DNA from: a bacterium
GTDB taxonomy: Bacteria; Desulfobacterota; JAPLJL01
Direction of reading: 5' to 3'
DNA length: 64,000 nucleotides
Assembly (NCBI GenBank): GCA_028713675.1
Contig: JAQTNV010000010.1
Location: 12,369-76,368 of the forward strand
Within the stretch, counting starts at the first letter, position 1, and the number at the start of each line of letters is the position of its first letter. Under the pieces are notes generated by a model. The model was given only the letters and a program-made list of their open reading frames with translations. It did not search any database and had not been told where the DNA came from. Below, one piece after another: positions 1 through 64,000 of the stretch. The position numbers and the translations under genes are program-made.

Positions 1-51
1 CGGGGGAATCCAGTCTTTCCGCTCTGGATTCCCGCTTTCGCGGGAATGACA
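1..51. repeat. GAAA-loop hairpin repeat (GTCATTCC-YGC-GAAAGC-RGG-GAATCCAG; translates as WIPAFAGMT), extended form
   Basis: The sequence gggggaatccagtctttccgctctggattcccgctttcgcgggaatgac is nearly identical to 34921-34971. Confidence 0.7.
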
Positions 52-75
52 GCTCAAAAAAATCTAAAGCCGTTG

Positions 76-1344
76 CTATTTTCTTCCGGCTTTCTTTTTC
101 CGGACCGGTTTTCGGGAGGCGGCCTTTTTCGCGGCCTTCCCGGTTTTCTTGACCTTGTCCTTAACCTGTTTTCTGGCCTGGACCGGCTTCGGCTTGGCTT
201 CGTCCCGGCCGAGGACATAGACGATATTCGACTGGAGGCAGAAGCCGCTGGTCGCGTGCACCAGCCCCCGGCGGATATCCTTTTTAATCTGGTATTCCCC
301 CGCCTGCCCGGTGAGCTGGCGGGCCGCCTCGACCATCCGGAGCAGGCCGGCCACGAAAATGGGGTTCCCGCAGAGCGCCCCTCCCGAGGCGTTCACGGGA
401 TAAGCTCCGTCCAGGTTCGCGATTCCTTTCTCCACCAGCTTCCGCCCTTCCCCGGCCTCGGCCAGCCCCAGTCCCTCGCAAATCATCAGTTCGGAAAAGG
501 AGAACGGCTCGTAGACCTCGGCGAAATCGGTTTCCTTCCGCGGGTTCCTGATCCCGGCCTGGGCGTAAGCCATCCGGGCCGCCCGGGCCAGCGATTCCGG
601 CCGGGCCAGGTCCCGGTGCCCCAGGTAATAAAGGTCATGGTTGTAGCCGACCCCCTCGATCCAGACCGGATTGGGGGTGATTTTCCGGGCCAGATCGCCG
701 TTGGCCAGGATCAGGGCGCAGGCCGCTTCCGAACGCGGGGAAGCGTCGGCCAGTTTGATCGGGGAAGCCAGTACCGGCGATTTCAAAACCTCCGCTTCGC
801 TGATCGGGATCCGGACCTGGGTGTTGGGGTTTCTCACCCCGTTGGCCCGGTTTTTCACCACCACCTTGGCCGCCGGCCGCTCGTCCAGGTTATACCGGGA
901 AAGGTAACTGTTCGCCTGGAGGGCGAAGGCCGAGACCATCTCCACCCCCAGGGGGCGGAGCAGGAAGGGATCGGTCATCATCCAGGAATAAAACTGGGGA
1001 GGGGTGTCCACGCGTCCGTGAGCCACGATCAGCGCCGTCTTATGGTGGCCGGTGAGGAGCCGGAGGTAGGCGTAAAGGGCGGCATAGGCGCCGTCCTCCT
1101 CCACCTTGGATTCCTCCTTCATGAATCCCCCCATGGACTCGACCACGAAAACGTTGGAGATGCTGGCCCCGTCCATCGTGTCGCAGCTCGCGCTGATGAC
1201 CGTGTCGATGTCCCCGATGGAGAGCCCGCTTTTGTCCAGGGCCGCTTGCACGGTCCGGCCGATCATTTCGGTTTTGTGGATCCGTTCGTCCCGCTCCACG
1301 ATTGGGGATTGGGCCCAGCCGACAATCGCCGCTTTCCGTTCCAC
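76..1344 (-). CDS. Thiolase-like protein of the SCP-x / non-specific lipid-transfer type, with an unusual Lys/Ala/Pro-rich basic C-terminal tail
   Basis: The translation carries thiolase motifs (AAIVGWAQSPI near the N-terminus, NASGGALCGNPIFVAGL near the C-terminus). The likely start is a GTG at 1344, preceded by AGGAGG 6 nt upstream. The ORF track extends to 1530, but that stretch covers intergenic repeats. The C-terminal 40 aa read KPKPVQARKQVKDKVKKTGKAAKKAASRKPVRKKKAGRK. Confidence 0.75.
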   Translation of the reverse strand: MERKAAIVGWAQSPIVERDERIHKTEMIGRTVQAALDKSGLSIGDIDTVISASCDTMDGASISNVFVVESMGGFMKEESKVEEDGAYAALYAYLRLLTGHHKTALIVAHGRVDTPPQFYSWMMTDPFLLRPLGVEMVSAFALQANSYLSRYNLDERPAAKVVVKNRANGVRNPNTQVRIPISEAEVLKSPVLASPIKLADASPRSEAACALILANGDLARKITPNPVWIEGVGYNHDLYYLGHRDLARPESLARAARMAYAQAGIRNPRKETDFAEVYEPFSFSELMICEGLGLAEAGEGRKLVEKGIANLDGAYPVNASGGALCGNPIFVAGLLRMVEAARQLTGQAGEYQIKKDIRRGLVHATSGFCLQSNIVYVLGRDEAKPKPVQARKQVKDKVKKTGKAAKKAASRKPVRKKKAGRK

Positions 1345-1613
1345 CTGCTTCCTCCTTCTGATAAAGCCTTGATATAAATGTTTGGAGTTGGGTGATAGGT
1401 GTTGGGTGCTGGGTAATAAAACTAAAATGCCACCCGAACTTATACCCCGAACTCTAAAAATTTCCTTCTCAGTTCCCTGCTCCGGGCCCTTTGCCTTCGG
1501 CTCCGACTGGGCAGGACGCCTGGATTCCAACCACCCAGCTACCCAACCACCGCGCAGCCAGGCTGCGGCTATCGTTTTGCCCTATGCCCTCTGCCCTATG
1601 CTCTATACTCTTT

Positions 1614-2762
1614 TTAGTACGTGCTGATGATATCCCGGGCGATGATCATGCGCTGGATCTCGCTCGCTCCTTCGCCGATCTCGCCGAGCTTGGCGTCGCG
1701 ATAGAGCCGCTCCACCTTGTATTCCTTCATATAGCCGTAGCCGCCGTGGATCTGGACCGCGTCCGAGGCGATCCGGGTACAGGTCTCGGAGGCGTAAAGC
1801 TTGGCCACCGAGGCCAGGGTGCTGTCGGGCGTGCCCTGGTCAAGCTTCCAGGCCGCCTCGTGAATAACCAGCCGGGCACCGTCCGTGGCCACCTTCATCT
1901 CGGCGATCTTGAAGTGGATCTCCTGGAAACTGGCGAGGGTCTTGCCGAAAGCCTGCCGCTCGGTCGCGTATTTGATCGACTCCTCCAGGCAGGCCTCCGC
2001 TATCCCCAGCGAAAACACCGCCATCCCGATCCGGGCCGGGACCAGGCACTGCATGCACTGGATGAAACCGCCGCCCTCGCTGCCGACCAGGTTGGCGGCC
2101 GGGATCTCGCAGTCCTCGAAAATGAGCTCGGAGGTGGGGCTCCCGCGGACCCCCAGCTTGTCCAGGGGCTTGCCCACGGAAAAGCCCTTGGTCCCCTTCT
2201 CCACCACGAAGCAGGAGATGCCCGAATAGCCCTTGCTGGGATCGGTCTTGGCGTAGATAATCGCGATGTCCGCGATCGGCCCGTTGGTAATGAACATCTT
2301 GGTGCCGTTCAAAACATACTTGTCGCCCTTCCGGATCGCCTTGGTCTTGAGGGACTGGACGTCAGACCCGGCATGGGGCTCAGTCATCGCCATGCACCCG
2401 AACTTGGTTCCCTTGATCAGATCGGGGAGATATTTTTTCTTCTGGGCGTCGGTGCCGAAAATCAGGATCGGGATCCCGGCCAAGCCGACGCTCGCCCCCG
2501 AGGAAAGGTAGGTGGCCGCGCAGGCCTTGGAGAGCTCCTCGCCGGCGACGGAGGTGGTCACGCAGCCCAGGTTGGTCCCGCCGAACTCCTTGGGCATCCC
2601 CATCCCCATGTAGCCGTACTTGCCCAGGGCCTTGATGTTATCGGTGCAGAAGATCATCTCCCGGTCGAGCTTCTCGGCCTTGGGCGCGATCTCCTTTTCG
2701 CAGAAATCCCGAAAACTTCTTTGAATCTCTATCTGTTCCGGAGTGTATGTATAGTCAAACAT
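1614..2762 (-). CDS. Acyl-CoA dehydrogenase
   Basis: 382 aa. ACAD family hallmarks are present: [19 protein letters not shown], a C-terminal QIHGGYGY, and [17 protein letters not shown]. Confidence 0.9.
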
Positions 2763-2789
2763 GTTTCCTCCCTTTTCTTTCCTGCCGTC

Positions 2790-3953
2790 CTAAGAGCCGA
2801 AGCTCATCAGGGTGCGGGCGATGATGGATTTCTGGATCTCGGAGGTTCCGCCGCCGATGGTCGCGATCCGGGAATCCCGGAAGCCCCGCTCCACCGGGTA
2901 CTCCTTGATGTAACCGTAGCCGCCGTGGATCTGGATCGCGAGGTAAGCGGTCTTAATCGCCGCTTCCGAAACGAAGTACTTGCCGATGGCGGCCTGCTGC
3001 ATCGCCTCGAGCTCCCGGCCCTGGTCGATCATCCAGGCCGTCCGGTAGACCAGGTTCTTGCCCACCTCGTAGAATATCTTCAGGTCCACCAGCATGTGCT
3101 GGATGGCCTGGAAATCCGAAATCGGGCGCTTGAACTGGACCCGGGTCTTGGCGTACTTGGTGCACTTGTCCAGGGCCCCTTCCATCCCGCCCACCGCCGG
3201 GGCCAGGAGGCAGGAGCGCTCCCAGGCCAGGATGGTCCGGGCCACGTTCACGAAGCCCATGTCCAGCTCATCCAGAAGGTTCTCCTCCGGGACCTCGCAG
3301 TCCTCAAAGAAAAGCTCCGAGGTGGGGGAGGTCCGCTGGCCGAGCTTGTTCATGTGCTTGCCGGCGGAAAAACCCTTGGAATCGCTTTCCACGATGAAGG
3401 TCGAGACCCCGAACGTCTTTTTCTCCGGGGAAGTGACCGCGATGACAATGAACTGGTGCCCGTAGGGCCCGTTGGTAATAAAGGTCTTGGAGCCGTTCAG
3501 GATGTACTTGTTGCCCTTCTTGACCGCCCGGGTCTGGACATGGGTGGCGTCGCTCCCGGCGTTGGGCTCGGTCATCCCCATCCCGCCGATCCATTCGCCG
3601 GAGCAGATCTTGGGGAGGAATTTTTTCCGCTGTTCCTCGGTCCCGCGGCGCCAGATCGGCACCCCGCAAAGGATGGTGTGGGCTCCCCAGGTCATGGTCG
3701 TCCCCCCGTCCGCCCCGCCGCGGCCCAGGGCCACGCCGGCGACGCAGGTGGTCAGGGCGCCCAGCCCCTGCCCGCCGTACTGGGTCGGGAAGGGCATCCC
3801 CAGGATCCCCATCTGGCCCAGCTTCTTCCAAAGCGCCTGGTCGAACTCCTGCTTCTCGTCCCGCTCCAGAGCGGTCGGGAGCATCTCCTTCTCGGCAAAA
3901 GACCGGAGCTGCTCGTAAATCATTTTTTGTTCATCGGTCAAGGTAAATTCCAT
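2790..3953 (-). CDS. Acyl-CoA dehydrogenase (second paralog, in tandem with the first)
   Basis: 387 aa. ACAD motifs are present: [23 protein letters not shown], and TIGGGTSEIQK. Confidence 0.9.
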   Translation of the reverse strand: MEFTLTDEQKMIYEQLRSFAEKEMLPTALERDEKQEFDQALWKKLGQMGILGMPFPTQYGGQGLGALTTCVAGVALGRGGADGGTTMTWGAHTILCGVPIWRRGTEEQRKKFLPKICSGEWIGGMGMTEPNAGSDATHVQTRAVKKGNKYILNGSKTFITNGPYGHQFIVIAVTSPEKKTFGVSTFIVESDSKGFSAGKHMNKLGQRTSPTSELFFEDCEVPEENLLDELDMGFVNVARTILAWERSCLLAPAVGGMEGALDKCTKYAKTRVQFKRPISDFQAIQHMLVDLKIFYEVGKNLVYRTAWMIDQGRELEAMQQAAIGKYFVSEAAIKTAYLAIQIHGGYGYIKEYPVERGFRDSRIATIGGGTSEIQKSIIARTLMSFGS

Positions 3954-4235
3954 TGGGTCCCTCCCGGGTAAAAGTTAAGCGATTTATTTATCTATATATA
4001 ATGGAGATCTTATATACCGCCGCCTCCGATACTGTCAAGGACAAAAACATAGTATTGGCTATTATCAGTCAAAATCATAATTTATCTGTCGAAGGGCTCA
4101 ATTCAAAACCAAAAAATGACAGGTATTAAATTAATCATCCATTTAAATATCTTTGGCTCTTGTCTTAACCTTTTCTCGCTTTTTAACTTTTCTCGCCATT
4201 TCCTATAATTGACCAAATTCCTCTCGGAATTCATA

Positions 4236-6659
4236 ATGAATCAGATGCCCAAAAAATTACACCGGCTCGCGTTTTTCCTGATTTTCCTCCTGTCCTGTTC
4301 CCGGGACGGGGTCTTGACCTTGACCACTCCCGTCCCCCTGAATGAATCCATCCCCGGGGATGAAATCCGTTTCGGAAAAATCATTTCGGATTCGGAACTG
4401 GTCCCCGGTCCCGGGGCCACCGGCTGGTTCGGTGATTTCAAGCTTTACAATTCCCGGGTCGGTTTCATCCTCCAGGGCAACCTGACCCCCCCCGACCGGC
4501 GCCTGCTTCCCGGAACCATTATCGACGCGGGCTGGGCCGAACCGGGGGCGCTTCCCTCCGGAGATCTTCTCTTCGGCCTTACCCCCTGGCTCGAGGATTC
4601 ACCGGCGCGCGTGGGAAAAATCGAATTCCAGGATGGGGCGGGTCAGGGCCGGGCCACGGTTACCGGAAGGCTGGAACCGCAAAATCTTGATTACCAGGCC
4701 ACTTATGCCCTTTACCCCGGCGATGACCCGCGGGGCCGGGGCCTTCTAATCAAAACCACCATCTCGAACCCCGGCTCTTCCCCCCAGACCGTCAATCCGG
4801 GAGACTGGATTTCGTTCGGGGGAAAACTCGGCCTGCAGGTTCTGGATTTTCCCGGCGGGCACAAACTTCTGGCCGCGATCGGGCCGCGAATATCCTATCT
4901 TTATGTACCTACCGGGCTGGACATCAGCTCCCTGGAAATGACCCCGGGCGGGGCCGGGATCCATTTCCCGGAAACAACCCTGGCCCCCGGGGAATCCTGG
5001 ACCGGCACCCGCTGGCTTCTGATCAGCCGCCATGGGCTTCTGGAAGCGAATCCCATCCTTCCCAACCTCCTCGGTTTCTCCCCGGGAACCCTGCGGGTCC
5101 TGATCCCGAACGTGCAGGCGCAGGAAGATCTTTCCGTGAAAATATTCAGCCCCCCGGATGTTCTGAATGGCATCTGGGCTCCCGACCAGGAGGGAAATCT
5201 TTCGGCCCAGGTTCCGGCCGGTTCCTACCGGGTTAAAATCGAAAGCCCGGGCCTGGAGGATTATTATTTCCCGTCTCCTGTTACCGTCTCCGCCGGCGCC
5301 GAAAAATCGATCACGGTCACGCTCCCGGAGCCTTCCCGGGCGCGGTTCCAGATCTGGGAGGAAAACAACGGCGGCTATGCCACCGGCCCTTCCCCCGCGA
5401 AATTATGTTTCCAGAACCTGCGCCGGCCGGAAATCGTCGTGCGCGCCGTCACCGCGACCGGTTCGGGCGAAACCCTTCTGCCGCCGGGGATTTACGAGGT
5501 TTCCGCGAGCCGGGGGACGGAATACTCCCTGAAGCGGTTCCGATTTGGGCTCCAGCCGGGGGAAACCTTTGCCTTTCACGCTGCCCTCAGGAAGGTTCTG
5601 AATAACGATGGCTACTACTCCTTCGACCCCCGCCAGCGCACCGGCCGCTCCGCCCAGGGCAATCTGGGCCGCGAGGACTGGCTGAAAGACAACCTGGCGG
5701 AGGGCCTTTCCCTCTTGACCCCGGTTGATATCAACGCCGTCACCCAGATCTCTTCCTCCGATTTCCTTCCGGGTTATTCCGCTTCGGCCTCTTCCCTGAC
5801 CGGCCTGGAGATCCTCCCGGAAACCGGGCCTCCGTTTCTGCTCTTCCCCGCCGTTTTCGACCGTCTCTCCGGCTGGGGCGGGGCTCCCCTGGCGGACGAT
5901 CCGGAAACCATCTGGGAGATTTACCCGGCTTACTCCCGGCCCCGTCTCCTGGGGGCCACTCCCGAGTCCCTGGCATACCTGGTTCCTTCCTCCGATCCCG
6001 TCACCGCGCCGGTCCGGTTGGAATTCCCTCTCGATTTCGTCGAGATTTCCGATGCCGCGCCTGACCTCAACCGCTGGTTCGCCCTGCTCAATTCAGGATA
6101 CCTGGTCACCGCCGTCGGCGGATCCGGAGCTGGCAGTGTCGAAGAAGGGATCGGATTCCCCCGGACATTGATCCCCCGGGAAACCGGCTCATCCGATCCG
6201 GAAACCGATCTGGTGAACGCGATCAGGACCCGGAAGGCCCTGGTCTCGGCCGGGCCGCGCCTCCGGATGCGGGCGGATTATTACGGCTTCGATTCCGCCG
6301 CCTTTATTTCCGACACCAGCGGCGATATCGATCTTGAGATCGAGCTGGAAAGCCCGGTCTGGACCCCGGTTTCCGAGCTGATCATCTTCGGCAACGGGCA
6401 GCCCCTGCAAACCATCCCCGTGGATTTTTCCGCCGCTGTCAGCTTGGGAGGCCATCGTTTCTCCCAGCATTACTACCTCAACCTGCCGCTCGCAAAGGAC
6501 ACCTGGTTTGTCGCCCTGGTCCGGGGACAGGATTCGCTCGCGCCCGTTTACCCCGGTCATCCTTTCGCTTTCACCAACCCGATTTGGGTGGACGCTGACG
6601 GGGTGGACCGGGACGGCGACGGGCGTCTTTTCGACGCCCTGAACTCTCCTCTCCCATAG
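4236..6659 (+). CDS. Large hypothetical lipoprotein (about 808 aa) containing carboxypeptidase-regulatory-like beta-sandwich segments
   Basis: Signal peptide with lipobox (MNQMPKKLHRLAFFLIFLLSCS). No recognisable catalytic motif. The ORF track starts at a TTG at 4209. An ATG at 4236 or 4245 is more plausible as the start. Confidence 0.6.
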   Translation: MNQMPKKLHRLAFFLIFLLSCSRDGVLTLTTPVPLNESIPGDEIRFGKIISDSELVPGPGATGWFGDFKLYNSRVGFILQGNLTPPDRRLLPGTIIDAGWAEPGALPSGDLLFGLTPWLEDSPARVGKIEFQDGAGQGRATVTGRLEPQNLDYQATYALYPGDDPRGRGLLIKTTISNPGSSPQTVNPGDWISFGGKLGLQVLDFPGGHKLLAAIGPRISYLYVPTGLDISSLEMTPGGAGIHFPETTLAPGESWTGTRWLLISRHGLLEANPILPNLLGFSPGTLRVLIPNVQAQEDLSVKIFSPPDVLNGIWAPDQEGNLSAQVPAGSYRVKIESPGLEDYYFPSPVTVSAGAEKSITVTLPEPSRARFQIWEENNGGYATGPSPAKLCFQNLRRPEIVVRAVTATGSGETLLPPGIYEVSASRGTEYSLKRFRFGLQPGETFAFHAALRKVLNNDGYYSFDPRQRTGRSAQGNLGREDWLKDNLAEGLSLLTPVDINAVTQISSSDFLPGYSASASSLTGLEILPETGPPFLLFPAVFDRLSGWGGAPLADDPETIWEIYPAYSRPRLLGATPESLAYLVPSSDPVTAPVRLEFPLDFVEISDAAPDLNRWFALLNSGYLVTAVGGSGAGSVEEGIGFPRTLIPRETGSSDPETDLVNAIRTRKALVSAGPRLRMRADYYGFDSAAFISDTSGDIDLEIELESPVWTPVSELIIFGNGQPLQTIPVDFSAAVSLGGHRFSQHYYLNLPLAKDTWFVALVRGQDSLAPVYPGHPFAFTNPIWVDADGVDRDGDGRLFDALNSPLP

Positions 6660-6700
6660 ATCATTCATTCCTCATTTTTGTCATCCCTGTTTCTTTTTTT

Positions 6701-6727
6701 GTCATCCCTGCGAAAGCAGGGATCCAG
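6701..6727. repeat. GAAA-loop hairpin repeat (variant gtcatccctgcgaaagcagggatccag)
   Basis: Preceded by a direct tttgtcatccctg duplication and followed by a G-rich hairpin cluster. Confidence 0.65.
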
Positions 6728-6734
6728 AACAATT

Positions 6735-6865
6735 TTTTCAAGATTCCCGCATCCCTCCCCTCCGGCCTGTAGGCCCTACGGGCTGGAAGCGGGGCAGTAG
6801 GCCCTGCCGGGCCGGAGGCCACATCCTCCCCCTCCCCGCCTTTGACGGAGCAAGCTAAGGGGGAG
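6735..6865. repeat. G/C-rich CCCTCC/GGGAGG nested hairpin cluster; similar clusters lie at 17366-17475, 24345-24455 and 46530-46590
   Basis: The motifs ccctcccctcc ... gggggaggg recur in four intergenic regions. Two of them adjoin GAATGAC-ended elements. Confidence 0.55.
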
Positions 6866-6969
6866 GGAGTAATTAATGCGTTTCTTGCCTCTCTCGCTCT
6901 CTCGCTCTCTCGCTCGTCTCGCCTTTCTATTTGCATCGGTACGATGGACTCTGATATTAGTTGATAATC

Positions 6970-8205
6970 ATGTCCTCATCCGATTACCCCGTTGTGATCG
7001 TCGGGGCCGGCCCGGCCGGCTCGGCCGCCGCCCTCACCCTGGCCCGGAAGGGCCTCCGTCCCCTGCTGGCGGAGCGCTTCACCTTCCCCCGCGAGAAGGT
7101 CTGCGGAGACGGGCTTACATTCCGCTCGCTTTCCATTCTGAAAGAGCTGAATCTTTATGACCGGATTTCCTCCTGTCCCTCCGCCCTTCCGGTTAAAGAA
7201 GCCCGGGCGGTCACGGCAGAGAAAACTGTCTTCGCCGGTCCGATCCCCACTCTCCCGGACGGGTCGGTCGGTTTTATCTCCATCCCCCGGCGCGAGCTCG
7301 ATCAGATTCTCGCCCGGGCCGCGTCCGAGGCCGGAGCGGAGCTTGCGGAAAATTTCTCAGTCTCGGCCGTTCGAAGAAACGGCGGGACCATGGAAGTGAC
7401 CGGAAATCATAAAGGCCGGGAGAAAACCATCAGAACCAACCTGGTCATCGGCGCGGACGGGGCCCAGTCTATCGTCTCCCGGCAGGCCGGGCTTTACCGC
7501 CTTCGGCCCCGTTTCTGCGAGGTGTCCATCAGAGCTTATTTCACCGATCTGGATGAACCGGTCAGATGGCTGGAGCTTTATTACGATAAAAGGGTCATCC
7601 CCGGCTTCGCCTGGCTCTTTCCCCTGGCGGGCGGCATCGCGAACATCGGGATCGGGATCCGGATGGACCATCTGAAAAACCGGTCCCTGAAAAACCTTTA
7701 CCGGGAATTCATCTCCGATTACCCGCCGCTGAAGAAAAGACTGAAAAAAGCAAAAATGCTCGATCATCCCCGGGGGACCCTGATCCCCGGCTACGGACAG
7801 TCGGGAAAAATATTTTCAGACGGCGTCCTGCTCGCGGGTGATGCCGCCTCCCTGTCCGACCCCCTGGTGGGCGAAGGAGTCGGCGAGGCCCTCTTAAGCG
7901 GGGTCGCGGCCGGGGAGACCGCGGCCCGGGCCGTTTCGGCCGGCGATTTTTCCGGGTCTTTCCTCAGGCAGTATCAAAAAGAAATCCGCCGGCGCCTGAA
8001 TCCAGACTTCCGGTTCGCCCCCCTTTTCCAGAACTGGCCCCAGATCCACAAGGCCGCGGCCGCCATGATGCTCCGCGCGGAAAGGGACCCGGATTTCGGC
8101 CGGATCATGATCGGCATGGCTTCCGGGGCCATTTCCAAACGCGAAATCGCCCGGTGGGATTTCCTGGCCCCGACGGTGATGGGATATTGGGGAAGAAAGA
8201 AATAG
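6970..8205 (+). CDS. FAD-dependent oxidoreductase of the geranylgeranyl reductase family
   Basis: N-terminal dinucleotide fold (YPVVIVGAGPAGSAAALTLARKGL), KVCGDGL, and a GDAASLSDPLVGEGVGEA motif typical of GGR / FixC-like flavoproteins. Confidence 0.75.
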   Translation: MSSSDYPVVIVGAGPAGSAAALTLARKGLRPLLAERFTFPREKVCGDGLTFRSLSILKELNLYDRISSCPSALPVKEARAVTAEKTVFAGPIPTLPDGSVGFISIPRRELDQILARAASEAGAELAENFSVSAVRRNGGTMEVTGNHKGREKTIRTNLVIGADGAQSIVSRQAGLYRLRPRFCEVSIRAYFTDLDEPVRWLELYYDKRVIPGFAWLFPLAGGIANIGIGIRMDHLKNRSLKNLYREFISDYPPLKKRLKKAKMLDHPRGTLIPGYGQSGKIFSDGVLLAGDAASLSDPLVGEGVGEALLSGVAAGETAARAVSAGDFSGSFLRQYQKEIRRRLNPDFRFAPLFQNWPQIHKAAAAMMLRAERDPDFGRIMIGMASGAISKREIARWDFLAPTVMGYWGRKK

Positions 8206-8342
8206 TCCGAGATCCTAAGTCGATCTCGTCATTGCGAGTGAGTTTTGCGAGCGAAGCAATCCCGGAAATTTAGATTGCTTCGTCATCCCGTTTTTGACGG
8301 GATTCCTCGCAATGACATTTTGTAACTTCCAATCAAAATTCT

Positions 8343-8379
8343 AAAAACAAAACGGGCCGGTTCCGCCTGGAACCGGCCC
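8343..8379 (-). terminator. Rho-independent terminator (for parA)
   Basis: Hairpin gggccggttcc-gcct-ggaaccggccc, followed on the minus strand by a T-run (gttttgttttt). Confidence 0.6.
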
Positions 8380-8465
8380 GTGATTAATAGAATTATCCTT
8401 CGCTTTTCGTTAGCCCTTTTCCTTTTTTACCCTATCTCCCATCTCCAATCTTCTATCTCCCGGGA

Positions 8466-8490
8466 GCGCAGGCTGAAGCCTGCGGCTACC
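8466..8490 (-). repeat. REP palindrome (GGTAGCCGCAGGCTTCAGCCTGCGC family)
   Basis: The sequence gcgcaggctgaagcctgcggctacc has an 8-bp stem, a 2-nt loop and a terminal CTACC (GTAG on the other strand). Confidence 0.7.
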
Positions 8491-8491
8491 A

Positions 8492-9259
8492 CTATTTCTT
8501 CCGATAGATTTCTTCCGCCAGGCTCCCGATCATCAGCGCGCCCTTGGATGCGGGGTCGAACTCCCAGATCGTCTGGCCGTGGCTCTGGGCCTCATCGATC
8601 TTCACGCTATAGCCGATGACGGTCTTGGCCACCCGCTCCTTGAAATGCTCCTTGAGCTTCCCGTGGATGGCTTCGGCGAGCAGGGTGTTGCGCCAAAAGG
8701 TAGCCACGAACATCGAAATCTGGAGATTGTCAGTAAGCGGGGAGAGGCGCGAGCGCACCAGGTCCACGGTCTCCACGATCTCGGCGCAGCCGTCCAGGGA
8801 AAGGTAGGTCAGCGCCACCGGCACGATCACCTCGTCGCAAGCGACCAGGGCGTTCAGGGTAAAAAGTCCCATGGAGGGAGGTGAATCAATGATCACGTAA
8901 TCGAATCCGCGCAGTTCCTTGAGGCGGTTTCTGAGGAGAAGGTTCCGGTCCGGGAGCGTGGCGGCGGTGATGAAGAAATCCGCGAGGTTCTTGTTGGCGG
9001 CGATGATCTTTAAATTTTCGATCTTGGTCGGGAGGATCGCTTCTTTCAGGGGCAGATCGGGCTTGGTCATGAGCTCGAGAATCGTCACCGGCTGTTCCCG
9101 CACATTTATCCCCAGGGACTTCCCCACCTGTCCTTGCGGGTCCAGGTCAATGAGCAGCACCTGTTTTTTCTTCTTCAGCGCCAGGTAGGAGCCGACATTG
9201 ACGACCAGGGTGGTTTTCCCGGTGCCGCCCTTCTCGTTCACGAAAGCAATCTTGCGCAA
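8492..9259 (-). CDS. ParA/Soj-family ATPase (orphan; no parB in the window)
   Basis: Deviant Walker A motif KIAFVNEKGGTGKTT. Likely TTG start at 9259 with a GGGGG RBS. The ORF track extends to 9304. Confidence 0.8.
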   Translation of the reverse strand: MRKIAFVNEKGGTGKTTLVVNVGSYLALKKKKQVLLIDLDPQGQVGKSLGINVREQPVTILELMTKPDLPLKEAILPTKIENLKIIAANKNLADFFITAATLPDRNLLLRNRLKELRGFDYVIIDSPPSMGLFTLNALVACDEVIVPVALTYLSLDGCAEIVETVDLVRSRLSPLTDNLQISMFVATFWRNTLLAEAIHGKLKEHFKERVAKTVIGYSVKIDEAQSHGQTIWEFDPASKGALMIGSLAEEIYRKK

Positions 9260-9513
9260 CTTAAACAACCCCCTTTTCAGAGTGATGAGACTGATTTTCC
9301 TCAATCTTAAAACAAATCACAAGTATTCAAAAGCTCAAAGGTCAAAGCTGAAAGTTCAAAGGTTAAAGCTCAACGCTCAACGGTTGAAATCTTTATTTCG
9401 GAAGCATAAAGTAAAGATATCCATTCAAGTAAAAAGTAAGAAGTGTTAACCGGAAAAACTAAATAAACCAAAGAAATCAGAAAAACTTATATTCATAAAG
9501 GAAGGAGAAAAAA

Positions 9514-9765
9514 ATGGCGGAGGAAAAAATCGGGGATGTGGAAAAATTCTTCGGCAAGATCTCGGTCGCGATGATCAAGCTCTCGGCCCCTCTCAAGGTG
9601 GGCGACACGATCAAGTTCAAGGGTCACACCACCGATGTCACCCAGACGGTTGACTCGATGCAGATGGCGAACCAAGCCATCCCGGAGGCCAAGGCGGGCG
9701 ACGACGTCGGGCTCAAGACCAAAGACAAGGTCCGGCCCGGGGACACGGTGTATAAAGTAACGTAG
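9514..9765 (+). CDS. Small EF-Tu domain-2-like beta-barrel protein (translation-elongation-factor-like protein, 83 aa)
   Basis: Strong RBS ggaaggag upstream. The GDTIKFKGHTTDVTQTV...GDDVGLK...GDTVY pattern resembles domain 2 of EF-Tu/SelB. Transcribed divergently from parA. Confidence 0.55.
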   Translation: MAEEKIGDVEKFFGKISVAMIKLSAPLKVGDTIKFKGHTTDVTQTVDSMQMANQAIPEAKAGDDVGLKTKDKVRPGDTVYKVT

Positions 9766-9918
9766 ACCGTAGGCGGTAGACGGCATACCGGGGAAAGCCA
9801 GAAGCCCTTTCTCGCGCCTTACGCCTTACCCCTCACGCCTTATGTGTGGTTTCGTTGGGCTTGAGAAAAGAAGCCCCTGCCGATTAAATTTTCTCATATA
9901 ATTCATTCGTTATCATTT

Positions 9919-9983
9919 GTCATTCCTGCGAAAGCAGGAATCCAGGAAAAATATCTGGATCCCGCATCAAGTGCGGGATGACG
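9919..9983. repeat. GAAA-loop hairpin repeat plus an adjacent inverted partner (ctggatcccgcatcaagtgcgggatgacg)
   Basis: The sequence gtcattcctgcgaaagcaggaatccag is followed by a second hairpin that ends in gatgacg. Confidence 0.65.
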
Positions 9984-10002
9984 TAATTGCGGAAAATCGG
10001 TT

Positions 10003-12612
10003 TTGGCTTTAAAGAAAAAATATTTTCTATTTGTCCTCATCCTGGTCTTTTCCGCCTTCTCTTGTGGTGGGGGAAATCAGACCACCGTTGAGCTCGGAAC
10101 CGTCCGGGTGGAAGTCACGAAAAAACCCCCGAAGCTTCGTTTCCTTGATTCCCAGGACCGGCTGATCGCCGAGACCCAGCCGGGAATAATCGAGCTCGCC
10201 CAGGTCGAGGAACAATACAAATGGTTCCAGGGCAATCTCGGCGTAGCCCGAACTACCAAATCCATGATCGACCTTTCGGAAGGATCCCTGAAAATCAAGG
10301 AGGAAGGCGACGTTCTCGAACTAACCCTCTCTGATAATTCCGGACATCAAGTGGCCACCCTTAAACTCCAAAACGGGCCTCGCTATAACACGATCAGTAG
10401 TATCATGCCTTACGGACCAGGGTCACAAGACACACTGAAAATGGAGTTTTCCACCCTGGCCGCGGAAAATCCCTCCACCGATGAAATCAACGAGGTCCAT
10501 TTTCTATTCGTCTGCCAGCCGGGCGAAGGTTTTTACGGTCTTGGGGGTCAGTCCGACAAGTCCGAGCACCGCGGCGAGACTGTCCCCATCCGGTCGACCG
10601 AACAAGGCATCCTGAAGGATGCCGGTCTGCGCGAGGATGATATTTCCCTGGTGGGAAGGGGTCACATTCACGACGCCTACTTCCCCCTGCCTTACGTGGT
10701 GGTGCATAAAACGGACGCGGAACCCCGGACCCATGGCTGGCTCCTGGATACCATTTCCCGAAGCCGTTTCCTGCTTTGCTCAGAGGATCCAGACCGTCTG
10801 GAAATCCAGGCCCGTCTGGCCCGGTTTTTAGGGGAGAGTCTTCTGACGTTATACCCCGCCGCTGATCTCTACCTTCTGCCAGGACCCGATCCCAAGAGTG
10901 TGGTCGGTCAATATACCGCCATCGAGGGACTGCCCCTGCCCCTGCCCCGCTGGGCCTTCGGCCCCTGGGTAGCCATTAAAGGCGAGCCCCTGGACGTGGC
11001 GGCCCAGCTGGAATCTCTACGGACATTCGATATCCCCGCCACCGCCATCTGGGACCAGGACTTCCAGGAATACGATCACCCCGACCTGTCCGTGCTAGTG
11101 GACAGGGCTCACGCTCTCGGCTTCCGACTCCTGACCTATTTCAACACCTTCCTTCATACCGACGTGCCAGCGCACCTGGATGCCATTAATTCCGGCTACT
11201 CGGTCAAAACCGAAGCCGGAGACCCGTACATGTTTCTCCAGGTCTCCCAAGAGAGCTCGCTGGTCGATTTTTCGAACTCAAAAGGGATGGCGTGGATGTT
11301 CGATCACCTGAAGGAAGCCTGGAATCTGGGAATAGACGGCTGGATGGCCGACTACGGGGAATGGGTGGCTCCCGATATGGTCTTTAAAGGTGTAGAAACT
11401 AATTTTCATACCAGCGGGATGGAAAATTATTACTCTTTCTTCTGGGCCGGGATAAACGACGCGGTCCTCCGCGATGCCCATCCGAACGACTCGGGAAATT
11501 ATCTTTTCTTCAGCCGCTCCGGCTACCTGGGCTCCAACCGCTACCTCCGCGTAACCTGGCCTGGAGACCAGGTTACGAGCTTTGACCAGTATGATGGCCT
11601 GCCGAGCGTCATCCCCTATGGGACCAGCCTGGGGCTTTCCGGGGTCAGCGCCTTCGGGCCGGACATCGCCGGCTACACCCCCATCGCCGCCCCGCCTTCC
11701 ACCAAGGAACTATATTTCCGCTGGACCGAGCTAGGCGCCTTCATGCCCGTGATGCGTACCCACCGCGGCTTCGACTACGAGCGTAACTGGAACTGGAACA
11801 AGGACCTCGACACCATCGCCCTTTTCCGGCGCTACGCGCTTTTACACCTGCGGATGGCTCCTTACCTCGAGGCGCTCCACCAGGAGGCAACCGAAACCGG
11901 CATCCCCGCCATCCGCCACCTGATGCTTGAATTCCCCGCCTGGACCGGGGTGGCCGAAAGTCATTATGAATGGATGCTCGGTCCTTCCCTCGTCGTCGCC
12001 CCGGTGATCGAGGCAGGCGCGCTCACCCGGACGCTCCGCCTGCCCCCGGGGACCTGGTATGACCTTTTCACCGGCAAACGCTATGAAGGCGATTCCGAAT
12101 TCACGGTTGACGCCCCGCTGGATTCCATCCCGGTCTTCCTGCGGGCCGGGGGCATCGTGCCCCTCCTCGACGAGCGGGTCCGCGGGGCCGAGCCCGGCCC
12201 GGACGCCCCCGAGCGGATCGCGGCCTCGGATATCGAGGATGAGCGCCTGGAGATCTGGATCGGGAGCTTCAGCGCCTCTGAAGCGATCCCGCCTGAGGCG
12301 GTGAGCGGCTCCGGACAGTTCACGCTTCTGGATGGGACGTCGATCACGCTGGAGGAAGATTCGACCCTTCCCGCCAATTCAGGGATAAATGAGGAAGGGA
12401 CTGTCCTGGCCGTTTGTCCGACCGGGACCGATCCCTGGGATTCGGACTGCTTCCAGGAAACCGACTCGGGTCAAATTTTGGTGGCGGCCCGCACCGGGCC
12501 GGGCGAAATTACCTTCGGCGGGGGATCCACCAATGGAATCGGGGTAAGAATCACCCTTTCGGGCGGCCCCTCTGGAAGGAGATATAAAATCCGGATTTTC
12601 CGGGGAATTTAA
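10003..12612 (+). CDS. Glycoside hydrolase family 31 lipoprotein (alpha-glucosidase / alpha-xylosidase-like)
   Basis: Lipoprotein signal (LVFSAFSCGGG). GH31 catalytic signatures GIDGWMADYGEW and SRSGYLGSNRYLRVTWPGDQVTSFD. Confidence 0.75.
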   Translation: MALKKKYFLFVLILVFSAFSCGGGNQTTVELGTVRVEVTKKPPKLRFLDSQDRLIAETQPGIIELAQVEEQYKWFQGNLGVARTTKSMIDLSEGSLKIKEEGDVLELTLSDNSGHQVATLKLQNGPRYNTISSIMPYGPGSQDTLKMEFSTLAAENPSTDEINEVHFLFVCQPGEGFYGLGGQSDKSEHRGETVPIRSTEQGILKDAGLREDDISLVGRGHIHDAYFPLPYVVVHKTDAEPRTHGWLLDTISRSRFLLCSEDPDRLEIQARLARFLGESLLTLYPAADLYLLPGPDPKSVVGQYTAIEGLPLPLPRWAFGPWVAIKGEPLDVAAQLESLRTFDIPATAIWDQDFQEYDHPDLSVLVDRAHALGFRLLTYFNTFLHTDVPAHLDAINSGYSVKTEAGDPYMFLQVSQESSLVDFSNSKGMAWMFDHLKEAWNLGIDGWMADYGEWVAPDMVFKGVETNFHTSGMENYYSFFWAGINDAVLRDAHPNDSGNYLFFSRSGYLGSNRYLRVTWPGDQVTSFDQYDGLPSVIPYGTSLGLSGVSAFGPDIAGYTPIAAPPSTKELYFRWTELGAFMPVMRTHRGFDYERNWNWNKDLDTIALFRRYALLHLRMAPYLEALHQEATETGIPAIRHLMLEFPAWTGVAESHYEWMLGPSLVVAPVIEAGALTRTLRLPPGTWYDLFTGKRYEGDSEFTVDAPLDSIPVFLRAGGIVPLLDERVRGAEPGPDAPERIAASDIEDERLEIWIGSFSASEAIPPEAVSGSGQFTLLDGTSITLEEDSTLPANSGINEEGTVLAVCPTGTDPWDSDCFQETDSGQILVAARTGPGEITFGGGSTNGIGVRITLSGGPSGRRYKIRIFRGI

Positions 12613-12698
12613 GCCCCGGCGCCACTTCCTTCCAATACCGAATTTATTCACTATTTATTCACTTGCAAACTCTTTCTATTTGTTATATCAAGCCTGTG

Positions 12699-13886
12699 AT
12701 GAATTTGCTGAGGGCCAGTTTTCTGTTCCTGCTCATTTCTCTATCCTTGCTTTCTCCCGCCGTCCTGGCCGAGGAATATAAGAACCCGTTGGATCCGCCC
12801 GCCCGTTCGGATGACCCCGCCTGGGCCGAGGCCCTGTCTTTCTGGGACCAGCGCGCTGATGTCGACAACGCGAAAAAGGCCCTGAATATTTTTATTACCC
12901 TGGCCGCCGGTCATCCCGACCAGGTCGAGCCCGAGCTCTGGCTCTGCCGGGTCTATTACTACCTCGGACTGGAAGAGGGAAGACATAGAAGGCCCGCCCT
13001 CCTGGCCGATTCGGTCGCACACGGGAAAAAGGCCCTGGCCCTCCGGCCGGGAAACTTTTACGCCCTCTACTGGACGGTCGGCGCCTACTACCACTTTGAT
13101 AACCTGAAGGAAATTCCCCCCGAGGTTAAGGAGCTGGCAGCCAAGCTTCCCCGGGGGCAGCGCGAGATTGCCGTCCCCGCCGGCAACCCGGAATGGAAAA
13201 AGGCCCTGGCCCTCTGGGACGCACGCGCAGATCGGGAAAAGGCCTGGCAGGCCGCTGAATTCTTCTGGAAGCTGACCAAAGATAACCCCCAATCCCTGGA
13301 GGCCCGGCTCTGGCTTACCCGCGTCTATTACTGGCTCGGACGGACCGGGAAAACCCCGGAAGAACGCAAAAAGATTTATTACCAGGGTTATAAATACGGC
13401 CTGGAGGCGGTAAAACTGAGCCCCCGGAACCCCGCCGCCAATTACTGGACCATGTGCCACCTGGCCCGTTACGGTGAGCTGGGTTCATTCATGAAGAAAG
13501 CCTCTCTCGCCTTAGACATTATCAACCTCATCCACCTGGTCGACCTGGAAGACCCGATTTATTTTTTCAGCGGCATTCCCAGCGTGCTCATCTGGTCCCT
13601 GGCCGATACCCATGAGCTCACCCGCAAACTCGTCCCCACTATCCTCGGCATCCCGGCCGACATGCGGCAAACGCTGAGAATGGCGTTTATCCTGGAACCG
13701 AATTACTTTGACGTCAGGGTGGGATTCGTGAAATGGTATATCTCGATCAAGGATTACCAAAATGCCCGGGAAGAGATCAATTACATTATTAAAACCCCGG
13801 CCCGCTCCCTCCCCGGCTACGAGGCGGAAAATATTTTAAGCCAGGACATCGCCCGGGACCTGCTCGAGCAGATCAAGGATAAATAA
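12699..13886 (+). CDS. Secreted protein with two internally duplicated TPR-like domains
   Basis: Signal peptide MNLLRASFLFLLISLSLLSPAVLA. Two homologous segments of about 120 aa (WAEALSFWDQRADVDNAKKAL... and WKKALALWDARADREKAWQAA...). Confidence 0.6.
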   Translation: MNLLRASFLFLLISLSLLSPAVLAEEYKNPLDPPARSDDPAWAEALSFWDQRADVDNAKKALNIFITLAAGHPDQVEPELWLCRVYYYLGLEEGRHRRPALLADSVAHGKKALALRPGNFYALYWTVGAYYHFDNLKEIPPEVKELAAKLPRGQREIAVPAGNPEWKKALALWDARADREKAWQAAEFFWKLTKDNPQSLEARLWLTRVYYWLGRTGKTPEERKKIYYQGYKYGLEAVKLSPRNPAANYWTMCHLARYGELGSFMKKASLALDIINLIHLVDLEDPIYFFSGIPSVLIWSLADTHELTRKLVPTILGIPADMRQTLRMAFILEPNYFDVRVGFVKWYISIKDYQNAREEINYIIKTPARSLPGYEAENILSQDIARDLLEQIKDK

Positions 13887-13894
13887 TCATTGAT

Positions 13895-14080
13895 AAGGTG
13901 ATAGGTGTTGGGTCATGGGTCATAGGTAAAATCAAAACCTAAAACCCAACACCCAAAACCTAATACCTAAAAATAAAAAACCCGAGGTTCCCCGGGTTTT
14001 AAGCTTCTTAACTTTTGGTTTTTCGCCTCTTGCTTCTTGCCTTTTGCCTATAACCTATGACCTATCACCTATGACCTATG
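13895..14080. repeat. Inverted pair of TAGGT-unit heptamer repeats (gtgataggtgttgggtcatgggtcataggt ... acctatgacctatcacctatgacctatgacc) flanking a terminator
   Basis: A related motif (gggtgataggtgttgggtgctgggt) occurs at 1392-1418. Confidence 0.6.
13971..14003. terminator. Bidirectional intrinsic terminator between the convergent 12699..13886 gene and mutS2
   Basis: Hairpin aaaaaacccgaggttccccgggtttt, with an A-run and a T-run on either side. Confidence 0.6.
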
Positions 14081-14082
14081 AC

Positions 14083-16467
14083 CTATTTTAGCCTGACCAC
14101 CGTCACCCCCTGCCCGCCTTCCTTGTCTTCGCCCGGGCGGGAAGAATGAACGTAGACAGAGCCCTTCAGGTAAGCGCGGATCCCTTCCCGTAACCGTCCC
14201 GTCCCCGATCCGTGGATGATAAAGACAAAGCCCAGGTTCCGCAGGTAAGCCTGGTCCAGGAAAGCCTCGAGCCGGGCAATCCCGTCCTCCACGATTTCCC
14301 CGCGGATGTCGAGCGTGTTTTCCTCGGTCCGGATATCGGCGGAGCCGTCCCCCCCGTCCGGGAAAGAAACCTTCCGGGCCGGCTTCTCTTCGGCCGGGGC
14401 CCCGGTCATCCCGGCCAGGTACCGCCGATCCACCCGGATCTTTAAAACCCCGACCCGGACCATCGCGCTTTCCGGATCCAGGGAGACAATCGTTCCCGGC
14501 TTTTTCAGGGTTTTTACCCAGACCGAAGCCCCGGCTTTCATTACTGCCGGCGGCCTCTCTTCCTCGGCTTCCCCTCCCAGGTCCAGCTCCCGCTCCAGCT
14601 TCTCCTTGACCTTCCGGAGTTCCTGCCGGACCGGTTCCGCCTCTTTGCGGGTTTTTATCTCCCGTAATTTCAGGATGATCTGGGCGGCCTCCCGGTCAAT
14701 CCGGTTGATCAGGGCCTGCCCTTCCCGTTTCAGCTCCTCCCGGGCCCGGGACTTTTTCTGGGCCGTCTGCCTGAGCTCCTCCTCGAGGCGTTCCCGCATC
14801 AGGCCCTGCCTTTCCTGCTCGGCGTCCAGCTCGGCTTTCTGCTCCCGGCGCTGGTTTTCGAGCTCATGCAGCCGGGAGAGGATCTCCTCGATGTTGTTAT
14901 GGGAATCCGTGACCCCGGAAACGGCCGCGGTTACGATTTCCTCCCTGATCCCCAGGCGCCGGGCGATTTCCAGGCCGTAGCTCCGGCCCGGGAACCCCCG
15001 CTCCACCCGGTAGGTGGGCGACATGGCCTTCAGGTCGAAGGCCACCGCCGCCGCCTCGAACCGCGCGTCCTCGAGCGGCAACAGCTTGAGCTCGGGAAGA
15101 TGGGTGGTGGCCAGGACCACCGCCCCCCGCTCGACCAGGGCCTGCAGAACCGCCCGCCCCAGCAGGGCCCCCTCGTGGGGATCCGTCCCCACGAACAGGT
15201 CGTCGAGCAGAACCAGGGAGCCCGGGATCACCTCATCCCAGACCTCGCGCACCCGCACCACGTAGGCGGAAAAAGCGGAAAGACCCCGCTCCAGCGATTG
15301 CTCCTCGCCGATTACCGCCAGGATCCGGCGGAAGACCGGCAGGCGCGAGCCGTCGGAGAGGGCGGGGATGATTCCCGACTGGAAAAGCGCCGCGGAGAGC
15401 CCGACCATTTTCATGGTCACGGTCTTCCCCCCGGTGTTGGGCCCGGAGATGACGATCCCCCGACGCTCCCCTTCCAGGGAAAGATCGTTGGGCACCACCT
15501 CGGTTTTATGGAGGATGAGCAGGGGGTGCCGTCCGCCGCGGAGCTCAAAACCGGGGAATTCCCCCAGGGTCACCTCCCCTCCCCCCAGGAGCCGGGAAAA
15601 CCTCCCCTTGGCCAGGAGCAGATCGAACTCCCCGATCCGGACGAAGATTTCCTCGATTTCCTCCGCCTGTTCCCCGACCAGGAGGGAAAGGTCTTTCAGG
15701 ATCCGGCCTTCCTCGCGCCGGACCTCACCCTCGGCCACCCGAAGGTTGTTGTTCAGTTCCACCACGAATTCCGGCTCGATGAAAACCGTGGCCCCGCTCG
15801 AGGAAAAATCGTGGACGATACCTTTGAAGTCGGCCCGCCGCTCGGCCTTGACCGGGAGCACGTACCGGCCCAGGCGGAGGGTGTAATATTTTTCCTGCAG
15901 GATGTCTTCCCACTCCGGGGAAACAATCATTTCCTGGAGCCGCTCCTTGATTTCGTTTTCCAGGAAATCCCGCTTTTTTCGGAGGCGCGCCAGATCGGGG
16001 CTGGCCTCGTCCCGGATCCTCCCGGAGGGATCGATCGCCTCCCGGAGTTTTTCCTGCACCCGGGGAATGCCCGCCAGCCGCCCGAAATGCTCCCGGACCC
16101 GGGGAAGTCTTCCGGGCCGGGTTTTCAGAAACCGCCGCACCGTTTCCGCGCCCTCCAGGACCCAGCCGACCCGGAGGAGTTCCTCCGGTTCCAGGACCGC
16201 GTCCTTCCGGACCCGGGCCAGGATCGGGGTGATTTCTTCAATCGCGGCCAGCTGGGGGAGGGACTCGCCCAGCTCCAGTTCGGCGCGGATTTCCCCGGTT
16301 TCCTCGAGCGCGCGCTGGACCTCCCCGGCCCGGGCTGAAGGTTTCAGCTCCGCGACCAGGCCCCGGCCCGCCGGGGTCTGGCAGAACTCCTCCAGCTTCT
16401 TCCGGATTTCCGGGAACTCCAGCTCGCTTTCGGAGCGGGCGGAGAGGCAGTCGATTTCCGGTTCCAT
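14083..16467 (-). CDS. mutS2: Endonuclease MutS2 (MutS domain plus C-terminal Smr domain)
   Basis: 794 aa. Walker A motif ISGPNTGGKTVTMK. C-terminal Smr domain (LDIRGEIVEDGIARLEAFLDQAYLRNLGFVFIIHGSGTGRLR). Confidence 0.9.
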   Translation of the reverse strand: MEPEIDCLSARSESELEFPEIRKKLEEFCQTPAGRGLVAELKPSARAGEVQRALEETGEIRAELELGESLPQLAAIEEITPILARVRKDAVLEPEELLRVGWVLEGAETVRRFLKTRPGRLPRVREHFGRLAGIPRVQEKLREAIDPSGRIRDEASPDLARLRKKRDFLENEIKERLQEMIVSPEWEDILQEKYYTLRLGRYVLPVKAERRADFKGIVHDFSSSGATVFIEPEFVVELNNNLRVAEGEVRREEGRILKDLSLLVGEQAEEIEEIFVRIGEFDLLLAKGRFSRLLGGGEVTLGEFPGFELRGGRHPLLILHKTEVVPNDLSLEGERRGIVISGPNTGGKTVTMKMVGLSAALFQSGIIPALSDGSRLPVFRRILAVIGEEQSLERGLSAFSAYVVRVREVWDEVIPGSLVLLDDLFVGTDPHEGALLGRAVLQALVERGAVVLATTHLPELKLLPLEDARFEAAAVAFDLKAMSPTYRVERGFPGRSYGLEIARRLGIREEIVTAAVSGVTDSHNNIEEILSRLHELENQRREQKAELDAEQERQGLMRERLEEELRQTAQKKSRAREELKREGQALINRIDREAAQIILKLREIKTRKEAEPVRQELRKVKEKLERELDLGGEAEEERPPAVMKAGASVWVKTLKKPGTIVSLDPESAMVRVGVLKIRVDRRYLAGMTGAPAEEKPARKVSFPDGGDGSADIRTEENTLDIRGEIVEDGIARLEAFLDQAYLRNLGFVFIIHGSGTGRLREGIRAYLKGSVYVHSSRPGEDKEGGQGVTVVRLK

Positions 16468-16539
16468 CCTGATAATTTCCCCTTGGTTTAACCCGAACTT
16501 ATATTAATATAAAAGAGTCCTTATAATAAGCGCACGCAA

Positions 16540-17274
16540 ATGGAAACCCTGATCGTAATCCCGGCCCGCTTCGCCTCTTCCCGGCTCCCGGGCAAGCCCC
16601 TGCGAAAAATCGCCGGCCGGCCCATGATCCAGCATGTTTACCAGCGGGCGCTGGAAGCCCGGGTCGCCCCCCGGGTGGTGGTGGCCACGGAGAGCGAGGA
16701 GATCCGCTCGGCGGTCCTGGCTTTCGGGGGCGAATGCCTCCTCACCCGCGCCGACCACCCCACCGGCTCGGACCGGGTGGCCGAAGTGGCGGGGAAAATC
16801 CGGGCGGATATCTACCTGAACCTCCAGGGTGACGAGCCCCTGATGGACCCGCTGATGCTCTCGGAGGTGCTCGCCCCCTTCGCGGACCCGGACACCCCGG
16901 TCGCCACTTTGAAAAGCCGGTTTCCGCCGGAAGAAAAAATCGGAAATCCCAACCTGGTCAAGGTGGTGGTCGACCGGCAGGACTGGGCCCTGCTCTTTTC
17001 CCGCGCCCCCATCCCCCATTACCGGAACCCCGAGCCCGATCCCATCCATTATCTTCATCACGGGATCTACGCTTACCGCCGCGAGCCCCTGCTCGCCTTC
17101 GGGAAATCCGCCCCCACCCCGCTCGAAAGGGCGGAAAGCCTGGAACAGCTCCGCTTCCTGGAGCTCGGATTCCGGATCAAGGCCCCGACCACCTCCCGCC
17201 GCTCAATCGGGGTGGACACGGAGGAAGACCTCGCCCGGGTGGAAAAGATCATCTCCAAAAACCCGGATTTATGA
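16540..17274 (+). CDS. kdsB: 3-deoxy-manno-octulosonate cytidylyltransferase (CMP-KDO synthetase)
   Basis: Motifs IVIPARFASSRLPGKPL and LQGDEPL. Sits in the KDO/LPS neighbourhood. Confidence 0.9.
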   Translation: METLIVIPARFASSRLPGKPLRKIAGRPMIQHVYQRALEARVAPRVVVATESEEIRSAVLAFGGECLLTRADHPTGSDRVAEVAGKIRADIYLNLQGDEPLMDPLMLSEVLAPFADPDTPVATLKSRFPPEEKIGNPNLVKVVVDRQDWALLFSRAPIPHYRNPEPDPIHYLHHGIYAYRREPLLAFGKSAPTPLERAESLEQLRFLELGFRIKAPTTSRRSIGVDTEEDLARVEKIISKNPDL

Positions 17275-17507
17275 GTTAATATGAGGAAATATAAGTAGTT
17301 AGAACCTATCGGATAACTTGCGGGAAAAGACAAATTGGGACTTGAACAGGAAAACCTCCGGAATGACCCCCTCTCCCCCACCCTCCCCCTTCCCGCCTCT
17401 GGCGGGACAAGCCGAGGGGGGCCTGCCCGAGCCGGCCGCTCGGGTCGGCCAGGGAGGGAAAGGGTGAGGGTGAAAATAATTATCTGAACAGTTATGATTA
17501 AAACGCC

Positions 17508-18347
17508 ATGAAGGAATTTTCCCTGGGTAAAATCCGGCTGGGGGCGCAAAGCCCCCTGGCCCTGATCGCCGGACCCTGCGTAATCGAGGATCTGCAATTG
17601 ACCCTCGAGATCGCCGCCGAGCTGAAGCGGATTTCCGCCCGGCTCCGCCTGCCCGTAATCTTTAAAGCCTCTTACGACAAGGCCAACCGGAGTTCGCTCA
17701 AGGCTTACCGGGGGGTGGGTCTGAAAAAGGGTCTGGAGATCCTGGCCCGGGTCCGGGAAAAAACCGGGCTCCCGGTGATCTCCGACATCCATTGCCGGGA
17801 GGAGGTGGAACCGGCTTCCCGGGTCCTGGACGCCCTGCAGATCCCGGCGTTTCTCTGTCGCCAAACCGACCTCCTCCTCGCCGCCGGGAAAACCGGCCTG
17901 CCGGTCAACGTGAAAAAGGGGCAGTTTCTCGCCCCCGAGGACATGCAGGAGGTCGCCCGGAAAATCGCCTCCACCGGGAATGAAAAGATCCTGCTCTCCG
18001 AGCGCGGGACTTTCTTCGGCTACCACAACCTGGTCGTGGATTTCCGCTCCCTGGTGGTCATGGGCCGCCTGGGCTACCCGGTCTTCTTTGATGCCACCCA
18101 TTCAGTCCAGACCCCCGGGGAACATGGAAGCTGCTCCGGCGGGCACCGGGAATTCATCCCCGGCCTGGCCCGGGCCGCGGCCGCGGTCGGGGTGGATGGA
18201 CTCTACATGGAGGTCCACCCGAAACCGGAGAAATCCCCTTGTGACGGATCGAATATCTTTCCCCTGGGAAAACTCGCCCAGCTGCTCTCCGAGATCATCG
18301 CGATCGACCGGCTGACCAAAGGCGGCTCTAAAAGGATGAAAAAATGA
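17508..18347 (+). CDS. kdsA: 2-dehydro-3-deoxyphosphooctonate aldolase (KDO8P synthase)
   Basis: 279 aa. Conserved along its length (AGPCVIE, VIFKASYDKANRSS, DATHSVQ). Confidence 0.9.
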   Translation: MKEFSLGKIRLGAQSPLALIAGPCVIEDLQLTLEIAAELKRISARLRLPVIFKASYDKANRSSLKAYRGVGLKKGLEILARVREKTGLPVISDIHCREEVEPASRVLDALQIPAFLCRQTDLLLAAGKTGLPVNVKKGQFLAPEDMQEVARKIASTGNEKILLSERGTFFGYHNLVVDFRSLVVMGRLGYPVFFDATHSVQTPGEHGSCSGGHREFIPGLARAAAAVGVDGLYMEVHPKPEKSPCDGSNIFPLGKLAQLLSEIIAIDRLTKGGSKRMKK

Positions 18348-19396
18348 AAACCATTCCCGCCAATCCCTGGCCCAAAACGGGAAAAGCCCCCAAGGCCGAA
18401 TCGGATACCGTCCGCAACATTACCCGTTTCGACCCGGTCATCAGCGCGCGGAAGGTCCTGAAAACCGAGGCCGAGGCGATTTTGAACCTGATTGATCGCC
18501 TGGACGACAGTTTCCGGAACGCCGTCAACCTGATCCTCGCCTGCGAGGGCAAGGTGGTGGTCACCGGGCTTGGGAAATCCGGGATCATCGCCCACAAGTT
18601 CGCCTCCACCCTCTCCTCCACCGGAACCCCCTCGGTCTTCCTCCATCCCACCGATGCCAGCCACGGCGGCCTGGGCATTCTCTCGGGGCGGGACATGCTC
18701 GTCGCCCTGTCCAACTCCGGGGAAACCGAGGAAATGGTCGATATTCTCCCCGTCATCAAGCGCCTGGGCCTGAAACTCATCGCCATCACCGGGAACCCTC
18801 ATTCCACCCTCTCCCAAGCAGCCGATATCTGCCTAGACGCGAGCGTCCCGAAAGAGGCCTGCCCCTTCGGGCTTTCTCCCACCGCCAGCACCACCGCGAC
18901 CCTGGCCCTCTCCGATGCCCTCGCCATCGCCCTGATGGAAAGGCGGGGGATCAGCCAGGAGGACCTGGCGCTGATTCACCCGGGCGGAATCATCGGCCGC
19001 CGCCTCCTCCTCCGGGTTGAGGACGTGATGCACACCGGCGAGGAAATCCCCCTGGCCGCGGCCGGGTTAAAAATGCGGGATATTCTCCTGGTCATCACCG
19101 GAAAACGTCTGGGGGTGGCCGGGATCACCAATCCCCGCGGGGAACTGATCGGGGTTATTACCGACGGCGACCTCCGCCGGGCCCTGGAGCGCTACCCTGA
19201 TCTCCTGGAGCGCCACGTCGAGGAAATCATGAACCGCGATCCCAAGAATATTGAACGCCAGGCCCTGGCCGCCCAGGCCCTGCACATCATGGAGCAAAAC
19301 TCGATCACCTCCCTGTTTGTCTACGACCAGGAGAGGGTCGACGTGCCGGTCGGGGTTGTCCACATGCACGATCTGATCCGGGCCGGGATTCTCTGA
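18344..19396 (+). CDS. kdsD: Arabinose-5-phosphate isomerase (SIS domain plus two CBS domains)
   Basis: SIS motif VVVTGLGKSGIIAHKFASTLSSTGTPS, followed by a CBS pair. Overlaps kdsA by 4 bp (ATGA). Confidence 0.85.
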   Translation: MKTIPANPWPKTGKAPKAESDTVRNITRFDPVISARKVLKTEAEAILNLIDRLDDSFRNAVNLILACEGKVVVTGLGKSGIIAHKFASTLSSTGTPSVFLHPTDASHGGLGILSGRDMLVALSNSGETEEMVDILPVIKRLGLKLIAITGNPHSTLSQAADICLDASVPKEACPFGLSPTASTTATLALSDALAIALMERRGISQEDLALIHPGGIIGRRLLLRVEDVMHTGEEIPLAAAGLKMRDILLVITGKRLGVAGITNPRGELIGVITDGDLRRALERYPDLLERHVEEIMNRDPKNIERQALAAQALHIMEQNSITSLFVYDQERVDVPVGVVHMHDLIRAGIL

Positions 19397-19530
19397 GAAA
19401 TCCGTCCGCATTCAAGCAATCCTGATTCCGTAATTAATTTTCAAAATACTCTTCCCGGCTGTTCTGTCTTTCCCGCTTCAAATGAATAATAAAATTTGCC
19501 TGATCATTTTTCGGGATTAAAATTGAGGTT

Positions 19531-20187
19531 GTGACCAGAAGCCAAGACATGCCGGGGAAATTACCCCTCCGGACCTATATCCTGATTATCGTCCTCCTGG
19601 GCACCGGGATTTTCTTTTACTTCCATACCGGGAAGAATCTGATCGGGACAAAGGTTCCTCCCCGGGACCAGGCCGGCTTCCAAAGCAGCGTAAGGATTGC
19701 GGACGTTTTCTATGCCCGGAACGAGGGGGAAAGACTCGCCCTGAAAGTCCGCGCCGACTCGGCGGAATACCGGGAAAATCCCCGGATCGCCACCCTGGAG
19801 AAAATCCGGGCCCGGGTCTACCCCAAATCAGGCGGCGAGATCAGTATCTTCAGCGACTTGGGGCAGTATGATCTCGACCGGGAAATCCTCTCCCTCCCCG
19901 GGGGCGTCACCGCGGTCACCCAGGACGGGCTCAAAATCGGTGCCGGGAAGGGGTCTTTTAACAACAAATTGAAAGAGCTGGTTTTCGAAACCTTCCTGAC
20001 CGTGACCGGGCCCAACCTTTACGCCCGGGGCGAACGGCTCAGGATCGACACCCATTCCGGCAAGCTTACGATCGAAAACGGCATCGAGGCCGACCTCACC
20101 CCGTCCCGGATCCGCACGCTCCTCAAGGTTCAGAATCCGGACGGAAATCCCGGCGCGGTTCAACCGGCCCAATCGGGTGGAGGGTAA
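19531..20187 (+). CDS. lptC: LptC-like LPS export protein (N-terminal membrane anchor plus OstA-like beta-jellyroll)
   Basis: Single N-terminal TM helix (YILIIVLLGTGIFFYF) followed by a beta-rich domain. Position after kdsD matches the kdsD-lptC convention. Start uncertain: GTG at 19531 or ATG at 19549. Confidence 0.55.
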   Translation: MTRSQDMPGKLPLRTYILIIVLLGTGIFFYFHTGKNLIGTKVPPRDQAGFQSSVRIADVFYARNEGERLALKVRADSAEYRENPRIATLEKIRARVYPKSGGEISIFSDLGQYDLDREILSLPGGVTAVTQDGLKIGAGKGSFNNKLKELVFETFLTVTGPNLYARGERLRIDTHSGKLTIENGIEADLTPSRIRTLLKVQNPDGNPGAVQPAQSGGG

Positions 20188-20251
20188 GGCCGGGCTGGCA
20201 ACCATTACGAATGCGTTTTTCCCCGCCTGACCGGGAAACCAACCACGCTCA

Positions 20252-23134
20252 ATGAAAACCCTGCTTTTTTCCCTGCTCCTGTCCCTGCTCGCCGTCCCGC
20301 CCGGCCAGAAATTCTTCCGCCTGGAAACCGAGCATTTCGTGGTCAACTTCCCCGCCGGGGAGGAAAGCCTGGCGGCCGAAATTTCCGGGATGGCCGAGGA
20401 CGTCCATCGGCGCCTTTCCCCCCTGCTGGATTACACCCCGTTGGAAAAAACCCAGATCGTCCTCACCAGCCATACCGACATCGCCAACGGCCTGGCCACC
20501 CCCTTTCCCCTGAACACGATCGAGATCTATCCCGCTCCCCCGCCGGTGGAATCCTTCCTCGCTTACCGGGACTGGATCTACACCCTGGTCCTGCACGAAT
20601 ACACCCACATCCTCCACCTGGACCAGGCCCGCGGGTTGACCGCGGTCTTCCGGAAAATCCTCGGGCGGGTGATCTTTCCCAATATGGTCGAACCCACCTG
20701 GCTCATTGAGGGGATTGCCGCTCACACCGAGACCGAGCTGGGCGGCAAGGGCCGGGGCCGGAGTCCCTTCTCGGACCTCGTGCTCCAAACCGCGGCGCGG
20801 GAAAAACGCTTTCCCCCGATTGACCGGGGCAGCGGGACCCTGGCCAGCTGGCCGGGCGGCAAATACCCCTACATCTTCGGATCGGGGTTCTACCGCTACC
20901 TGATCGAGACCTACGGCGCGGAAACCCCTTACCGACTTGAGATCTCCCACTCCCGGAGGATTTTTCCTTTCCTGATCAGTCTGAACTCAAGGAAAATCCT
21001 GGGTAAAAGCTACCCGACCCTCTGGCGGGAATGGGGGCAGTCCCTCCGGGATAAATCCCTGTCCCCGGAGGTTTCCCCGGCCGGAAACCCGGAACCCCGG
21101 CCGCTCACCGCTTCTCACGAATTCACTTACGGGGCGAGGTACTCCCCTTCGGGCCGGGAGATCGTCTATACCCAGGAAAATCCCCGGGAGTATCCGGGGC
21201 TTTTCCTGATCCCGGGCGACCGGCCCGACTCCCCGCGAAAACTCGTCTTCCGCAACTCGGGGTCCACCCTGACCTTCGGCCCGGAAGGAAAATCCCTGAT
21301 CTTCGACCAGGAGGAAATCAACTGGAAAACCGAGATCGTTTCGGACCTCTACCGGTTCGACCTGGAGGAGAAACACCTGGTCCGCCTCACCCGCGGACGG
21401 CATTTGACCTATCCCGATTATTCCCCGGCCCGGGACGCGCTCGCGGCCACGCGCCTGAAACCCGGGCGGAGCGAGATTGTCCTGCTCGACGGGCAAGGCC
21501 ACAACCCGGAAACCGTCTGGTCCGGAACCGCGGCGCTCCCTCTCGCCTTCGAGCCCCGTTTTTCCCCCGACGGGCAAAACCTCGTCTTCTCCGCGGCCGA
21601 CGCCTCCGGGAACCTGGACCTTTACCTCCTGGATCTTTCGACCCGGAATCTCGAACGCCTGACCTCCGATCCCGGGGATGACATCTCCCCAACCTGGTCC
21701 CCGGACGGGAAAGAGATCTTTTTCTCCTCCAGCCGGAACGGGAAATACAACCTTTACGCTTATTCCCCGTCCGGGAAAAATCTCCGCCAGGTCACCGATC
21801 TTGAAACCGGGGCCTTCGCCCCCGCCGTCTCCCCGGACGGAAAGGAAATCCTTTTTTCGGGCTACCGGGCTTCGGGATTCGATCTTTTTACTATTCCCTG
21901 CGAACCGGAGAAATGGCACTCACTTCCTCCCGAATACCCCGAGCCAGTTTCAGCAACCAATTCTCAACCTCTCCAACTCACGGATCCTTCTGCTTTCCAA
22001 CTCACCAACTCACTAACTCACCAACCTGCCAACTCTTCAACGCTCCGACTCTCTAACTCACCCTCTTCATATTCCCCCTGGGCGGGGCTGATTCCCCGTT
22101 TCTGGCTCCCGTTCCTGTACTCCGAACAGGTCAATAACGACCTGAAAGGGGTCGCTGCCGGCATAATCACCTACGGCCGGGATGTCCTGGGCCGGCATCT
22201 TTACATCCTGAATCCCTTCTATCACACGGGGGCGAAGCGGGCGGGCGGATACGTCTATTATGAGGAGAATTCCTTTTATCCCCGGCTTTCCCTTTCCGCC
22301 TCCCTGGACTACCTTCCCAAGGAATGGGGGCAGGGTGAATCCCGGCGATTTTTCTGGCTGCATTCCCAGGAAAGCCGGGCGGCGGTCACTCTCCCTTTCC
22401 CTTCTTATCAAAAATCAGCGGCGTTCGTGCTCGCTTTTAATCAAAACTATAAAAAACCCCTTTCCGTCTTCCTGCCCTCCGGGGATAAACCCCAGCCGAT
22501 CTGGCTCCTGGGACCGGAGGTGGCCTTCATCTACGACTCCGCCCGGGCCTTTCCCCTTTCCCCGGGAACCATCCAGGGGCAATGGGCGATGCTGGGGGCG
22601 GAAAAGACGTTCAGCATCCGGGATGGCGAAGTGGAGGATATCACCCGTTTCCGGGCGGACGAAATCCTCTTTTTTCCCCTCCCCGCCCGGGCCGCGGCTT
22701 CCGTCCGGACCGGTCTCAGCTACCGGCCCGACAGTTCCTACCAGCTTACCCCGCGGGGGTACCCTGACCCCGACATCTTCCCCAAATATGCCGCGCTGGT
22801 CGGCCTCAACCTGAAAACCATGCCCTGGGTCATCGAGCGCGGCCTTTTCACGCTCCCGGTCTACCTCAACCTGATATACGCTTCGGTCTTTTCGGATCTC
22901 GGGCTTTCCGGGGCCGATCTTTATGAATTGCATTCCTTCCGGACCGGGGTGGGAGGCTCCCTCAATCTGAAAACCACCCTGGGCTACTCGATCCCGGTGG
23001 TTTTCAGTTTTACCTTGGCCCGGGGATTGAACCAGGATGGTGAAACCCAACTTTATGCTACAATGAATTACGATCTTTTTGGGTTAAACAATGAATATAG
23101 AAGAAATCCGGAAATATTTCCCCGTCGTAGATGA
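20252..23134 (+). CDS. Large secreted multidomain protein: HExxH zinc-peptidase-like domain, PD40/TolB-like beta-propeller repeats and a C-terminal outer-membrane beta-barrel-like region
   Basis: Signal peptide MKTLLFSLLLSLLAVPPG. HEYTH with a downstream Glu (EGIAAHTE). Three or more SPDG(K/Q)E(I/L)xFS PD40 repeats. The C-terminal roughly 350 aa are aromatic-rich and end in an aromatic residue (...YATMNYDLF), typical of OM barrels. Confidence 0.55.
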   Translation: MKTLLFSLLLSLLAVPPGQKFFRLETEHFVVNFPAGEESLAAEISGMAEDVHRRLSPLLDYTPLEKTQIVLTSHTDIANGLATPFPLNTIEIYPAPPPVESFLAYRDWIYTLVLHEYTHILHLDQARGLTAVFRKILGRVIFPNMVEPTWLIEGIAAHTETELGGKGRGRSPFSDLVLQTAAREKRFPPIDRGSGTLASWPGGKYPYIFGSGFYRYLIETYGAETPYRLEISHSRRIFPFLISLNSRKILGKSYPTLWREWGQSLRDKSLSPEVSPAGNPEPRPLTASHEFTYGARYSPSGREIVYTQENPREYPGLFLIPGDRPDSPRKLVFRNSGSTLTFGPEGKSLIFDQEEINWKTEIVSDLYRFDLEEKHLVRLTRGRHLTYPDYSPARDALAATRLKPGRSEIVLLDGQGHNPETVWSGTAALPLAFEPRFSPDGQNLVFSAADASGNLDLYLLDLSTRNLERLTSDPGDDISPTWSPDGKEIFFSSSRNGKYNLYAYSPSGKNLRQVTDLETGAFAPAVSPDGKEILFSGYRASGFDLFTIPCEPEKWHSLPPEYPEPVSATNSQPLQLTDPSAFQLTNSLTHQPANSSTLRLSNSPSSYSPWAGLIPRFWLPFLYSEQVNNDLKGVAAGIITYGRDVLGRHLYILNPFYHTGAKRAGGYVYYEENSFYPRLSLSASLDYLPKEWGQGESRRFFWLHSQESRAAVTLPFPSYQKSAAFVLAFNQNYKKPLSVFLPSGDKPQPIWLLGPEVAFIYDSARAFPLSPGTIQGQWAMLGAEKTFSIRDGEVEDITRFRADEILFFPLPARAAASVRTGLSYRPDSSYQLTPRGYPDPDIFPKYAALVGLNLKTMPWVIERGLFTLPVYLNLIYASVFSDLGLSGADLYELHSFRTGVGGSLNLKTTLGYSIPVVFSFTLARGLNQDGETQLYATMNYDLFGLNNEYRRNPEIFPRRR

Positions 23135-24227
23135 GCTGATCTACCTTGACCACGCCGGGGTGTCCCCCCTTTCCACCCGGGTGGTGGGAGCGGTGGAGGG
23201 ATTTCTCCAGCGGGCCTGCGAAGGCGCGGGCATCTTCACCCAGGAATTCGACCAGGAGGTGGAAAGGGTCCGCGACCAGGCCGCTTCCATACTTGGGGCC
23301 CACCCGGACGAAATCGCTTTTGCCAAGAACACCTCGGAGGCCCTTTCCTGGGTGGCCGCGGGCATCAATTGGTTCCCGGAAGACAAGGTCATCATCAACG
23401 ACCTGGAGTTTCCCTCCAATGTTTATCCCTGGATGAATCTGAAGGAAATCGGCGTGGAGCTGAAAACCATCTCCGCCGCCGACGGCCGGATTACCCCGGA
23501 GATGATCGAATCCCAACTCGATCCCCGCACCCGCCTGGTCGCCCTTTCCTCGGTCCAGTACCAGAACGGCTTCCGGGCCAACCTGGCGCAGATCGGGAAG
23601 ATCTGCCGGGAACGGGGCATTCTCTTCTGCGTGGACGGAATCCAGAGCGTGGGGGCGATCCCCCTGGATGTCCATGACGAGAAAATTGACTTCCTCGCCG
23701 CCGACGGCCACAAGTGGATGCTGGCCCCGGAGGGGGTGGCGATTTTCTACTGCCGCCGGGAGAACCTGGAGCTGCTCAAACCCCTCTCGGTCGGGTGGAA
23801 AAGTGTGGTCAAGCCCCGGGAGTTCGACCGGATTGATTTTACCCTCCGCTCGGACGCCGCCCGCTTCGAAGGCGGAAGCCTGAACATCATGGGCATCTTC
23901 GCCCTCGGTTCCGCCCTCGACCTTCTGATTGAAATCGGGATCGAGTCGATCTACGAGCGGATCCTCACCCTGACCAACTACATTTACAAGGAAGCCAAGG
24001 AACGCGAGGTTCCGGTGCTTTCTCCCTGGGGGAAGGGCGAACGTTCGGGGATCGTGAGTCTCAAGGTGCAGGATCCCAAGTTCATCCACCGCAAGCTTCT
24101 CACCGAAAAGATCGTGACCGCGGTCCGGGGCAACGCCCTGCGGCTCTCCCCGCATTTCTACAACACCGAAGCCGAAATCCAGCAATTTTTTGAAACCCTG
24201 GAAAGACTGACCGCCAAGAAGCAATAA
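23091..24227 (+). CDS. Class V aminotransferase / cysteine-desulfurase-like PLP enzyme
   Basis: Motif ELIYLDHAGVSPL and the PLP-lysine motif DFLAADGHKWMLAPEG. Overlaps the upstream gene by 44 nt. Confidence 0.85.
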   Translation: MNIEEIRKYFPVVDELIYLDHAGVSPLSTRVVGAVEGFLQRACEGAGIFTQEFDQEVERVRDQAASILGAHPDEIAFAKNTSEALSWVAAGINWFPEDKVIINDLEFPSNVYPWMNLKEIGVELKTISAADGRITPEMIESQLDPRTRLVALSSVQYQNGFRANLAQIGKICRERGILFCVDGIQSVGAIPLDVHDEKIDFLAADGHKWMLAPEGVAIFYCRRENLELLKPLSVGWKSVVKPREFDRIDFTLRSDAARFEGGSLNIMGIFALGSALDLLIEIGIESIYERILTLTNYIYKEAKEREVPVLSPWGKGERSGIVSLKVQDPKFIHRKLLTEKIVTAVRGNALRLSPHFYNTEAEIQQFFETLERLTAKKQ

Positions 24228-24309
24228 TCCCAGTCGGTGTCAGTGTCGGTGACGGGGATAAGAGTATAGGGCATAGGGCAAAGATCAAAAAGCAAAGAAT
24301 ATAAATGAT

Positions 24310-24340
24310 AAAAAAGGCGGCCTTGCGGCCGCCTTTTTTT
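24310..24340 (+). terminator. Rho-independent terminator downstream of the aminotransferase gene
   Basis: Hairpin aaaaaaggcggcc-ttgc-ggccgccttttttt. Confidence 0.7.
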
Positions 24341-24574
24341 ATCATAAATAATCCTCCCCTCCCTGGAGGGGAGGGGACTGAGGGGAGGGTGAACGATGCG
24401 TTTTCTCACCCTCTCCTTCATCCTCCCCCCTCAAGGGGGAGGAAAAATTTACAAATAAAAATACGACAAAGGACGGACAAGACGAGAAAAAAAGGCGGGG
24501 ATAAACCCCGCCCCTACAAAAACAATTTATTTAATAACGTAGGGGAGCCCCTGGTGGGCTCCCTCAATTTAATA

Positions 24575-24631
24575 CGCAGGCTTCCCTCGGCCATAATGCC
24601 TCGGGATCTGATCGAAAAGCCTGCGTCTACC
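24575..24631 (-). repeat. Long-loop REP variant (57 nt), copy 1 of 3
   Basis: The reverse complement matches the copies at 49887-49943 and 53719-53775 (GGTAGMCGCAGGCTTTTCGATCAGATCCCGAGGYATTRTGRYCGAGGGAAGCCTGCG). Outer stem GCAGGCTT/AAGCCTGC and inner stem TCGATCA/TGATCGA. Confidence 0.75.
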
Positions 24632-24697
24632 GCTTTTAACCTTGAACCGTGAACACTGAACCTCTTAACCTCTGATTTCCACCTTTCTCGCTACTAT

Positions 24698-27295
24698 TTA
24701 TTCGCACTTGGAGAATCCGCAGGCCCGGCAGAAGAAGCAGCCGCTGGCGGATTCCATCTGCCCGCCGCATTCCGGGCAGGCGCGGATATCCGTCTTCCCG
24801 GAAGCCGGGGCGTGCTCCCGGGCGGTTTCCGGGGCGGCCAGATGCGGTTCCTCCACCGGGACCGGGTCGGGGGCCGGCGCGGTCTCCGCCGTTCCCGCCC
24901 CGGGGGCGGTGGCGATCATCTCCGGCGGCTCTTTTTCCTTATCCTTCAGGTAACGCGCGGTGGCCTTGGCGATCGCGTCCGCGCAGGAAAGAATCATGCC
25001 GCCGCCCTTTTCCCAGGCCGGCGACGGGCAGCGCACGCTCTGGAGCTGGCGGATGATGGACTCGGTATCCACCCCGGCCCGGAGCGAAAGGGAAATCAGG
25101 CGGCTGATCGCTTCCGCCTGGGAAGCGGCGCAGCCCCCGGCCTTTCCCATGGTGGTGAAAACCTCGAAGAGGCCGTGCTCGTCCTCGTTGATGGTGATGT
25201 AGAGATTTCCGCAGCCGGTGGTCATCCTCCGGGTGTTCCCGTTGATCACTTCCGGGCGCGGGCGGGGGGTCAGCCCCCGGGCGGCGACCTCGCCGGCCGA
25301 CAGGGGCTTCGTTTCCTGTTCCTTCGTTTCCGGGCCCGGGGCCGCCTGGCCCAGTCCCGAGGTTAGCACCTGGTTCTCCCGGCTGCCGTCCCGGTAGACC
25401 GTCACCCCTTTGCACCCCAGCTCGAAAGCCTGGAGGTAAACCCGGGCCACGTCTTCCCGCGAGGCCGAGCGGGGAAAGTTCACGGTTTTGCTGACCGCGT
25501 TTTCGGTATGCCGCTGAAAGGCCGCCTGCATCTTCATGTGCCAGTCGGGAGTAATATCATGGGCGCAGACAAAAACCCTCCGCCAAGCGGACGGGATCTT
25601 GGACACTTTCTGCGCGTTCCCCTCCCGGGCCACTTCCTGGATCAGATCGTCGGAATAAAAGCCCTCTTCCCGGGCGATCTGCTGGAAAACCGGATTGATA
25701 TCGGGAAGCTTGTCGTTATCCATCACGTTCCGGGTGTAAACCAGGGCATAAAAAGGCTCGATCCCGGAGGAACAACCGGCGATGATGCTGATTGTCCCGG
25801 TGGGGGCGATGGTGGTGACAGTGGCGTTCCGGCGGGGGGGAAGGCCGAGTTTCGCCCAGCGGCTCCCGGGGAAATTCGGGAACGGCCCCCGGGCGGCGGC
25901 GAGCTCCTCGGACATCTTCACCGCCTCGGAATTGACGAAGCCCATGACTTCCTCGGCTGCCTGCAGGCCGGGTTCGGAATCGTAGGGAATCCCGAGCAGG
26001 GCGAGCAGGTCGGCGAAGCCCATGACCCCGAGCCCGACCTTGCGGTTGGCCCGGGTCATCTGCGCGATCTCGGGAAGCGGATAGCGGTTCACCTCGATCA
26101 CGTTGTCCAGAAAACGGACCGCGGTCCGGACCGTCCGGCGGAGGTGGGCATAGTCCACCCGGTAGCGCCGGGAAGCAAAACTCTTGGCGGTGGAGTAATC
26201 CCGGACTTCCTCGGGGATCCCCACCCCGTTGCTGGTGACCATCCGGGCCAGGTTGATCGAGCCCAGGTTGCAGGATTCATAGGGAAGCAGGGGCTGCTCG
26301 CCGCAGGGATTGGTGCTTTCGATCTCCCCGATTTCCGGGGTCGGGTTTTCCTGGTTGATCCGGTCGATATAGATCACCCCCGGTTCGCCGTTGAGCCAGG
26401 CTTTTTCCATGATCCGGCGGTAAACCTCCGGGGCCGAAAGCCGTCCCGCCGCCTTGCCGGTCCGGGGATTTAACAGGTTGTATTCCTCCCCCCGGGCCAG
26501 GGCCTCCATGAACTTATCGGTCACGGCTACCGAGATATTGAAATTATTCAGGCGGTCGGATTTGGTTTTGGCCTCGATAAAATCGAGGATGTCCGGGTGA
26601 TCCACCCGCAGGATCCCCATGTTGGCCCCGCGGCGGGTCCCTCCCTGCTTGATCGTTTCGGTGGCGGCGTCAAAAACCGTCATGAAGGAAACCGGCCCCG
26701 AGGAAACCCCCTTGGTGGAAAGCACGGTATCGTTCTTGGGCCGGACCCGGGAGAAGGAAAAACCAGTACCGCCCCCGCTCTTGTGAATCAGGGCGGTATG
26801 CTTGATGGCGTCGAAAATGCTTTCCATCGAGTCGCCCACCGGCAGGACAAAACAGGCCGAAAGCTGTCCGAGTTCCTTCCCCGCGTTCATCAGGGTTGGG
26901 GAATTGGGAACGAAATCCAGGGTGGCCAGGGCCTCATAAAATTCCTGGGCGACTTCCCCGGGTTCCCGGCCTCCGGTCACCTTTTCCTCCGCGGCGGCAA
27001 TCGCCCGGGCGACCCGGACGTACATCTCCCGGGGGTTTTCGATCACCTGGCCGTCTTCGTCCTTTTTCAGGTATCTCCGTTCGAGCACCCGGCGGGCGTT
27101 CTCGGAAACTGAAACCGGGGGGCTGGAAAAAGGCTGCGATCCCCGGGGAGCCAGCGGTCCCGGATGCGGATCGGAAAGATTGACCGGTATCTTGAAGGTT
27201 TTTTCCTCAACCGCGAGCGGCCGGGAATTGGCTTCCTGGTTTTCCGCGGACTTTGACCTCTCGGAATGAAATTCCTGTCCCGTTCGTGAACTCAT
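24698..27295 (-). CDS. nrdJ: Adenosylcobalamin-dependent (class II) ribonucleotide reductase with a C-terminal Zn-ribbon
   Basis: 865 aa. Class II RNR motifs are present (FVPNSPTLMNAGK, LSACFVLPVGDSMESIF, NPCGEQPLLPYESCNLGSINL). C-terminal CPECGG...CFFCRACG. The N-terminal roughly 70 aa are low-complexity, so the start may be downstream. Confidence 0.9.
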   Translation of the reverse strand: MSSRTGQEFHSERSKSAENQEANSRPLAVEEKTFKIPVNLSDPHPGPLAPRGSQPFSSPPVSVSENARRVLERRYLKKDEDGQVIENPREMYVRVARAIAAAEEKVTGGREPGEVAQEFYEALATLDFVPNSPTLMNAGKELGQLSACFVLPVGDSMESIFDAIKHTALIHKSGGGTGFSFSRVRPKNDTVLSTKGVSSGPVSFMTVFDAATETIKQGGTRRGANMGILRVDHPDILDFIEAKTKSDRLNNFNISVAVTDKFMEALARGEEYNLLNPRTGKAAGRLSAPEVYRRIMEKAWLNGEPGVIYIDRINQENPTPEIGEIESTNPCGEQPLLPYESCNLGSINLARMVTSNGVGIPEEVRDYSTAKSFASRRYRVDYAHLRRTVRTAVRFLDNVIEVNRYPLPEIAQMTRANRKVGLGVMGFADLLALLGIPYDSEPGLQAAEEVMGFVNSEAVKMSEELAAARGPFPNFPGSRWAKLGLPPRRNATVTTIAPTGTISIIAGCSSGIEPFYALVYTRNVMDNDKLPDINPVFQQIAREEGFYSDDLIQEVAREGNAQKVSKIPSAWRRVFVCAHDITPDWHMKMQAAFQRHTENAVSKTVNFPRSASREDVARVYLQAFELGCKGVTVYRDGSRENQVLTSGLGQAAPGPETKEQETKPLSAGEVAARGLTPRPRPEVINGNTRRMTTGCGNLYITINEDEHGLFEVFTTMGKAGGCAASQAEAISRLISLSLRAGVDTESIIRQLQSVRCPSPAWEKGGGMILSCADAIAKATARYLKDKEKEPPEMIATAPGAGTAETAPAPDPVPVEEPHLAAPETAREHAPASGKTDIRACPECGGQMESASGCFFCRACGFSKCE

Positions 27296-27321
27296 TTCCC
27301 TCTCCTGAATTGAATGAATTT

Positions 27322-27370
27322 TACCCAGATATTGTTATCCTTCGACCTGATCATACTACATATTGTATTT
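27322..27370. promoter_or_regulatory. Candidate tandem NrdR boxes upstream of nrdJ
   Basis: Two ATATTGT-containing 16-mers with centres 31 bp apart. The distal one (27353-27368, atactacatattgtat) matches 13 of 16 positions of the acaCwAtATaTwGtgt consensus as recalled. The proximal one is weaker (9 of 16). Confidence 0.3.
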
Positions 27371-27559
27371 TTTCTTGTCAAGACTTTTCTGGCCAGCAAC
27401 GGAAAAACAACCCCCTGCCGGGATCATTTTCGGCCTGCCCTTGGCGGGAGACATCTATTCTTCCTTTATTGTCATCCCCGTCCCGCATATGAGTGCGGGA
27501 CAAACTTCAGCGGGGGTCCCAAAAATAATGCAAATTAAATTTTTCCTTATTATTAATTT

Positions 27560-27587
27560 CTGGATTCCTGCTTCCGCAGGAATGACG
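27560..27587. repeat. GAAA-loop hairpin repeat family (ctggattcctgcttccgcaggaatgacg)
   Basis: Located in the nrdJ-gcvH intergenic region. Generates the spurious peptide FWIPASAGMT in shadow ORF 27363..27623. Confidence 0.65.
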
Positions 27588-27605
27588 TCTATAAAAAGGA
27601 ATCCT

Positions 27606-27646
27606 TCAAAAATAAAAAAATGAGGCCCGCTGATCAGCGGGCCCGG
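27606..27646 (-). terminator. Rho-independent terminator for gcvH
   Basis: Perfect 20-bp palindrome ggcccgctgatcagcgggcc, followed on the minus strand by tcatttttttatttttg. Confidence 0.65.
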
Positions 27647-27677
27647 GTAAAGCCACGGAAACCGAATCGAAATTAAT

Positions 27678-28067
27678 TTATTCTTCCTCTTCGGTAATCT
27701 CTTCCTGGTATTCGCCGTAATCCAAAAGGGACTGGAGTTCGTTGGCGTCGGTCGGGGAAATCAGGACCAGCCAGCCTTCCTGGTAAGGGTCATCGCTGAT
27801 CAGGCCGGGTTCATCCTCGAGATTCGGGTTCACCTCCAGCACCGCCCCCGAGATGGGCGCGATCAGGTCGAAGGCTTTTTCAAAAGCCTCGATTTCTCCG
27901 AAGGGGGCGTCCTTTTCCAGTTCATCCCCTTTGACGGGAAGGTCCACCGCGGTGATCCCCGGGAATCCCTTCTTGATGAAATTGGAGACCCCGATCCGGG
28001 CGTTCTTTCCTTCGAGCCGGACCCAGATATGATCCTCACTGAAAAGCAAATCATCCAAATCAACCAT
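27678..28067 (-). CDS. gcvH: Glycine cleavage system H protein (lipoyl carrier)
   Basis: Lipoyl-attachment region EIEAFEKAFDLIAPISGAVLEVN. The likely start is the second Met at 28067. The ORF track extends to 28094. Confidence 0.8.
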   Translation of the reverse strand: MVDLDDLLFSEDHIWVRLEGKNARIGVSNFIKKGFPGITAVDLPVKGDELEKDAPFGEIEAFEKAFDLIAPISGAVLEVNPNLEDEPGLISDDPYQEGWLVLISPTDANELQSLLDYGEYQEEITEEEE

Positions 28068-28265
28068 ACCAAAACCTCCCCCAAGCCGATCCATTCCGGG
28101 CCTAACCCGGGTTTTCCGAAAAAAAGATTCCGGAGATTATTTACCGGTTAACAAACCCCCTTGTCAAGACCCCTCCCCGCCCGTCGAATATTTTTCCGCT
28201 CCCCGGGAGGATTTGATTGACTATCTTCGCGCACCTGTGGCATATTTGCGGAGAGGAAAAGCGAT

Positions 28266-29024
28266 TTGATCCAAGATTATCTCACCCTGATTTCCCTGAC
28301 TATCATCTCTGCGAATCCCGGGATTTCCCAGTCCGGCGGCGTCGGCGAGCTGGTGGCCCGGGCCGGGCCGGTGGTGAAATTTGTTCTCCTCCTCCTCTTT
28401 CTACTCTCGGTGGCCACCTGGGCGATCATCTTTTTCAAATACCTGCAGCTCCGGCTGGCGCGCACCCGCTCCCAGGCCTTCCTGAACATTTTCTGGGAAA
28501 AGAAGCGGCTGGAAGTGATCATGGAGGAGACCCAGAAACTTTCCGGCTGCCCCCTGCGCGCCCTCTTCCAATCCGGTTTCTCGGAGCTGACCAAGGTCCA
28601 GAAAATCAAGAGCCGCCACCCCGAGGCCGAGTCCGAAACCGGTTTGACTCCCCCGGAAGGGGGGGGGATCGAAAATGTCGAGCGGTCCCTGCGCCGGGCT
28701 TTTACCTCGGAAACCTCCCGGCTGGAATCCTACCTGACCTTTCTGGCCACCACCGCTTCCGCCGCCCCCTTCATCGGGCTTTTCGGAACCGTCTGGGGCA
28801 TTATGGACACTTTCCAGGGAATCGGCCGATCCGGGTCAGCCTCCCTGGCCGTAGTCGCCCCCGGAATTTCCGAGGCCCTGATCGCCACCGCCTTCGGCCT
28901 CGCCGCCGCGATCCCGGCGGTCCTGGCCTACAATTATTTTGTCAACATGGTGCGCAACCTCTCGAACCAGATGGAAGGGTTTACCCAGGACTTCCTGAAT
29001 ATCTGCCAGAGGCACTTCATATAA
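28266..29024 (+). CDS. tolQ: TolQ (MotA/TolQ/ExbB proton-channel family)
   Basis: Three TM segments, with a C-terminal ALIATAFGLAAAIPAVLAYNYF motif. First gene of a tolQRAB-pal-cpoB series. Confidence 0.85.
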   Translation: MIQDYLTLISLTIISANPGISQSGGVGELVARAGPVVKFVLLLLFLLSVATWAIIFFKYLQLRLARTRSQAFLNIFWEKKRLEVIMEETQKLSGCPLRALFQSGFSELTKVQKIKSRHPEAESETGLTPPEGGGIENVERSLRRAFTSETSRLESYLTFLATTASAAPFIGLFGTVWGIMDTFQGIGRSGSASLAVVAPGISEALIATAFGLAAAIPAVLAYNYFVNMVRNLSNQMEGFTQDFLNICQRHFI

Positions 29025-29058
29025 AGTTTCGAGTTTCTAGTTTAGGGTTTCGGGTTTG
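29025..29058 (+). repeat. Stop-codon-adjacent GTTTCGA-heptamer element (sense orientation, 3' of tolQ)
   Basis: The sequence agtttcgagtttctagtttagggtttcgggtttg starts the nucleotide after the tolQ TAA. Confidence 0.65.
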
Positions 29059-29111
29059 TTAATTGAGATTTGTTTGATAATTGGAGCTTGACAATTGGTG
29101 ATTGATTAAAA

Positions 29112-29519
29112 ATGAAGATTTCCGGAAAAGAATATAAAAGCCTGGCCGAGATCAATGTCACCCCCATGGTGGACGTAATGCTGGTCCTCCTGATCATTTT
29201 CATCGTCGCCGCCCCGCTCCTGGAACAGGGGATGGGGGTCTCCCTGCCCCAGGCCGAGGCCCCGGCGGTGGAAATCAAAAACGAGGACCTGATCATCAGC
29301 ATCGGTAAGAACCGGGTGGTCATGATCGGAAACGCGGCGGTACCCCTCGCGGAACTGGGAAAAAAACTCAAGCTGATCGGGGAGCAGACCGGCAAGAAAC
29401 AGATCTTCCTGCGCGCCGACCGGGACGTTCCTTACGGCCTGGTCGTTAAGGTCATGTCCGATATCAAGGGAGCCGGTTTTCCCGACCTGGGGATCGTGAC
29501 CGAACCGCCGGAGAAATAA
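29112..29519 (+). CDS. tolR: TolR (ExbD/TolR family)
   Basis: Motif NVTPMVDVMLVLLIIFIV, with the typical size and position for TolR. Confidence 0.85.
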   Translation: MKISGKEYKSLAEINVTPMVDVMLVLLIIFIVAAPLLEQGMGVSLPQAEAPAVEIKNEDLIISIGKNRVVMIGNAAVPLAELGKKLKLIGEQTGKKQIFLRADRDVPYGLVVKVMSDIKGAGFPDLGIVTEPPEK

Positions 29520-29689
29520 AACATCAAACTGAAGTTGGTAGGTTCACCGTTCCCATTCGCAGGGCTCAGGGCAAGCAAGGTTCAAAGGTTGAATACGGAA
29601 AAATCCAAAGGCAAAGTCCGGAAACACCTTAACCTTGAACTCTGGACTTTGAACCCTGAACCTGGATACCTACAAAGTAGAAGTAAGAA

Positions 29690-30502
29690 ATGACGTATTT
29701 ACAAGCGGAAGCCTTTTCCCTGAAAAAAGCCCTGACCATTTCCCTCCTGATTCATTTCCTGGTCATTTTATACATCGTGTTCGAGCCCCGGCTTTTTCCT
29801 TCCCCCGCCATCCCCCTGATCCCGGTCTACCGGGTCAACCTGGTTTCCCTCCCGGCCCCTCCCGCGCCCGAGGTGGTCACGCCGTCGCCGACGGTTGAGG
29901 CTCCCGCGCCTGTTCCCCCGGCCCCGCCCGTCCAGGCGGCACCCCCGGTCAAGGCCGCCCCGCCCGTCCAGGCCGCACCCCCGGTCAAGGCCAGTCCCAA
30001 ACTTCATTCCCAGGCCGTGAAAAAATCCCCGGCCTCAACCCGGCCGGCGAAAAAAACCGCGGCCGCTAAAACCGCGGCCGCCAAAGCCAAAGATTCCTTC
30101 GCAAAATCCCTGGACCACAGCCGGGAGCTGGGCCAGGCGATCGCCTCGATCAAGAAAAACCTGATCGAAAAGATCGAGTCCCAGACGGAATCGGACCTGG
30201 TGGTTCTGAATCCCAGCGCCGGATCGGAAAATTCCGACCCGGAGTTTCAGCGCTATCTCGAGGGGGTCTCCCGGAAAATCAAATCCGCCTGGGCCTATCC
30301 AGCGGCCAAGCCCCGGCAGCAGCTGATCGTGAGCATCAAGATCCGCGCGGATGGTCAGGTCACGGACGCCAAGATTGAAAAAAGCTCCCTGGACCAGGCC
30401 TACGACGCCTCGGCCCTCCGGGCCCTGCAGAAGGCCAATCCGCTGCCGCCCCTGCCCTCGCTTCGCTATGGACGAATCCTGGAAATCGGGTTACGTTTTT
30501 GA
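29690..30502 (+). CDS. tolA: TolA (membrane anchor, Pro/Ala-rich repeat linker, TonB/TolA C-terminal domain)
   Basis: N-terminal TM helix. Tandem PVQAAPPVKAAPPVQAAPPVKA repeats. C-terminal domain ending ...ALRALQKANPLPPLP. Confidence 0.75.
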   Translation: MTYLQAEAFSLKKALTISLLIHFLVILYIVFEPRLFPSPAIPLIPVYRVNLVSLPAPPAPEVVTPSPTVEAPAPVPPAPPVQAAPPVKAAPPVQAAPPVKASPKLHSQAVKKSPASTRPAKKTAAAKTAAAKAKDSFAKSLDHSRELGQAIASIKKNLIEKIESQTESDLVVLNPSAGSENSDPEFQRYLEGVSRKIKSAWAYPAAKPRQQLIVSIKIRADGQVTDAKIEKSSLDQAYDASALRALQKANPLPPLPSLRYGRILEIGLRF

Positions 30503-30757
30503 AAGAAGGTGTTACATGCAGCAATTTAAGCCTTCGATATTACAGGAAAAAATGAAAAGCTCTAACATCATCAAACCCTTTGGAGTACATTAGCTTGCTG
30601 ATGCGATGCGTCCCGCCAGTGGCGGGAGGCACTCTAAAAATACTATTATGGATTGCAATAGTTTTCTGATACTCTGCAAAAGCAAGCTTTTGCGCTCCAT
30701 AAAGATATATCTGATAAGAATATTTGTAACACCCTCTAAAAACCAAAGGAGGAGATA

Positions 30758-32107
30758 ATGGAAAACCGATCAAATTCTCTCCCGACGAACCCCAAACGGA
30801 ATCTCCGGAAACTTCCCGGGTTATTCCTTTTGGCTGCTCTGTTTATCCTCGGGCCACTGATTCTGGCCTCCGTGGCGGAAAAGGTCTACATCGATATCGG
30901 AAGCCCGGGAGCCAAAAAGTTCCCGATCGCCATTCCCGCCCCGGCTCCGACCGCCGGCGCCCCCGCGGCCCTGGCGGGGAAGATCGCCTCGACCCTGAAA
31001 TTCGATCTCGAGCTTTCCGGCCTCTTCAAGATTCTTCCTCCCGAGTCCTACCTGAAACCGGGGCTCCCCTCGGGGGCCGAGGATTTCGCCTCCTGGCGCA
31101 CAATCGGGGCGGAGGGCCTGGTCCGGGTTAAATATGCCCAGAAGGACCAGAAGCTCTCCATTACCGCCGAGATCTACGATCCGGTCCAGGGCATTTCCCT
31201 CTCCGGAAAGGTTTTTACCGGCAGCCCCGAGAGCTGCGCGGCCCTCACCCACCAGCTCGCCAACGAGGTGGTGCGGGCCTTTACCGGCACCCCCGGCCTC
31301 TTCGGCAGCCGGATCGCCTATGAATCCAACCGGAGCGGGCGCAAGGAAATCTTCATTTCCGATCTCGATCAGACCCACGAGCTGCAGATCACCAGCAATC
31401 GCCGGCTGAATTTGAGCCCGGCCTGGTCCCCGGACGGCTCGCAGATCCTTTACACCTCCTATCTCAAACGCAACCCCGACCTGTACCGCTACGACCTCCG
31501 GTCCGGCAAATCGGAAAGCGTCGCCCACTTCCCGGGCCTGAACCTGGGGCCGGTCTTCTCCCCGTCGGGAAAAGAGCTCGCCCTGACCCTTTCCCGGGAT
31601 AACGACGCGGAAATCTACGTGCAGAACCTGGCCAGCAAGGAAATGACCCGCCTGACCAACAACCAGGTGATCGACGTGCAGCCCTCCTATTCCCCCGACG
31701 GGAAGAAAATCGCCTTTACCAGCTCCCGGGCGGGCTCGCCCCAGATTTACGTCATGGATTCCGACGGGAAAAACGCCGTCCGGCTGACCTTCCAGGGCTC
31801 CTACAACTGCTCCCCGGCCTGGTCCCCGCGGGGCGACCGGATCGCCTACACCCGCCAGGAAAATAACCGCTTCTCGCTCTTTACCATCAAACCCGACGGC
31901 ACGGAGGACACCCTCCTGGTGGGGGACGCGGGCAGCAACGAAGACCCGGCTTGGTCCCCGGATGGGCGCCTGATCGCTTTCTCCACGAACCGCACCGGCG
32001 ACTATGACATCTGGGTGGTGAATTTCGACGGCAGCACCCCCCGGGCGCTGATCACCCGGAAGGGATCGAACGAAACCGCGCCGGCGTGGTCCGCGGTCGC
32101 TCCCTGA
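30758..32107 (+). CDS. tolB: TolB periplasmic beta-propeller protein
   Basis: Signal peptide. Repeated PAWSPDG, PSYSPDGKKIAFTSSR and PAWSPRGDRIAYT blades. Confidence 0.9.
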   Translation: MENRSNSLPTNPKRNLRKLPGLFLLAALFILGPLILASVAEKVYIDIGSPGAKKFPIAIPAPAPTAGAPAALAGKIASTLKFDLELSGLFKILPPESYLKPGLPSGAEDFASWRTIGAEGLVRVKYAQKDQKLSITAEIYDPVQGISLSGKVFTGSPESCAALTHQLANEVVRAFTGTPGLFGSRIAYESNRSGRKEIFISDLDQTHELQITSNRRLNLSPAWSPDGSQILYTSYLKRNPDLYRYDLRSGKSESVAHFPGLNLGPVFSPSGKELALTLSRDNDAEIYVQNLASKEMTRLTNNQVIDVQPSYSPDGKKIAFTSSRAGSPQIYVMDSDGKNAVRLTFQGSYNCSPAWSPRGDRIAYTRQENNRFSLFTIKPDGTEDTLLVGDAGSNEDPAWSPDGRLIAFSTNRTGDYDIWVVNFDGSTPRALITRKGSNETAPAWSAVAP

Positions 32108-32206
32108 ACGGGTCCCGAAAATGATTGTCAATATATGTTAAGATGAAAAAGAGGAAGCATTATGACTGAAGAAAACCAGAAAGATAAAGTAAAAAAGGAG
32201 GGTGGG

Positions 32207-33109
32207 ATGAATTTGTTCCAAAAGAGAATGTTTGGATCTCTTTTAGTTACCCTGGGAGTCGCGGCGCTGGTAATCCTCTCCGCCTGCGCCAAGCCCCCGA
32301 TCAAGGAAATCGCCACCGCCGAAGCGGCCCTGGAAAAGGCGCGCACGGCCGAGGCCCCCACCTACGCCCCGGAAACTTTCAAGAGCGCCGAGGACATCCT
32401 CGCCCAGGCCAAGACCGAGATGCAGAAAAAGAAATACAAACCGGCCAAGAAAGACGCCATCAACGCCCGGCTCCTGGCCGAGCGGGCCCTGGATGAGGCC
32501 GTCAAGAACAAGGCCGCCCAGGAGGCCGTACAGCCCAAAGCCCCCGGTCTGACCGAGGAGGAAAAAGCCGCCGGCCCCACTGTCCAGCCGCAGGAAATCT
32601 CGGTGGCCGAGCTCCAGAAACAGCAGACCGGGACCGGCTCCCTGGATGAAGGAATGAAGATTTCGTCCCTGGAAGCTGTCCATTTCAATTTCGACGATTT
32701 CAGCCTCTCTGAAGAAGCCCGCCAGACCCTGGCCAAGAACGCGGAATGGTTGAAAAAATACAATGTCGTGATCCAGATCGAAGGCCACTGCGACGAGCGC
32801 GGCGCCAACGAATACAACCTCGCCCTGGGCGAGAAAAGGGCCAAGACCGCCCGCGATTACCTGGTGGCTCTCGGCATTGACGCTTCCCGGCTGACGATCA
32901 TCAGTTACGGGGAAGAAATCCCGGTCGACCCCGGCAGCAGCGAAGCCGCCTGGGCCAAGAACCGGCGGGCCGAATTCATTGTCACAAAAATGAACGACAA
33001 GCAGCCGGAGACCGGTGTCAAACAGCCGGAAACCGGCATCAAGCAGCCGGAGGCCGGGATTACACAGCCGGAAACCGGCATTAAGCAGCCGGAAACCGGC
33101 AGCAAGTAG
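32207..33109 (+). CDS. pal: Peptidoglycan-associated lipoprotein Pal (OmpA-like domain) with five C-terminal KQPETGI heptapeptide repeats
   Basis: Lipobox LVILSAC. OmpA-like core (NVVIQIEGHCDERGANEYNLALGEKRAKTARDYL). RBS aaggaggg before the ATG at 32207. Tandem 21-bp repeat at 32995-33100. Confidence 0.85.
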   Translation: MNLFQKRMFGSLLVTLGVAALVILSACAKPPIKEIATAEAALEKARTAEAPTYAPETFKSAEDILAQAKTEMQKKKYKPAKKDAINARLLAERALDEAVKNKAAQEAVQPKAPGLTEEEKAAGPTVQPQEISVAELQKQQTGTGSLDEGMKISSLEAVHFNFDDFSLSEEARQTLAKNAEWLKKYNVVIQIEGHCDERGANEYNLALGEKRAKTARDYLVALGIDASRLTIISYGEEIPVDPGSSEAAWAKNRRAEFIVTKMNDKQPETGVKQPETGIKQPEAGITQPETGIKQPETGSK

Positions 33110-33115
33110 AAAGAA

Positions 33116-33152
33116 ACCAGTTTCTAGTTTCGAGTTTCGGGTTTCGAGTTTG
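33116..33152 (+). repeat. Stop-codon-adjacent GTTTCGA-heptamer element (3' of pal)
   Basis: The sequence ccagtttctagtttcgagtttcgggtttcgagtttg begins 7 nt after the pal TAG. Confidence 0.65.
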
Positions 33153-33271
33153 AAATTCTCGGAATTTTTTACGGAATGTCATTTCTGCGAACATGTCCGA
33201 CGACCTGTCCTCCGAAGCCTTGGCGTAGGAGGGAGCCTTGGCGAAGTCGGAAGCAGGAATCCAGGGGTTTT

Positions 33272-34126
33272 ATGAAGATTTCTTTTCGCTTTCTTCTTTT
33301 CACTCTTTGCTCCCTGCTCCCTGCCCTTTGTCTATTCCCCGGCTGTCTGCTCCTGACCAGTAACGACGGCATCGTCATCTCCGCCCGGCTGGATACCCTC
33401 GAGTCCAAGGTCAACCGGCTGGACCAGGACCTGCCCCGGCTCAAGGCCCAGAGCGAAGCCAACCAGAAGGAGCTCGAGCGGCTCACCCGCCAGCAGGCCG
33501 ACCTGCTGAACCAGATCGAGCAGATCAAGCAGACCATCCTCTCCCTCGGGGGAAAATTCGAGGAAGGGGAATCCCTGTTTGCCCGGCTGAAAACCCTGGA
33601 AGGGGAAGTCCAGGAACAGGCCGCCCAGGTCAAGCTGCATGCCGACCGGGCCCGGGAGCAGAACGACCGCCTGGCCAAGTTGGAAGGGATCATTTCCCCG
33701 GGCGGGCAGGTAGACGCCCAGAAACTGACCCCGAAATGGGCCAACGAGGAAGCCGGCTACCGGGAAGCCTACTCGAATTATCAGGGGAAAAAATACGATC
33801 TGGCCCGGGCCAAGTTTGAAAAGCTCATCGAGCTTTACCCCGGAGGCCAGTTCTCCGAAAGCGCCCGTTATTGGATCGGGGAATGTTACTTCAACCTCAA
33901 GGATTACGAGCGGGCTCTACTGAGTTTCAACGAAGTGATCGAGAAGTATCCGAAAAGCGACAAGGTCCCCGGCGCTTATCTGAAACTGGGGCTTTCCTTC
34001 CTCGAGCTTGGCCAGCAGAAGGAAGCCCAGATGGCCTTCGAAACCCTGCTTTCCAAGTTTCCCAAATCCGACGCCGCCAAAACCGCCAAGGAAAAGCTGA
34101 AAAAAATGAGGAAGAAGGGAAAGTGA
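33272..34126 (+). CDS. cpoB: Tol-Pal system protein CpoB/YbgF (coiled coil plus TPR)
   Basis: Signal peptide MKISFRFLLFTLCSLLPALC, a long coiled-coil region, and a C-terminal TPR (YWIGECYFNLKDYERALLSFNEVIEKYPKSDKVPGAYLKLG). Confidence 0.8.
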   Translation: MKISFRFLLFTLCSLLPALCLFPGCLLLTSNDGIVISARLDTLESKVNRLDQDLPRLKAQSEANQKELERLTRQQADLLNQIEQIKQTILSLGGKFEEGESLFARLKTLEGEVQEQAAQVKLHADRAREQNDRLAKLEGIISPGGQVDAQKLTPKWANEEAGYREAYSNYQGKKYDLARAKFEKLIELYPGGQFSESARYWIGECYFNLKDYERALLSFNEVIEKYPKSDKVPGAYLKLGLSFLELGQQKEAQMAFETLLSKFPKSDAAKTAKEKLKKMRKKGK

Positions 34127-34138
34127 TCAACTGTTTAA

Positions 34139-34309
34139 GGTAGGTGGTAGGTAGCAGGTGGTAGGTGGTAGGTGGTAGGTGGTAGGTGGTAGGTGGTAGG
34201 TGATAGGTGGTAGGTAGTAGGTAGTAGGTAGTAGGTAGTAGGTAGTAGGTAGTAGGTAGTAGGTAGTAGGTAGTAGGTAGTAGGTAGTAGGTAGTAGGTA
34301 GTAGGTAGT
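34139..34309. repeat. Long tandem heptanucleotide array (GGTAGGT / AGTAGGT, about 24 units)
   Basis: About 170 bp of perfect 7-nt periodicity immediately after cpoB, bordering the AT-rich islet. Confidence 0.9.
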
Positions 34310-34356
34310 AGACCCCCGGAAACCGATTTAACTCTTTTTTAAAATTCCATTTAAAT

Positions 34357-34842
34357 TTAATGACCCAGTGAAAATCCTAATATTTTGCCATTAGTACGAT
34401 CTATAAATACAAAACCATTAAACGCACCTGGAATAGGAGGAAATACTTTTAATTGAAAATAAATTGCCCAATAATTCTTCCCTCCTAAATGCATTTCTTG
34501 AATATTTGGTGAAAGCCAAATCCTTGGATTTCTATATACTTCGTCGTTCCATCTAGTATTATTGTCATCTGCTTTTATTCCAACTGTTTCTTTACCCCAA
34601 GATGGATCGTTTGTCTTTTTTATCAAACCAGCTCTAGCAATTTTTATCGCTTCCGACAAAGTGATGTTCGTTGTTTTCCCGGAAGGATAAGAAAATTCTA
34701 TCGATTTTATAGGAGAAGGATTCTTCTCCGCCTTTGAAGCTTCAGGAGTATGACTGGGAGAGCAATTCAAACATACCAGGAAGGTACAAACAACCCATAG
34801 TGAACAAACAACTCGCATAGAGGTATTATAAATCATTTTCAA
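34357..34842 (-). CDS. Hypothetical small secreted protein encoded in an AT-rich islet
   Basis: The ORF lies entirely in a roughly 530-bp segment of markedly lower GC (visually about 35-40%) than its surroundings. N-terminal hydrophobic Cys-rich signal (VVCSLWVVCTFLVCLNCS). Confidence 0.5.
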   Translation of the reverse strand: MKMIYNTSMRVVCSLWVVCTFLVCLNCSPSHTPEASKAEKNPSPIKSIEFSYPSGKTTNITLSEAIKIARAGLIKKTNDPSWGKETVGIKADDNNTRWNDEVYRNPRIWLSPNIQEMHLGGKNYWAIYFQLKVFPPIPGAFNGFVFIDRTNGKILGFSLGH

Positions 34843-34920
34843 CTTGATAATTCCTCGCGGCTGCGGGGTTGCCTTATTCCGTCATTCCGGGCTTGACTAA
34901 GCCTGCCCCGGACCTGATCC

Positions 34921-34971
34921 GGGGGAATCCAGTATTTTTTCCGCCTGGATTCCTGCTTCCGCAGGAATGAC
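34921..34971. repeat. GAAA-loop hairpin repeat, extended form
   Basis: The sequence gggggaatccagtattttttccgcctggattcctgcttccgcaggaatgac flanks the AT-rich islet. Confidence 0.7.
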
Positions 34972-35043
34972 AACAGACAAAATAAAGGTTTAATAAATTA
35001 GATACCCCGCGGCTTTCCACGGGAAGATTAATTCGGATGTGGA

Positions 35044-36489
35044 CTATTTTCCCAGGCGGGATTTGAGGAGCTCGCCCACCCGCTTGGGGTTGGCCTTGCC
35101 TTTGCTTTTCTTCATTACCTGACCGGTTAGAAACTGAAGAAGTTTCTCCTCACCGGATTTGAAGCGTTCCACTTCCTTGGGGCTATCCTTGATTACTTCG
35201 TCAATGATTCCGATCAGGGCCGACTCGTCCGAAACCTGGGACAGGCCCTGCTCCTGAACGATTTTCTCCGGGTCCTGGCCGTTCTTATACGACTCCTCGA
35301 GCACCTTTTTTCCGACCAGCCCGGAAATTTTCCCCTCATCCACCATCTTGATGATCCGCGCCAGGTTTTGCGGGGTCATCTTGACCGGGCCTCCGCCCTC
35401 CGCCCAGTAAATTCTTAAAAATTCTCCGGTCACCCAGTTGCTCACCTTCTTGGGCTCCGGATGGATTTTGACGGTTTCGTCAAAAAAATCGGAGACGGGC
35501 TTGGCGGCCACCAGGACCTCGGCGTCATATCGGGTCAGGCCCAGGTCCCGGACGAAGCGGTCCGCTTTTTCCTGGGGAAGCTCAGGTATTTTCTTTTTCA
35601 GCTCTTCCACCCAGGAATTTTCCAGAACCAGGGGCAGAAGGTCGGGCTCGGGAAAATAGCGGTAGTCATGGGCCTCTTCCTTGCCCCGCATCGGCAGGGT
35701 GACCTCATTATCGGGATCCCAGAGCAGGGTTTCCTGAACCACCTTTTTCCCCTCCGAGACGAGCGCGATCTGCCTTTGGATCTCCTTGGCCAGGGCTTTC
35801 TCCACGTTTTTGAAGGAGTTCATGTTCTTGAGCTCGGTCTTGACCCCCAGGGCGGTTTCGCCGCGGCGGCGGACGGAAACGTTAGCGTCGCAGCGAAGGG
35901 ACCCCTCCTCCATTTTCCCGTCGCAAACCCCCAGGTAAACCAGGATCGCGGCCAGGCGGCGGAGATAATCCCCGGCCTCCTCCGGAGTCCGGAGATCCGG
36001 TTCCGAAACGATCTCCATCAGAGGCACCCCGGCACGGTTCAGGTCCACGAAGCTCGATCCGGAATCCGCGCCTTCCCCGTGCACGAGCTTCCCGGCATCC
36101 TCCTCCAGATGGACCCGGGTGATCCCGATCTTCCGGAGCCCGTTCCCGCCCGCGGGGATCTCGAGCGAGCCCCGGAGCGCCAGGGGTGACTCATACTGGG
36201 AGATCTGGTAGCCCTTGGGCAGGTCCGGGTAGAAATAATTCTTCCGGGCGAAGACCGAGCGGGGAGGGATTTCCTCGCAATGCAGGGCCAGGGAGGTCAT
36301 GATCGCGAATTCCACCACCTTCCGGTTGATTACCGGCAGGACCCCGGGCATCCCCAGGCAGACCGGGCAGGTATGGCTGTTCGGCTGGTCCCCGAACCGG
36401 GTCGAGCAGCCGCAGAAGATCTTGGACTGGGTCTGGAGCTGGGCGTGGACCTCGAGGCCGATTACTGATTCAAAAGCTTTATCATTCAT
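35044..36489 (-). CDS. gatB: Asp-tRNA(Asn)/Glu-tRNA(Gln) amidotransferase subunit B
   Basis: Motif [19 protein letters not shown]...[13 protein letters not shown]-terminal YqeY-like tail. Confidence 0.9.
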
Positions 36490-36645
36490 AGTTCAAAGTC
36501 CAAAGGTCAAAGGTCAAAGTTCGAAGGAAAGATATAAAACAGCATCAGCAAGCTGATGCGCTCCAAAAAAGAAAACCCTGAATTCCGGCTTCCTCCTGCG
36601 CCGAGGCTTCGGAGGACAAGTCCGCCGGAATGACGATATTTATTT

Positions 36646-36680
36646 TTTACTGCTTACTGCCTACTCCTTACTGTTTACTG
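36646..36680. repeat. Tandem heptamer array (TTACTGC / CTACTCC units)
   Basis: Sequence ttactgcttactgcctactccttactgtttactgg. Confidence 0.7.
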
Positions 36681-36716
36681 GGAGCGAAGCTCCCTGCTGC
36701 CTACTTCTTACTGACA

Positions 36717-36741
36717 GCGCAGCCTAAAGGCTGCGGCTACC
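36717..36741 (-). repeat. REP palindrome with compensatory stem changes
   Basis: The sequence gcgcagcctaaaggctgcggctacc has the same architecture and CTACC end as the other copies. The stem is GCAGCCT/AGGCTGC rather than CAGGCT/AGCCTG. Confidence 0.6.
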
Positions 36742-36763
36742 TTAGAATGACAAATAAATATAT

Positions 36764-36806
36764 TTCAATCGTCAATCGTAAATCGTCAATCGTCAATCGT
36801 CAATTT
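36764..36806. repeat. Tandem heptamer array (AATCGTC units); a second copy lies at 36891-36922
   Basis: The sequence caatcgtcaatcgtaaatcgtcaatcgtcaatcgtcaatt is repeated about 85 bp downstream. Confidence 0.7.
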
Positions 36807-36920
36807 GCGCCTTGCGCTCTGCTTTTCGCAAGGCTAAAGCCTTGCCCTACATTTGCCCTATGCCCTTTGCGATCACAAATCAGGTTTTCACTCGTCAATC
36901 GTAAATCGTCAATCGTCAAT

Positions 36921-37856
36921 TTATTTTATGACTCCTTTGAGGATGGGGGCGAGTGTCTTTTTCAGCCGAGCAGGGATGGCTTTCGGGTCGGTGACAATGG
37001 CGTCCTTCAAGGCCTGGCTGCAGACGCAATTCCTCGCTTCCGGCAAATGGGGGATCGCGCCCGCGATCATTTCCTTGGCCTTGCCGATGGTGGCCTTCAT
37101 TACCTTGATCACATCCTCGATCTCGACCTCGCCTTCCCGCTCGTTCCAGCAGTCGTAGTCGGTGACCATCGCCACCGTGGCGTAGCAGATCTCGGCCTCG
37201 CGGGCGAGGCGGGCTTCCGGGAGGTTGGTCATCCCGATCACCGAAACCCCCCACTGGCGGTAGATGTCGGACTCCGCCCGGGTGGAAAACTGCGGCCCCT
37301 CGATGCAGATGTAGGTCCCCTGCCGGTGCAGCCGGAAGCCCTTTTCCTCGCCGACCCGGGCCAGGATCCCGGCCATGACCGGGCAGACCGGGTGGGCCAG
37401 GGCCACGTGCGCGACGATCTCTCGGGAGAAAAAGGTGCGGGGCCGGGCGGCGGTCCGGTCGAAGAACTGGTCGGGCAGAACGATATCGCCGGGATGGATC
37501 TCCTCGCGCATGCTCCCCACCGCGCTGACCGAGAAGATGCGCTCGGTGCCGAGCAGCTTGAAGCCGAAGATGTTGGCGCGGAAATTGATATCCCCGGGCG
37601 GGATCCGGTGGCCGCGGCCGTGGCGGGCCAGGAAGGCCAGGCGCCGGCCGCCCATCCGGCCGATCACGAACGGGTCGGAGGGTTCCCCGAAGGGGGTCTT
37701 GACCCTGACCTCCCGGATGTCGGTAAGTCCGGGCATCTCGTAAAGCCCCACCCCCCCGATCACCCCGATGGTCCCGGCCTCAAAAATTTTATTGCTTTTT
37801 TTACCAACCGAAATGTGGGGTTTCTTTTTCTTGCGTTTCATTCGTTTCCCCTTCAT
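36921..37856 (-). CDS. mtnP: S-methyl-5'-thioadenosine phosphorylase (purine nucleoside phosphorylase family)
   Basis: TIGVIGGVGLYE near the N-terminus, plus PNP-family motifs. The basic N-terminal extension of the ORF (MKGKRMKRKKKK...) is probably not translated, so the start is uncertain. Confidence 0.8.
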   Translation of the reverse strand: MKGKRMKRKKKKPHISVGKKSNKIFEAGTIGVIGGVGLYEMPGLTDIREVRVKTPFGEPSDPFVIGRMGGRRLAFLARHGRGHRIPPGDINFRANIFGFKLLGTERIFSVSAVGSMREEIHPGDIVLPDQFFDRTAARPRTFFSREIVAHVALAHPVCPVMAGILARVGEEKGFRLHRQGTYICIEGPQFSTRAESDIYRQWGVSVIGMTNLPEARLAREAEICYATVAMVTDYDCWNEREGEVEIEDVIKVMKATIGKAKEMIAGAIPHLPEARNCVCSQALKDAIVTDPKAIPARLKKTLAPILKGVIK

Positions 37857-37909
37857 TTAATCGAGATTGCTTCGTCGCTTGCGCTTCTCGCAATGACAAT
37901 TCTTCCAGA

Positions 37910-37980
37910 CTGGATTCCCGCTTTCGCGGGAATGACGGAATTAGCATGGATACTCCCGCCTTGGGCGGTACGGGAATGAC
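37910..37980. repeat. GAAA-loop hairpin repeat (ctggattcccgctttcgcgggaatgacgg) followed by a second gggaatgac end
   Basis: Lies between mtnP and ndk. Generates the spurious peptide WIPAFAGMT at the C-terminus of shadow ORF 36630..37979. Confidence 0.65.
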
Positions 37981-37987
37981 TTTCGAG

Positions 37988-38024
37988 AAAACAACCCGAA
38001 ACCAGAAACCCGAAACTCGGAACT
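37988..38024 (-). repeat. Stop-codon-adjacent GTTTCGA-heptamer element (3' of ndk, sense on the minus strand)
   Basis: The reverse complement reads agttccgagtttcgggtttctggtttcgggttgttt. Lies 15 nt 3' of the ndk stop. Confidence 0.65.
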
Positions 38025-38038
38025 GATTTATGCTTGAA

Positions 38039-38467
38039 TTACCCGGCCTGGATCCCGATGATCTCCAGCCGGTTGAAGAAGTTGGGAATCTCGTAGTCCG
38101 CCGAGGCTTTCGAATCGGAGCCGTGGATGATGTTGTACCGGATGGAATCCGCGAATTCATTCCGGATGGTGCCCTTCTCGGCCTTCTTGGGATCGGTGGT
38201 GCCCATGATCTGCCGCACCCGGGTAATCGCCCTTTCCCCTTCCAGCACGCAGGCGATGATGGGGCCGGAGGTCATGAACTGGACCAGTTCCTCGAAAAAG
38301 GGCTGTTCCTTGTGAACCTGGTAAAAGCCCTCCGCCTGGGACCGGTTGATCCGGACCAGCTTGATGGCCCGGATATCCAGGCCGTTGCTCTCGAAACGCT
38401 TGAGGATCTCACCGACCAGATGCTTCTTGACTCCATCCGGCTTGATCAAAATCAGGGTCTGCTCCAT
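38039..38467 (-). CDS. ndk: Nucleoside diphosphate kinase
   Basis: Motifs ILIKPDGV and NIIHGSD (active-site His). Confidence 0.9.
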   Translation of the reverse strand: MEQTLILIKPDGVKKHLVGEILKRFESNGLDIRAIKLVRINRSQAEGFYQVHKEQPFFEELVQFMTSGPIIACVLEGERAITRVRQIMGTTDPKKAEKGTIRNEFADSIRYNIIHGSDSKASADYEIPNFFNRLEIIGIQAG

Positions 38468-38567
38468 TTTTCCTTTCCTTCTTGGATCTGCTGAAAAAAT
38501 CCGGTCTGAATTTAGACTTTATCGCGGGCGATTCCTTGGTTTCGGCGGGTTTTGGGGTATTTCCAAT

Positions 38568-39164
38568 CTATTTGATCCGGGAAAGCATTTTCTTCCCGTA
38601 TTTGTATCCCTGCTCAAAGGCCTTGAAGTTCAATTCCTCGGTCCCCTTGGGCACCAGGTCCTGGATTGCCTTCTTGGCCGACTCCGGCTTCAGGTATTCG
38701 GTCACGGCGGAGAAAAAACCCACCATCACGATATTGACCACCAGACGCTTGCCCAACTCCTCGGCCAGCCGGGTGGCCGGGATGCCCAGGGCCCGGTTAC
38801 CCCAGGAAGCGACTTCATCCTTGTTGACCCGGACAATATCCTCCTCGTAAAGGAGCAGGGCATGGGGCCCCAGGTAGCCGCCGTACTTGCGGTAGGCCTC
38901 GTCGGACATGCAGACCTGGATCCGGGGCTGGGCCACGTAGGGGTAGTCGATCCGGTTATCGGAGATGATCACCTGGACACTGCAGGAGCCGCCCCGGGCC
39001 TCCGGCCCGAAGCTCTGGGTCAGAACCGTCTGCTTCCCTTCGTAGAGCGCCGCGGCCCGGCCGATGATAAACCCGGACATAATCACGCCCTGGCCCCCGA
39101 ACCCGCTGATCCGGATCTCGATCTGCGGGTTTTCCAGCTTTACCTTTTTTAATAACTTGGGCAT
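38568..39164 (-). CDS. korC: 2-oxoacid:ferredoxin oxidoreductase, gamma subunit
   Basis: Gamma-subunit motif GFGGQGV, typical of POR/KOR. The kor gene symbol is inferred from the adjacent sucCD/sdh/fum/mdh genes. Confidence 0.75.
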   Translation of the reverse strand: MPKLLKKVKLENPQIEIRISGFGGQGVIMSGFIIGRAAALYEGKQTVLTQSFGPEARGGSCSVQVIISDNRIDYPYVAQPRIQVCMSDEAYRKYGGYLGPHALLLYEEDIVRVNKDEVASWGNRALGIPATRLAEELGKRLVVNIVMVGFFSAVTEYLKPESAKKAIQDLVPKGTEELNFKAFEQGYKYGKKMLSRIK

Positions 39165-39183
39165 TCCCTCTCCGGATGAATTC

Positions 39184-40083
39184 CTACTTTTCCCAGAACG
39201 AAGGCCGCTGGTAGCGGGCCCCCATCGCCTTCCCGAGATGCTCGTCCATGGCCTGGATATATCCGGGCCGTTCCCGGTCCACGAATTTCCCGACGATGAT
39301 TTCCTGGCGTTTCTGCTCGATCGCCACCGACCGGGTTTCGGCGCCGTTCTGGATCCGCGAGTTTTCCTTCAGGTAAACCATTTCCTGCAAGGCGTCCCCC
39401 AGCCGGTTCCGGCGCAGGTAAAGCTCCGGGCAGGGGCTGATCACCTCGATGAAGCTCAAACCGTCCTTGTTCATGGCTTCGACCATCGCCCGGGTCAGCT
39501 GGCGGACATGGTAAACGGTCCAGCGGGCCACGTAGTTGGCCCCGCAGACATCCATCAGGTAAGGCAGGTTCAACGGGTATTCGTAGTTGCCGTAGGGGGC
39601 AGTGGTCCCGAAAGCCTCGTGCGGGGTGGTCGGGCCGAACTGTCCGCCGGTCATCCCGTAATTCAGGTTATTGACGAGGATCACGGTGAGGTCCACATTC
39701 CTCCGGGCCGCGTGAATCAGGTGGTTGCCGCCGATCGAGGTCAGGTCCCCGTCGCCCGAGTAAACCACCACCTTGAGCTTGGGATTGGCGAGTTTGAGGC
39801 CGGTGGCGAAGGGAATGGCCCGGCCATGGGTGGTATGGAACGAATCCAGGCGGAGATACCCGGCGACCCGGCCGGTGCAGCCGATCCCGGAAACCACTGA
39901 GAGCAAATTCTGGTCGATGCCGCTCTCCAGCACCGCCCGGGCAAAAGCCCCCATCGAGATCCCGATCCCGCAGCCCGGGCACCACATGTGGGGCAGGCGC
40001 TCCATCCGGATCAGGCTCTCAATCGGGTTTTGCGGCCGCGGCTCGATACTGAGCGGCGTTTCCTTTTTCGTCTGCTTCTTCAC
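39184..40083 (-). CDS. korB: 2-oxoacid:ferredoxin oxidoreductase, beta subunit (TPP-binding)
   Basis: TPP motif YSGDGDLTSIGGNHLIHAARRN. Motif WCPGCGIG near the N-terminus. Confidence 0.8.
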   Translation of the reverse strand: MKKQTKKETPLSIEPRPQNPIESLIRMERLPHMWCPGCGIGISMGAFARAVLESGIDQNLLSVVSGIGCTGRVAGYLRLDSFHTTHGRAIPFATGLKLANPKLKVVVYSGDGDLTSIGGNHLIHAARRNVDLTVILVNNLNYGMTGGQFGPTTPHEAFGTTAPYGNYEYPLNLPYLMDVCGANYVARWTVYHVRQLTRAMVEAMNKDGLSFIEVISPCPELYLRRNRLGDALQEMVYLKENSRIQNGAETRSVAIEQKRQEIIVGKFVDRERPGYIQAMDEHLGKAMGARYQRPSFWEK

Positions 40084-40162
40084 TATTATTCTTTAGGTTT
40101 ATTTATTTTATTTTTTTCTCTTCGCTTTCAGCTCTATGCGCTTTGCTCTCTGCTCGATGCCA

Positions 40163-41362
40163 CTACAGCCTGACTATCTCCCGGATCGCCCGGAGAATGT
40201 CCTCCGGCTGGTGCACCGTGCCTCCGCCGTGGGGAACGAGGGTAACCGGCACCTTGCCGGCCACCAGCCGCTCCACTTCCAGGGAAATCTGGCCGTAATT
40301 CAGCTCGGGCACGACGAATCCTCCCGCCATCCCCGCCAGCTGGCGGATCCGCTTCTCGGGAAACGGCCAGACCACGATCGGGCGGAAACGGCCGACCTTG
40401 ATCCCCTGCTTGCGGGCCATTTCCACCGCCCGGCTCGCCACCCGCGAGGTGATCCCGTAGGAAAGCACGATCACCTCCGCGCCCTCGCAGTCCTCTTCCT
40501 CGAAGCGCACGATCTGTTCCGCGTTGGTCCGGATCTTTTCGACCAGGCGGTGGACCAGCTTGCCCTGGGCCTCGGCGTTCATGGTCGGGTAACCGCGCTC
40601 GTCGTGCGTCAGCCCGGTGATGTGGAACCTCCGGCCGGTCCCGGCCTTGACGAACCAGGGCACCAGGTCCTTGCCGGTCCGGTAGGGAAGGTATTCCTCG
40701 ATCGGCAGGGTGGTATAACGGCGGTTGAAAACCTTGATTTTTTCCGCCGGCGGGATCACCACCCGCTCGGCCATGTGCCCGACGCATTCGTCCATCATCA
40801 CGAAGGTCGGGACCCGGAACTCCTCGGAGAGGTTGAAGGCCTGGATGGTCAGGTCAAAACATTCCTGGGGCGAATTCGGCACCAGGGCGATGACTTCGTA
40901 ATCCCCGTGGGAGCCCCAGCGCACCTGCATCATGTCCGCCTGGCCGGGGAGCGTGGGGAGACCGGTGGAGGGCCCGGCCCGCTGGACATCGATGATCACG
41001 CAGGGGGTTTCCAGCATCGCGGCCAGCCCGATGTGTTCCATCATCAGGGTAAACCCGGGCCCCGAGCTGACGGTCATGGTCTTCAGCCCGGCCCAGGCCG
41101 CGCCCTGGATGGCGATCGAACTGGCGAGTTCATCCTCCATCTGGATGAAGACCCCGCCGACCGTGGGGATCCGGGAGGCAAAGCGCTCCACGATCTCGGT
41201 GGAGGGAGTGATCGGATAACCCGCCACGAACCGGCAGCCCGCGGCCAGGGCACCCTCGCAGGCGGACTGGTCGCCATTCATGAAATGGACGCCGGTCAGC
41301 ACCCCCTTGGGATCGGCGGTGGCGTGATTCAGATCCTTAGCTTTCGGATTCGTCTTTTTCAC
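40163..41362 (-). CDS. korA: 2-oxoacid:ferredoxin oxidoreductase, alpha subunit
   Basis: Motifs GYPITPSTEI and SSGPGFTLMMEHIGLAAMLETP. Confidence 0.8.
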   Translation of the reverse strand: MKKTNPKAKDLNHATADPKGVLTGVHFMNGDQSACEGALAAGCRFVAGYPITPSTEIVERFASRIPTVGGVFIQMEDELASSIAIQGAAWAGLKTMTVSSGPGFTLMMEHIGLAAMLETPCVIIDVQRAGPSTGLPTLPGQADMMQVRWGSHGDYEVIALVPNSPQECFDLTIQAFNLSEEFRVPTFVMMDECVGHMAERVVIPPAEKIKVFNRRYTTLPIEEYLPYRTGKDLVPWFVKAGTGRRFHITGLTHDERGYPTMNAEAQGKLVHRLVEKIRTNAEQIVRFEEEDCEGAEVIVLSYGITSRVASRAVEMARKQGIKVGRFRPIVVWPFPEKRIRQLAGMAGGFVVPELNYGQISLEVERLVAGKVPVTLVPHGGGTVHQPEDILRAIREIVRL

Positions 41363-41588
41363 TGATCAACTTCTCCGACCAGATGGCGAAATCAGGGCAG
41401 ACCATCCCGCACATGTTGCAGCCGCTGCACTTATCCGGGGTGACGATCTCGGGGAAGTGAAAACCTCCCCGGTTCATGGTCCCGGAGGCCCGGAGGGCTT
41501 TCAGCGGACAGAATTCGATGCAGAAACCGCAGCCCTTGCAGCGGTCCGCCACCGTATGTACTTTGCCTCTCGGTCCCTTGGCTGGCAT
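41337..41588 (-). CDS. korD: 2-oxoacid:ferredoxin oxidoreductase, delta subunit (2x[4Fe-4S] ferredoxin)
   Basis: Two CxxCxxCxxxCP motifs (CKGCGFCIEFCP and CSGCNMCGMVCP). Overlaps the korA start. Confidence 0.8.
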   Translation of the reverse strand: MPAKGPRGKVHTVADRCKGCGFCIEFCPLKALRASGTMNRGGFHFPEIVTPDKCSGCNMCGMVCPDFAIWSEKLISEKDESES

Positions 41589-41769
41589 ATTATTATTCTT
41601 CTAAAAATTCAATTTGAGATATTAAACATTTAGGCCGCCGATGTCCAGAGGCATTCCTTCGACCTCCGGGCTGAGATAAGCCATCCGTTATCCTATTGAA
41701 AAAGGGAGCCCACAGAGGGGTTCATCCTGAAAGGATTCACCCTGAAGGGCTCCCTTGAATTTATTCAAT

Positions 41770-41805
41770 CAAACTATAAACTCGAAACCAGAAACTCGAA
41801 ACTTT
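41770..41805 (-). repeat. Stop-codon-adjacent GTTTCGA-heptamer element (3' of sucD, sense on the minus strand)
   Basis: The reverse complement reads aaagtttcgagtttctggtttcgagtttatagtttg. Ends 1 nt from the sucD stop. Confidence 0.65.
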
Positions 41806-41806
41806 C

Positions 41807-42691
41807 TTATTTAATCTTCAGCATCTTGGCGACCGTGGAACCGATCTCGGCCGGGCTCTGGGCCACTGCCACCCCGCATTCCTTAAAGGTGTTGATCTTC
41901 TCGGTCGCGGTACCCTTGCCGCCGCTGATGATCGCTCCGGCATGCCCCATCCGGCGCCCCGGAGGCGCGGTCATCCCGGCCACGAAAGCGGCCACCGGTT
42001 TCTTCATCTTGGCCTTGACCAGGCGGGCGGCGTCCTCCTCGGCGTTGCCCCCGATCTCGCCGATCACCATCACCCCGTCGGTCTCCGGGTCGGCCTCAAA
42101 CAGGGGAAGCAGGTCGGTGAAAATCGAACCCACGATCGGATCGCCGCCGATCCCGATCGCCGTGCTCTGGGCGATCCCGAGTTCGGAAAGCTGCTTGACC
42201 GCCTCGTAGGTCAGGGTCCCGCTCCGGGAGATCACACCCACCTTCTTTTTCCCTTTGGCGAGGAAAATATCGCCGGGCATGATCCCGATCTTGCACTTCC
42301 CCGGGCTGATGATCCCCGGGCAGTTGGGCCCGATCAGGCGGGCCTTCTTCTCCGCGACATACCGGGAGGCCTTGACCATATCCAGGGGGGGTATCCCCTC
42401 GGTAATGCAGATGATGACGGCAATCCCGGCGTCGGCCGATTCCAGGATCGCGTCGGTGGCAAAGGACGCGGGCACGAAGATGATCGAGGCGTTGGCCCCT
42501 TCCTTCTTGACCGCTTCCGCCACCCCGTTGAAAACCGGGGTGCCTTCATGTTGGGTTCCGCCTTTGCCCGGCGTAACCCCGGCCACCACTTTGGTTCCGT
42601 AGGCCTTCATCTGGGCGGCGTGGAAGCTGCCCTCCCCGCCGGTAATCCCCTGGACCACAACCCGAGTATTCTGATCGACGATTATGCTCAT
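41807..42691 (-). CDS. sucD: Succinyl-CoA synthetase alpha subunit
   Basis: Motifs [14 protein letters not shown] and the GHAGAII phospho-histidine loop. Confidence 0.9.
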
Positions 42692-42703
42692 GGTTTTTCT
42701 TCC

Positions 42704-43870
42704 TTATTTTTTGATGAAACTGACGACTTTTTCCGCCGCCGCTTTTAATCCCTTGGCCTCAACGATATTCAGCTTCGATTCCTTCAGGATCTGCCCGGCC
42801 TCTTTAGCGTTGGTCCCTTCGAGCCTGACCACCAGGGGCACCTGCAGGCCGCCCGGAAGGCTCTGGGCCGCCTGTACGATCCCGGTCGCGACCCGGTCGC
42901 AGCGGACGATCCCGCCGAAAATATTGACCAGGATCGCTTTCACCTTGGGATCGCCGAGGATGATCCGGAAACCGTTCCCGATGGTTTCCGCGCTGGCCCC
43001 GCCCCCGACATCCAGGAAGTTGGCCGGCTCGCCGCCGGAATACTTGATGATATCCATGGTGGCCATGGCCAGGCCCGCACCGTTGACCATGCAGCCCACG
43101 TTCCCGTCCAAGTGAATATAGTTCAGATTGAACTTGCTGGCCTCGACCTCGAGGGGATCCTCCTCCGCCAGGTCCCGGAGCTTGACCTGATCGGGATGGC
43201 GGAAGAGCCCGTTGTCATCCAGGTTCAGCTTGGCGTCCAGGGCCATGATGTCGCCTTCGGGGGTGACGATCAGGGGGTTGATCTCGGCCAGGGTGCAGTC
43301 CTCCTTCTGGAAACAGTTCACCAGTCCCTGGATCACCGCGGCGAACGCCTTGGTTTGCTCCTTGGTGATCCCGAGGGCCGCGGTCAGCCGGCGGAGCTGG
43401 AAAGAGAGAAGGCCGGTGATGGGGCTGATCCCCTCGCGCAGGATCTTTTCCGGGTTCTTCTTCGCCACTTCCTCGATCTCCATCCCGCCTTCCGCGCTGG
43501 CGATCAAGACCGGCTGGGCGGTATTGCGATCCACCACCACGCCGATGTAAAGCTCGCGGGCCACGTTCGAGGCCTCTTCCACCAGGACCGATTTGACCTT
43601 CCGGCCTTCCGGCCCGGTCTGATGGGTGACCAGGGTCATCCCGATGATCTGGCCCGCGACCTTCTCGGCTTCCGCGGGGTTATCGGCGGTTTTGATTCCG
43701 CCGCCCTTGCCCCGGCCGCCGGCGTGGATCTGGGCCTTGACCACCACTTTCTTGCCGATGGTCTCCGCCACCTTCCGGGCTTCCTGCGGATTGAAAGCCA
43801 CCTGGCCCTTGGGGATCTTGACCCCATAGCGGGCGATGATTTCCTTCGCCTGATATTCATGGATCTTCAT
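42704..43870 (-). CDS. sucC: Succinyl-CoA synthetase beta subunit (ATP-grasp)
   Basis: Motifs MKIHEYQAKEII and VVVKAQIHAGGRGKGGG. Confidence 0.9.
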   Translation of the reverse strand: MKIHEYQAKEIIARYGVKIPKGQVAFNPQEARKVAETIGKKVVVKAQIHAGGRGKGGGIKTADNPAEAEKVAGQIIGMTLVTHQTGPEGRKVKSVLVEEASNVARELYIGVVVDRNTAQPVLIASAEGGMEIEEVAKKNPEKILREGISPITGLLSFQLRRLTAALGITKEQTKAFAAVIQGLVNCFQKEDCTLAEINPLIVTPEGDIMALDAKLNLDDNGLFRHPDQVKLRDLAEEDPLEVEASKFNLNYIHLDGNVGCMVNGAGLAMATMDIIKYSGGEPANFLDVGGGASAETIGNGFRIILGDPKVKAILVNIFGGIVRCDRVATGIVQAAQSLPGGLQVPLVVRLEGTNAKEAGQILKESKLNIVEAKGLKAAAEKVVSFIKK

Positions 43871-43959
43871 GTTTTCCTCAAATTGGGTTGCACCGGCTGT
43901 CCGTTCGGATCCTGGTCCAAAAGTCTCCCAGGATTTGAAGGCCAGCCGGCGATTGCCAT

Positions 43960-44661
43960 TTAGAATTTATTCGACAAAATCTTCCGGGAAAGCGCGGTGA
44001 TCGCCTCGGTGGGATTGATCTTCTTCGGGCATGCCTCCACGCAGTTGAAGATCTTCCGGCAGCGGAATACCCCGCTCGGATCGTTGACAATCGCCAGCCG
44101 CTCCTCCTCCGCCTCGTCCCGGGAATCGACCACGAAGCGGTAGGCCTTCAGGATGGCCGCCGGTCCCAGGTAATTCTCGTCGTGCCAGTAGCGCGGACAG
44201 CTGGCGCTGCAGGAACCGCAAAGGATGCAGGTTATTGCCTCGGACAGCAGGCGGTGTTCTTCCTGGCTCTGGGGCACCTCGCGATCGGAGGTCGGGGTCT
44301 TGTGCACCATATAAGGCATGACCGCCTTGAGCTTGGCGAAAAACGGCTCCATGTCCACCACCAGGTCGCGGATGACCTGGTAACCCCGGAGCGGCTCCAG
44401 GGTGATGACCTTGGAACGCAGTTCCTGGATCTGGGTATAACAGGCCAGGCCCGCCATCCGGTTGATCATCATGGAGCAGGACCCGCAGATCGCGCTCCGG
44501 CAGCTCCGGCGGAAGGCCAGGGTCCCGTCCAGCTCGCCCCGGACCTGGATGAGACCATCCAGGATCGTGGTGCCCTCCTGCACGTCGATCTCGTAATCCT
44601 GGTTGTACGCTTTCCGGTCTTTCTCCGGATCAAACCTTTTGATTCTTAAGATTGCTTTCAT
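43960..44661 (-). CDS. sdhB: Succinate dehydrogenase / fumarate reductase iron-sulfur subunit
   Basis: 2Fe-2S motif CRSAICGSC, 4Fe-4S motif CILCGSCSASCP, and 3Fe-4S motif CRKIFNCVEACP. Confidence 0.9.
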   Translation of the reverse strand: MKAILRIKRFDPEKDRKAYNQDYEIDVQEGTTILDGLIQVRGELDGTLAFRRSCRSAICGSCSMMINRMAGLACYTQIQELRSKVITLEPLRGYQVIRDLVVDMEPFFAKLKAVMPYMVHKTPTSDREVPQSQEEHRLLSEAITCILCGSCSASCPRYWHDENYLGPAAILKAYRFVVDSRDEAEEERLAIVNDPSGVFRCRKIFNCVEACPKKINPTEAITALSRKILSNKF

Positions 44662-44734
44662 ATTTCTCCCTGCTCTGTTTTCCCGCTCTTTATTCTCTAA
44701 CCACCAAGCTACCTAGCCACCTTGTTTTTCTTTT

Positions 44735-44766
44735 AACCGGTTACCGGTTACTTGCTACCGGCAACT
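44735..44766 (-). repeat. Intercistronic ACCGGTT-unit element (3' of the sdhA stop)
   Basis: The sequence aaccggttaccggttacttgctaccggcaac contains AACCGGTT palindromes. Confidence 0.6.
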
Positions 44767-44769
44767 TGT

Positions 44770-46482
44770 TTAGTATTTCCTCTCCTGCGGCTGATACCGG
44801 GTGATCCGGACCGGCTTGTAATCGAACCGGAGCGTGTCCCCGTCCCGGTAGACCAGGGTGTGTTTCAGCCAGTTCACGTCGTCGCGCTTGGGGAAATCCT
44901 TCCGGAAGTGGGCGCCCCGGCTTTCCTTCCGGTTGAGCGCCCCGGCGACAATCATCTCGGCGAAACCGAGAACGTTACCCAGCTCGATGGCCTCGATCAG
45001 GTCCAGGTTGAAAATCGAATTCCGGTCGATCGCCCGGATCTTCCGGTAACGCTCTTTCAGGGTCTGGATCTTCTCCTGCACCTGCCGCAATCCCTCTTCC
45101 TGGCGGAAGACCCCGCAGCCCGTGGTCATGGACGCCTGGAGCTCCCTCTGGATGGCCGCCGGCATTTCCGAGCCGTTCTTGGACCAGATCTCGTCGATCC
45201 GTTTCTGGGAATCATCCGGGGAATCTTCGGGCAGGGAAGACAAAACCTCGTCGCGCAGGAACCTGACGGCCGAGCGCCCGGCCCGCCGTCCGTAAAGCGT
45301 GGCCTCCAAAAGGGAATTGGTCCCGAGCCGGTTGCCTCCGTGCACCGAAACGCAGGCGCATTCCCCGGCGGCATAAAGTCCGATTACCTTCTTGTCCTTC
45401 CCGTCCAACAGCACCTCGGCGTCATTGTTGGTGGGAATCCCCCCCATGGAGTAATGGGCGGTGGGCTGGATCGGAACCGGGGCGGTCACGCAATCGACTC
45501 CCAGATATTTCTGGGCCAGGTCCTTGATTTGGGGGATGCGCTCCAGGATCTTCTGCTCGCCCAGGTGCCGGATGTCCAGGTAGACATAATCCTGCCCGTT
45601 GATCCCGCGGCCCTCGTCCACCTCGGTCTGGATCGAGCGGGAGATCACGTCGCGGGGGGCTAGTTCCATCTTGCCGGGGGCGTATTTTTCCATGAACCTC
45701 TGGCCTAAGTTGTTGGTCAGGTAAGCCCCTTCCCCGCGGGCGCCTTCCGAAAGAAGAATCCCCTGTTTATAAAGACCGGTGGGATGGAACTGGACGAATT
45801 CGATATCCTCAATCGGGATCCCGGCCCGCGACGCGAGGGCCAAGCCGTCTCCGGTGTTGGCGAGCGCGTTGGTGGTAATCTTGTAGGCCCGTCCGTAACC
45901 GCCGGTGCCCAGGATCACGGCCTTGGCGTGGAAGACATGGAGCCCGCCTTTCTGCGTGTCCCAGGCCACCACCCCGCGGCAGACCCCGTCGCGGATGATC
46001 AGGCTCATGGTGTAGAACTCGGAGAAAAACTTGACATCCTGCTTGATGCACTGTTCGTACAGGGTGTGGAGGAGAACATGGCCGGTGTAATCCATGCAGT
46101 ATACCGCCCGGGGCCGGGAATGCCCGCCGAAGGGGCGCTGGGCCAATCGTCCGTCGGCCATGCGGTCAAAGGGAACCCCGAAGTGCTCGTACTCATAAAT
46201 GATTTCGGGGGCTTCCGAGATCAGGATCTCGATCGCGTCCTGATCCCCCAGGTAGTCGCTCCCCTTCACCGTGTCGAAGATATGCTCTTCGAGGGAATCG
46301 GGGGAGGCGTTGCCCAGGGCCGCCGCGATCCCGCCCTGCGCCGCCCCGGAATGGGAACGGGAGGGATAGACCTTGGTCAGGACACAGGCTTTGGAAACCG
46401 GGGCGACTTCGAGAGCAGCCCGGAGGCCGGCCAATCCGGCACCCACTACTAAGACGTCATACTGATGTTTTGTCGCTTTCAT
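44770..46482 (-). CDS. sdhA: Succinate dehydrogenase / fumarate reductase flavoprotein subunit
   Basis: Motifs [26 protein letters not shown] (His for covalent FAD) and HYSMGGI. Confidence 0.9.
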
Positions 46483-46598
46483 TCAACCCCCAAATTTCTA
46501 TTTTCGAATTTCGAAATCCTATACCCTACCCCCTCTCCCTTCCTTCCCCCTCGACAGGGGAGGGCTTGGGTGGGGGTGAATTCGTTTATTTGTTTTCC

Positions 46599-46988
46599 CT
46601 ACATCTTGAACGGGATGACCGTCAAAAGCCCCAGGGTGAGGATAACCCCGCCCAGGCAGAGCAGCGCGGAAACCACCGTCACCTTGAGCCAGTCCTTTTT
46701 AATGTAGTCCGAAGCGATCATCCAGACCCCGTTCAGGCCGTGAAATGTCCCCATGACCAGGAAGAGGGAATCAATAATCTTCCATAAGGGGGTGGCCACT
46801 CTCTTCGCCACCAGCTCATAGGAAAGTTCATGCCCGCCCAGAGTGAAGTGCTCCACCAGCATGTGGACCAGCAGAAGCGCAAGCAGAAGGAAGCCGGTGA
46901 GCCTTTGCAGGAACCAGACATAAACGCCGCCGTTTTTGTAACTGTATTTGTGCATGTTCCTGACCTTCTTTTCGGTTAAGGTAACCAA
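46599..46988 (-). CDS. sdhD: Succinate dehydrogenase hydrophobic membrane-anchor subunit
   Basis: 129 aa with three TM helices. Sits between sdhC and sdhA. Confidence 0.6.
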   Translation of the reverse strand: MVTLTEKKVRNMHKYSYKNGGVYVWFLQRLTGFLLLALLLVHMLVEHFTLGGHELSYELVAKRVATPLWKIIDSLFLVMGTFHGLNGVWMIASDYIKKDWLKVTVVSALLCLGGVILTLGLLTVIPFKM

Positions 46989-47389
46989 CTAGGGATAAGA
47001 CCTTTAAAAATCTCGTTATCAAAAAGCTGCCACGGGAAGAGCTCGATCCCTCCAAGCACACACAGGACGAAACTGAGCCCGATCACCCACCAGAACATCT
47101 GCTCCTGGTGCCGTGCCCCGATCCCCAGATCCACCAGCAGGATCCGCACCCCGTTCAAAGAATGATAAACAATGGCCGCCAGGAGGCCGATCTCCCCGAT
47201 CCGGAAGGCGGGATGCATGAGGAGCTTCATCATCTGGTCAAACGCCTCCGGGCTTTTCCCCAGATGATGGGTAACCCAGACGTGGATCGTCAGGTAGAAG
47301 ATCAGGGCTCCCCCCGTGATCCGGTGCAGGAGCCAGGCAATCGTCCCCGAGTGCCAGGCGTACTTCGTGAATGGAATGTCCAGTCTCAT
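46976..47389 (-). CDS. sdhC: Succinate dehydrogenase cytochrome b subunit
   Basis: 137 aa with TM helices and conserved His residues (LHRITG, HHLGKS, YHSLNG). Confidence 0.65.
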   Translation of the reverse strand: MRLDIPFTKYAWHSGTIAWLLHRITGGALIFYLTIHVWVTHHLGKSPEAFDQMMKLLMHPAFRIGEIGLLAAIVYHSLNGVRILLVDLGIGARHQEQMFWWVIGLSFVLCVLGGIELFPWQLFDNEIFKGLIPSWLP

Positions 47390-47411
47390 AGTCTTACCTC
47401 TCTTCGTATTA

Positions 47412-47446
47412 TTGATAGCCGGTTATCGGTAACCGGCGACCGGTTA
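47412..47446 (-). repeat. Intercistronic ACCGGTT-unit element (abutting the fumB stop, before sdhC)
   Basis: Sequence agccggttatcggtaaccggcgaccggttac. Confidence 0.6.
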
Positions 47447-48001
47447 CTTCTGGTATTTTTTTACCCCTTCCTCGTAAAGGTCCGCCCCGGTGACATCGTT
47501 GATCACCACCAGGGGGAAATCCTCCACCTCCAGCATGTTGACGGCTTCCGGGCCCAGTTCCGGGTAGGCAATGACCTGGCCTTTTTTCACCACCCGGGCG
47601 ATCAGGGCGGCCGCGCCGCCGGTGGCCCCGAAATAGACCGCCTTGTGCTTTTTCATCGCCTCGATCACTTCCTTGCCCCGCGAGCCCTTACCGATCATTC
47701 CCTTCAGGCCCTTCTCGATCAGGCGGGGGGCGTAGGAATCCATCCGGTAGCTGGTGGTCGGCCCCACCGAGCCGATCGGATTTCCCGGGCGGGTCGGGGA
47801 AGGCCCGGCGTAGTAGATCACCGTGCCGGCGATCTCCATCGGGGTTTTTTCGCCCTTGTCCATGGCATCGACGATCCGCTTGTGCGCCGCGTCACGGGAG
47901 GTATAAATCACCCCGGAGAGCAGAACCCGGTCCCCGATTTTCAACTTGGAAACCTGTTCGCTCGTGAGCGGAGTTTTGAGTTTGATCGCTTTTTCTTTCA
48001 T
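47444..48001 (-). CDS. fumB: Class I (Fe-S) fumarate hydratase, beta subunit (C-terminal domain)
   Basis: Motif GTVIYYAGPSPTRPGNPIGSVGPTTSYRMD, typical of Fe-S hydro-lyase beta subunits. Confidence 0.85.
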   Translation of the reverse strand: MKEKAIKLKTPLTSEQVSKLKIGDRVLLSGVIYTSRDAAHKRIVDAMDKGEKTPMEIAGTVIYYAGPSPTRPGNPIGSVGPTTSYRMDSYAPRLIEKGLKGMIGKGSRGKEVIEAMKKHKAVYFGATGGAAALIARVVKKGQVIAYPELGPEAVNMLEVEDFPLVVINDVTGADLYEEGVKKYQK

Positions 48002-48040
48002 TTTTCTTCCGTTTTAAAGTCTTCTGGCCTTCGAGCTTCT

Positions 48041-48892
48041 TTAAATGACCGCCTCTTTATGCCGGTGCGAATGGCAATTGATGTTGATCGCCACCGGGAG
48101 GCTCGCGATGTGGCAATTCGTCATTTCGATATGCACCGCCAGGGCGGTGGTCCGTCCTCCCAGCCCGGCCGGCCCGATCCCCAGGCGGTTCACCTTTTCC
48201 AGGATCTCCTGTTCCAGGTTGGCCAGCTCGAGACTCGGGTTGGGGTTGCCGAGCGGCCGCAGGAGCGACCGCTTGGCCAGGATGGCCGACTGTTCCAGGT
48301 TGCCGCCGATCCCGACCCCGACGACAATCGGGGGACATGGATTGGAGCCGGATTCCCGGACCCGGTCCACCACCAGTTTCTTCACGCCTTCCACCCCGGC
48401 CGCCGGGGGCAGGAGCTGCACCCGGCTCATGTTCTCGCTGCCTCCCCCCTTGGGGGCGCAGACGATATGGATCTTTTCTCCCGGAACGATCCGGACATGC
48501 AGGATGCAAGGGGTATTATCCCCGGTATTCTTCCGGGTGAAGCAATCGCAGACCGACTTGCGGAGAAAGCCCTCCTTGTAAGCCTGCCGCACGCCCTCGT
48601 TGACCGCCTCTTCCAAACTTCCCCCCACCAGGTGCACGTCCTGGCCCAGGTCGATGAAAACGACCGCGAGGCCGCAATCCTGGCATAGCGGGTAGACTCC
48701 CTCCCGGGCAATCTTGGCGTTCTCGATGATTTCATCCAGGATCGCCACCCCGATGGGGGACTCTTCCGCTTTCCGGGCCCGGTCCAGGGCCTCGATCACA
48801 TCCTCGCCCAGGTTGTAGCAGGCCGATTGGAAAAGCTCCCGGAGCTTCGCAGTTATTTCTTTTACTTGGATTTCTCTCATTTTGTTCGTCAC
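48041..48892 (-). CDS. fumA: Class I (Fe-S) fumarate hydratase, alpha subunit (N-terminal domain)
   Basis: Fe-S hydro-lyase alpha motifs (CQDCGLAVVF, ...CHSHRH). GTG start at 48892. Confidence 0.85.
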   Translation of the reverse strand: MTNKMREIQVKEITAKLRELFQSACYNLGEDVIEALDRARKAEESPIGVAILDEIIENAKIAREGVYPLCQDCGLAVVFIDLGQDVHLVGGSLEEAVNEGVRQAYKEGFLRKSVCDCFTRKNTGDNTPCILHVRIVPGEKIHIVCAPKGGGSENMSRVQLLPPAAGVEGVKKLVVDRVRESGSNPCPPIVVGVGIGGNLEQSAILAKRSLLRPLGNPNPSLELANLEQEILEKVNRLGIGPAGLGGRTTALAVHIEMTNCHIASLPVAININCHSHRHKEAVI

Positions 48893-48919
48893 CGGTTTCC
48901 GGTTACCGGCTACCGGTTA
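48893..48919 (-). repeat. Intercistronic ACCGGTT-unit element that fills the entire mdh-stop to fumA-start spacer
   Basis: Sequence cggtttccggttaccggctaccggtta. Confidence 0.6.
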
Positions 48920-49858
48920 CTAGAATCCTTTGCCTTTCATCTCCTGGACGGTTTTCTTGACCGAATCCAGCGACTTCTGGAAGGCCGCCTTTTCCTCTGC
49001 GTTGAGGTCGATCTCCACCACCTTCTGCACGCCCGTGGCGCCGAGAACGGCGGGAACGCCCATGAAATAACCGCCGACGCCGTATTCCTTCTCGCACCAG
49101 ACCGAGCAGGGCATGACGCGCCGCTGGTCATTGAGGATGGCCTCGGCCATCGTCACCGTGGCGCTCCCGGGGGAGAAGTAGGCGCTCCCGGTTTTGAGCA
49201 AAGCCACGATCTCGCCCCCGGCCTTCCGGGTCCGGTCAACCATGGCCGCAAGCCGGTCCTTCGGGATCAGGTTTTCCACCGGCACTCCGTTCACCTGGGT
49301 CCGCCGGACGAGCGGGACCATGTCGTCGCCGTGACCGCCGAGCACCAGGGTCTGCACGTCGCGCGGGCTGACCTTGAGCTCCATCGCGATGAAACAGGCG
49401 AAGCGAGCCGAGTCGAGCACCCCGGCCGAGCCGATCACGCGGTTCTTGGGGAAGCCGGTGACCGAGGCGGTCAGGTAAACCATCGAATCCAGCGGGTTCG
49501 AAACCACCAGGACAATCGAATTGGGGGCGAATTTCTTGATCGCCTCCGCGACCGGTTTCACGATCTTGATGTTGGCGTCGAGCAGGTCCTCCCGGGTCAT
49601 CCCCGGCTTCCGGGCCATCCCGGCGGTGACGATGACCAGGTCGGACCCGGCGATATCGTCATACTTGGTCGTGCCCATGATATCCACATCGATCCCCGAG
49701 AACGAGCGGCATTCCATCAGGTCGAGGGCCTTGCCCTGCGGCATCCCCTCCACGATATCGGTGATGACCACATCACCCAGGTTCTTGACCGCCGCCACAT
49801 GGGCGCAGGTCTGCCCCACGTTCCCGCCGCCGATTACCGCAATTTTCTTTCTAGCCAT
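48920..49858 (-). CDS. mdh: Malate dehydrogenase (LDH-like MDH)
   Basis: Motifs KIAVIGGGNVGQT, VSNPLD and GGHGDDMVP. Confidence 0.9.
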   Translation of the reverse strand: MARKKIAVIGGGNVGQTCAHVAAVKNLGDVVITDIVEGMPQGKALDLMECRSFSGIDVDIMGTTKYDDIAGSDLVIVTAGMARKPGMTREDLLDANIKIVKPVAEAIKKFAPNSIVLVVSNPLDSMVYLTASVTGFPKNRVIGSAGVLDSARFACFIAMELKVSPRDVQTLVLGGHGDDMVPLVRRTQVNGVPVENLIPKDRLAAMVDRTRKAGGEIVALLKTGSAYFSPGSATVTMAEAILNDQRRVMPCSVWCEKEYGVGGYFMGVPAVLGATGVQKVVEIDLNAEEKAAFQKSLDSVKKTVQEMKGKGF

Positions 49859-49886
49859 GTTTACCTCGCTTTTTTTAACCGTTATG

Positions 49887-49943
49887 GGTAGCCGCAGGCT
49901 TTTCGATCAGATCCCGAGGCATTGTGATCGAGGGAAGCCTGCG
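49887..49943 (+). repeat. Long-loop REP variant, copy 2 of 3 (between the porin-like gene and mdh)
   Basis: Near-identical to 53719-53775. Confidence 0.75.
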
Positions 49944-49966
49944 TTTCTCCGCATCTCCATCCGAAT

Positions 49967-51121
49967 TTAGAACGCCACCTGGGCCTGGGTATAGAGCGTA
50001 AAAAGGTTCTCCGGGTCCTTCAGGTCTTCAACGGCATTGAGGGAAAGCATGGCGTTCGTGCCGATAATGTAATAATTAACCCCTCCGGTCAGCCGGATGA
50101 TTTCGTCATTATCCCCATCCAGGTTCGGCTCATAGTACTCGACGCGCACCATGGGTTCAACCTTCGGCACCACCTTGTAACCCGCTTGCCCATAGACAGC
50201 AATGCCGTTGATGTTATCAGGATCGTTCTCATCCATCGCGTAGAGGATCTCGGCCAGGGCGGTCAGATTGCTGACCGTTGCCCGGAGGAAAGCCCCGGCC
50301 CGGAAACCCGTAAGATAATCGCTGGTTCCGGTCACGCCCGTCCTCCCGATAGTCGCATATACCGCCGTTTCGATCTTGTCATTAGGTTTAACATTGAGCC
50401 GGACGAGGAAATCCTTCCAGTTATCCGCGTCCTTCCAGGTGTTCTGGCAATTTTGGGAAACGCTATTGTAAATCCCGACGTTCAGGCTGGAAATCCCGAG
50501 CTTGGTGGTGCTCTGAATTCCGACCTGGCGCCACATCGCATACTTGGAGGTCAACAGCGGATAACTGACAAAATCAAGCTTGGAAACCAGCTGGGGCTGG
50601 TAGTAAGTGAAATTCGGGAGGAACCGCCCGACCTGGATTTCGGTTTGGGGAAGAGCATTGACGAAAATTAACCGGGCATCCAGAAGCCAGGGGACCACGG
50701 TACCACTACCCCCCTGAACTGCATCACCCTGGAATACATATTTGACCTTGTCGGGCAGAATGCTCCCCATCAGGAATATCCGGGCCCGGCTCATATTGAA
50801 CGAATTATTCAGCTCGGTATCGTAACCAACCGTATCATCTCCAACCTGGGTTTGGGCAAGAGTGAAATATGCCTGCAGAATAGCGGAGATCTTCATGTCC
50901 CCGATCCCTACCATCACTCCGCTTCCTTTCGGCGGTTCCGGGGCGGGAGCCGGCTGGACAACGGGAGCGGGTTCCGGTGCAGGAGCGGGTTCCGGTGCCG
51001 GCTGGACTGCGGGAGCGGGTTCCGGTGCCGTCTTTCCTTTTCCCGCCGCGCCGGCCGATAACGGCAATGAAATAACCAAAGCCAATGTCAGCAGACTGAC
51101 AATTCCGAATAACCTTTTCAT
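49967..51121 (-). CDS. Putative outer-membrane beta-barrel porin with a Pro/Ala-rich (PEPAPA) linker
   Basis: GGAGGA RBS and ATG at 51121. Signal peptide MKRLFGIVSLLTLALVISLPLSAGAA. Repeats PEPAPAVQPAPEPAPAPEPAP. Alternating beta pattern ending ...TQAQVAF with a terminal Phe. Confidence 0.55.
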   Translation of the reverse strand: MKRLFGIVSLLTLALVISLPLSAGAAGKGKTAPEPAPAVQPAPEPAPAPEPAPVVQPAPAPEPPKGSGVMVGIGDMKISAILQAYFTLAQTQVGDDTVGYDTELNNSFNMSRARIFLMGSILPDKVKYVFQGDAVQGGSGTVVPWLLDARLIFVNALPQTEIQVGRFLPNFTYYQPQLVSKLDFVSYPLLTSKYAMWRQVGIQSTTKLGISSLNVGIYNSVSQNCQNTWKDADNWKDFLVRLNVKPNDKIETAVYATIGRTGVTGTSDYLTGFRAGAFLRATVSNLTALAEILYAMDENDPDNINGIAVYGQAGYKVVPKVEPMVRVEYYEPNLDGDNDEIIRLTGGVNYYIIGTNAMLSLNAVEDLKDPENLFTLYTQAQVAF

Positions 51122-51278
51122 CGTCTCCTCCCTTTCTCTGTTTCCGATAAAATTTAACATTTATTACTTGTCCAATCGCTTTTCACCCGCCAGCTTCACT
51201 GCTAGGGATGACCAGCCGGGATTATCTTTATTAGATTTAAAATGGGATGTCAAGAGATGTATACAACAAGCGGTCGTT

Positions 51279-52292
51279 TTAGCAGATTCGGGGGAATTGT
51301 TCGCCGCTCAGCGGTTCCAGAATCCGGTGACCCCCGATCCGGGTCTGGAGAAGAACCCGGCCCGGGTTTTCCCCGGATACCTGGCCGATTATTACCGCAT
51401 CTTTCCCCAGGGGATGAGATCTCATCCGTAAAACCAGCCTGTCCGCCGCCCCTTCCGGGCAGATCGCGATCAATTTGCCTTCATTGGCCAGAAAATAAGG
51501 ATCGAAGCCCAGGAGTTCGCAAACCCCCCTGACCTCGCTTTTGACCGGGATGAGCTCTTCCCGCGCCACCATCCCCACCCCCGAAGCGTTGGCAATCTCC
51601 CAGAGGACCGTGGCCATTCCTCCCCGGGTGGGATCACGCAGGGAATGGAGCTCCGGGACCGTTTCGAGCATCATCTCCACCAGCCCGTTCAGGGGGGCGC
51701 AGTCGCTTTTTACCTCACCCTTGATGGAAAACTCCCCCCGGGCGATCAAAACCGCCACCTCGTGTTCGCCGATAAAGCCGCTGAGAATGATCCGGTCCCC
51801 CGGCCGGGCTTTCCGGCTCTGGATCTCCACCCCTTCCGGGACTATCCCCACCCCGGCGGTGGTAATGAACAATCCCTCCGCCGCCCCTTTCTCCACCACC
51901 TTGGTATCACCGGTCACGATCTTGACCTGCGCCTCCCGGGCGGCTTCCTGCATGGATTGAAGAATCTTTTCCAGGGTTTCCTCCGGAAAACCTTCCTCGA
52001 TAATAAAAGCGGCCGAAAGGCCGAGCGGCTTCGCCCCCGCCATGGCCAGGTCGTTGACCGTGCCGCAGATCGCCAGGCGGCCGATATCCCCGCCCGGAAA
52101 AAACAGGGGTTTGACCACGAAGGAATCGGTGGTGAAAGCCAGACGGCCGGCCTTTTCGCTGGAAAAAACCGCGCTGTCGTCCATCTGGCGGAGAAGATCA
52201 TTATCAAAGTAAGGGAGAAAAAGCCGGTGAACCAAATCGTGGGAGAGTTTTCCCCCCGCCCCGTGGGCTAAAAGTATTTTTTTTGTTTTCAT
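51279..52292 (-). CDS. hypE: [NiFe]-hydrogenase maturation protein HypE
   Basis: AIR-synthase-like fold motifs, with a C-terminal ...PRIC typical of HypE. Confidence 0.85.
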   Translation of the reverse strand: MKTKKILLAHGAGGKLSHDLVHRLFLPYFDNDLLRQMDDSAVFSSEKAGRLAFTTDSFVVKPLFFPGGDIGRLAICGTVNDLAMAGAKPLGLSAAFIIEEGFPEETLEKILQSMQEAAREAQVKIVTGDTKVVEKGAAEGLFITTAGVGIVPEGVEIQSRKARPGDRIILSGFIGEHEVAVLIARGEFSIKGEVKSDCAPLNGLVEMMLETVPELHSLRDPTRGGMATVLWEIANASGVGMVAREELIPVKSEVRGVCELLGFDPYFLANEGKLIAICPEGAADRLVLRMRSHPLGKDAVIIGQVSGENPGRVLLQTRIGGHRILEPLSGEQFPRIC

Positions 52293-52295
52293 ATA

Positions 52296-52372
52296 TGAGA
52301 TTCAGGGTTTAAGGCTCAAGACTCAAAGTTCAAAGAGAGTCATTTTACCTTTGAGCTTTGACCTTTCACCTG
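52296..52372. repeat. CAAAGGTCAAAG / CTTTGACCTTTG imperfect inverted repeat; other copies lie at 9330-9395, 29570-29665 and 36485-36530
   Basis: AAGGTCA-type heptamer units in direct and inverted arrangement, lying in 5' regions of hypE, parA/9514, tolA and gatB. Confidence 0.55.
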
Positions 52373-53458
52373 CTTTGCCATTAGCTCCCTTCCATATTTA
52401 TAATAAGCGGCGCAGGTCCCTTCGGAGGAAACCATGCAGGGTCCCACCGGCAGGTCAGGGGTGCAGGCCCGGGAAAAAAGCGCGCATTCGGGGGGGCGGA
52501 TCAGGCCCTGGAGAACTTCCCCGCACCGGCATCCGGGCGGTTCTCCCGGGTCGGGCAGTTCAAGCGGAAACACCCGGGCCGCGTCCCGCCCGGAGAGCTC
52601 TTCCCGGAGAAAAAGGCCGCTGTCCGGGATTTCTCCCAGGCCCCTCCAGAGAGCCGGGGCGGGCCGGAACATCTCCTCCATCACCTTGAGAGCCAGGACA
52701 TTCCCTTCCGGTTTTACCACCCGCCGATACTGGATCTCGATGGCCGCCCGTTTTTCCCGGACCTGCCGGGCCAGCATTTCAATCCCTTCCAGGATATCGA
52801 GGGGATCGAACCCGGTGATGACCCCGGGGATGCCGTATTCCCGGGCGATGAACTCATAGGGATGGCTGCCGATGATCACGCTCACATGCCCGGGAAGGAT
52901 GAACCCGTCGATTCTGGTTTTCTTCCCGGAAAGAAGCGCCCGGATCGCCGGGGGAACCAGGCGCTGGGATGAATAGATGAAAAAGTTTTTCAGTTCCAGG
53001 CGCCCGGCTTCCCGGACCGCGAAAGCGGTAGCCGGAGAGGTGGTCTCGAAACCGACCGCGAAAAAAATCACCCGCTTTCCGGGATTATCCTGGGCGAGCC
53101 TGACTGCATCCAGGGGAGAAAGCACCACCCGGATGTCGCCGCCTTCCGATTTTTCCTCGTAAAGGGAGGAGTCCGAACCGGGAACCCGGAGCAGGTCCCC
53201 GAAAGTCGCCAGGATGGTGTTTTCCATCCGGCTGTAGACAATGGCGCGGTCAATCTCCTTCTGCGGGGTGATGCAGACCGGGCAGCCCGGCCCGGAAATC
53301 AGCTCAATTTTCGCGGGGAGAAGCGATTTTATCCCGGTGCGGAAGATGGCGATGGTGTGGGTCCCGCAAACCTCCATGAGCCGCAGGGGCCGGTCCGACA
53401 GAAGAGCGATCTTCTCCAGCCGGCTCCGGGCTTCTCCGGCTTCATCCAGCTTTTTCAT
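52340..53458 (-). CDS. hypD: [NiFe]-hydrogenase maturation protein HypD
   Basis: Motifs MEVCGTHT, GPGCPVC and FETT, plus the C-terminal CPVGPCMVSSEGTCAAYY Fe-S motif. Confidence 0.9.
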   Translation of the reverse strand: MKKLDEAGEARSRLEKIALLSDRPLRLMEVCGTHTIAIFRTGIKSLLPAKIELISGPGCPVCITPQKEIDRAIVYSRMENTILATFGDLLRVPGSDSSLYEEKSEGGDIRVVLSPLDAVRLAQDNPGKRVIFFAVGFETTSPATAFAVREAGRLELKNFFIYSSQRLVPPAIRALLSGKKTRIDGFILPGHVSVIIGSHPYEFIAREYGIPGVITGFDPLDILEGIEMLARQVREKRAAIEIQYRRVVKPEGNVLALKVMEEMFRPAPALWRGLGEIPDSGLFLREELSGRDAARVFPLELPDPGEPPGCRCGEVLQGLIRPPECALFSRACTPDLPVGPCMVSSEGTCAAYYKYGRELMAKQVKGQSSKVK

Positions 53459-53675
53459 CGGGTCCGAGAACCAGTTTCAGAACTTCCCGGGTTTCCAGGG
53501 CGTCTTTCTCGTCCATTTTCTGGATGGCGAAGCCCACGTGGACGAGCACATAATCACCCACCCGGGCGTCCGGGCAGAGGGCAAGGCTGACTTTTTTATT
53601 CACCCCGCCGAAATCAATCTCGGCGACCTGGTCTTCCTCGATCGAGATTATTTTTCCCGGAATTCCAAGACACAT
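53442..53675 (-). CDS. hypC: [NiFe]-hydrogenase maturation chaperone HypC/HupF
   Basis: N-terminal MCLGIPGKII signature. 77 aa. Overlaps hypD. Confidence 0.85.
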   Translation of the reverse strand: MCLGIPGKIISIEEDQVAEIDFGGVNKKVSLALCPDARVGDYVLVHVGFAIQKMDEKDALETREVLKLVLGPDEKAG

Positions 53676-53718
53676 TTTAAATCAACTCCAGTTATTCATA
53701 ATATATTTCCTTACCACT

Positions 53719-53775
53719 GGTAGCCGCAGGCTTTTCGATCAGATCCCGAGGTATTGTGGCCGAGGGAAGCCTGCG
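53719..53775 (+). repeat. Long-loop REP variant, copy 3 of 3 (3' flank of the RAYT)
   Basis: Sequence ggtagccgcaggcttttcgatcagatcccgaggtattgtggccgagggaagcctgcg. Confidence 0.75.
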
Positions 53776-53782
53776 TACATTT

Positions 53783-54253
53783 TCACCATTCTTCCAAATT
53801 ATAAACGGTCGATCCCTTAAAAGGATACCCCTTACTATCCGCCGCCAAACCCTTTCGAACAGGATTATTTAAGATGTATTTTACCTGCTTGAGAATATCT
53901 TCATCTTTTCTTAGGACATGATCATAAAAATCTTTTTGCCATTTAATGCCGGGATGATTTCGCCCCAACCAGTAACCGGTTTTTTGCTTGAAGTTTTTGA
54001 TAAATTTTAATAGATCAGATTCATCGGACTTACCCTCCACTAAAACATGAAAATGATCCGGCATAAAAAGAAAAACATGGGCTTCGCATTCTTCTTTCTT
54101 TAAAATATTGATTAACAGGTCAGAGAAAATCCGAGTAATATTTTCCTGAGCAAATAGAGGATACCTCTCTGCAATACAAACCGTAAAAGTAATTATTATT
54201 TTTCCTCGATATAACTTCGTTGATAAACGGTGTCTGCGTTCTCGGATTTCCAT
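53783..54253 (-). CDS. REP-associated tyrosine transposase (RAYT; IS200/IS605-like Y1 HuH transposase)
   Basis: 156 aa. HuH motif FMPDHFHVLV. Catalytic Tyr / NP motif KYILNNPVRKGL. N-terminal YRGKIIITFTV. Flanked on both sides by GTAG-type REP palindromes. Confidence 0.8.
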   Translation of the reverse strand: MEIRERRHRLSTKLYRGKIIITFTVCIAERYPLFAQENITRIFSDLLINILKKEECEAHVFLFMPDHFHVLVEGKSDESDLLKFIKNFKQKTGYWLGRNHPGIKWQKDFYDHVLRKDEDILKQVKYILNNPVRKGLAADSKGYPFKGSTVYNLEEW

Positions 54254-54261
54254 TCAAAACC

Positions 54262-54512
54262 CGCAACCTGCCTGTCCTGAGCTTGTCGAAGGGAAGGTTG
54301 CGCCTACCAAACATTCAAAATCTTATTCTTGTATCGGTAGCCACAGGCTTCAGCCTGCGCAATTCCGCAACCTAAAGGTTGCGCCTACCAAACATTCAAA
54401 ATCTTATTCTTGTATCGGTAGCCGCATGCTTCAGCCTGCGCTATTCCGCAACCTAAAGGTTGCGCCTACCAGAATGTAATTATTTTTACGCAGGCTAAAG
54501 CCTGCAGCTACC
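54262..54512. repeat. BIME-like cluster of six REPs in alternating orientation, including an approximately 84-bp direct duplication
   Basis: REPs at 54262-54308 (-, long loop), 54336-54360 (+), 54365-54389 (-, stem GCAACCT/AGGTTGC), 54417-54441 (+), 54446-54470 (-) and 54488-54512 (-). Each has a GGTAG or CTACC terminus. Confidence 0.75.
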
Positions 54513-54535
54513 TTTTGATGACTTAGGACTTCGGA

Positions 54536-56797
54536 CTATTGATGCATTGCATAATACGCCTGCCCCAGCGAGATCCCCCCATCGTTGGCCGGGACCAGGC
54601 GGTTGATGTAAATCGAAAAACCCGATCCTTCCAGAAGCTCGAAAACCCGGCCCAACAGGAAGTGGTTCTGGAACACCCCCCCGCTCAAAATCAGACTTGA
54701 GTGCCCGGTCCGATCCCGCATCCAGCCCGCCACCCGGGCAATCACCCGGGCCACCGAATTATGAAAGCGGGCGGAGATCACGGATTTATCCGTTCCTTTC
54801 CGGATTTCCTCCACCACCGCCTGGATGACGGGATCCGGATCAATGTTCAAAATCCCTTTGATCTCATCTAAACCGAAAAGATATTCCCCGGGTTCACCCC
54901 GCCGGGCCGCCTGCTCGAGTTCGATGGCCGCCTGGCCTTCATACCTCGCCGCGCCCCGCACCCCGAGCAGGGCGCTGACCGCGTCAAAAAGCCGGCCCGC
55001 GCTCGAGCAGGGCGGGGAATTGATTCCCCGCCTGACCGCCGCCTTCAGGACCGACCATTTCTCCAGATCGAGTTCCCGGACGAAGGGAATATCCAGCCCG
55101 GCCAGCTTTTCCCCGGCTATCCGGTCCAGGTACACGGCCGCCATCCGCCATGGCTCCCTGATCCCCTGCTCCCCTCCCGGCAGCGGGATATAACGGATGT
55201 GCGCGAGCCGCCGGTAGCCCTGCAGAGACACCTCCAGGAACTCTCCGCCCCAGATCGTGCCGTCGTCCCCGTAACCGGTCCCGTCCATCGTCACCGCCAG
55301 CGCCGGACCGGCCAGCCCGTGCTCGGCCATCACGGAGAGCGCGTGGGCATAATGATGCTGGACGCCGACACGGGGTAAAGGGATTTCCCGGGCGTGCCGG
55401 GTGGAGAGATAATCCGGATGCAGGTCGTAGGCGACCAGCCCGGGCTCGATCTCGAAAAAGCGCCGGAAATGCGCGATCCCCTCCTGGAATGATTTCAGGG
55501 TCTCAAAATTCTCCAGGTCCCCGATGTGATGGCTGACGAAGGCCGAACTCCCCTTGGTCAGGCAGAAGGTGTTTTTCAGCTCGGCCCCTAGGGCCAGGAC
55601 GCTTTTTCCGCCCCGCGCGAGGGGAATCGGGGCGGGAACGTAACCCCTCGCCCTTCGTAGGAAAACGGTCCCCCCCCGGAAGGGCTTGATCACGGAATCG
55701 TCGCAGCGGGTGTGGATCTCGCGGTTATGAAAGAGGAAATAATCGGCGATCTCCGCGAGCCGTTTCCGGGCTTCCTCGTCCCGGTAGGCGATCGGCTCAT
55801 CGCTCATGTTCCCGCTGGTCATCACCAGGCAGTCGAGTTCCCCGTCGAAAAGCAGGCGGTGAAGCGGGGTATACGGCAGCATCATCCCCAGGGTGTTTTG
55901 AAAAGGGGCAACAGAAGAGGCGACCCGGGCCCCGGTTTTCATGGGCAGAACCACGATCGGGGCTTCCCGGGATTCCAGCAGTTTCTCCGCCTCCCCGTCC
56001 GCCTCGCAGAGTTCCCGGATGACCCCCAGGTCGCGGGCCATCAGGGCAAAGGGCTTGTCCTCCCGGTATTTCCGGCTCCGGAGCCGGCTGACGGCTTCCT
56101 CGTTCCGGGCCGAAACCGCGAGGTGAAACCCTCCCATCCCCTTGACCGCCACGACCACCCCATTTTTCAAAAGCTTCCGTGTCTCCCCGGCCGGGTCCGG
56201 CCCGGCGATTTCCCGTCCGGCCGGGTCCAGAAGCCGGAGGCCGGGGCCGCAATCCGGGCAGGCATTGGGCTCGGCATGGAAACGGCGGTTTCCCGGGTCG
56301 CGGTATTCCTTTTCGCAGGCCGAGCACATTTTAAAAATCGCCATCGTGGTTTTTTCCCGATCGTAGGGTACGTCCCGGATGATCGTGAAACGCGGCCCGC
56401 AGTTGGTGCAGTTGATAAAAGGATAATGAACGCGGCGGTCCTTCTGATCAGAAAACTCCCGGAGGCAATCCCCGCAAATTGCGATGTCGGGCGGGACGAG
56501 AGCTGATCTCTCCCCGCCCCGTTCGCTTTCCCGGATTTCAAAGCTTTTATCACCAACCGGGGGCAGGTCATGGGTGAGGATATTTTCAATTCGGGCCTGG
56601 GGCGGGCTCGCTTTGAGACTGGAAAGAAAACCCTGGATAATGTCCTTCTCCCCCTCAACCTCAATCTGTACACCCTTCTCATCATTTAAAACCCATCCGG
56701 AGAGGCCGTGTTTTCGGGCGAGGTTATAAACAAAGGGGCGGAATCCCACCCCCTGGACTATTCCCTCGACCAGAATATGAACACGGGATTTAGTCAT
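54536..56797 (-). CDS. hypF: Carbamoyltransferase HypF (acylphosphatase, Zn-fingers, YrdC and Kae1-like domains)
   Basis: 753 aa. Acylphosphatase N-terminus (VHILVEGIVQGVGFRPFVY). Two CxxC...CxxC Zn-finger pairs. YrdC/Kae1 segments. Confidence 0.9.
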   Translation of the reverse strand: MTKSRVHILVEGIVQGVGFRPFVYNLARKHGLSGWVLNDEKGVQIEVEGEKDIIQGFLSSLKASPPQARIENILTHDLPPVGDKSFEIRESERGGERSALVPPDIAICGDCLREFSDQKDRRVHYPFINCTNCGPRFTIIRDVPYDREKTTMAIFKMCSACEKEYRDPGNRRFHAEPNACPDCGPGLRLLDPAGREIAGPDPAGETRKLLKNGVVVAVKGMGGFHLAVSARNEEAVSRLRSRKYREDKPFALMARDLGVIRELCEADGEAEKLLESREAPIVVLPMKTGARVASSVAPFQNTLGMMLPYTPLHRLLFDGELDCLVMTSGNMSDEPIAYRDEEARKRLAEIADYFLFHNREIHTRCDDSVIKPFRGGTVFLRRARGYVPAPIPLARGGKSVLALGAELKNTFCLTKGSSAFVSHHIGDLENFETLKSFQEGIAHFRRFFEIEPGLVAYDLHPDYLSTRHAREIPLPRVGVQHHYAHALSVMAEHGLAGPALAVTMDGTGYGDDGTIWGGEFLEVSLQGYRRLAHIRYIPLPGGEQGIREPWRMAAVYLDRIAGEKLAGLDIPFVRELDLEKWSVLKAAVRRGINSPPCSSAGRLFDAVSALLGVRGAARYEGQAAIELEQAARRGEPGEYLFGLDEIKGILNIDPDPVIQAVVEEIRKGTDKSVISARFHNSVARVIARVAGWMRDRTGHSSLILSGGVFQNHFLLGRVFELLEGSGFSIYINRLVPANDGGISLGQAYYAMHQ

Positions 56798-56818
56798 GAT
56801 CCTCGGTGAATCTGCCGG

Positions 56819-57280
56819 TTACCTGCTCTTGAATTCGTTGAGAACGGTTTCGGTAATCTTCGGAAGCTGGGCTTTTACCTCCGGCGTAAGTTCCATTCCC
56901 ATTTCCATCTCTTTGGGCTCGACGCCGATGATGATCACCTCGGCGTGGAAATCCCCCGCCTGTTTAGCCAGCTGGATCACCTGGAGCGGCCCCATGGCGT
57001 GGAGCGAAAGCGCGGCGTCCACCGGCAGGCTCTCCGGGGTCAGACGGTAAATCGTTCCCGGGGGCGCCCCGGTTCGCAGGGCGTCAATGATTACGATTTT
57101 TTCCGCGGCCTGGATCTGGGGCAGGTAGTCGAGGATCGAGGTTTCCGCCTCTATCACCAGGACCCCCGGGGGGAGCTTTTCCCGCTCGAGGGCATGGACC
57201 GCGTGCATCCCCACTCCCTCATCCTGGAAGATGGTATTACCCACGCCGATGATTAAAGTCTTAGGTGTTTCCATAACCAT
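56819..57280 (-). CDS. Hydrogenase maturation endopeptidase (HyaD/HybD family)
   Basis: Motifs LIIGVGNTIFQDEGVG and IIDAL. 153 aa. Confidence 0.85.
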   Translation of the reverse strand: MVMETPKTLIIGVGNTIFQDEGVGMHAVHALEREKLPPGVLVIEAETSILDYLPQIQAAEKIVIIDALRTGAPPGTIYRLTPESLPVDAALSLHAMGPLQVIQLAKQAGDFHAEVIIIGVEPKEMEMGMELTPEVKAQLPKITETVLNEFKSR

Positions 57281-57344
57281 TTTATCTGATTATAACCGAT
57301 CCGACTTCCCGGATTCCCTATTGATTCATGCCTTTGGATGTAAT

Positions 57345-57374
57345 TGACAATAATAGACCGATCAGTCTATTATT
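57345..57374 (+). promoter_or_regulatory. Putative sigma-70 promoter of tetR with an overlapping TetR operator (TAATAGAC-N6-GTCTATTA)
   Basis: TTGACA at 57345-57350, a 17-bp spacer and a TATTAT-like -10. A perfect 8-bp-arm palindrome at 57351-57372 fills the spacer. Confidence 0.55.
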
Positions 57375-57396
57375 TATTTCCAGGAGAAATTCGGAT

Positions 57397-58023
57397 TTGA
57401 AAACTGCGAAGAAGCTGACGGCCAAGGGGCAGTCAAGAAAGAAAGAATTCCTCGAAAAAGCGTTGGACCTTTTCGGCGAGAAAGGCTATCACGCTACCAC
57501 CATTGACGATATTGTCAGGGCCGGGGCTACCGGCAAAGGCACTTTCTATTGGTATTGGCAAAGCAAGGACGAGATTTTCCTGGAATTGCTCTCAAATAAG
57601 TTCGAGAGTTACATCTCCGCCTTGGAAAATATTCAGCAAATGAAGCTGCCTACCGCCGACAAGCTCATCATGCTGTTCACCGAAATCGGGAATATGCTCG
57701 TGAAATACCGTAAATTATGCAAACTTATTTATCTGTTGATTTCTACCAATGCCGATGAATTCAACTCCGACGTCCTGAAAGTGACCAATGACTATTATTC
57801 CCGTTTTCGCAAGATTCTTGTTCAGTTTATCCAGGACGGTCAGAAGGAAGGCAGCATATCCCGTGATGTTGATGCGCAGCATCTGGCCACCATTTTAATT
57901 TCGATCGTCGACGGCCTTCTGCTTCAAGAAAAAGTAATGAATACCAATTATTTGCATCCGAAAATGGGGGAATCGTTAATTCGAGTGCTGAGAAGTGGAA
58001 TTATGGTTAAATCCGCGGGGTGA
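57397..58023 (+). CDS. TetR/AcrR-family transcriptional regulator
   Basis: HTH region KKEFLEKALDLFGEKGYHATTIDDIVRAGATGKGTFYWYWQSKDEIF. Probable TTG start at 57397 after an AGGAGA RBS. The ORF track begins at 57328, but that stretch covers the operator palindrome. Confidence 0.7.
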   Translation: MKTAKKLTAKGQSRKKEFLEKALDLFGEKGYHATTIDDIVRAGATGKGTFYWYWQSKDEIFLELLSNKFESYISALENIQQMKLPTADKLIMLFTEIGNMLVKYRKLCKLIYLLISTNADEFNSDVLKVTNDYYSRFRKILVQFIQDGQKEGSISRDVDAQHLATILISIVDGLLLQEKVMNTNYLHPKMGESLIRVLRSGIMVKSAG

Positions 58024-58042
58024 TATTTTTTTCAAGCATAAC

Positions 58043-58059
58043 TAGACCGGCTAGTCTAT
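58043..58059 (+). promoter_or_regulatory. Second TAGAC-N6-GTCTA operator-like palindrome, about 30 bp upstream of the aldehyde dehydrogenase start
   Basis: The sequence tagaccggctagtcta shares half-sites with the site at 57351-57372. Confidence 0.5.
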
Positions 58060-58089
58060 TGTCAGTCCAGAACCGGAAAGGAGAAAAAG

Positions 58090-59640
58090 ATGAGCAATCC
58101 GACTCACAAAGAGAATAAATCGCCGAATGAAGCCCAGTCGAAAATCCGGGTCAATAGTCCTCTGGACGGGTCTTTGGTCGGCGAAGTTCCCGCCTTCAGT
58201 ATCGAAGAAGCCAGGCAGAAGCTCGCCGAAGTCCGCCGGGCCCAGCTCGCGTGGGCCCGGACTTCGTTCCCCCAAAGACGCCGGATCATGCATGAATTTC
58301 TAAAACATCTGGTGCGAAGGTCCGACGAGCTGGCTGAACTCATCTCCCGGGAGACCGGAAAAACCCTTTACGAAGCTAATGTTTTCGAAATCATGCCTCT
58401 GATCCGCCTGACCTCCTACTTCGCCAACCGGGCCGGAAAGATCCTGCGAAAAAGAAGGATTTCGATTTCTATCTTCAAGAACCGTTCCAGCTACCTGCAT
58501 TATCGCCCGCGCGGCGTGGTCCTGATCATCGCGCCCTGGAATTTTCCGTTGAACATCCCGGGGGGCGAGGCAATCATGTCATTAATGGCCGGGAACGGGG
58601 TCCTGCTTAAACCCGCTTCCCTCACGCCCCTCATCGCTTACAAGCTCCGAGAGATATTCGACGAAGCCGGATTGGATAAAAATCTTTTTCAAATTGTTTC
58701 CGGTCCGGGAGTGATCGCCTCGGAGCTGATCGAGAGCGGAGTGGATTACGTTAATTTCACCGGCTCAACCGCGGTCGGCAAAAAAGTCTCCGAGTTATGC
58801 GGCCGCAAGCTGACGCCCTGCTCAATGGAACTGGGAGGAAAGGCGCCGGCGATCATCTGTGAAGACGCCGACCTTGAATATACTTCGAAATCAATCGTCT
58901 GGGGGGCATTCGCCAATTCCGGTCAGATTTGCGCTTCGGTGGAACGGGTTTACGTGCCTGAAAATATTTACGATTCCTTCCTGAAAAAGGCTTTGAGCCA
59001 CGCCCGAACCATCCGGCAGGGAAACCCCTTGAAGGGCGAGATGGACATGGGGGCCATGACCGACCCCCGGCAGCTGGAAATCCTGGAGGGAATGATTACC
59101 GAAGCCAGGGAGAAAGGGGCGAAAATACTTCTCGGCGGCCGCCGGTCGCCCCAGGGCAAGATGTTCTTCGAGCCCACCGTGATCGCCGATGCCGACGAAA
59201 GCATGCGGGTCGGCTGCGAGGAATCCTTCGGACCGCTCCTGACCATAATGAAGGTAAAAAATGAAGAGGAAGCCATCCGACGGGCAAACGACAGCAGTTA
59301 CGGCTTGATCGCTTACGTTTACTCCGCCAATTGCTCCCAGGCTAGGAAGATCGCCGAGCGGCTCGAAGCCGGCACGGTCATGATCAACGAAGTCCTGATG
59401 AGCCACGCCTTCCCGGAAGCGCCCTGGCAAGGGGTAAAGGAAAGCGGGGTCGGCCGGGTCCACTCCGATGACGGCCTCCGAGACCTCACCTACCCCTACC
59501 ATGTCAATTACGAACTTATCCCCCTGAGGGTCCCCGTAGGTTATCCCTATAGCAATAACAAAGCGAAACTGCTGGTAAAAACCATGGCCAGGATCAATCG
59601 GGGTGGTTTGGGGAAAATCGTCGACATTCTGCTGAAATAG
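58090..59640 (+). CDS. NAD(P)-dependent aldehyde dehydrogenase
   Basis: ALDH motifs: catalytic Glu (ELGGKAP) and catalytic Cys region (GQICASVERVYV). 516 aa. Confidence 0.85.
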   Translation: MSNPTHKENKSPNEAQSKIRVNSPLDGSLVGEVPAFSIEEARQKLAEVRRAQLAWARTSFPQRRRIMHEFLKHLVRRSDELAELISRETGKTLYEANVFEIMPLIRLTSYFANRAGKILRKRRISISIFKNRSSYLHYRPRGVVLIIAPWNFPLNIPGGEAIMSLMAGNGVLLKPASLTPLIAYKLREIFDEAGLDKNLFQIVSGPGVIASELIESGVDYVNFTGSTAVGKKVSELCGRKLTPCSMELGGKAPAIICEDADLEYTSKSIVWGAFANSGQICASVERVYVPENIYDSFLKKALSHARTIRQGNPLKGEMDMGAMTDPRQLEILEGMITEAREKGAKILLGGRRSPQGKMFFEPTVIADADESMRVGCEESFGPLLTIMKVKNEEEAIRRANDSSYGLIAYVYSANCSQARKIAERLEAGTVMINEVLMSHAFPEAPWQGVKESGVGRVHSDDGLRDLTYPYHVNYELIPLRVPVGYPYSNNKAKLLVKTMARINRGGLGKIVDILLK

Positions 59641-59654
59641 TTTATTCAGCGATT

Positions 59655-59695
59655 AAAAAGCCTGCCTTCCCCAGATCGGGAAAGACAGGCTTTTT
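59655..59695. terminator. Bidirectional intrinsic terminator between the convergent aldehyde dehydrogenase and hydrogenase large-subunit genes
   Basis: Near-perfect 41-bp palindrome aaaaagcctgccttccccagatcgggaaagacaggcttttt. Confidence 0.7.
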
Positions 59696-59724
59696 ATAAC
59701 GCTTTAATATTCAGTATTCCGGAC

Positions 59725-61284
59725 TTATTCCACGATGAACTTGCGGACCTCGTTGGTCTGCGGATCGATCAGGTGGATCGCGCAGGCCGAGCAGGGGTCG
59801 AAGGAGCGGATGATCCGGACCAGGTTGATCGGGTTCTTCGGGTCCTTCACCGGGGCCCCGATCAGGGCCTCTTCGAACTGTCCCCGCACGCCGCTCTCGT
59901 CCCGGGGCGAGCTGTTCCAGGTGGTCGGGACCACGGCCGAGTAGTTCGCGATCTTCTTGTCCTTGATCGAGATCCAGTGCCCGAGGGCTCCCCGCGGCGC
60001 CTCGTAGAACCCGGCGCCCATCCCGTCGGTGGGTTCCCAGTGGTCGGTGTCGTGGATTCTGAAACCGGGCTTGGCCATCTGGGACTGGAGCTGGTCGATC
60101 CATTTGTAGCAGGCGTCGAGGACCAGTTTGGTCTCGAGCGCCCGGGCCGCGTGCCGGGCCACCACCCCGGGCTTGGCTCCCTTGGCAACCAGGTCGAGAA
60201 GATCGGGGTTTTTGGCCACCAGCAGGCGGGCCATCGGCCCCACTTCCATCGGCTTCCCGTCATACCGGGGGGCCTTGGAGAAGGAATAGGCTTCCTTCTT
60301 GTCCAGGTTGAAAACCTGCCGGCCATCCTTCGGATGGCCGGGCTGGGCGTCCTGGTACCAGCCGTACTTGACCGACTCGGTGATCTTGGCCGGGTCGCAA
60401 GGATCAACCTTAATGCTGGCCGGGTTGAGCCCGAGAATCACTCCGCCGGGGAAGAGCTGGGTCTTGCCTTCCGGATCCATTTCGAAACCGCCGTAGGCCA
60501 GGTAATTCAGATGCCCGGCGCCGAGCCCCGCCTTGGCCAGAGGGAAGAGCGGACCGGTCCCGACCGCCAGCACATCCTTCAGGTAAACGTTTTCGATAAA
60601 ATTCTTCTGTTCGTCCAGCATTGTCCGGAACTTTTTAACCTGTTCCGCATCCGGCTGCTGGGTGAAACCGCCCGCCACGATGCTCTGGTAATGCGGGGTG
60701 CGCCCGCCGAAGATGGCCCCCATGTTCCTGGCCTTGGCGTGCATGATCAGGGCGTCGAGGTAATGCTTGACCAGGGTGGTCACCACCTCGGGGTCCTTCA
60801 CGCAGTATTCGTCCGGCTCGTACCGGGGGGTAAGCGGGAAGGTGTCCTTGGCGTTGACCAGGCCGACAATCTTGTCCTTTACCCCGAGCAGGGCCTTGTC
60901 ACTGCCCTTGTAATTCGCCACCGCCATGATGTCCAGGTAATCCAGGGCGGAGAGCTGGTAGAAATGCAGGGGATGGTCATAAAGGTACTGCGCCCCCATC
61001 ACCAGGTTCCGGAGCAGGATCCCGCCGTAAGGGACCTTGGCCCCGACCGCGGATTCGATCGCTCGGGCCGAACAGATCTGGTGCACCGAGTAGCAGACCC
61101 CGCAGAAGCGGCTGGTCACGTAGGGGGCGTCCCGGGGGTCCTTGTCCTTGAGCAGGGCTTCAATCCCGCGGGCCATCGTGCCGCTGACCCAGGCGTTCTT
61201 GACCTGATCCTTTTCCAGCTCAACCTCGATTTTATAATGTCCCTCCAGCCTGGTTACTGGATCGATTACGATTCTCTTGGTCAT
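59725..61284 (-). CDS. [NiFe]-hydrogenase large subunit
   Basis: N-terminal RLEGH and RFCGVC motifs. C-terminal DPCSACAIH Ni-binding motif, followed by a 15-aa cleavable extension. Cys rather than Sec at that position indicates a NiFe type, not NiFeSe. Confidence 0.9.
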   Translation of the reverse strand: MTKRIVIDPVTRLEGHYKIEVELEKDQVKNAWVSGTMARGIEALLKDKDPRDAPYVTSRFCGVCYSVHQICSARAIESAVGAKVPYGGILLRNLVMGAQYLYDHPLHFYQLSALDYLDIMAVANYKGSDKALLGVKDKIVGLVNAKDTFPLTPRYEPDEYCVKDPEVVTTLVKHYLDALIMHAKARNMGAIFGGRTPHYQSIVAGGFTQQPDAEQVKKFRTMLDEQKNFIENVYLKDVLAVGTGPLFPLAKAGLGAGHLNYLAYGGFEMDPEGKTQLFPGGVILGLNPASIKVDPCDPAKITESVKYGWYQDAQPGHPKDGRQVFNLDKKEAYSFSKAPRYDGKPMEVGPMARLLVAKNPDLLDLVAKGAKPGVVARHAARALETKLVLDACYKWIDQLQSQMAKPGFRIHDTDHWEPTDGMGAGFYEAPRGALGHWISIKDKKIANYSAVVPTTWNSSPRDESGVRGQFEEALIGAPVKDPKNPINLVRIIRSFDPCSACAIHLIDPQTNEVRKFIVE

Positions 61285-61321
61285 TTCCTTTTCTCCTTTC
61301 TAAAGGATTGGAATCCGGCCC

Positions 61322-62317
61322 TTAACCCTTGACCGAGATCAATCCGGCCTGCTTCTTCGCCAAAATCTTTTTCGAGACCTCTCCCTCCGATGTGAAGAGG
61401 GGGGTCATCTGGCCGTAGAAAGTCGGCTCGGCACACCCCTGGCACCCCGCTCCGCAGTCGATGCAGAAGTTGGTCTTGTCATTCCAAAGGCGGACAGGGC
61501 AATCGGAATTGGTATTCGGCCCCTTGCAGCCTTTTTCGAAAAGGCAGTAATCCTTCTGGGCCGGATCGTTCCAGTCCTTTAAAAACTTCGAGTCGTCGAA
61601 ATTTTGTCTCCGCTTGCAGTTTTCGTGGACCACCGGGCCGAAGAAAATCTTGGGCCGGCCGTTGTCGTCGAGTTCGGGGGCCTTGCCGGTAGTCAGGATC
61701 TGGACAATGGTTCCGACCAGGTGCTCGGGATGCACCGGGCAGGTGGAAAGGTTGATCACGGTCTTTTCCGGAAGGAGCTTCTTGACCCCCATCCCCCTGC
61801 TCGGGGAGGCCGCGGGGATCCCGCCGAAGGAGGCGCAGGCCCCCACCGCCAGGATCATGCTGGCCTTGCCCGCCGCCTCTTGTACGATCTTCTTGAAGGG
61901 GCGCCCGCCGATCATGCAGAAACGATCGTCCGCCTCGGGGATCGAGCCTTCCACCACCAGGAGATAACCGCCCTTCTTGAGGGCGTCCTGGTAGGCGCTT
62001 TCCGCGACCTCACCGGACGCCGCCATGATGGTCTCGTGATACCGGATCGAGAGCTTGTCCAGGATCAGGGAAGCCACCGGCGGGTTCAGGGAGCCGGTCA
62101 GCGAGATGGTGCAGCCCGTGCAGTCCTGGCCGTTGAGCCAGACCACCGGGAGTTTCCCGCTTCCGCCTTTTTCCGCGGCCTGCGCGAGGCTCTTGAGAAT
62201 GGCCGACTCGGAAAGGCCGGTCATGGCCCCCAGGATCCCTATATACTTGAGGAAATCCCGGCGCGAGACACCCCTTAACTCGAGATCCTTCTCCATAATT
62301 TTTTCATAATCGTCCAT
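61322..62317 (-). CDS. [NiFe]-hydrogenase small subunit with a Tat signal (periplasmic)
   Basis: Twin-arginine motif SRRDFLKYIG. Fe-S Cys clusters (CTGCT..., CPVHPEH, CIDCGAGCQGCAEP). Confidence 0.9.
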   Translation of the reverse strand: MDDYEKIMEKDLELRGVSRRDFLKYIGILGAMTGLSESAILKSLAQAAEKGGSGKLPVVWLNGQDCTGCTISLTGSLNPPVASLILDKLSIRYHETIMAASGEVAESAYQDALKKGGYLLVVEGSIPEADDRFCMIGGRPFKKIVQEAAGKASMILAVGACASFGGIPAASPSRGMGVKKLLPEKTVINLSTCPVHPEHLVGTIVQILTTGKAPELDDNGRPKIFFGPVVHENCKRRQNFDDSKFLKDWNDPAQKDYCLFEKGCKGPNTNSDCPVRLWNDKTNFCIDCGAGCQGCAEPTFYGQMTPLFTSEGEVSKKILAKKQAGLISVKG

Positions 62318-62463
62318 TTTCCCTCCTCGGTTTGGACAAATATTATTCTCGACAATATAGAGGTATTTTGTTCCGACTCAGTTAGTATTGCTTAACCTTT
62401 CCGAAAAATGATTTTTATAATTAAATAAATTAGGTTTTACCGCCCACGCTGGAGGTAAATTCC

Positions 62464-62490
62464 TGACATATGTCAAGATTGACATATAAG
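62464..62490. promoter_or_regulatory. Perfect 12-bp palindrome TGACATATGTCA plus a direct TGACATAT repeat in the modE-like / hydrogenase small-subunit intergenic region
   Basis: The sequence tgacatatgtcaagattgacatataag lies about 150 bp upstream of the hynA start. It is a candidate operator for the hydrogenase operon. Confidence 0.35.
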
Positions 62491-62596
62491 TTAAAAATAA
62501 CAACCCCCCTGCAACCTGGTTTTTCCGAACAACCAGAATGTATGAATTTAACCGGGCCGGGAGGCGGAACCCGGGAAACCCGCCGCGATCGCCGTC

Positions 62597-63004
62597 TTAT
62601 TCCTTCTTGCGGGACACTCCCTTTTTAACGGAAGGCTTTTCTTCTGAGGCGTACTTGTTTATGTGTGCTTGAAAAATATTTTTTGCTTCTTTCAAAGCGA
62701 CGGCTTCCACGGTATCAAACCATTTCAGGAACCTGTCTCTCATTTCTTTTCCTTCCTGGGTCAGCTGGTATCCTTCGCGCTTTTCTCCCCGGCGCTTGAG
62801 CAGTTTAACCCCCGTGGCTTTTTGGGTGGCTTTGATCTTTCCCCAGGCGGCCCGGTACGACATCCCCAGTTTGTCCGCGGCTTTCCGCAGAGACCCGAGT
62901 TCTTCGATGGCGTTAAGCAATTGGACGCGCCCGATGCCGAAATAAATGCCCTGGTTATCTTCCAGCCAGAGGTGCAGCCGCAAAGTGAGGTTTTTCCGAT
63001 CCAT
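62597..63004 (-). CDS. ModE-like winged-HTH transcriptional regulator (N-terminal-domain-only type)
   Basis: HTH motif GSLRKAADKLGMSYRAAWGKI, typical of the ModE N-terminal domain. 135 aa. Lies upstream of the hydrogenase structural genes. Confidence 0.55.
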   Translation of the reverse strand: MDRKNLTLRLHLWLEDNQGIYFGIGRVQLLNAIEELGSLRKAADKLGMSYRAAWGKIKATQKATGVKLLKRRGEKREGYQLTQEGKEMRDRFLKWFDTVEAVALKEAKNIFQAHINKYASEEKPSVKKGVSRKKE

Positions 63005-63220
63005 CTTTGCTCCTTCTATATTTTTTGCCCGATAATTTTCCGCCGGTTCAAGTAAAGAAGCATCCAGATTATATGTTAGGAATAATATGCAAGCAAAGAA
63101 ACGACCACGATCAACTTTGCTTTAATGACAGGTCGGGAGAAGATTCGCTACCGAAAATTAAAGGGGCGGCCCCAACGAGCCGCCCCTTGTATATATTCGC
63201 GATCGGGTAAAAACCGATTC

Positions 63221-64000
63221 TTATTTATGGCAGGCCAGGCAGACCCCGGCTTTGTTCTGGCTCAGGTTGCTCTCCCATCCTTTGGGATGTGGGCTCACCC
63301 CGCCCGCGACGCCGCCGATCTGATGGCACTGGATGCAGTTGGAACTCATGCCCTGGTCGTGACAGGCCGCGCACTTGAGGATATCCCTCCGGGCGTCCCG
63401 GCCATGATCGTTCTGCCATCCCGCCGGATGAGGATTGGCGGGTGAATTGGAATAACCCCGGGCCACTCCCTCGCGCGCGTGACACGCGTTACAGCTGGAT
63501 AACCCGTGGCATTGCAGGCAGAGGCTCTGGTCCGTCCGGGCATCGATGGAATGCTGGGTCCGATAATCTCCCCGGTGGATGAATTGTCTTTCGAGCGCTT
63601 CGGGGTATTTTACGCTCGGTTTTAAAACCTCCTTCTTCGAATGGCAGTCCGAGCAGAAGGCCTGGTCGTGGCACTGCCCGCAGACCTCCACCCCGACTCC
63701 CTTCAAAGCCGATTCCCGGTGTTCCTTCAGGTAATTGCCCTTATGGGAAAACTTGGTGATCGGTTTGAGCTTCATCTGCTGCAGGTCCGGGTGGCATTTG
63801 GAACACTGGAGGTCGGTGAACATCTGGGCGTGGCAGGCCTGGCACTCTTGATGGCCCGGAAGCGTGAAGCTGTCCCGGGTCTTGCTGATGTCTTTGCGCT
63901 GATGACAGGCCTGGCACTCCGCTTTGGACGCTTCCGTATGCAGTTTGTGGGAGAAATTCATTTCCAGTTTGTCGATTTTCACCTGAAGCGGTTTCTGGGG
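63221..64000 (-). CDS. Multiheme cytochrome c (10 or more CxxCH motifs); 5' end runs off the window
   Basis: Ten CxxCH motifs in 253 aa. No stop codon between 63982 and the window edge and no signal peptide is seen, so the N-terminus lies outside the window. Confidence 0.8.
   Translation of the reverse strand, partial: PQKPLQVKIDKLEMNFSHKLHTEASKAECQACHQRKDISKTRDSFTLPGHQECQACHAQMFTDLQCSKCHPDLQQMKLKPITKFSHKGNYLKEHRESALKGVGVEVCGQCHDQAFCSDCHSKKEVLKPSVKYPEALERQFIHRGDYRTQHSIDARTDQSLCLQCHGLSSCNACHAREGVARGYSNSPANPHPAGWQNDHGRDARRDILKCAACHDQGMSSNCIQCHQIGGVAGGVSPHPKGWESNLSQNKAGVCLACHK

Follow-up and report, generated by a model that had tools for sequence, protein, structure and literature searches.

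On sequence evidence, the 64-kb stretch of bacterial DNA analysed here (the window) very probably contains a REPtron, in which one RAYT (TnpA_REP) gene accompanies its cognate GTAG-tagged REP elements. The RAYT gene (53783–54253, minus strand) lies between hypF and hypC/D with REPs on both sides, and it encodes a 156 aa protein with a DHFH HuH motif and, further along, WQKDFYDH and the Tyr motif YILNNP. This protein scores 90.8 bits against the NCBIfam model NF047646 REP_Tyr_transpos (cutoff 80), matches Pfam Y1_Tnp at 8.7e-11, and matches the E. coli TnpA_REP of PDB 4ER8 at 2.7e-6 with the HuH (DHFH) and Tyr (YILNNP) motifs aligned. The 64 kb contain one such gene, whose ortholog in a 91% identical relative (L149) is likewise located between hypF and hypC/D; the L149 protein is 96% identical (dN/dS about 0.22 from 15 substitutions), and the gene is under purifying selection. 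A long-loop REP lies 8 nt from its stop codon and an array of alternating REPs begins 9 nt off its start codon, and about half of the REP copies in the 64 kb cluster here. A RAYT gene next to its repeats is ordinary in kind and is a textbook arrangement. The original prediction, which described the repeats, overlooked the gene, the decisive feature of the locus.

REP elements in the window

The original prediction placed seven short REPs in the window, and each was found within 1 nt of its predicted position. The pattern CGCANNCTRAAGNNTGCGNCTACC, with up to 3 mismatches allowed, matches 7 times against 0.02 expected from shuffled sequence, and a generic search of the window for a hairpin plus CTAC also found 7, against 0.57 in shuffles. 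A short REP has a 7-bp stem, closed by a T[AG]AA tetraloop, with 1 nt between its foot and the GTAG (CTAC on the opposite strand); NCTACC stands 3' of all short copies in the window and GGTAG[CA] ahead of all long ones. The short stems are CGCAGGC/GCCTGCG (GG flavour), CGCAGCC/GGCTGCG (GC flavour) and CGCAACC/GGTTGCG (AC flavour), and as DNA the 7-bp stem and tetraloop are calculated to fold with −6.4 to −8.9 kcal/mol. A GG-flavour copy (CGCAGGC-TGAA-GCCTGCG-GCTACC; 8467–8490, +) lies between convergent genes and ends 1 nt past the stop codon of one that is parA-like; the GC-flavour copy (CGCAGCC-TAAA-GGCTGCG-GCTACC; 36718–36741, +) occupies the MTAP/gatB spacer; and another GG-flavour copy, whose 3' base is degenerate (..GCCTGCA-GCTACC; 54489–54512, +), lies 24 nt from the hypF stop codon. 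The original prediction missed a diverged short REP at 36827–36851 (+; C-GCAAGGC-TAAA-GCCTTGC-C-CTACA) and two tagged hairpins with unrelated stems: GGCGGGG-ATAAA-CCCCGCC-C-CTACA at 24494–24518 (+), which is possibly another REP flavour, and GTAG-GGGAGCCC-CTGGT-GGGCTCCC at 24539–24563 (−). These two hairpins form a dimer with GTAG tags inward. In total the 64-kb window contains 12 copies of the family motif plus the two GTAG-tagged hairpins with unrelated stems, and all of them are intergenic.

The remaining four short copies form two dimers with their tags outward. In the first, a GG-flavour REP with one G.T in its stem (54336–54359, −) is the left half and an AC-flavour REP (54366–54389, +) the right half, with a 6-nt spacer; in the second, a GG-flavour REP with one stem mismatch, A/T against G (54417–54440, −), is the left half and an AC-flavour REP (54447–54470, +) the right. 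Both were generated by tandem amplification of an 81-bp unit that spans 54294–54471 in 2.2 copies of 96% identity, a repeat that had escaped notice. Among 107 adjacent REP pairs in the cross-genome set of copies, 65 are tags-outward, 20 tags-inward and 22 tandem, and 53 of the 65 tags-outward dimers have heterotypic partners; CGCAGGC is paired with CGCAACC in dimers of the window, L120 and L149, and 6-bp stem versions (CGCAGG and CGCAAC) are paired in L121. We infer that, with partners of different flavour, each REP can fold alone and not as one long perfect palindrome. A single long hairpin formed by such a dimer would be mismatched.

Three 57-nt copies of a longer form lie where the original prediction put them, all intergenic and close to gene ends: at 24575–24631 (−) between convergent sufS-like and nrdJ genes, at 49887–49943 (+) in the spacer between a 397-aa ORF and mdh, and at 53719–53775 (+), the copy that adjoins the RAYT stop codon (above). 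They differ from their consensus at 0–2 nt (three observed, 0 by chance), and all share the predicted outer stem, which is 9 bp long (CGCAGGCTT/AAGCCTGCG). The predicted inner stem, TCGATCA/TGATCGA, did not hold up: it is perfect in the copy at 49887 only, the copies at 24575 and 53719 carry TGGCCGA, which puts an A.C mismatch and a G.T into the putative stem, and it does not covary. The 57-nt form is a GG-flavour REP with a conserved 37–39-nt insert in place of the tetraloop, and it is a dispersed subfamily that recurs, between unrelated flanking sequences, in at least 21 other metagenome contigs. Among the 19 distinct sequences of the insert most columns are at least 90% identical, and these 19 contain no double substitutions in either candidate inner structure. 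Two AC-flavour long-loop elements had also been missed: CGCAACC-27 nt-GGTTGCG-CCTACC at 54262–54308 (+), 9 nt from the RAYT start codon, and a degenerate one (..CCTGAGCCCTGCGAATGGGAAC-GGTGAA-CCTACC) at 29537–29593 (−) in the exbD-tonB spacer.

Stem covariation and its explanation

The original prediction held that the short stems differ in ways that preserve base pairing, and it named loss of pairing among further copies as the outcome that would speak against it; in a covariation analysis of 259 copies from 122 loci pairing was largely kept, and since paired variation is upheld across so many more copies, the prediction survives its own test. The stem is fully paired in 218 of these copies, a set that allows up to 3 mismatches and is skewed towards the consensus, and 14 different fully Watson-Crick stems occur among them. 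In the 109 distinct sequences, double changes affect five of the seven stem pairs and 91.5% of stem cells are paired, cell counts that overstate the number of independent events because the copies are related through amplification. The covariation score is 0.337 compared with 0.111 in shuffled alignments (0 of 500), and slid controls reach at most 0.11. The pattern used for the cross-genome sample fixed 19 of its 24 positions, so its hits necessarily agree at those positions, and the unbiased covariation test is that of pairs 5 and 6 only: both of these free positions are paired in 151 of 162 exact-pattern matches, with 8 complementary types.

By analogy with the TnpA_REP enzymes of E. coli, S. 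maltophilia and Marinomonas (PDB 4ER8; PMC8266576), the HuH/Tyr enzyme would bind the REP folded as single-stranded DNA, recognising sequence at the GTAG, the loop and the stem base, and shape along the rest of the stem. It would then cleave and rejoin beside the REP, so that REPs or REP dimers are copied to new intergenic sites. Mid-stem pairs 5 and 6 would need to pair and be free in sequence, giving compensatory flavours such as GG/CC, AC/GT, GC/GC and others. The S. maltophilia group 3 enzyme reads the loop and GTAG by sequence, and it cleaves less well when the stem has a mismatch (PMC8266576). The long form stands at array positions that short GG-flavour REPs hold in the orthologous REPtron, and most likely, therefore, it is processed as they are.

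The original prediction left open whether the hairpin is selected for RAYT recognition or as RNA structure; its REP assignment stands, and its RNA option gained no specific support. RAYT recognition is strongly favoured over RNA structure because a RAYT gene lies inside the span of the predicted repeats and is flanked by them. Were the hairpins kept chiefly as RNA elements (3'-UTR stabilisers, terminators or processing sites), with covariation reflecting RNA folding and the RAYT incidental, their placement would make sense: all window copies are in convergent or unidirectional spacers, often 1–30 nt from a stop codon, and Di Nocera et al. (PMC3733652) found REPs predominantly downstream of coding regions and proposed transcription and an RNA function for many of them, a secondary role that is compatible with REP biology. 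However, the elements point either way with respect to transcription (compare 36718 with 49887), they also form inverted dimers, they lack a following T-run, G.T mismatches are not in excess of A.C on either strand (18 against 28), no Rfam family matches, and the tight linkage of REP sequence to RAYT clade across phyla would be left unexplained; we therefore regard a chiefly RNA role as quite unlikely. The stem complementarity might instead be a mechanical by-product, either of arm templating (intra-hairpin template switching, mismatch correction) or of the amplification of variant founders. Founder amplification can turn one double change into many sequences, and only about 14 distinct Watson-Crick stems lie behind the 259 copies, but the same few base-of-stem and loop positions are fixed while central pairs vary, broken stems are rare (above), and in the related S. 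maltophilia system cleavage is lowered or lost when a mid-stem pair is mismatched (PMC8266576), which supplies a direct selective reason for pairing. A by-product origin on its own is thus unlikely, and it can act together with recognition by the RAYT.

Two further possibilities concern the identity of the elements. The 57-nt element could be a functional unit apart from the REP, either a structured small RNA or a site for protein binding, with nothing but the outer stem in common; the good conservation of its insert over 19 distinct sequences and its recurrence in unrelated flanks are in keeping with this. Most long copies nevertheless keep the GGTAGC foot, they take REP positions within REPtron arrays and form dimers with AC-flavour REPs, neither candidate inner structure has a double substitution, no Rfam family matches, and loop-length variants are normal among GTAG REP families (PMC3733652), all of which makes a separate unit very unlikely. 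The RAYT could also be an ordinary IS200/IS605 transposase, with the hairpins as the subterminal ends and solo remnants of an autonomous insertion sequence, since the catalytic fold is shared (Pfam Y1_Tnp) and hairpins flank the gene. We consider this extremely improbable and rejected it: the protein scores 26.9 against the IS200 equivalog model NF033573 (cutoff 55) and passes the RAYT model, its Tyr motif is the Y...NP of class 2 rather than Y...Q, the gene is present once in the 64 kb, at a conserved locus, and the hairpins are dispersed alone and carry GTAG tags.

Turnover, relatives and distribution

Two near relatives, L146 and L149 (86–91% nucleotide identity), have differing REPs at orthologous spacers, which indicates recent REP turnover, with deletions possible as well as insertions wherever an element is present in one relative and absent from another. 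Two dimers are present in L149 only: one of 57 nt in the sdhC-sdhD spacer, and a long-loop one of roughly 200 nt after hypE. Short and long REPs are exchanged at both RAYT flanks between the window and L149, which has three short GG-flavour and two short AC-flavour REPs at the window position 53719–53775. The ortholog of the 49887 element in L149 has a short AC-flavour REP as its partner; the window keeps only TGCGGAGAAA of that partner, and this difference upstream of mdh looks like a deletion in the window. L146 has a dimer at 12888–12941 that is without counterpart in the window, and it lacks both the 24575 REP, which is missing from the 340 nt that follow nrdJ in L146, and the 29537 element, exbD and tonB abutting there with no spacer. 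No REP matching that at 36718 was found in the corresponding L146 spacer, which is short and not alignable.

Much of this is familiar from GTAG REPs and REPtrons (Nunvar 2010; Ton-Hoang 2012; Di Nocera et al. 2013, PMC3733652), which likewise are short GC-rich hairpins with a terminal GTAG, extragenic and multi-copy, mostly in convergent or unidirectional spacers, with clusters and a RAYT gene that has REPs on either side. Sub-families with alternative complementary stems, long-loop and other loop-length variants and GTAG-outward dimers have already been described for them, and the tags-outward dimers of the window are the HH (head-to-head) type of Di Nocera. The CGCA-NN-C stem and T[AG]AA loop have no match in the 24-family catalogue of PMC3733652 (text and supplements examined) or in the other literature searched, and the host here, unlike theirs, is an unclassified, uncultivated bacterium. 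Judged by published motifs, the enzyme may be closest to subclass 2.5 TnpA_REPs (Bertels group 3; about 151 aa, with DH[LF]H, WQ and YI[VI]ANP; PMC6006769), such as that of the S. maltophilia REPtron Sm (PMC8266576). It shares with them a length of ~150 aa, the DHFH form of the HuH motif, WQ, and D for E100, and subclass 2.5 enzymes go with short perfect-palindrome REPs whose GTAG is 1–2 nt from the stem and whose foot plus stem measure 10–13 nt (12 nt here). Its Tyr motif, YILNNP, departs from the consensus.

Like E. coli BIMEs, in which Y and Z2 REPs alternate, the array has two alternating flavours that face opposite ways across conserved spacers, is tandemly amplified (the 81-bp unit here) and adjoins the RAYT. 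The two systems have no sequence relationship, and the REPs of E. coli, which a subclass 2.2 enzyme recognises, are longer and form bulged, imperfect palindromes. As in REPINs (Bertels and Rainey 2011), an inverted dimer may be a unit of gain and loss, the sdhC-sdhD dimer being an example; unlike in REPINs, the partners are mostly heterotypic (above), and singlets and long-loop singlets are common.

Homologous RAYTs flanked by the same REP were found at ten other loci (L120, L121/122, L123, L124, L036, L049, L058, L106 and L149), with RAYT identities of 39–57% across the lineages other than L149. The REPs of L120–L124 were identified by the hairpin plus CTAC finder, in which stem sequence is not fixed, and the RAYT-flank REPs found in this way retain the GTAG tag. 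The ATAAA loop of the hairpin at 24494–24518 is also seen in RAYT-flanking REPs of L120 and L123. Earlier reports of subclass 2.5 enzymes come mostly from xanthomonads and pseudomonads; the REP and RAYT clade described here, by contrast, occurs in MAGs whose labels span more than 20 phyla. That a near-identical 24-base hairpin and its enzyme occur across so many labelled phyla is the less expected result of this analysis.

A RAYT gene and its REP elements

The ORF at 53783-54253 (minus strand) encodes a 156-aa protein that contains FMPDHFHVLV, WQKDFYDH and YILNNPVRKG, passes the NCBIfam REP-associated tyrosine transposase equivalog model (90.8 bits, cutoff 80), falls below the cutoff of the IS200 model (26.9 bits, cutoff 55), matches Pfam Y1_Tnp, and aligns with E. 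coli TnpA_REP (PDB 4ER8) over the HuH and Tyr motifs. It is a 100% match to NCBI MDD5223312.1, annotated as 'MAG: transposase [bacterium]'. A long-loop REP ends only 8 nt from the stop codon of this RAYT gene, and 9 nt from its start codon begins a REP array (54262-54512). Naming the REP stems by flavour as GG (CGCAGGC), AC (CGCAACC) and GC (CGCAGCC), the array consists of an AC long-loop REP with a CAACC stem (54262-54308; a degenerate copy lies at 29537-29593, minus strand), a 27-nt spacer, two dimers and a terminal GG REP. Each dimer joins a GG(-) to an AC(+) REP across 6 nt, the GTAG tags pointing outward, and both arose from an 81-bp unit present 2.2 times at 96% identity. Gene and arrays are inserted in a hydrogenase maturation cluster (52340-56797) whose genes, like the RAYT, are encoded on the minus strand; they separate hypF from hypC/hypD. 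The original prediction had listed REP elements correctly but overlooked this gene. The RAYT gene with its flanking and dispersed REPs is a REPtron, and by the criteria tested the system counts as a family of GTAG REPs accompanied by its RAYT.

The pattern CGCANNCTRAAGNNTGCGNCTACC, with up to three mismatches, matches the window seven times (0.02 times in window shuffles), at 8467+, 36718+, 54336-, 54366+, 54417-, 54447+ and 54489+, and these are the seven short elements that had been predicted, their three stem versions having been quoted correctly. In each, a 7-bp stem closes a T[AG]AA tetraloop and is followed by one variable base and then CTACC; the predicted folding energy as single-stranded DNA is -6.4 to -8.9 kcal/mol. 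The three 57-nt long-loop copies are likewise present at 24575(-), 49887(+) and 53719(+), with a common 9-bp outer stem. A stem-agnostic search for a perfect hairpin followed by CTAC gave seven window sites (mean of 0.57 in shuffles) and added a diverged short REP (36827-36851) as well as two hairpins, at 24494-24518 and 24539-24563, that carry the GTAG tag on unrelated stems. Away from the RAYT gene the REPs adjoin parA-like, sufS-like/nrdJ, MTAP/gatB, mdh and exbD/tonB genes, and the spacers that hold window REPs are convergent or unidirectional in every case.

The window also holds other repeats. An unrelated hairpin family, GGATTCCYGC-NNNN-GCRGGAATGAC, has six window copies (0.05 expected; 26-50(+), 6701-6725(-), 9919-9943(-), 27562-27586(+), 34947-34971(+) and 37912-37936(+)) and also occurs at ~2530-2620 of L148, a contig from a relative; it lacks a GTAG tag, has its own compensatory C-G/T-A stem switch, and seems to resemble the ATTCCC...GGGAAT repeats of dRS3 type in Neisseria. 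A third palindromic repeat, TCCTCCGAAGCCTYGGCGYAGGAGG, is found twice (33208-33232(+) and 36592-36616(-); none expected) and again at ~2740 of L148. Tandem arrays with a 7-nt period, reminiscent of the cyanobacterial heptamer STRR repeats, occupy many intergenic spacers (1578, 9330, 9815, 13934, 14047, 33119, 34140-34311, 36485, 36647, 36765, 36888, 37993 and 48891) with a unit sequence that varies from site to site; the largest is GTAGGTA x 24.6 copies at 34140-34311, and similar arrays are present in spacers of L148 and of a second relative's contig, L146. The ORF at 32162-33109 has, at its 3' end, a 21-nt (7-codon) tandem repeat of 5.2 copies (32998-33118); the L146 counterpart of this region differs and has a REP dimer nearby.

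Stem pairing and the long-loop variant

A scan of 185,579 species genomes with stem pairs 5 and 6 left free and 19 positions fixed gave at least 119 loci. Among the 162 exact matches listed, both free positions of each arm pair in 151, the complementary types being GG/CC (87), AC/GT (28), AG/CT (16), GA/TC (9), CC/GG (4), AA/TT (2), GT/AC (1) and GC/GC (1). When up to three mismatches were allowed anywhere, 122 loci yielded 259 copies and 109 distinct REP sequences, with 14 different fully Watson-Crick stems. In the distinct sequences 91.5% of stem cells are paired (78.7% when shuffled), five of the seven pairs have changed on both sides (3.1 when shuffled), and the covariation score is 0.337 as compared with 0.111 for shuffles (0/500) and at most 0.110 when the partner is slid, values to be read with the knowledge that a clean test is confined to pairs 5 and 6, since the scan fixed the other positions, and that REP copies are not independent events. 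The original prediction that stem differences preserve base pairing thus holds in the larger alignment.

Whether the hairpin is recognized as DNA or acts as RNA was weighed from several directions. Among the stem mismatches, 18 would be G.U on the hairpin-to-CTAC strand and 28 on the opposite strand, so that no strand-specific wobble signature is seen; REPs lie in both orientations relative to transcription and lack T-runs, and Rfam (gathering thresholds) and ARAGORN gave no matches across the whole window. In the biochemically studied group 3 system of S. maltophilia, cleavage is impaired by mutation of GTAG, depends on one essential loop base, and is reduced or abolished by a mismatch in the middle of the stem (PMC8266576). 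Taken together, and by analogy with that biochemistry, these observations fit a hairpin that the RAYT would recognize in single-stranded DNA; the hairpin may have a secondary role as RNA as well.

The inner stem TCGATCA/TGATCGA proposed for the long-loop variant is perfect in the 49887 copy, but the 24575 and 53719 copies read TGGCCGA. It was rejected, its central A-T pair being broken in 10 of 19 distinct long-loop copies with no double changes and shuffles scoring equally well. The RNAalifold consensus fold (outer stem, 11-nt bulge and CCC-GA-GGC/GCC-GA-GGG) was likewise not accepted, as its inner structure has no double substitutions in the 19 sequences. A hammerhead-like CUGA...GAAA in the long loops was also discarded (unfit core, no Rfam match). 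The variant does have three copies in the window but is not confined to it: a metagenome scan that fixed the outer stem and two inner anchors detected it on at least 21 further contigs whose flanks are unrelated to the window, so that it represents a dispersed subfamily. Similarity among the 19 distinct sequences is high, and most copies keep the GGTAGC foot. Because long and short GG REPs interchange at orthologous array positions, we read the variant as a loop-expanded REP; variation in loop length is known in the GTAG-3, GTAG-14 and GTAG-15 families (PMC3733652). The loop of the AC long variant (..GTCCTGAGCTTGTCGAAGGGA..; 54262-54308 and 29537-29593) recurs in opposite orientation in the exbD-tonB spacer of L148 (~5900-5960), and its beginning is similar to sequence at L091, one of the scan loci. 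The AC insert may in itself be a small palindromic module, separate from the REP whose loop it occupies.

Turnover between relatives and occurrence across phyla

Syntenic contigs L146 and L148 were reached through GatB homologues, of which the nearest named ones share only ~60% identity and come from Deltaproteobacteria, Nitrospirota, Deferribacteres and Nitrospinota; L149, which carries the RAYT ortholog, was reached through a RAYT cluster member. Nucleotide identity to the window is ~86% for L146 (over 24.7-46.8 kb) and ~91% for L149 (45.0-54.4 kb). In L149 the RAYT gene and arrays occupy the same hypF-hypC/hypD position, and the RAYT proteins are 96% identical with dN/dS of ~0.22 from 15 substitutions. 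Downstream of the gene the window's one long-loop REP corresponds to three short GG and two short AC REPs in L149, and in the upstream array a long-loop GG REP of L149 takes the place held by short REPs in the window. Upstream of mdh an AC REP partners a long-loop REP in L149, and of this AC REP the window retains only the last bases; a 57-nt REP dimer in the sdhC-sdhD spacer and a ~200-nt long-loop dimer after hypE in L149 are both absent from the window. The window elements at 24575 and 29537 are missing from L146, which in turn has a REP dimer (12888-12941) absent from the window; no REP was found in the L146 spacer that corresponds to the one at 36718 but does not align with it. Such differences at orthologous spacers are evidence of recent REP gain and loss near central-metabolism and hydrogenase-maturation operons. 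In L149 the RAYT ORF overlaps a REP (688-711) at its 3' end, and this alters the C-terminus (..NLDEIKWMFAG, compared with ..NLEEW in the window).

The matches listed from the genome scan carry more than 20 phylum-level labels in their record titles, including Ignavibacteria, Bacteroidota, Nitrospirota, Thermodesulfobacteriota/Deltaproteobacteria, Planctomycetota, Omnitrophota, Acidobacteriota, Clostridia, Chlorobiaceae, Zixibacteria, WOR-3, Elusimicrobiota, Verrucomicrobiae and others; a rough estimate of chance gives ~10 matches (18.5 specified bases, ~1.2e12 positions scanned). Homologues of the window RAYT at 45-60% identity number in the hundreds; they come from the same range of lineages and also from Candidatus Uhrbacteria and Candidatus Roseilinea. 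Pattern-matched REPs lie on both sides of the gene in four of the six scan loci that have a RAYT homologue (L036, L049, L058 and L106). At four loci fetched by RAYT homology (L120 from Deltaproteobacteria, L121/122 from Uhrbacteria, L123 from Roseilinea, and L124), a finder requiring only a hairpin beside CTAC returned CGCA-NN-C...G-NN-TGCG-N-CTAC elements on both sides of the gene, in two flavours and opposite orientation. L124 (GCA_038891475.1, JAWAEI010000021.1) is binned as 'Candidatus Pacearchaeota archaeon', and its RAYT, flanked by REPs of the same type, is 86% identical to a WOR-3 bacterial protein; we therefore rejected an archaeal occurrence of the REPtron, the contig probably being a mis-binned bacterial one. 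A Cas12a (Cpf1)-Cas4-Cas1 cluster at L120 14118-19428, in a Deltaproteobacteria MAG, is ~4 kb from the REPtron there, probably by coincidence.

Adjacent REP pairs across all loci are tags-outward in 65 cases, tags-inward in 20 and tandem in 22, and the partners of a tags-outward dimer differ in flavour in 53 of the 65, most often as AC + GG (22 cases). GG/AC pairing is found in the window, L120 and L149, and L121 has 6-bp stem versions. The outward prevalence agrees with most GTAG families, the HH type of Di Nocera (PMC3733652), and the heterotypic dimers parallel the Y/Z2 alternation of E. coli BIMEs (PMC6006769).

Our tentative reading, to which we give slightly less than even weight, is that a single REP/RAYT lineage, with a near-invariant 24-nt REP and CGCAGGC/CGCAACC tags-outward dimers, is shared by genomes whose labels span more than 20 bacterial phyla, Candidatus Uhrbacteria (CPR), Chloroflexota, Nitrospirota, Planctomycetota, Omnitrophota and Thermodesulfobacteriota among them. 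Either the REPtron would move horizontally as a unit or a very old REP would be held constant by its enzyme. At least 19 of the 24 REP bases are unchanged while identity among the RAYTs, star-like in pattern, is only 46-57%, and these identities do not decide between horizontal spread and extreme conservation.

Relation to known REP-RAYT systems

The window RAYT is like Quentin's subclass 2.5 (Bertels group 3; PMC6006769) in its DHFH and WQ motifs, D in place of E100 and length of ~150 aa, and the REP is likewise short and perfect with foot and stem of 12 nt. Its Tyr motif (YILNNP) and a taxonomic range far wider than that reported for the subclass differ, and for these reasons it is only a possible member. 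Compensatory stem sub-families, long-loop variants and tags-outward dimers are all already described for GTAG REPs, so the family falls within their known range; our literature search found no paper with the REP core sequence, which is also absent from the accessible text and supplements of the Di Nocera catalogue (PMC3733652).

Unexplained repeats in the window thus become a complete, annotatable system comprising a RAYT so far labelled only 'transposase', its REPs and their turnover. With its 7-bp stem, tetraloop and GTAG and its natural compensatory and long-loop variants, the clade offers a compact substrate, and hence a convenient one for separating what a group-3-like RAYT recognizes as sequence from what it recognizes as shape. 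The same REP in many phyla bears on whether REP-RAYT systems pass purely vertically. Group 2 and group 3 RAYTs have been described as inherited strictly vertically, and horizontal spread of the REPtron, which is possible, would contradict this.

Follow-up and report, generated by a model that had tools for sequence, protein, structure and literature searches.

Four GTTTCKR heptamer arrays past stop codons as a probable family of an intergenic tandem repeat class with ORF-anchored polarity

Four short tandem arrays of a GTTTCKR heptamer lie in the window (the whole 64-kb stretch of DNA that was analysed), each shortly past the stop codon of a gene whose product was assigned by NCBIfam search to TolQ, Pal, Ndk or SucD. 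Copy 1 (29025..29057, plus strand) starts 0 nt past the tolQ TAA (29022-29024) and is made up of the units AGTTTCG, AGTTTCT, AGTTTAG, GGTTTCG and GGTTTGT. Copy 2 (33119..33151, plus strand, 5 units) follows the pal TAG (33107-33109) by 9 nt, copy 3 (37993..38023, minus strand) follows the ndk TAA (38039-38041) by 15 nt and copy 4 (41778..41803, minus strand) follows the sucD TAA (41807-41809) by 3 nt, in agreement with the 0-15 nt range of the original prediction. TRF reported period 7 at all four sites, with head-to-tail units of exactly 7 nt. The unit had been described as GTTTCGR, which was correct in its length and too strict in its sequence: the units read (R)GTTTC(K)(R), four to five per array, with T at position 6 in about one third of them, and one or two degenerate units (GTTTG.. 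or GTTTA..) close each array. A search for GTTTCNNGTTTCNNGTTTC with at most 1 mismatch returned 9 overlapping matches at the four sites and 0 in 100 shuffles, and no fifth array of this family was found in the window. The 28-mer quoted in the original prediction matches 29025-29052 with 1 mismatch and 33119-33146 with 2 mismatches; by 28-mer and pattern matching, the minus-strand copies 3 and 4 have diverged further than copies 1 and 2. All four copies occupy gaps between co-directional genes and, as had been claimed, read in the sense of the mRNA, an orientation that by itself gives p = 0.06. The preceding stop is 0-15 nt away and the next start 24-189 nt away (Fisher-combined p = 0.0037 for the stop being the nearer). 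No fixed spacing to the stop and no common flanking sequence were seen among the four copies, nor did we find any stop-codon preference of the arrays.

Against shuffled sequences, folds of the heptamer arrays scored z = +0.24 and -0.42, copies 1 and 2 folded no better than shuffles, and palindromy or self-complementarity was absent within the GTTTC arrays. Rfam gave 0 hits in the whole window, and a terminator scan returned 24 sites compared with 24.3 in shuffles; the GTTTC arrays themselves are not intrinsic terminators. Directly downstream of copy 4 lies an intrinsic-terminator-like hairpin (GGGAGCCC...GGGCUCCC followed by UUUUU; 41699..41755, minus strand), which is outside the array and is responsible for the z of -2.9 of the copy-4 region. 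Copy 3 is followed by two REP-like hairpins, and about one inverted unit follows each of copies 2 and 3. Beyond copy 1, the remainder (29058..29111, plus strand) of an 87-nt lineage-specific insert extends from the tolQ stop side up to the tolR ATG (29112); this segment is unique in the window and contains a repeat of 14-nt period (2x7; 29074-29106), with an SD-like GGTGAT some 9 nt ahead of the tolR ATG.

Throughout the window there are also period-7 arrays built of many other units, which had been overlooked in the original prediction. Altogether there are 18-30 such arrays in about 12 unit families; a strict detector found 18, of which 16-17 are intergenic, with 0 in Markov controls and 0-6 arrays at other periods (5-11). 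An array lies within 35 nt of the stop in 15 of the roughly 50 genes in the window, and in 15 of 15 it has more G than C in the sense strand (p = 6e-5). Flush to a stop are an AGGGCAT-family array (1573..1613, minus strand; G>C in sense) at an acyl-CoA dehydrogenase gene and an ATTGACG array (36885..36920, minus strand) at a phosphorylase gene (36921-37856), with a second ATTGACG copy in the same orientation at 36762-36810, while a TAACCGG array (48892..48919, minus strand) takes up all the space from the malate dehydrogenase stop to the fumarase start. The (AGGTRGT)x25 array (34138..34316, plus strand; G 83 : C 1) lies 11 nt past the ybgF stop, a GGGAGAT array (8430..8461, minus strand; G 16 : C 0) lies in sense 30 nt past the stop of a ParA-like gene, and two further sense arrays with G>C, of the AGGGCAT family (24261..24296, plus strand) and of the unit GGTTCAN (24633..24662, minus strand), lie 33 nt past an aminotransferase stop and 35 nt past a ribonucleotide reductase stop, respectively. 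An AGGTSAT array (13895..13930, plus strand) 8 nt past a TPR gene stop serves as 5′ arm in a long hairpin, opposite its inverted partner, an AGGTCAT array (14047..14090, minus strand) whose first unit contains the MutS2 TAG stop. The last ~10 codons of HypD, up to the stop, are encoded by an AAAGGTC-family array (52343..52372, minus strand), and the Pfam HypD match stops at residue 356 of 372. Upstream of starts, a GAAATTC-type array (the complement of AATTTCG; 46493..46515, minus strand) lies about 15 nt before the SD and ATG of sdhA, and a CCTGAAC array (29627..29662, plus strand; C>G in sense) lies about 28 nt before the tolA start, in a 170-nt gap whose earlier part contains an opposed AAGGTTC-type arm.

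Arrays of four GTTTCNN units were found at no fewer than 119 loci in a genome collection covering many phyla and at no fewer than 120 loci in a viral collection, compared with a chance expectation, estimated from collection size, of a handful of loci or fewer. Our cross-genome census used pattern-ascertained samples of the matches listed, from genomes other than the source genome, with gene predictions from a self-trained ORF caller, which put genes on the wrong strand in one relative of high GC. The claim that the copies are placed non-randomly with respect to genes was borne out by sense copies near stops, both in the window and in other phyla, where 20 of 48 sense and 7 of 60 antisense GTTTC copies among the matches listed lie within 15 nt of a stop; sense copies near stops represent about 25 independent cases in at least 20 genomes, again among the matches listed. 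A consistent mRNA sense did not survive the same census of orientation and distance: among the matches listed, co-directional gaps contain 31 sense and 41 antisense GTTTCNN arrays in bacteria and 24 sense and 47 antisense in phage contigs, an excess of antisense copies (88 versus 55 among the matches listed) that speaks against the inference from sense placement to an RNA-level function of GTTTC. At 3′ ends the family is GTTTC-sense by 9:3 and at 5′ ends GAAAC-sense by 10:2, among the matches listed. What is constant is the orientation toward the nearest ORF boundary, not toward the mRNA.

This geometry is shared by arrays of unrelated sequence. Among the matches listed across genomes, stop-abutting arrays have G>C in sense by 58:7, versus 177:182 for control post-stop sequence, and by 29:4 (p = 1e-5) when only confident genes are counted. 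Where an unpaired array is flush to a single ORF, it is directed away from that ORF in 71 of 85 cases among the matches listed, comprising 47 of 55 at 3′ ends and 24 of 30 at 5′ ends, and a strict gene filter weakens the 5′-end half of the rule (13:8 among the matches listed), which the array upstream of sdhA illustrates. The polarity is anchored to the ORF and class-wide, the G-rich strand reading 5′ to 3′ away from the adjacent ORF, and because of this anchoring a G>C unit such as GTTTCKR appears in mRNA sense at a stop and as its complement at a start. SD-like motifs on the sense strand before starts are about 4-fold fewer in arrays (0.70 vs 2.85 per 100 nt). Within arrays, variation shows a mild concentration at fixed phases (0.62 vs 0.52 expected, with 21 of 126 arrays individually significant), which hints at constraint on a core. 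Two candidate causes of the polarity were tried and rejected, namely stop-codon content (25 vs 22 arrays close all three frames) and avoidance of Rho polarity (42:9 vs 18:4).

Comparison with close relatives revealed that the arrays are evolutionarily young and are gained, lost and resized by whole units. In L123 and L125, relatives of 87% identity, the tolQ-tolR junction reads TAAATG and copy 1 is missing. The tolR-tolA gap is 170 nt here vs 0 nt in L123, and in L126 another heptamer family is found at that junction. The pal array has 3 units in L122 (94%) vs 5 here and is missing in L123 and L125, 90% relatives at this locus, and the sucD site is empty in L120 (94%) and L121 (81%). An AAAGNTC array upstream of gatB stays at the same site across 87-90% protein identity. 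Heptamer arrays have widened operon junctions that are 0 nt long in relatives, turning the translationally coupled tolQ-tolR and tolR-tolA junctions into spacers of 87-170 nt. They have sometimes turned into C-terminal coding sequence as well, as in the HypD tail, the MutS2 stop and possibly the KQPETGI repeats of Pal; through spacer growth and C-terminal recruitment, the arrays thus supply new intergenic and C-terminal sequence quickly.

Taken together, GTTTC-K-R is probably one family of the intergenic heptamer SSR (STRR-like) arrays in which this Acidobacteriota-related genome is very rich, with no RNA function specific to GTTTC. Replication slippage, already the prevailing hypothesis for the heptamer excess of bacteria, would create such arrays and lengthen or shorten them, and they may persist only at sites and in orientations that spare ORFs and translation signals. 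At tightly packed junctions the sole permissible insertion point would be directly past the stop codon, and the sense placement of the four copies may then reflect class-wide geometry combined with very short ancestral gaps, and not a GUUUC function in RNA. As an account of the polarity itself, slippage plus tolerance is offered tentatively, at somewhat less than even odds. Slippage alone leaves unexplained the recurrence of the GTTTC unit at four sites and in many phyla and phages, the phase-specific variation and the persistence of the gatB-upstream array, and a pure tolerance filter does not predict that the orientation past stops should be G-rich and not random.

It is unlikely that the arrays act as an RNA cis element, in which a protein that binds single-stranded RNA with a footprint of about 7 nt (cold-shock-domain or S1-type) would be drawn to (GUUUCKR)4-5 past the stop, keep the junction unstructured and adjust coupling, stability or antitermination for the message downstream. 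The sense copies near stops, the unstructured arrays and the phase-specific variation, which suggests a conserved 5-nt core, are in keeping with such a role, as is the binding of T-rich heptamers by B. subtilis CspB, one protein each (reviewed in PMC4679880). Most Xanthomonas heptamer repeats are transcribed (PMC4692102), and copies 1 and 2 are likely transcribed because they lie inside the tol-pal operon. Against it, the reverse orientation is as common or commoner in other genomes and phages among the matches listed, and the spacing to the stop varies between 0 and 15 nt with no stop-codon preference, significant structure or Rfam match in the window. Strand preference had been put forward as the sign of an RNA role, but many unrelated heptamer units obey the same rule, and at the matching sites of close relatives the array is missing or differs in unit number. 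Selection at the RNA or translation level may act as a weak filter on what is tolerated there.

We similarly consider it doubtful that a dedicated and widely shared process, not G-quadruplexes or simple tolerance, is what produces the polarity. The extension of the rule to non-G4 units such as GTTTCNN, in at least 6 bacterial phyla and in phage contigs, points in that direction; one candidate would be a mechanism, anchored at the ends of ORFs, that generates repeats in one direction, and another a conserved single-strand nucleic-acid-binding protein of 7-nt footprint, with the arrays serving as insulators or coupling elements at operon junctions.

Alternatively, each heptamer array might be one side of an imperfect palindrome that starts with its G-rich arm and builds or lengthens a terminator or stabiliser stem, the four GTTTC copies being surviving 5′ arms whose partners have eroded. 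A palindrome of this sort would give ORF-anchored polarity on both strands automatically, and inverted same-family pairs outnumber direct ones (37 vs 17, the G-rich arm coming first by 27:5, among the matches listed). The opposed AGGTCAT arrays of the TPR-MutS2 gap form a ~45-bp stem around a bidirectional terminator (z = -6.96), Xanthomonas has 70-75 convergent pairs (PMC4692102), and the terminator after copy 4 and the inverted units after copies 2 and 3 fit the same picture. We nevertheless regard this as a poor prospect for the GTTTC arrays: none of the four (0/4) has a recognisable complementary arm in its own gap, copies 1 and 2 lack any folding advantage over shuffles, the opposed arms between tolR and tolA fold weakly (z = -1.1) and most arrays in the census, among the matches listed, are unpaired.

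An improbable source is a small non-autonomous element, or an enzyme-driven process targeting the point after the stop, of which the arrays would be cargo or footprints and which would have spread horizontally, possibly via phages. The occurrence of the unit at four sites within 13 kb as well as in many phyla and phage contigs, the clean 87-nt insert lying exactly between the tolQ TAA and the tolR ATG, and the common order of variant units among AGGGCAT-family copies would suit such an origin. The four GTTTC copies share no flanks, however, with neither terminal inverted repeats nor clear target-site duplications; no gene for a transposase or a reverse transcriptase is present in the window, and orthologous copies differ in unit number, as slippage predicts. 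Chance or assembly artefact, for which nothing speaks except the small copy number (4), can safely be dismissed given the 0 matches in shuffles, the same array in the independent metagenome assembly L122 and hundreds of independent occurrences elsewhere.

Heptamer repeats have been known as a class since 1990 and were characterised from 2007 to 2015, and GTTTCKR is a new sequence family, or unit, of this known class. REP/BIME elements are likewise dispersed, intergenic, often found just past stops and often in inverted pairs forming hairpins; unlike them, a REP being a single imperfect palindrome of ~35 nt, the GTTTC arrays are tandem 7-mers that are non-palindromic and unfolded. The TAACTGA direct repeats of Beggiatoaceae, Cyanobacteria and Bacteroidetes (MacGregor 2015, PMC4679880) come in sets of 2-6 and at most 43 copies; in the Beggiatoa genome most sets are 'forward' and precede a start by a few nt, and CSP, S1 and CsrA have been proposed as binders (PMC4679880). 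They resemble the arrays described here as intergenic heptamers of patchy cross-phylum spread, with strain-specific gain and loss, indels in 7-nt steps and an orientation tied to the adjoining start or stop codons, some TAACTGA sets overlapping stops; the unit sequence is different, and the four GTTTCKR copies follow stops.

The STRR heptanucleotides of heterocystous cyanobacteria (Calothrix/Nostoc), as cited in PMC4692102, are tandem, dispersed and intergenic with several heptamer families per genome, as here, and differ, as cited there, in unit sequences and phylum. A general excess of heptameric long SSRs in bacterial genomes is attributed to Mrazek et al. 2007, as cited in PMC4692102, where polymerase slippage is given as the proposed origin of heptamer SSRs. 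The closest likeness is to the G-rich heptamers GGGAATC (Xanthomonas) and GGGGA(T/C)T (Nostoc PCC 7120) of Rehm et al. 2015 (PMC4692102), which are strict 7-nt tandem units, typically ~4, dispersed and ~90% intergenic, with frequent convergent inverted pairs and with length and sequence that differ between close relatives. For Xanthomonas and Nostoc the orientation rule of the G-rich strand relative to the nearest ORF was already published in that paper, which attributes the placement to G-quadruplex (PMC4692102). Tandem 7-nt units, intergenic location, polarity, inverted pairs and relative-to-relative variation are all reproduced here. Unlike those heptamers, GTTTCKR has no regular G3 tracts and forms no G-quadruplex, and it therefore belongs to the broader heptamer class and not to the G4 (GGGAATC/GGGGAYT) subclass; the rule also spans about a dozen unrelated units, a different phylum and phage contigs. 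Since the placement rule is valid for units incapable of quadruplexes, across many phyla and in phage DNA, the G4 explanation is weakened, suggesting that the rule is a property of heptamer arrays in themselves.

The four GTTTCKR arrays follow tolQ (29025-29057) and pal (33119-33151) on the plus strand and ndk (37993-38023) and sucD (41778-41803) on the minus strand, the upstream ORFs being identified with NCBIfam as TolQ, Pal, Ndk and SucD. A search of the window with GTTTCNNGTTTCNNGTTTC, allowing at most one mismatch, returned nine overlapping matches at these four sites and none in 100 dinucleotide shuffles, and no further arrays of the family were found in the 64-kb window; the 28-mer of the original prediction matched at 29025 with one mismatch and at 33119 with two. 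The predicted GTTTCGR unit was correct as a heptamer but too strict, as the actual unit is GTTTC-K-R, with one or two degenerate units at the end of every array. Stop-to-array distances were 0, 9, 15 and 3 nt for tolQ, pal, ndk and sucD, respectively, confirming that the arrays lie shortly 3′ of their stop codons, and all four occupy gaps between co-directional genes. Their placement is non-random, being nearer to the stop than expected from uniform placement within the gap (Fisher-combined p = 0.0037, n = 4). The mRNA-sense orientation of the copies also held within the window (4/4), although orientation alone gave p = 0.06.

The window (58% G+C) is rich in other tandem arrays of period 7. 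Tandem Repeats Finder returned approximately 30 rows of this period, and a strict detector found 18 arrays at period 7 versus 0-6 at periods 5-11 and none in Markov controls. The arrays represent about 12 unit families (AGGGCAT, AGGTCAT, AGGTRGT, GGGAGAT, ATTGACG, AAAGGTC, TAACCGG and others) and are nearly all intergenic. With flanking genes verified using Pfam and NCBIfam, 15 of approximately 50 window genes have a heptamer array no more than 35 nt from the stop codon (four of these 15 being the GTTTC copies), and every one of these stop-proximal arrays has more G than C on the sense strand of its gene (15/15, p = 6e-5). The longest array (34138-34316, plus strand) starts 11 nt after the ybgF stop and comprises approximately nine AGGTGGT units followed by approximately 14 AGGTAGT units, about 25 units in all (G 83 : C 1). 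Its block structure suggests recent expansion by slippage; its unit is one position away from the Shine-Dalgarno (SD) core AGGAGGT. Coding sequence is reached by an AAAGGTC-type array that encodes the last ~10 codons of HypD (52343-52372, minus strand) and by a GTCATAG array whose first unit supplies the TAG stop of MutS2 (14083-14090, minus strand). A period-7 run (CTCCCTG / CTCTCTG) in the ybgF signal-peptide coding region (33296-33330, plus strand; 7363-7404 in the relative L123) is a heptamer array of the rare intragenic kind, kept at the same position in the window and in relatives. In the convergent TPR/MutS2 gap, opposed AGGTCAT arrays form a ~45-bp stem around a bidirectional terminator (z = -6.96).

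A scan of bacterial genomes (one per species) for four GTTTCNN units identified at least 119 loci, against about four expected by chance as estimated from the collection size. Among the matches listed, Acidobacteriota and Bacteroidota (mostly Flavobacterium) contributed 36 each, and Desulfobacterota (including Desulfonema magnum, CP061800), PVC phyla, Chloroflexota and Cyanobacteria were also represented; Flavobacterium reichenbachii or F. aquidurense and Pyrinomonadaceae MAGs are further examples of carriers. By SucD (66-70% identity), the named organisms nearest to the source belong to Acidobacteriota, closer relatives being metagenome contigs. The pattern was also common in IMG/VR viral contigs (at least 120 loci, with three to four arrays on some contigs); either phages acquire the repeat-generating process of the host, or arrays could travel with them from one host to another. 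These cross-genome samples comprise loci picked by the GTTTCNN pattern among the matches listed, with the source genome represented by the window. ORFs in the loci were called with a self-training caller that, given 8-kb blocks blind, found all 17 confirmed window genes. Among the listed matches in co-directional gaps, GTTTC arrays were 31 sense to 41 antisense at bacterial loci and 24 to 47 at viral loci; sense orientation, which the original prediction had taken as constant, thus does not characterise the GTTTC family. Of the sense copies among the matches listed, 20 of 48 had a stop no more than 15 nt away, versus 7 of 60 antisense copies, and antisense copies, which place GAAAC on the mRNA, instead adjoin the following start.

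Polarity was counted across the window and the 119 listed loci, which together hold 302 period-7 arrays when every unit is included. Stop-abutting arrays were richer in G than C in sense by 58:7, and among unpaired arrays that directly adjoin one ORF only the G-rich strand read away from that ORF in 71 of 85, a rule followed at both 3′ ends (47/55) and 5′ ends (24/30). Same-family arrays formed 37 inverted versus 17 direct pairs, the inverted pairs having the G-rich arm first by 27:5; the convergent TPR/MutS2 gap is an example of this paired form in the window. Because the ORF caller had placed the tol genes on the wrong strand in at least one high-GC relative, L123, the key polarity test was rerun with confident genes only: the 3′-end rule was strong (29:4, p = 1e-5) and the 5′-end rule weaker (13:8), and for the GTTTC family both halves held (9:3 at 3′ ends, 10:2 at 5′ ends). 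Since the G-rich strand reads away from the ORF at both ends, array polarity is set by the nearest ORF boundary and not by the direction of transcription.

Several explanations of this polarity were considered. SD-like motifs track the skew: densities per 100 nt were 4.1 vs 0.7 downstream of stops and 0.7 vs 2.85 upstream of starts. A filter that removes spurious ribosome-binding sites ahead of genes would fit this pattern, but it leaves the 3′ half of the rule unexplained. A stop-codon barrier, in which arrays come to lie against the stop by virtue of a sense strand that closes every frame, is not general. It does apply to about one third of stop-abutting arrays, where TGA or TAG occurs within the unit and one of the repeats forms the gene's stop codon, but all frames were closed by 25 sense versus 22 antisense strands, and for GTTTC[AG/AA] units the barrier fails because their stops lie on the opposite strand. 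Avoidance of Rho polarity was rejected, as the bias was equal whether gaps were co-directional (42:9) or convergent (18:4). Background strand skew was ruled out by non-array post-stop sequence (177:182), and phase-specific variation within arrays, the mark of a per-unit core constraint, was weak (0.62 vs 0.52).

The RNA-level role that sense placement had suggested was tested as well. Folding of the four gaps gave no significant structure in the arrays (z = +0.24 for the tolQ copy and -0.42 for the pal copy), the significant folds near the ndk and sucD copies being due to downstream hairpins, including a clean terminator 3′ of the sucD copy, and Rfam gave no hits across the window. A termination-context element is contradicted by the variable spacing to the stop (0-15 nt) and the lack of stop-codon preference (array-flanked versus other genes, 13:2 vs 29:8, p = 0.70), and a terminator role by a scan that gave no excess of terminator-like sites over shuffles. 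A dedicated function of GUUUC RNA is thus not supported, and is improbable rather than refuted. A dispersed mobile element was also rejected: the rest of the tolQ-tolR insert is unique in the window, which encodes no mobile-element enzymes.

Comparison with relatives bears on the age of the arrays. At the sucD 3′ site no array was present in relatives with 94% and 81% identical SucD, the gap being unalignable. The tolQ-tolR junction is TAAATG in relatives whose TolQ is 87% identical; in the window an 87-nt insert, consisting of the array and a segment of 14-nt period that supplies an SD, lies exactly between stop and start. The 0-nt distance at tolQ would be explained by this point having been the only permissible one for insertion. 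The tolR-tolA spacer is 0 nt in L123, 208 nt in a second relative, L126, and 170 nt in the window. L126 carries an inverted pair here (452-659; TTATCGG-type units, then AACCGCA/ACCGATA-type units), and its heptamer family differs from that of the window; different arrays have entered this junction independently in the sister lineages. The pal array is also found in the 94% relative L122, with three units versus five in the window; 90% relatives have neither the array nor the C-terminal repeat tail of Pal. Upstream of gatB, one array keeps its position throughout L123-L125 (GatB 87-89% identical). Absence or resizing at the sucD, tolQ-tolR, tolR-tolA and pal sites shows that the arrays are young and labile, changing by whole units.

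Other repeats were noted nearby. The 3′ end of pal (32998-33106, plus strand) contains five copies of a 21-nt (3 x 7) tandem repeat encoding KQPETGI heptapeptides and including CCGGAAA, a heptamer also found in the mdh-fumarase array; the repeat is single-copy in L122, and Pal ends ~40 residues earlier in 90% relatives. This tail may be a heptamer array captured into the ORF and then amplified in frame. REP-like hairpins (GTCATTCCCGCGAAAGCGGGAATCC, GTCATTCCCGTACCGCCCAAGGCGGGAG) downstream of the ndk array (37905-37990, minus strand) and a related ~95-nt block (…GGAATGTCATTTCTGCGAA…) in the pal-ybgF gap (33160-33260, plus strand), inserted relative to L122, constitute a second, non-heptamer dispersed repeat family. 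Upstream of hypF (54294-54471, plus strand) is an 81-nt tandem repeat (2.2 copies, 96% identical) that contains GGTAGCCACAGGCTTCAGCCTGCG…GCGCCTACC; the pal-ybgF gap of L123 and L125 holds a comparable palindromic motif. The ~250-nt tolA-tolB gap (30503-30757, plus strand) is alignable with the 90% relative L123 (4733-5000) but is missing (~20 nt) from L126 and from L122, a closer relative, and so does not track TolB identity; this polymorphism suggests a MITE-like insertion or recombination. A single minus-strand block (38568-49858) encodes a four-subunit 2-oxoacid:ferredoxin oxidoreductase, sucCD, sdh/frd subunits, fumarase and malate dehydrogenase, with hypD and hypF, for hydrogenase maturation, nearby; this gene content suggests reductive or reversible TCA capacity in the source lineage.

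The four copies are one more family of a known class of heptamer arrays, and their sense-after-stop appearance would follow from the class-wide ORF-anchored geometry combined with very short ancestral gaps. Rehm et al. (2015; PMC4692102) studied GGGAATC repeats in Xanthomonas and GGGGAYT repeats in Nostoc, for which the nearest ORF is the one on the 5′ side of the repeat, whichever way that ORF points; the repeats often come as convergent inverted pairs, with 70-75 such pairs per genome, and arrays of four units are favoured; length differs among close species and the majority are transcribed. The placement rule is already published for G-rich heptamers (PMC4692102); what is new here is its extension to units unable to form G-quadruplexes. 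As cited in the same paper, a general excess of heptameric simple sequence repeats in bacteria, with polymerase slippage as the proposed cause, was described by Mrazek (2007), and Calothrix heptamers by Mazel (1990). The TAACTGA heptamers of MacGregor (2015; PMC4679880), which differ by 7-nt indels between strains, have a patchy distribution similar to that of the arrays described here.

What the first reader, a model, noticed from the sequence alone, without database searches (positions are those of the whole stretch)
34139..34975. AT-rich islet encoding a small secreted protein, bracketed by a 170-bp heptamer array and a GAAA-hairpin repeat
Roughly 34325-34860 has a base composition clearly lower in GC than the surrounding DNA. 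It encodes only ORF 34357..34842 (161 aa), which carries a hydrophobic Cys-rich signal and nothing else recognisable. On one side is a perfect tandem array of about 24 GGTAGGT/AGTAGGT units (34139-34309). On the other is the 51-nt extended hairpin repeat (34921-34971). Compositional deviation combined with flanking repeats is the classic signature of horizontally acquired or mobile cargo, here inserted between the tol-pal cluster and gatB.
Basis: seen in the sequence. Interest (0 to 1): 0.6.

Follow-up and report, generated by a model that had tools for sequence, protein, structure and literature searches.

The report
Acquired orphan toxin-immunity-like lipoprotein gene
The AT-rich patch between cpoB and gatB is one small foreign gene that probably encodes a periplasmic lipoprotein shielding the cell from a rival's Rhs-type toxin; the repeats on either side are ordinary genome-wide spacer repeats, not the ends of a mobile element.

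Summary
The heptamer array (34140-34311, 24.6 units), the AT-rich stretch and the 161-aa ORF (34357-34842, minus strand) are real. The islet is the lowest-GC spot in the window, and the ORF has the lowest GC3 of 48 long ORFs (0.25 against a mean of 0.70).

- **Acquisition is supported.** Relatives with 87-91% identical CpoB have cpoB and gatB 27 nt apart, or separated by 500-600 nt of other repeats, with no ORF. Other family members sit in 32-48% GC contigs.
- **One relative, L088, carries a homologue at the same site.** Shared DNA is confined to about 34320-34852, so it excludes both repeats.
- **The repeats are not element ends.** Both belong to families scattered across this lineage's spacers.
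- **The protein is recognisable.** It belongs to a rare family (45 representatives among 1.84 billion) with a confident PepSY/cystatin/NTF2-like fold and fringe similarity to Pfam Imm-NTF2-2.
- **Family members sit beside toxins.** Two lie directly after DUF4329 (Tox-JAB-2) toxin tips, one of them on an Rhs protein. A third lies in an Rhs cassette array.

No such toxin is in the window, so this is most likely an orphan immunity gene. That function is inferred, not shown. It is a new member of a known kind, of modest interest.

The parts
33176..34126 (+). cpoB/ybgF-like gene, the last gene of the tol-pal cluster and the left flank. It is not part of the islet.
   Evidence: TPR_6 7.9e-24, YfiO, and a sub-threshold TolA_bind_tri match at 4.4e-5. 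Relatives are 87-94% identical.
34140..34311 (.). Heptamer microsatellite: about 9 GGTAGGT units then about 14 AGTAGGT units. It is an expanded copy of the lineage-wide intergenic heptamer arrays and belongs to the cpoB 3' flank, not to the acquired DNA.
   Evidence: TRF gives 24.6 copies at 95%. Twelve other period-7 arrays of 3.4-7.3 copies are in the window, and about 2 per 10 kb in relatives. A GGTAGC seed is present after cpoB in L002. The array is not shared with L088.
34320..34852 (-). Core of the acquired AT-rich DNA, the only stretch homologous between the two carriers (window and L088). It comprises the gene, about 10 nt upstream and about 35 nt downstream.
   Evidence: Sliding identity to L088 rises at about 34852 and falls away at about 34320. 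GC is 0.32-0.41.
34357..34842 (-). 161-aa ORF encoding an Imm-NTF2-2-like, PepSY-fold predicted lipoprotein. The start is uncertain. TTG at 34842 has GAGGA 9 nt upstream. ATG at 34836 is the start shared with L088. ATG at 34818 is also possible.
   Evidence: 45 homologues; pLDDT 83.9. The frame is kept in L088 with in-frame indels only, and dN/dS is 0.47.
34762..34842 (-). Signal-peptide region, residues 1-27: a basic n-region, a hydrophobic core, and Cys27 in the position of the lipobox cysteine.
   Evidence: Hydropathy peak 2.3. Cys27 is invariant in alignment A3 and aligns with the ISGC/AGC/GGC lipoboxes of relatives. This region is 91-93% identical to L088 at the DNA level.
34360..34680 (-). 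Folded domain, residues 55-161: a helix followed by a beta-sheet, with a helical insert. It carries the family motifs ADDNNTRW, YWAIYF and FVFIDRTNGKILG. This is the fast-diverging part.
34878..34971 (.). Compound REP-like hairpin element (core 34945-34971). It is one of 6 dispersed copies. It lies upstream of the ORF, between the ORF and the gatB terminator.
   Evidence: The fold is -50.2 kcal/mol, z -4.4.
35000..35033 (.). GC-rich hairpin that terminates gatB. It is the ancestral intergenic element shared with relatives that lack the ORF.
   Evidence: Terminator-like site 35024-35005 on the minus strand. It is 81% identical over 36 nt to the L002 and L089 spacers.
35044..36489 (-). gatB, the right flank, convergent with cpoB. 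It is not part of the islet.
   Evidence: GatB_N 2.8e-119 and GatB_Yqey 6.9e-46. Relatives are 87-92.5% identical.

Best explanation
An AT-rich segment of about 530 nt (roughly 34320-34852) is foreign DNA carrying a single gene. It sits between the convergent housekeeping genes cpoB and gatB in part of this lineage.

The gene encodes a small exported protein, probably lipid-anchored at Cys27. Its 100-residue PepSY/cystatin/NTF2-like domain belongs to a rare family on the fringe of Pfam Imm-NTF2-2. That is the predicted immunity partner of Tox-JAB-2 (DUF4329) toxin tips carried by Rhs and other polymorphic toxins.

No such toxin gene is nearby. The protein is therefore most likely an orphan immunity protein that binds and blocks a JAB-fold toxin domain delivered by competitors. 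Its toxin-binding domain diverges fast, while its export leader is conserved.

The heptamer array and the hairpin element are separate. They are lineage-wide spacer repeats that happen to flank the gene.

Shown: foreign composition, patchy presence at one site, a real coding gene, the fold, and toxin adjacency of relatives. Inferred: export and lipidation, toxin binding, and the protective role.
For: Foreign and dispensable:
- GC3 is 0.25 against a mean of 0.70, and the islet holds the lowest 300-nt GC window.
- The ORF is absent from L092 (27-nt spacer) and from L002, L089, L090 and L091.
- Family genes elsewhere match their 32-48% GC contigs.

A real gene:
- L088 has a homologue at the same site with only in-frame indels. 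Overall dN/dS is 0.47.
- An exhaustive search found 45 homologues with shared motifs.
- The AlphaFold2 model has mean pLDDT 83.9.

Immunity-like:
- 19 of 30 members hit PF15631, always through the same C-terminal hairpin. P0040 passes the cut-off at 30.6 bits against 26.
- P0052 lies 105 nt downstream of a 1239-aa Rhs protein with a DUF4329 tip.
- P0046 abuts an ORF that ends with the same DUF4329 C-terminal motif.
- P0048 lies in the cassette array downstream of an Rhs/YD-shell toxin.
- Zhang et al. 2012 pair Tox-JAB-2 (DUF4329) with Imm-NTF2-2 (PMC3482391). I reproduced that pair in E. coli K-12 RhsB and YhhH.

No toxin nearby: no DUF4329 in the window.

Fast-evolving domain: dS is 0.97 and dN 0.41 in the domain, against dS 0.12 in the leader and dS 0.42 in cpoB.
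Against: - The window protein itself gives no PF15631 hit.
- It has lost the family's GGD motif.
- Profile-profile comparison with the E. coli YhhH family is not significant.
- The Tox-JAB-2/Imm-NTF2-2 pairing is a computational prediction, and I found no experimental work on it.
- The lipobox is non-canonical (CLNC).
- Tox-JAB-2 has been guessed to be a nuclease, which would call for a cytoplasmic immunity protein rather than an exported one.
- Some family members are C-terminal modules of larger secreted proteins, so the domain may be a general binding module.
- Only 64 kb of the genome was seen, so a cognate toxin elsewhere is not excluded.
- No promoter-like site was found on the ORF's strand.
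Confidence: 0.58

Rival explanations
1. It is an acquired PepSY-type periplasmic lipoprotein whose job has nothing to do with toxin immunity. Examples would be a protease inhibitor or regulator, or an envelope accessory that works with Tol-Pal.
Against: Three independent contexts link the family to Rhs or DUF4329 toxins. Four times as many members hit Imm-NTF2-2 as hit PepSY. Closely related genomes keep tol-pal without the gene, so it is not a Tol-Pal component.
Confidence: 0.2
2. One reading: the heptamer array and the hairpin repeat are the two ends of a mobile unit that carried the gene in.
For: Repeats lie on both sides of a compositionally foreign gene. The window also contains an IS200/RAYT-like transposase that could mobilise REP-type hairpins.
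Against: The two repeats share no sequence or symmetry. Both families are scattered through other spacers. Neither is shared with the second carrier, L088, whose gene is flanked by different repeats. A seed of the array follows cpoB in relatives that lack the ORF. No recombinase is adjacent.
Confidence: 0.05
3. The gene is native and ancestral to the lineage and was lost in most relatives. Its AT-richness reflects selection or local mutation bias, not transfer.
For: Window and L088 share the site and orientation. GC3 stays at 0.25-0.28 in both despite a dS of about 0.7-1.0 between them, with no sign of drift towards the host's composition.
Against: GC3 lies 3.5 sd below the host's genes. Homologues elsewhere sit in low-GC contigs. 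The two carriers are not an exclusive pair by cpoB: L088 is closer to the ORF-less L089 and L090 than to the window. The minimal 27-nt spacer in L092 looks like an unoccupied site.
Confidence: 0.1
4. It is a decaying or silent remnant: once an immunity gene, now without function.
For: The GGD motif is lost. dN/dS is 0.47, about three times that of cpoB. No consensus promoter was detected on its strand.
Against: The frame is intact across two lineages at 68% DNA identity, with only in-frame indels. The invariant W98, W125 and F146 are kept. The model is confident.
Confidence: 0.07

Closest known systems
Imm-NTF2-2 (Pfam PF15631; E. coli YhhH/YbbC family), the predicted immunity partner of Tox-JAB-2/DUF4329 Rhs toxin tips (Zhang et al. 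2012, PMC3482391)
   Same: - Both are small alpha+beta proteins ending in a ...GG..[VF]FI[ED]....G.[IL].....G. hairpin.
- Relatives of the window protein lie directly after DUF4329 toxin tips, as YhhH does after RhsB.
- YhhH also has a hydrophobic N-terminus with a Cys.
- One family member passes the Pfam cut-off.
   Different: - The window protein does not hit the model.
- Comparison with the YhhH profile is not significant.
- The family has a helical insert with an ADDNNTxW motif that YhhH lacks.
- The gene here stands alone, with no toxin.
- The host is an uncultured 58% GC lineage, not an enterobacterium.
Orphan immunity genes and acquired interbacterial defence clusters (from my own knowledge: Ross et al. 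2019, Bacteroidales)
   Same: An immunity-type gene without its toxin, patchy among close relatives, and of foreign composition.
   Different: It is a single gene rather than a multi-gene array on a mobile element. No recombinase is adjacent. Protection has not been tested.
Periplasmic lipoprotein immunity proteins of type VI effectors (e.g. Tgi2, PDB 4kt3 chain B) and colicin M immunity protein (PDB 2xgl)
   Different: There is no sequence similarity. The fold match is weaker than to PepSY. Their toxins attack the cell wall, whereas the partner here would be a JAB-fold domain.
PepSY domains (PF03413), the inhibitory propeptides of M4 peptidases, and YpeB
   Different: No member reaches the PepSY cut-off. 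The family has an extra helical insert. No peptidase gene is adjacent.
STRR heptanucleotide tandem repeats of heterocystous cyanobacteria (from my own knowledge: Mazel et al. 1990). This comparison is for the array only.
   Same: Both are tandem 7-nt units, of many different sequences, confined to intergenic spacers and present many times per genome.
   Different: The lineage and the unit sequences differ. This array is 3-4 times longer than the others in the window. No function is known for either.

Membership tests
Imm-NTF2-2 (PF15631) | Score at or above the Pfam gathering cut-off (26 bits) | tested here: not met
   The window protein has no PF15631 hit at E <= 1. Among relatives, 19 of 30 hit below the cut-off at 14-21 bits. 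P0040 passes at 30.6 bits, and P0040 matches the window protein at E 1.3e-4 library-wide. The link is therefore transitive only.
Imm-NTF2-2 (PF15631) | Gene immediately downstream of a Tox-JAB-2/DUF4329 toxin tip | tested here: not met
   No DUF4329 in the 64-kb window. The feature is met by relatives P0052 (Rhs-DUF4329, 105 nt upstream) and P0046. The canonical pair was confirmed in E. coli K-12.
Imm-NTF2-2 (PF15631) | Profile-level homology to the founding E. coli YhhH/YbbC proteins | tested here: inconclusive
   hhalign gives E 0.09-0.11 and aligns only the C-terminal hairpin. The YhhH profile is very shallow (Neff about 2).
Imm-NTF2-2 (PF15631) | NTF2-like alpha+beta fold | tested here: inconclusive
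PepSY (PF03413) | HMM score at or above the cut-off (24 bits) | tested here: not met
   The window protein has no hit. The best relative scores 22.3 bits.
Bacterial lipoprotein | Signal peptide ending in a lipobox [LVI][ASTVI][GAS]C | tested here: inconclusive
   The n-region and hydrophobic core are present. Cys27 aligns with the canonical ISGC/AGC/GGC lipoboxes of relatives and is invariant in A3. The local sequence is CLNC, which does not fit the consensus. No SignalP or LipoP was available.
Transposable element, MITE, integron cassette or genomic island | Matched terminal repeats or target-site duplication, and/or an adjacent recombinase | tested here: not met
   No inverted or direct repeat pair brackets the islet. 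The flanking repeats differ in L088. No recombinase ORF lies in 33-36.5 kb.
Horizontally acquired DNA | Atypical composition plus absence from the same site in close relatives | tested here: met
Orphan immunity gene / acquired interbacterial defence | Confers resistance to a toxin the host does not make | not testable with these tools
   This needs a toxicity-rescue or competition experiment, and the complete genome to exclude a cognate toxin.

The most novel reading that the evidence does not exclude
The family, including the founding E. coli YhhH, carries export or lipoprotein leaders. This would mean that Tox-JAB-2/DUF4329 toxins, so far guessed to be cytoplasmic nucleases, act in the periplasm as JAB-type peptidases and are blocked there by a PepSY-like, propeptide-style inhibitor. 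The cpoB-gatB spacer of this uncultured lineage would then be a recombination hot spot where divergent immunity alleles from low-GC donors are swapped in behind a conserved leader.
Probability: 0.15. Interest if true: 0.6.

Novelty: new member of a known kind. Interest (0 to 1): 0.35.

Why it matters
This gives a name and a testable function to a gene that public annotation calls hypothetical. It also defines a rare, un-annotated branch of toxin-immunity proteins found only in metagenomes.

It extends the predicted Tox-JAB-2/Imm-NTF2-2 pairing well beyond E. coli. The exported nature of the immunity partner raises a testable question about where that toxin acts.

For genome scanning, the case is a useful caution. 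Repeats beside a foreign gene are not evidence of a mobile element when the same repeats fill most spacers of the genome.

Tried and rejected
- **Word-indexed protein search of the ORF:** it found only the ORF itself. The exhaustive search was needed.
- **NCBIfam:** no hit.
- **Single-sequence AlphaFold2:** pLDDT 48, unusable.
- **Foldseek against PDB:** nothing significant. The afdb50 library was unavailable.
- **PDB sequence searches:** nothing for the family profile or for the DUF4329 tip.
- **Rfam on 33-36 kb:** only noise.
- **Exact-sequence look-up of the window protein's contig:** not on record.
- **Metagenome scans with the family:** the first alignment was too diverse. The second scan found no confirmed relative.
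- **hhalign against E. coli YhhH, single sequence and profile:** not significant.
- **Literature:** no experimental work on Imm-NTF2-2, YhhH or Tox-JAB-2 was found.
- **Rejected: spurious ORF.** The frame is conserved and homologues exist.
- **Rejected: repeat-bounded mobile element.** See the rival explanations.
- **Rejected: Tol-Pal accessory.** The gene is absent in close relatives that keep tol-pal.
- **Rejected: the weak Pfam 'Fimbrial' hit** (E 0.038), treated as chance.

Full report
**1. What is in the sequence**

cpoB (33176-34126, + strand; TPR, YfiO and a sub-threshold TolA_bind_tri match) ends the tolB-pal-cpoB cluster. gatB (35044-36489, - strand) converges on it. The 917-nt spacer between them holds five things.

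- A heptamer array at 34140-34311. TRF gives 24.6 copies, 95% matches and no indels. A GGTAGGT block is followed by an AGTAGGT block.
- An AT-rich stretch.
- One ORF, 34357-34842 on the minus strand, 161 aa.
- A compound hairpin element, about 34878-34971.
- A GC-rich hairpin that terminates gatB, at 35005-35024.

The AT-rich stretch contains the lowest-GC 300-nt window of the 64 kb (0.323 against mean 0.582, sd 0.069, z -3.7). The ORF's GC3 of 0.25 is the lowest of 48 long ORFs (mean 0.70, sd 0.125). 'Perfect' is slightly generous for the array.

**2. The flanking repeats are genome-wide furniture**

TRF finds 13 period-7 arrays in the window, with many different units and 3.4-7.3 copies apart from this one. 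The density, about 2 per 10 kb, is the same in related contigs. Some arrays sit at conserved positions, for example upstream of gatB.

The hairpin core GGATTCCYGCYTYCGCRGGAATGAC occurs 6 times in the window, against 0 in shuffles. The two repeats share no sequence or symmetry.

**3. Relatives**

Scans with CpoB found close relatives at 87-94% amino-acid identity.

| Contig(s) | Between cpoB and gatB | ORF homologue |
|---|---|---|
| L092 | 27 nt | no |
| L002, L089, L090, L091 | 500-600 nt of other miniature repeats | no |
| L088 (1.7 kb JGI contig) | contig starts in the hairpin repeat, so gatB is not seen | yes, 56% identical over the aligned codons (52-53% by BLAST) |

L088 was reached through the closest protein homologue, P0002. 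It shows hairpin-repeat fragment, ORF homologue, other repeats, then cpoB, in the same order and orientation as the window. The gene-caller's start for P0002 is wrong. The shared ATG gives MIYNTSMRGICSLWVVCAFLVCVNCSP.

DNA homology between the window and L088 is confined to about 34320-34852. It excludes the array and nearly all of the hairpin element.

The gatB terminator hairpin (35000-35033) is shared with the ORF-less spacers. A GGTAGC-type seed follows the cpoB stop in L002 as well. The ancestral spacer was therefore short: a heptamer seed plus a terminator hairpin. The gene was added between them in some lineages.

By cpoB DNA, L088 is closer to the ORF-less L089 and L090 (90.6%) than to the window (88.0%). 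L089 and L090 are 99.5% identical in cpoB but only 84% in gatB. Presence of the gene is therefore patchy, and the spacer looks like a recombination junction.

**4. The ORF is a real gene, and it evolves fast**

Between the window and L088 the frame is kept, with only in-frame indels. DNA identity is 68%, dN 0.34, dS 0.73 and dN/dS 0.47. For neighbouring cpoB the values are dN 0.06, dS 0.42 and dN/dS 0.15.

Divergence is graded along the gene.

| Region | DNA identity to L088 | dS | dN |
|---|---|---|---|
| Leader (first 26 codons) | 91-93% | 0.12 | 0.07 |
| Linker | 73-82% | n/a | n/a |
| Folded domain | 45-65% | n/a | n/a |
| Everything after the leader (linker plus domain) | n/a | 0.97 | 0.41 |

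A conserved leader with a strongly diverged binding domain fits either rapid diversification or partial allele replacement. I cannot tell the two apart with only two alleles. GC3 stays at 0.25-0.28 in both.

**5. What the protein is**

The word-indexed search found only the query itself, annotated as a hypothetical protein from a MAG. The exhaustive HMMER search of 1.84 billion representatives found 45 proteins at E <= 1e-3.

Most of these are 95-150 aa. Many carry clear lipoprotein leaders (…ISGC, …AGC, …GGC). A few are larger proteins that carry the domain at their C-terminus. The shared motifs are L.EAIEIGK.EL, ADDxNTxW, YWAIY[FY].PK and GGDA.VFID..GKVIG.LLGE. W98, W125 and F146 are invariant. 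The window protein keeps these but has lost GGD.

- cystatins
- VirB8/NTF2-like proteins

Foldseek found nothing significant.

In Pfam, 19 of 30 members match Imm-NTF2-2 (PF15631). The match always pairs profile positions about 29-66 with the C-terminal hairpin. Most score 14-21 bits, below the 26-bit cut-off. P0040 passes at 30.6 bits. Five members give weak PepSY hits. The window protein gives neither.

**6. Genomic company of the family**

- **L085:** P0052 lies 105 nt downstream of a 1239-aa Rhs protein whose tip is DUF4329 (7e-26).
- **L086:** P0046 abuts an ORF ending ADNNNVDAYLVTPSGQMKRYDH. This is the same motif as the end of the L085 DUF4329 tip, ADNNDVDGYVETPSGAIKRYDH.
- **L081 and L082:** P0048 lies in a string of small cassettes about 3 kb downstream of an Rhs/YD-shell toxin.
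- **L083:** the same gene sits beside an IS3-type integrase fragment.
- **L084 and L087:** uninformative.

Zhang et al. 2012 equate DUF4329 with Tox-JAB-2 (a JAB fold with E, H[ST]H, S and D residues). They name Imm-NTF2-2 as its immunity protein, known then only from E. coli (PMC3482391). I confirmed that founding pair in K-12. The RhsB tip scores 136 bits for DUF4329, and the overlapping downstream gene yhhH scores 92 bits for PF15631.

Two independent lines, weak sequence similarity and toxin adjacency, thus point to the same toxin-immunity pairing. Direct profile comparison with the shallow YhhH alignment is not significant. I therefore call the family Imm-NTF2-2-like rather than a proven member.

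**7. Origin**

Family genes elsewhere have the composition of their contigs (32-48% GC). In the window and L088 the gene is 35% GC inside 55-58% GC DNA. This fits transfer from a low-GC donor pool. The window holds no DUF4329.

**8. Most likely mechanism**

Inferred steps:

- The protein is exported, and probably lipid-anchored at Cys27.
- Its PepSY-like domain binds an incoming JAB-fold toxin tip delivered by competitors and blocks it.
- This gives protection without the cell carrying the toxin.

Shown steps are the foreign composition, patchy occupancy of one site, the coding constraint, the fold, and the toxin adjacency of relatives.

Caveats:

- The lipobox is non-canonical.
- The GGD motif is lost.
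- No promoter consensus was found on the ORF's strand.
- Only 64 kb of the genome was seen.
- The toxin-immunity pairing itself has never been tested experimentally, as far as I could find.

**9. Verdict**

The 'bracketed by repeats, hence mobile' logic is not, and the protein is recognisable. This is a new, divergent member of a known kind, an orphan polymorphic-toxin immunity gene, and of modest interest.

The more interesting loose end is that this family, like E. coli YhhH, looks exported. That sits badly with the usual guess that Tox-JAB-2 is a cytoplasmic nuclease.

Noticed in passing
window 1578, 9330, 9815, 13934, 14047, 33119, 36485, 36647, 36765, 36888, 37993, 48891 (array starts); also L002, L089, L090, L092: Tandem heptamer arrays of many different unit sequences, 3.4-7.3 copies each, fill intergenic spacers at about 2 per 10 kb in this genome and its relatives. 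Some sit at conserved positions, such as upstream of gatB. This resembles cyanobacterial STRR repeats. Their function is unknown.
   Followed up: partly
window 53783-54253 (-), with repeats at 53719-53776, 49887-49944 and 54294-54471: A second AT-rich small ORF (GC3 0.34) is an IS200/RAYT-like Y1 transposase (Pfam Y1_Tnp, 8.7e-11), inserted just downstream of a large gene on the same strand (54536-56797). On one side is an 81-nt hairpin-containing tandem repeat (2.2 copies). On the other is a 58-nt repeat that recurs 3.8 kb away at 95% identity. This is probably a REP/RAYT system.
   Followed up: partly
window 26, 6701(-), 9919(-), 27562, 34947, 37912: A dispersed 25-28-nt hairpin core (GGATTCCYGCYTYCGCRGGAATGAC) appears in 6 copies. 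Three copies also carry an upstream GGGGGAATCCAG...CTGGATTCC arm. It translates into the spurious 'IPAFAGMT'-type peptides seen in long false ORFs such as 36630-37979 (+).
   Followed up: partly
window 32998-33106 (3' end of the pal-like gene, 32162-33109): The OmpA-family Pal-like protein ends in about 5 tandem copies of a 21-nt unit, a 7-residue repeat (KQPETGI). A 7-nt array follows directly at 33119-33151.
   Followed up: no
L089 versus L090 (cpoB 4001-4834; gatB about 5340-6880): The two contigs are 99.5% identical in cpoB but only 84% in gatB. A recombination breakpoint therefore lies in or near the cpoB-gatB spacer, which seems to be a junction of mosaic ancestry in this population.
   Followed up: partly
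window 34850-34862 and 35002-35014: A 13-nt imperfect direct repeat (ATTCCTCGCGGCT / ATACCCCGCGGCT, 11 of 13) flanks the compound hairpin element. It might be a target duplication from insertion of that element into the terminator hairpin, but it could be chance.
   Followed up: no
L169 4900-5283 (E. coli K-12 yhhH) and alignment A5: The founding Imm-NTF2-2 protein YhhH has a hydrophobic N-terminal segment ending ...NTWAQC. That looks like an export or lipoprotein leader, which is unexpected if its partner toxin (RhsB DUF4329 tip) were a cytoplasmic nuclease.
   Followed up: no
L082 51-2909, 2961-3269, 5497-5805: An Rhs/YD-shell toxin with a short hydrophobic C-terminal tip is followed by a 102-aa membrane protein. 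That protein is duplicated 2.5 kb downstream, with other small orphan cassettes in between. This is a typical Rhs orphan toxin/immunity array in a low-GC metagenomic contig.
   Followed up: partly
L001 (1900 nt) and L093 (3343 nt): Two related contigs break inside cpoB, before the spacer. At 172 nt the array in the window is longer than a short read. Assemblies of this region may therefore be fragile, and the array's copy number uncertain.
   Followed up: no
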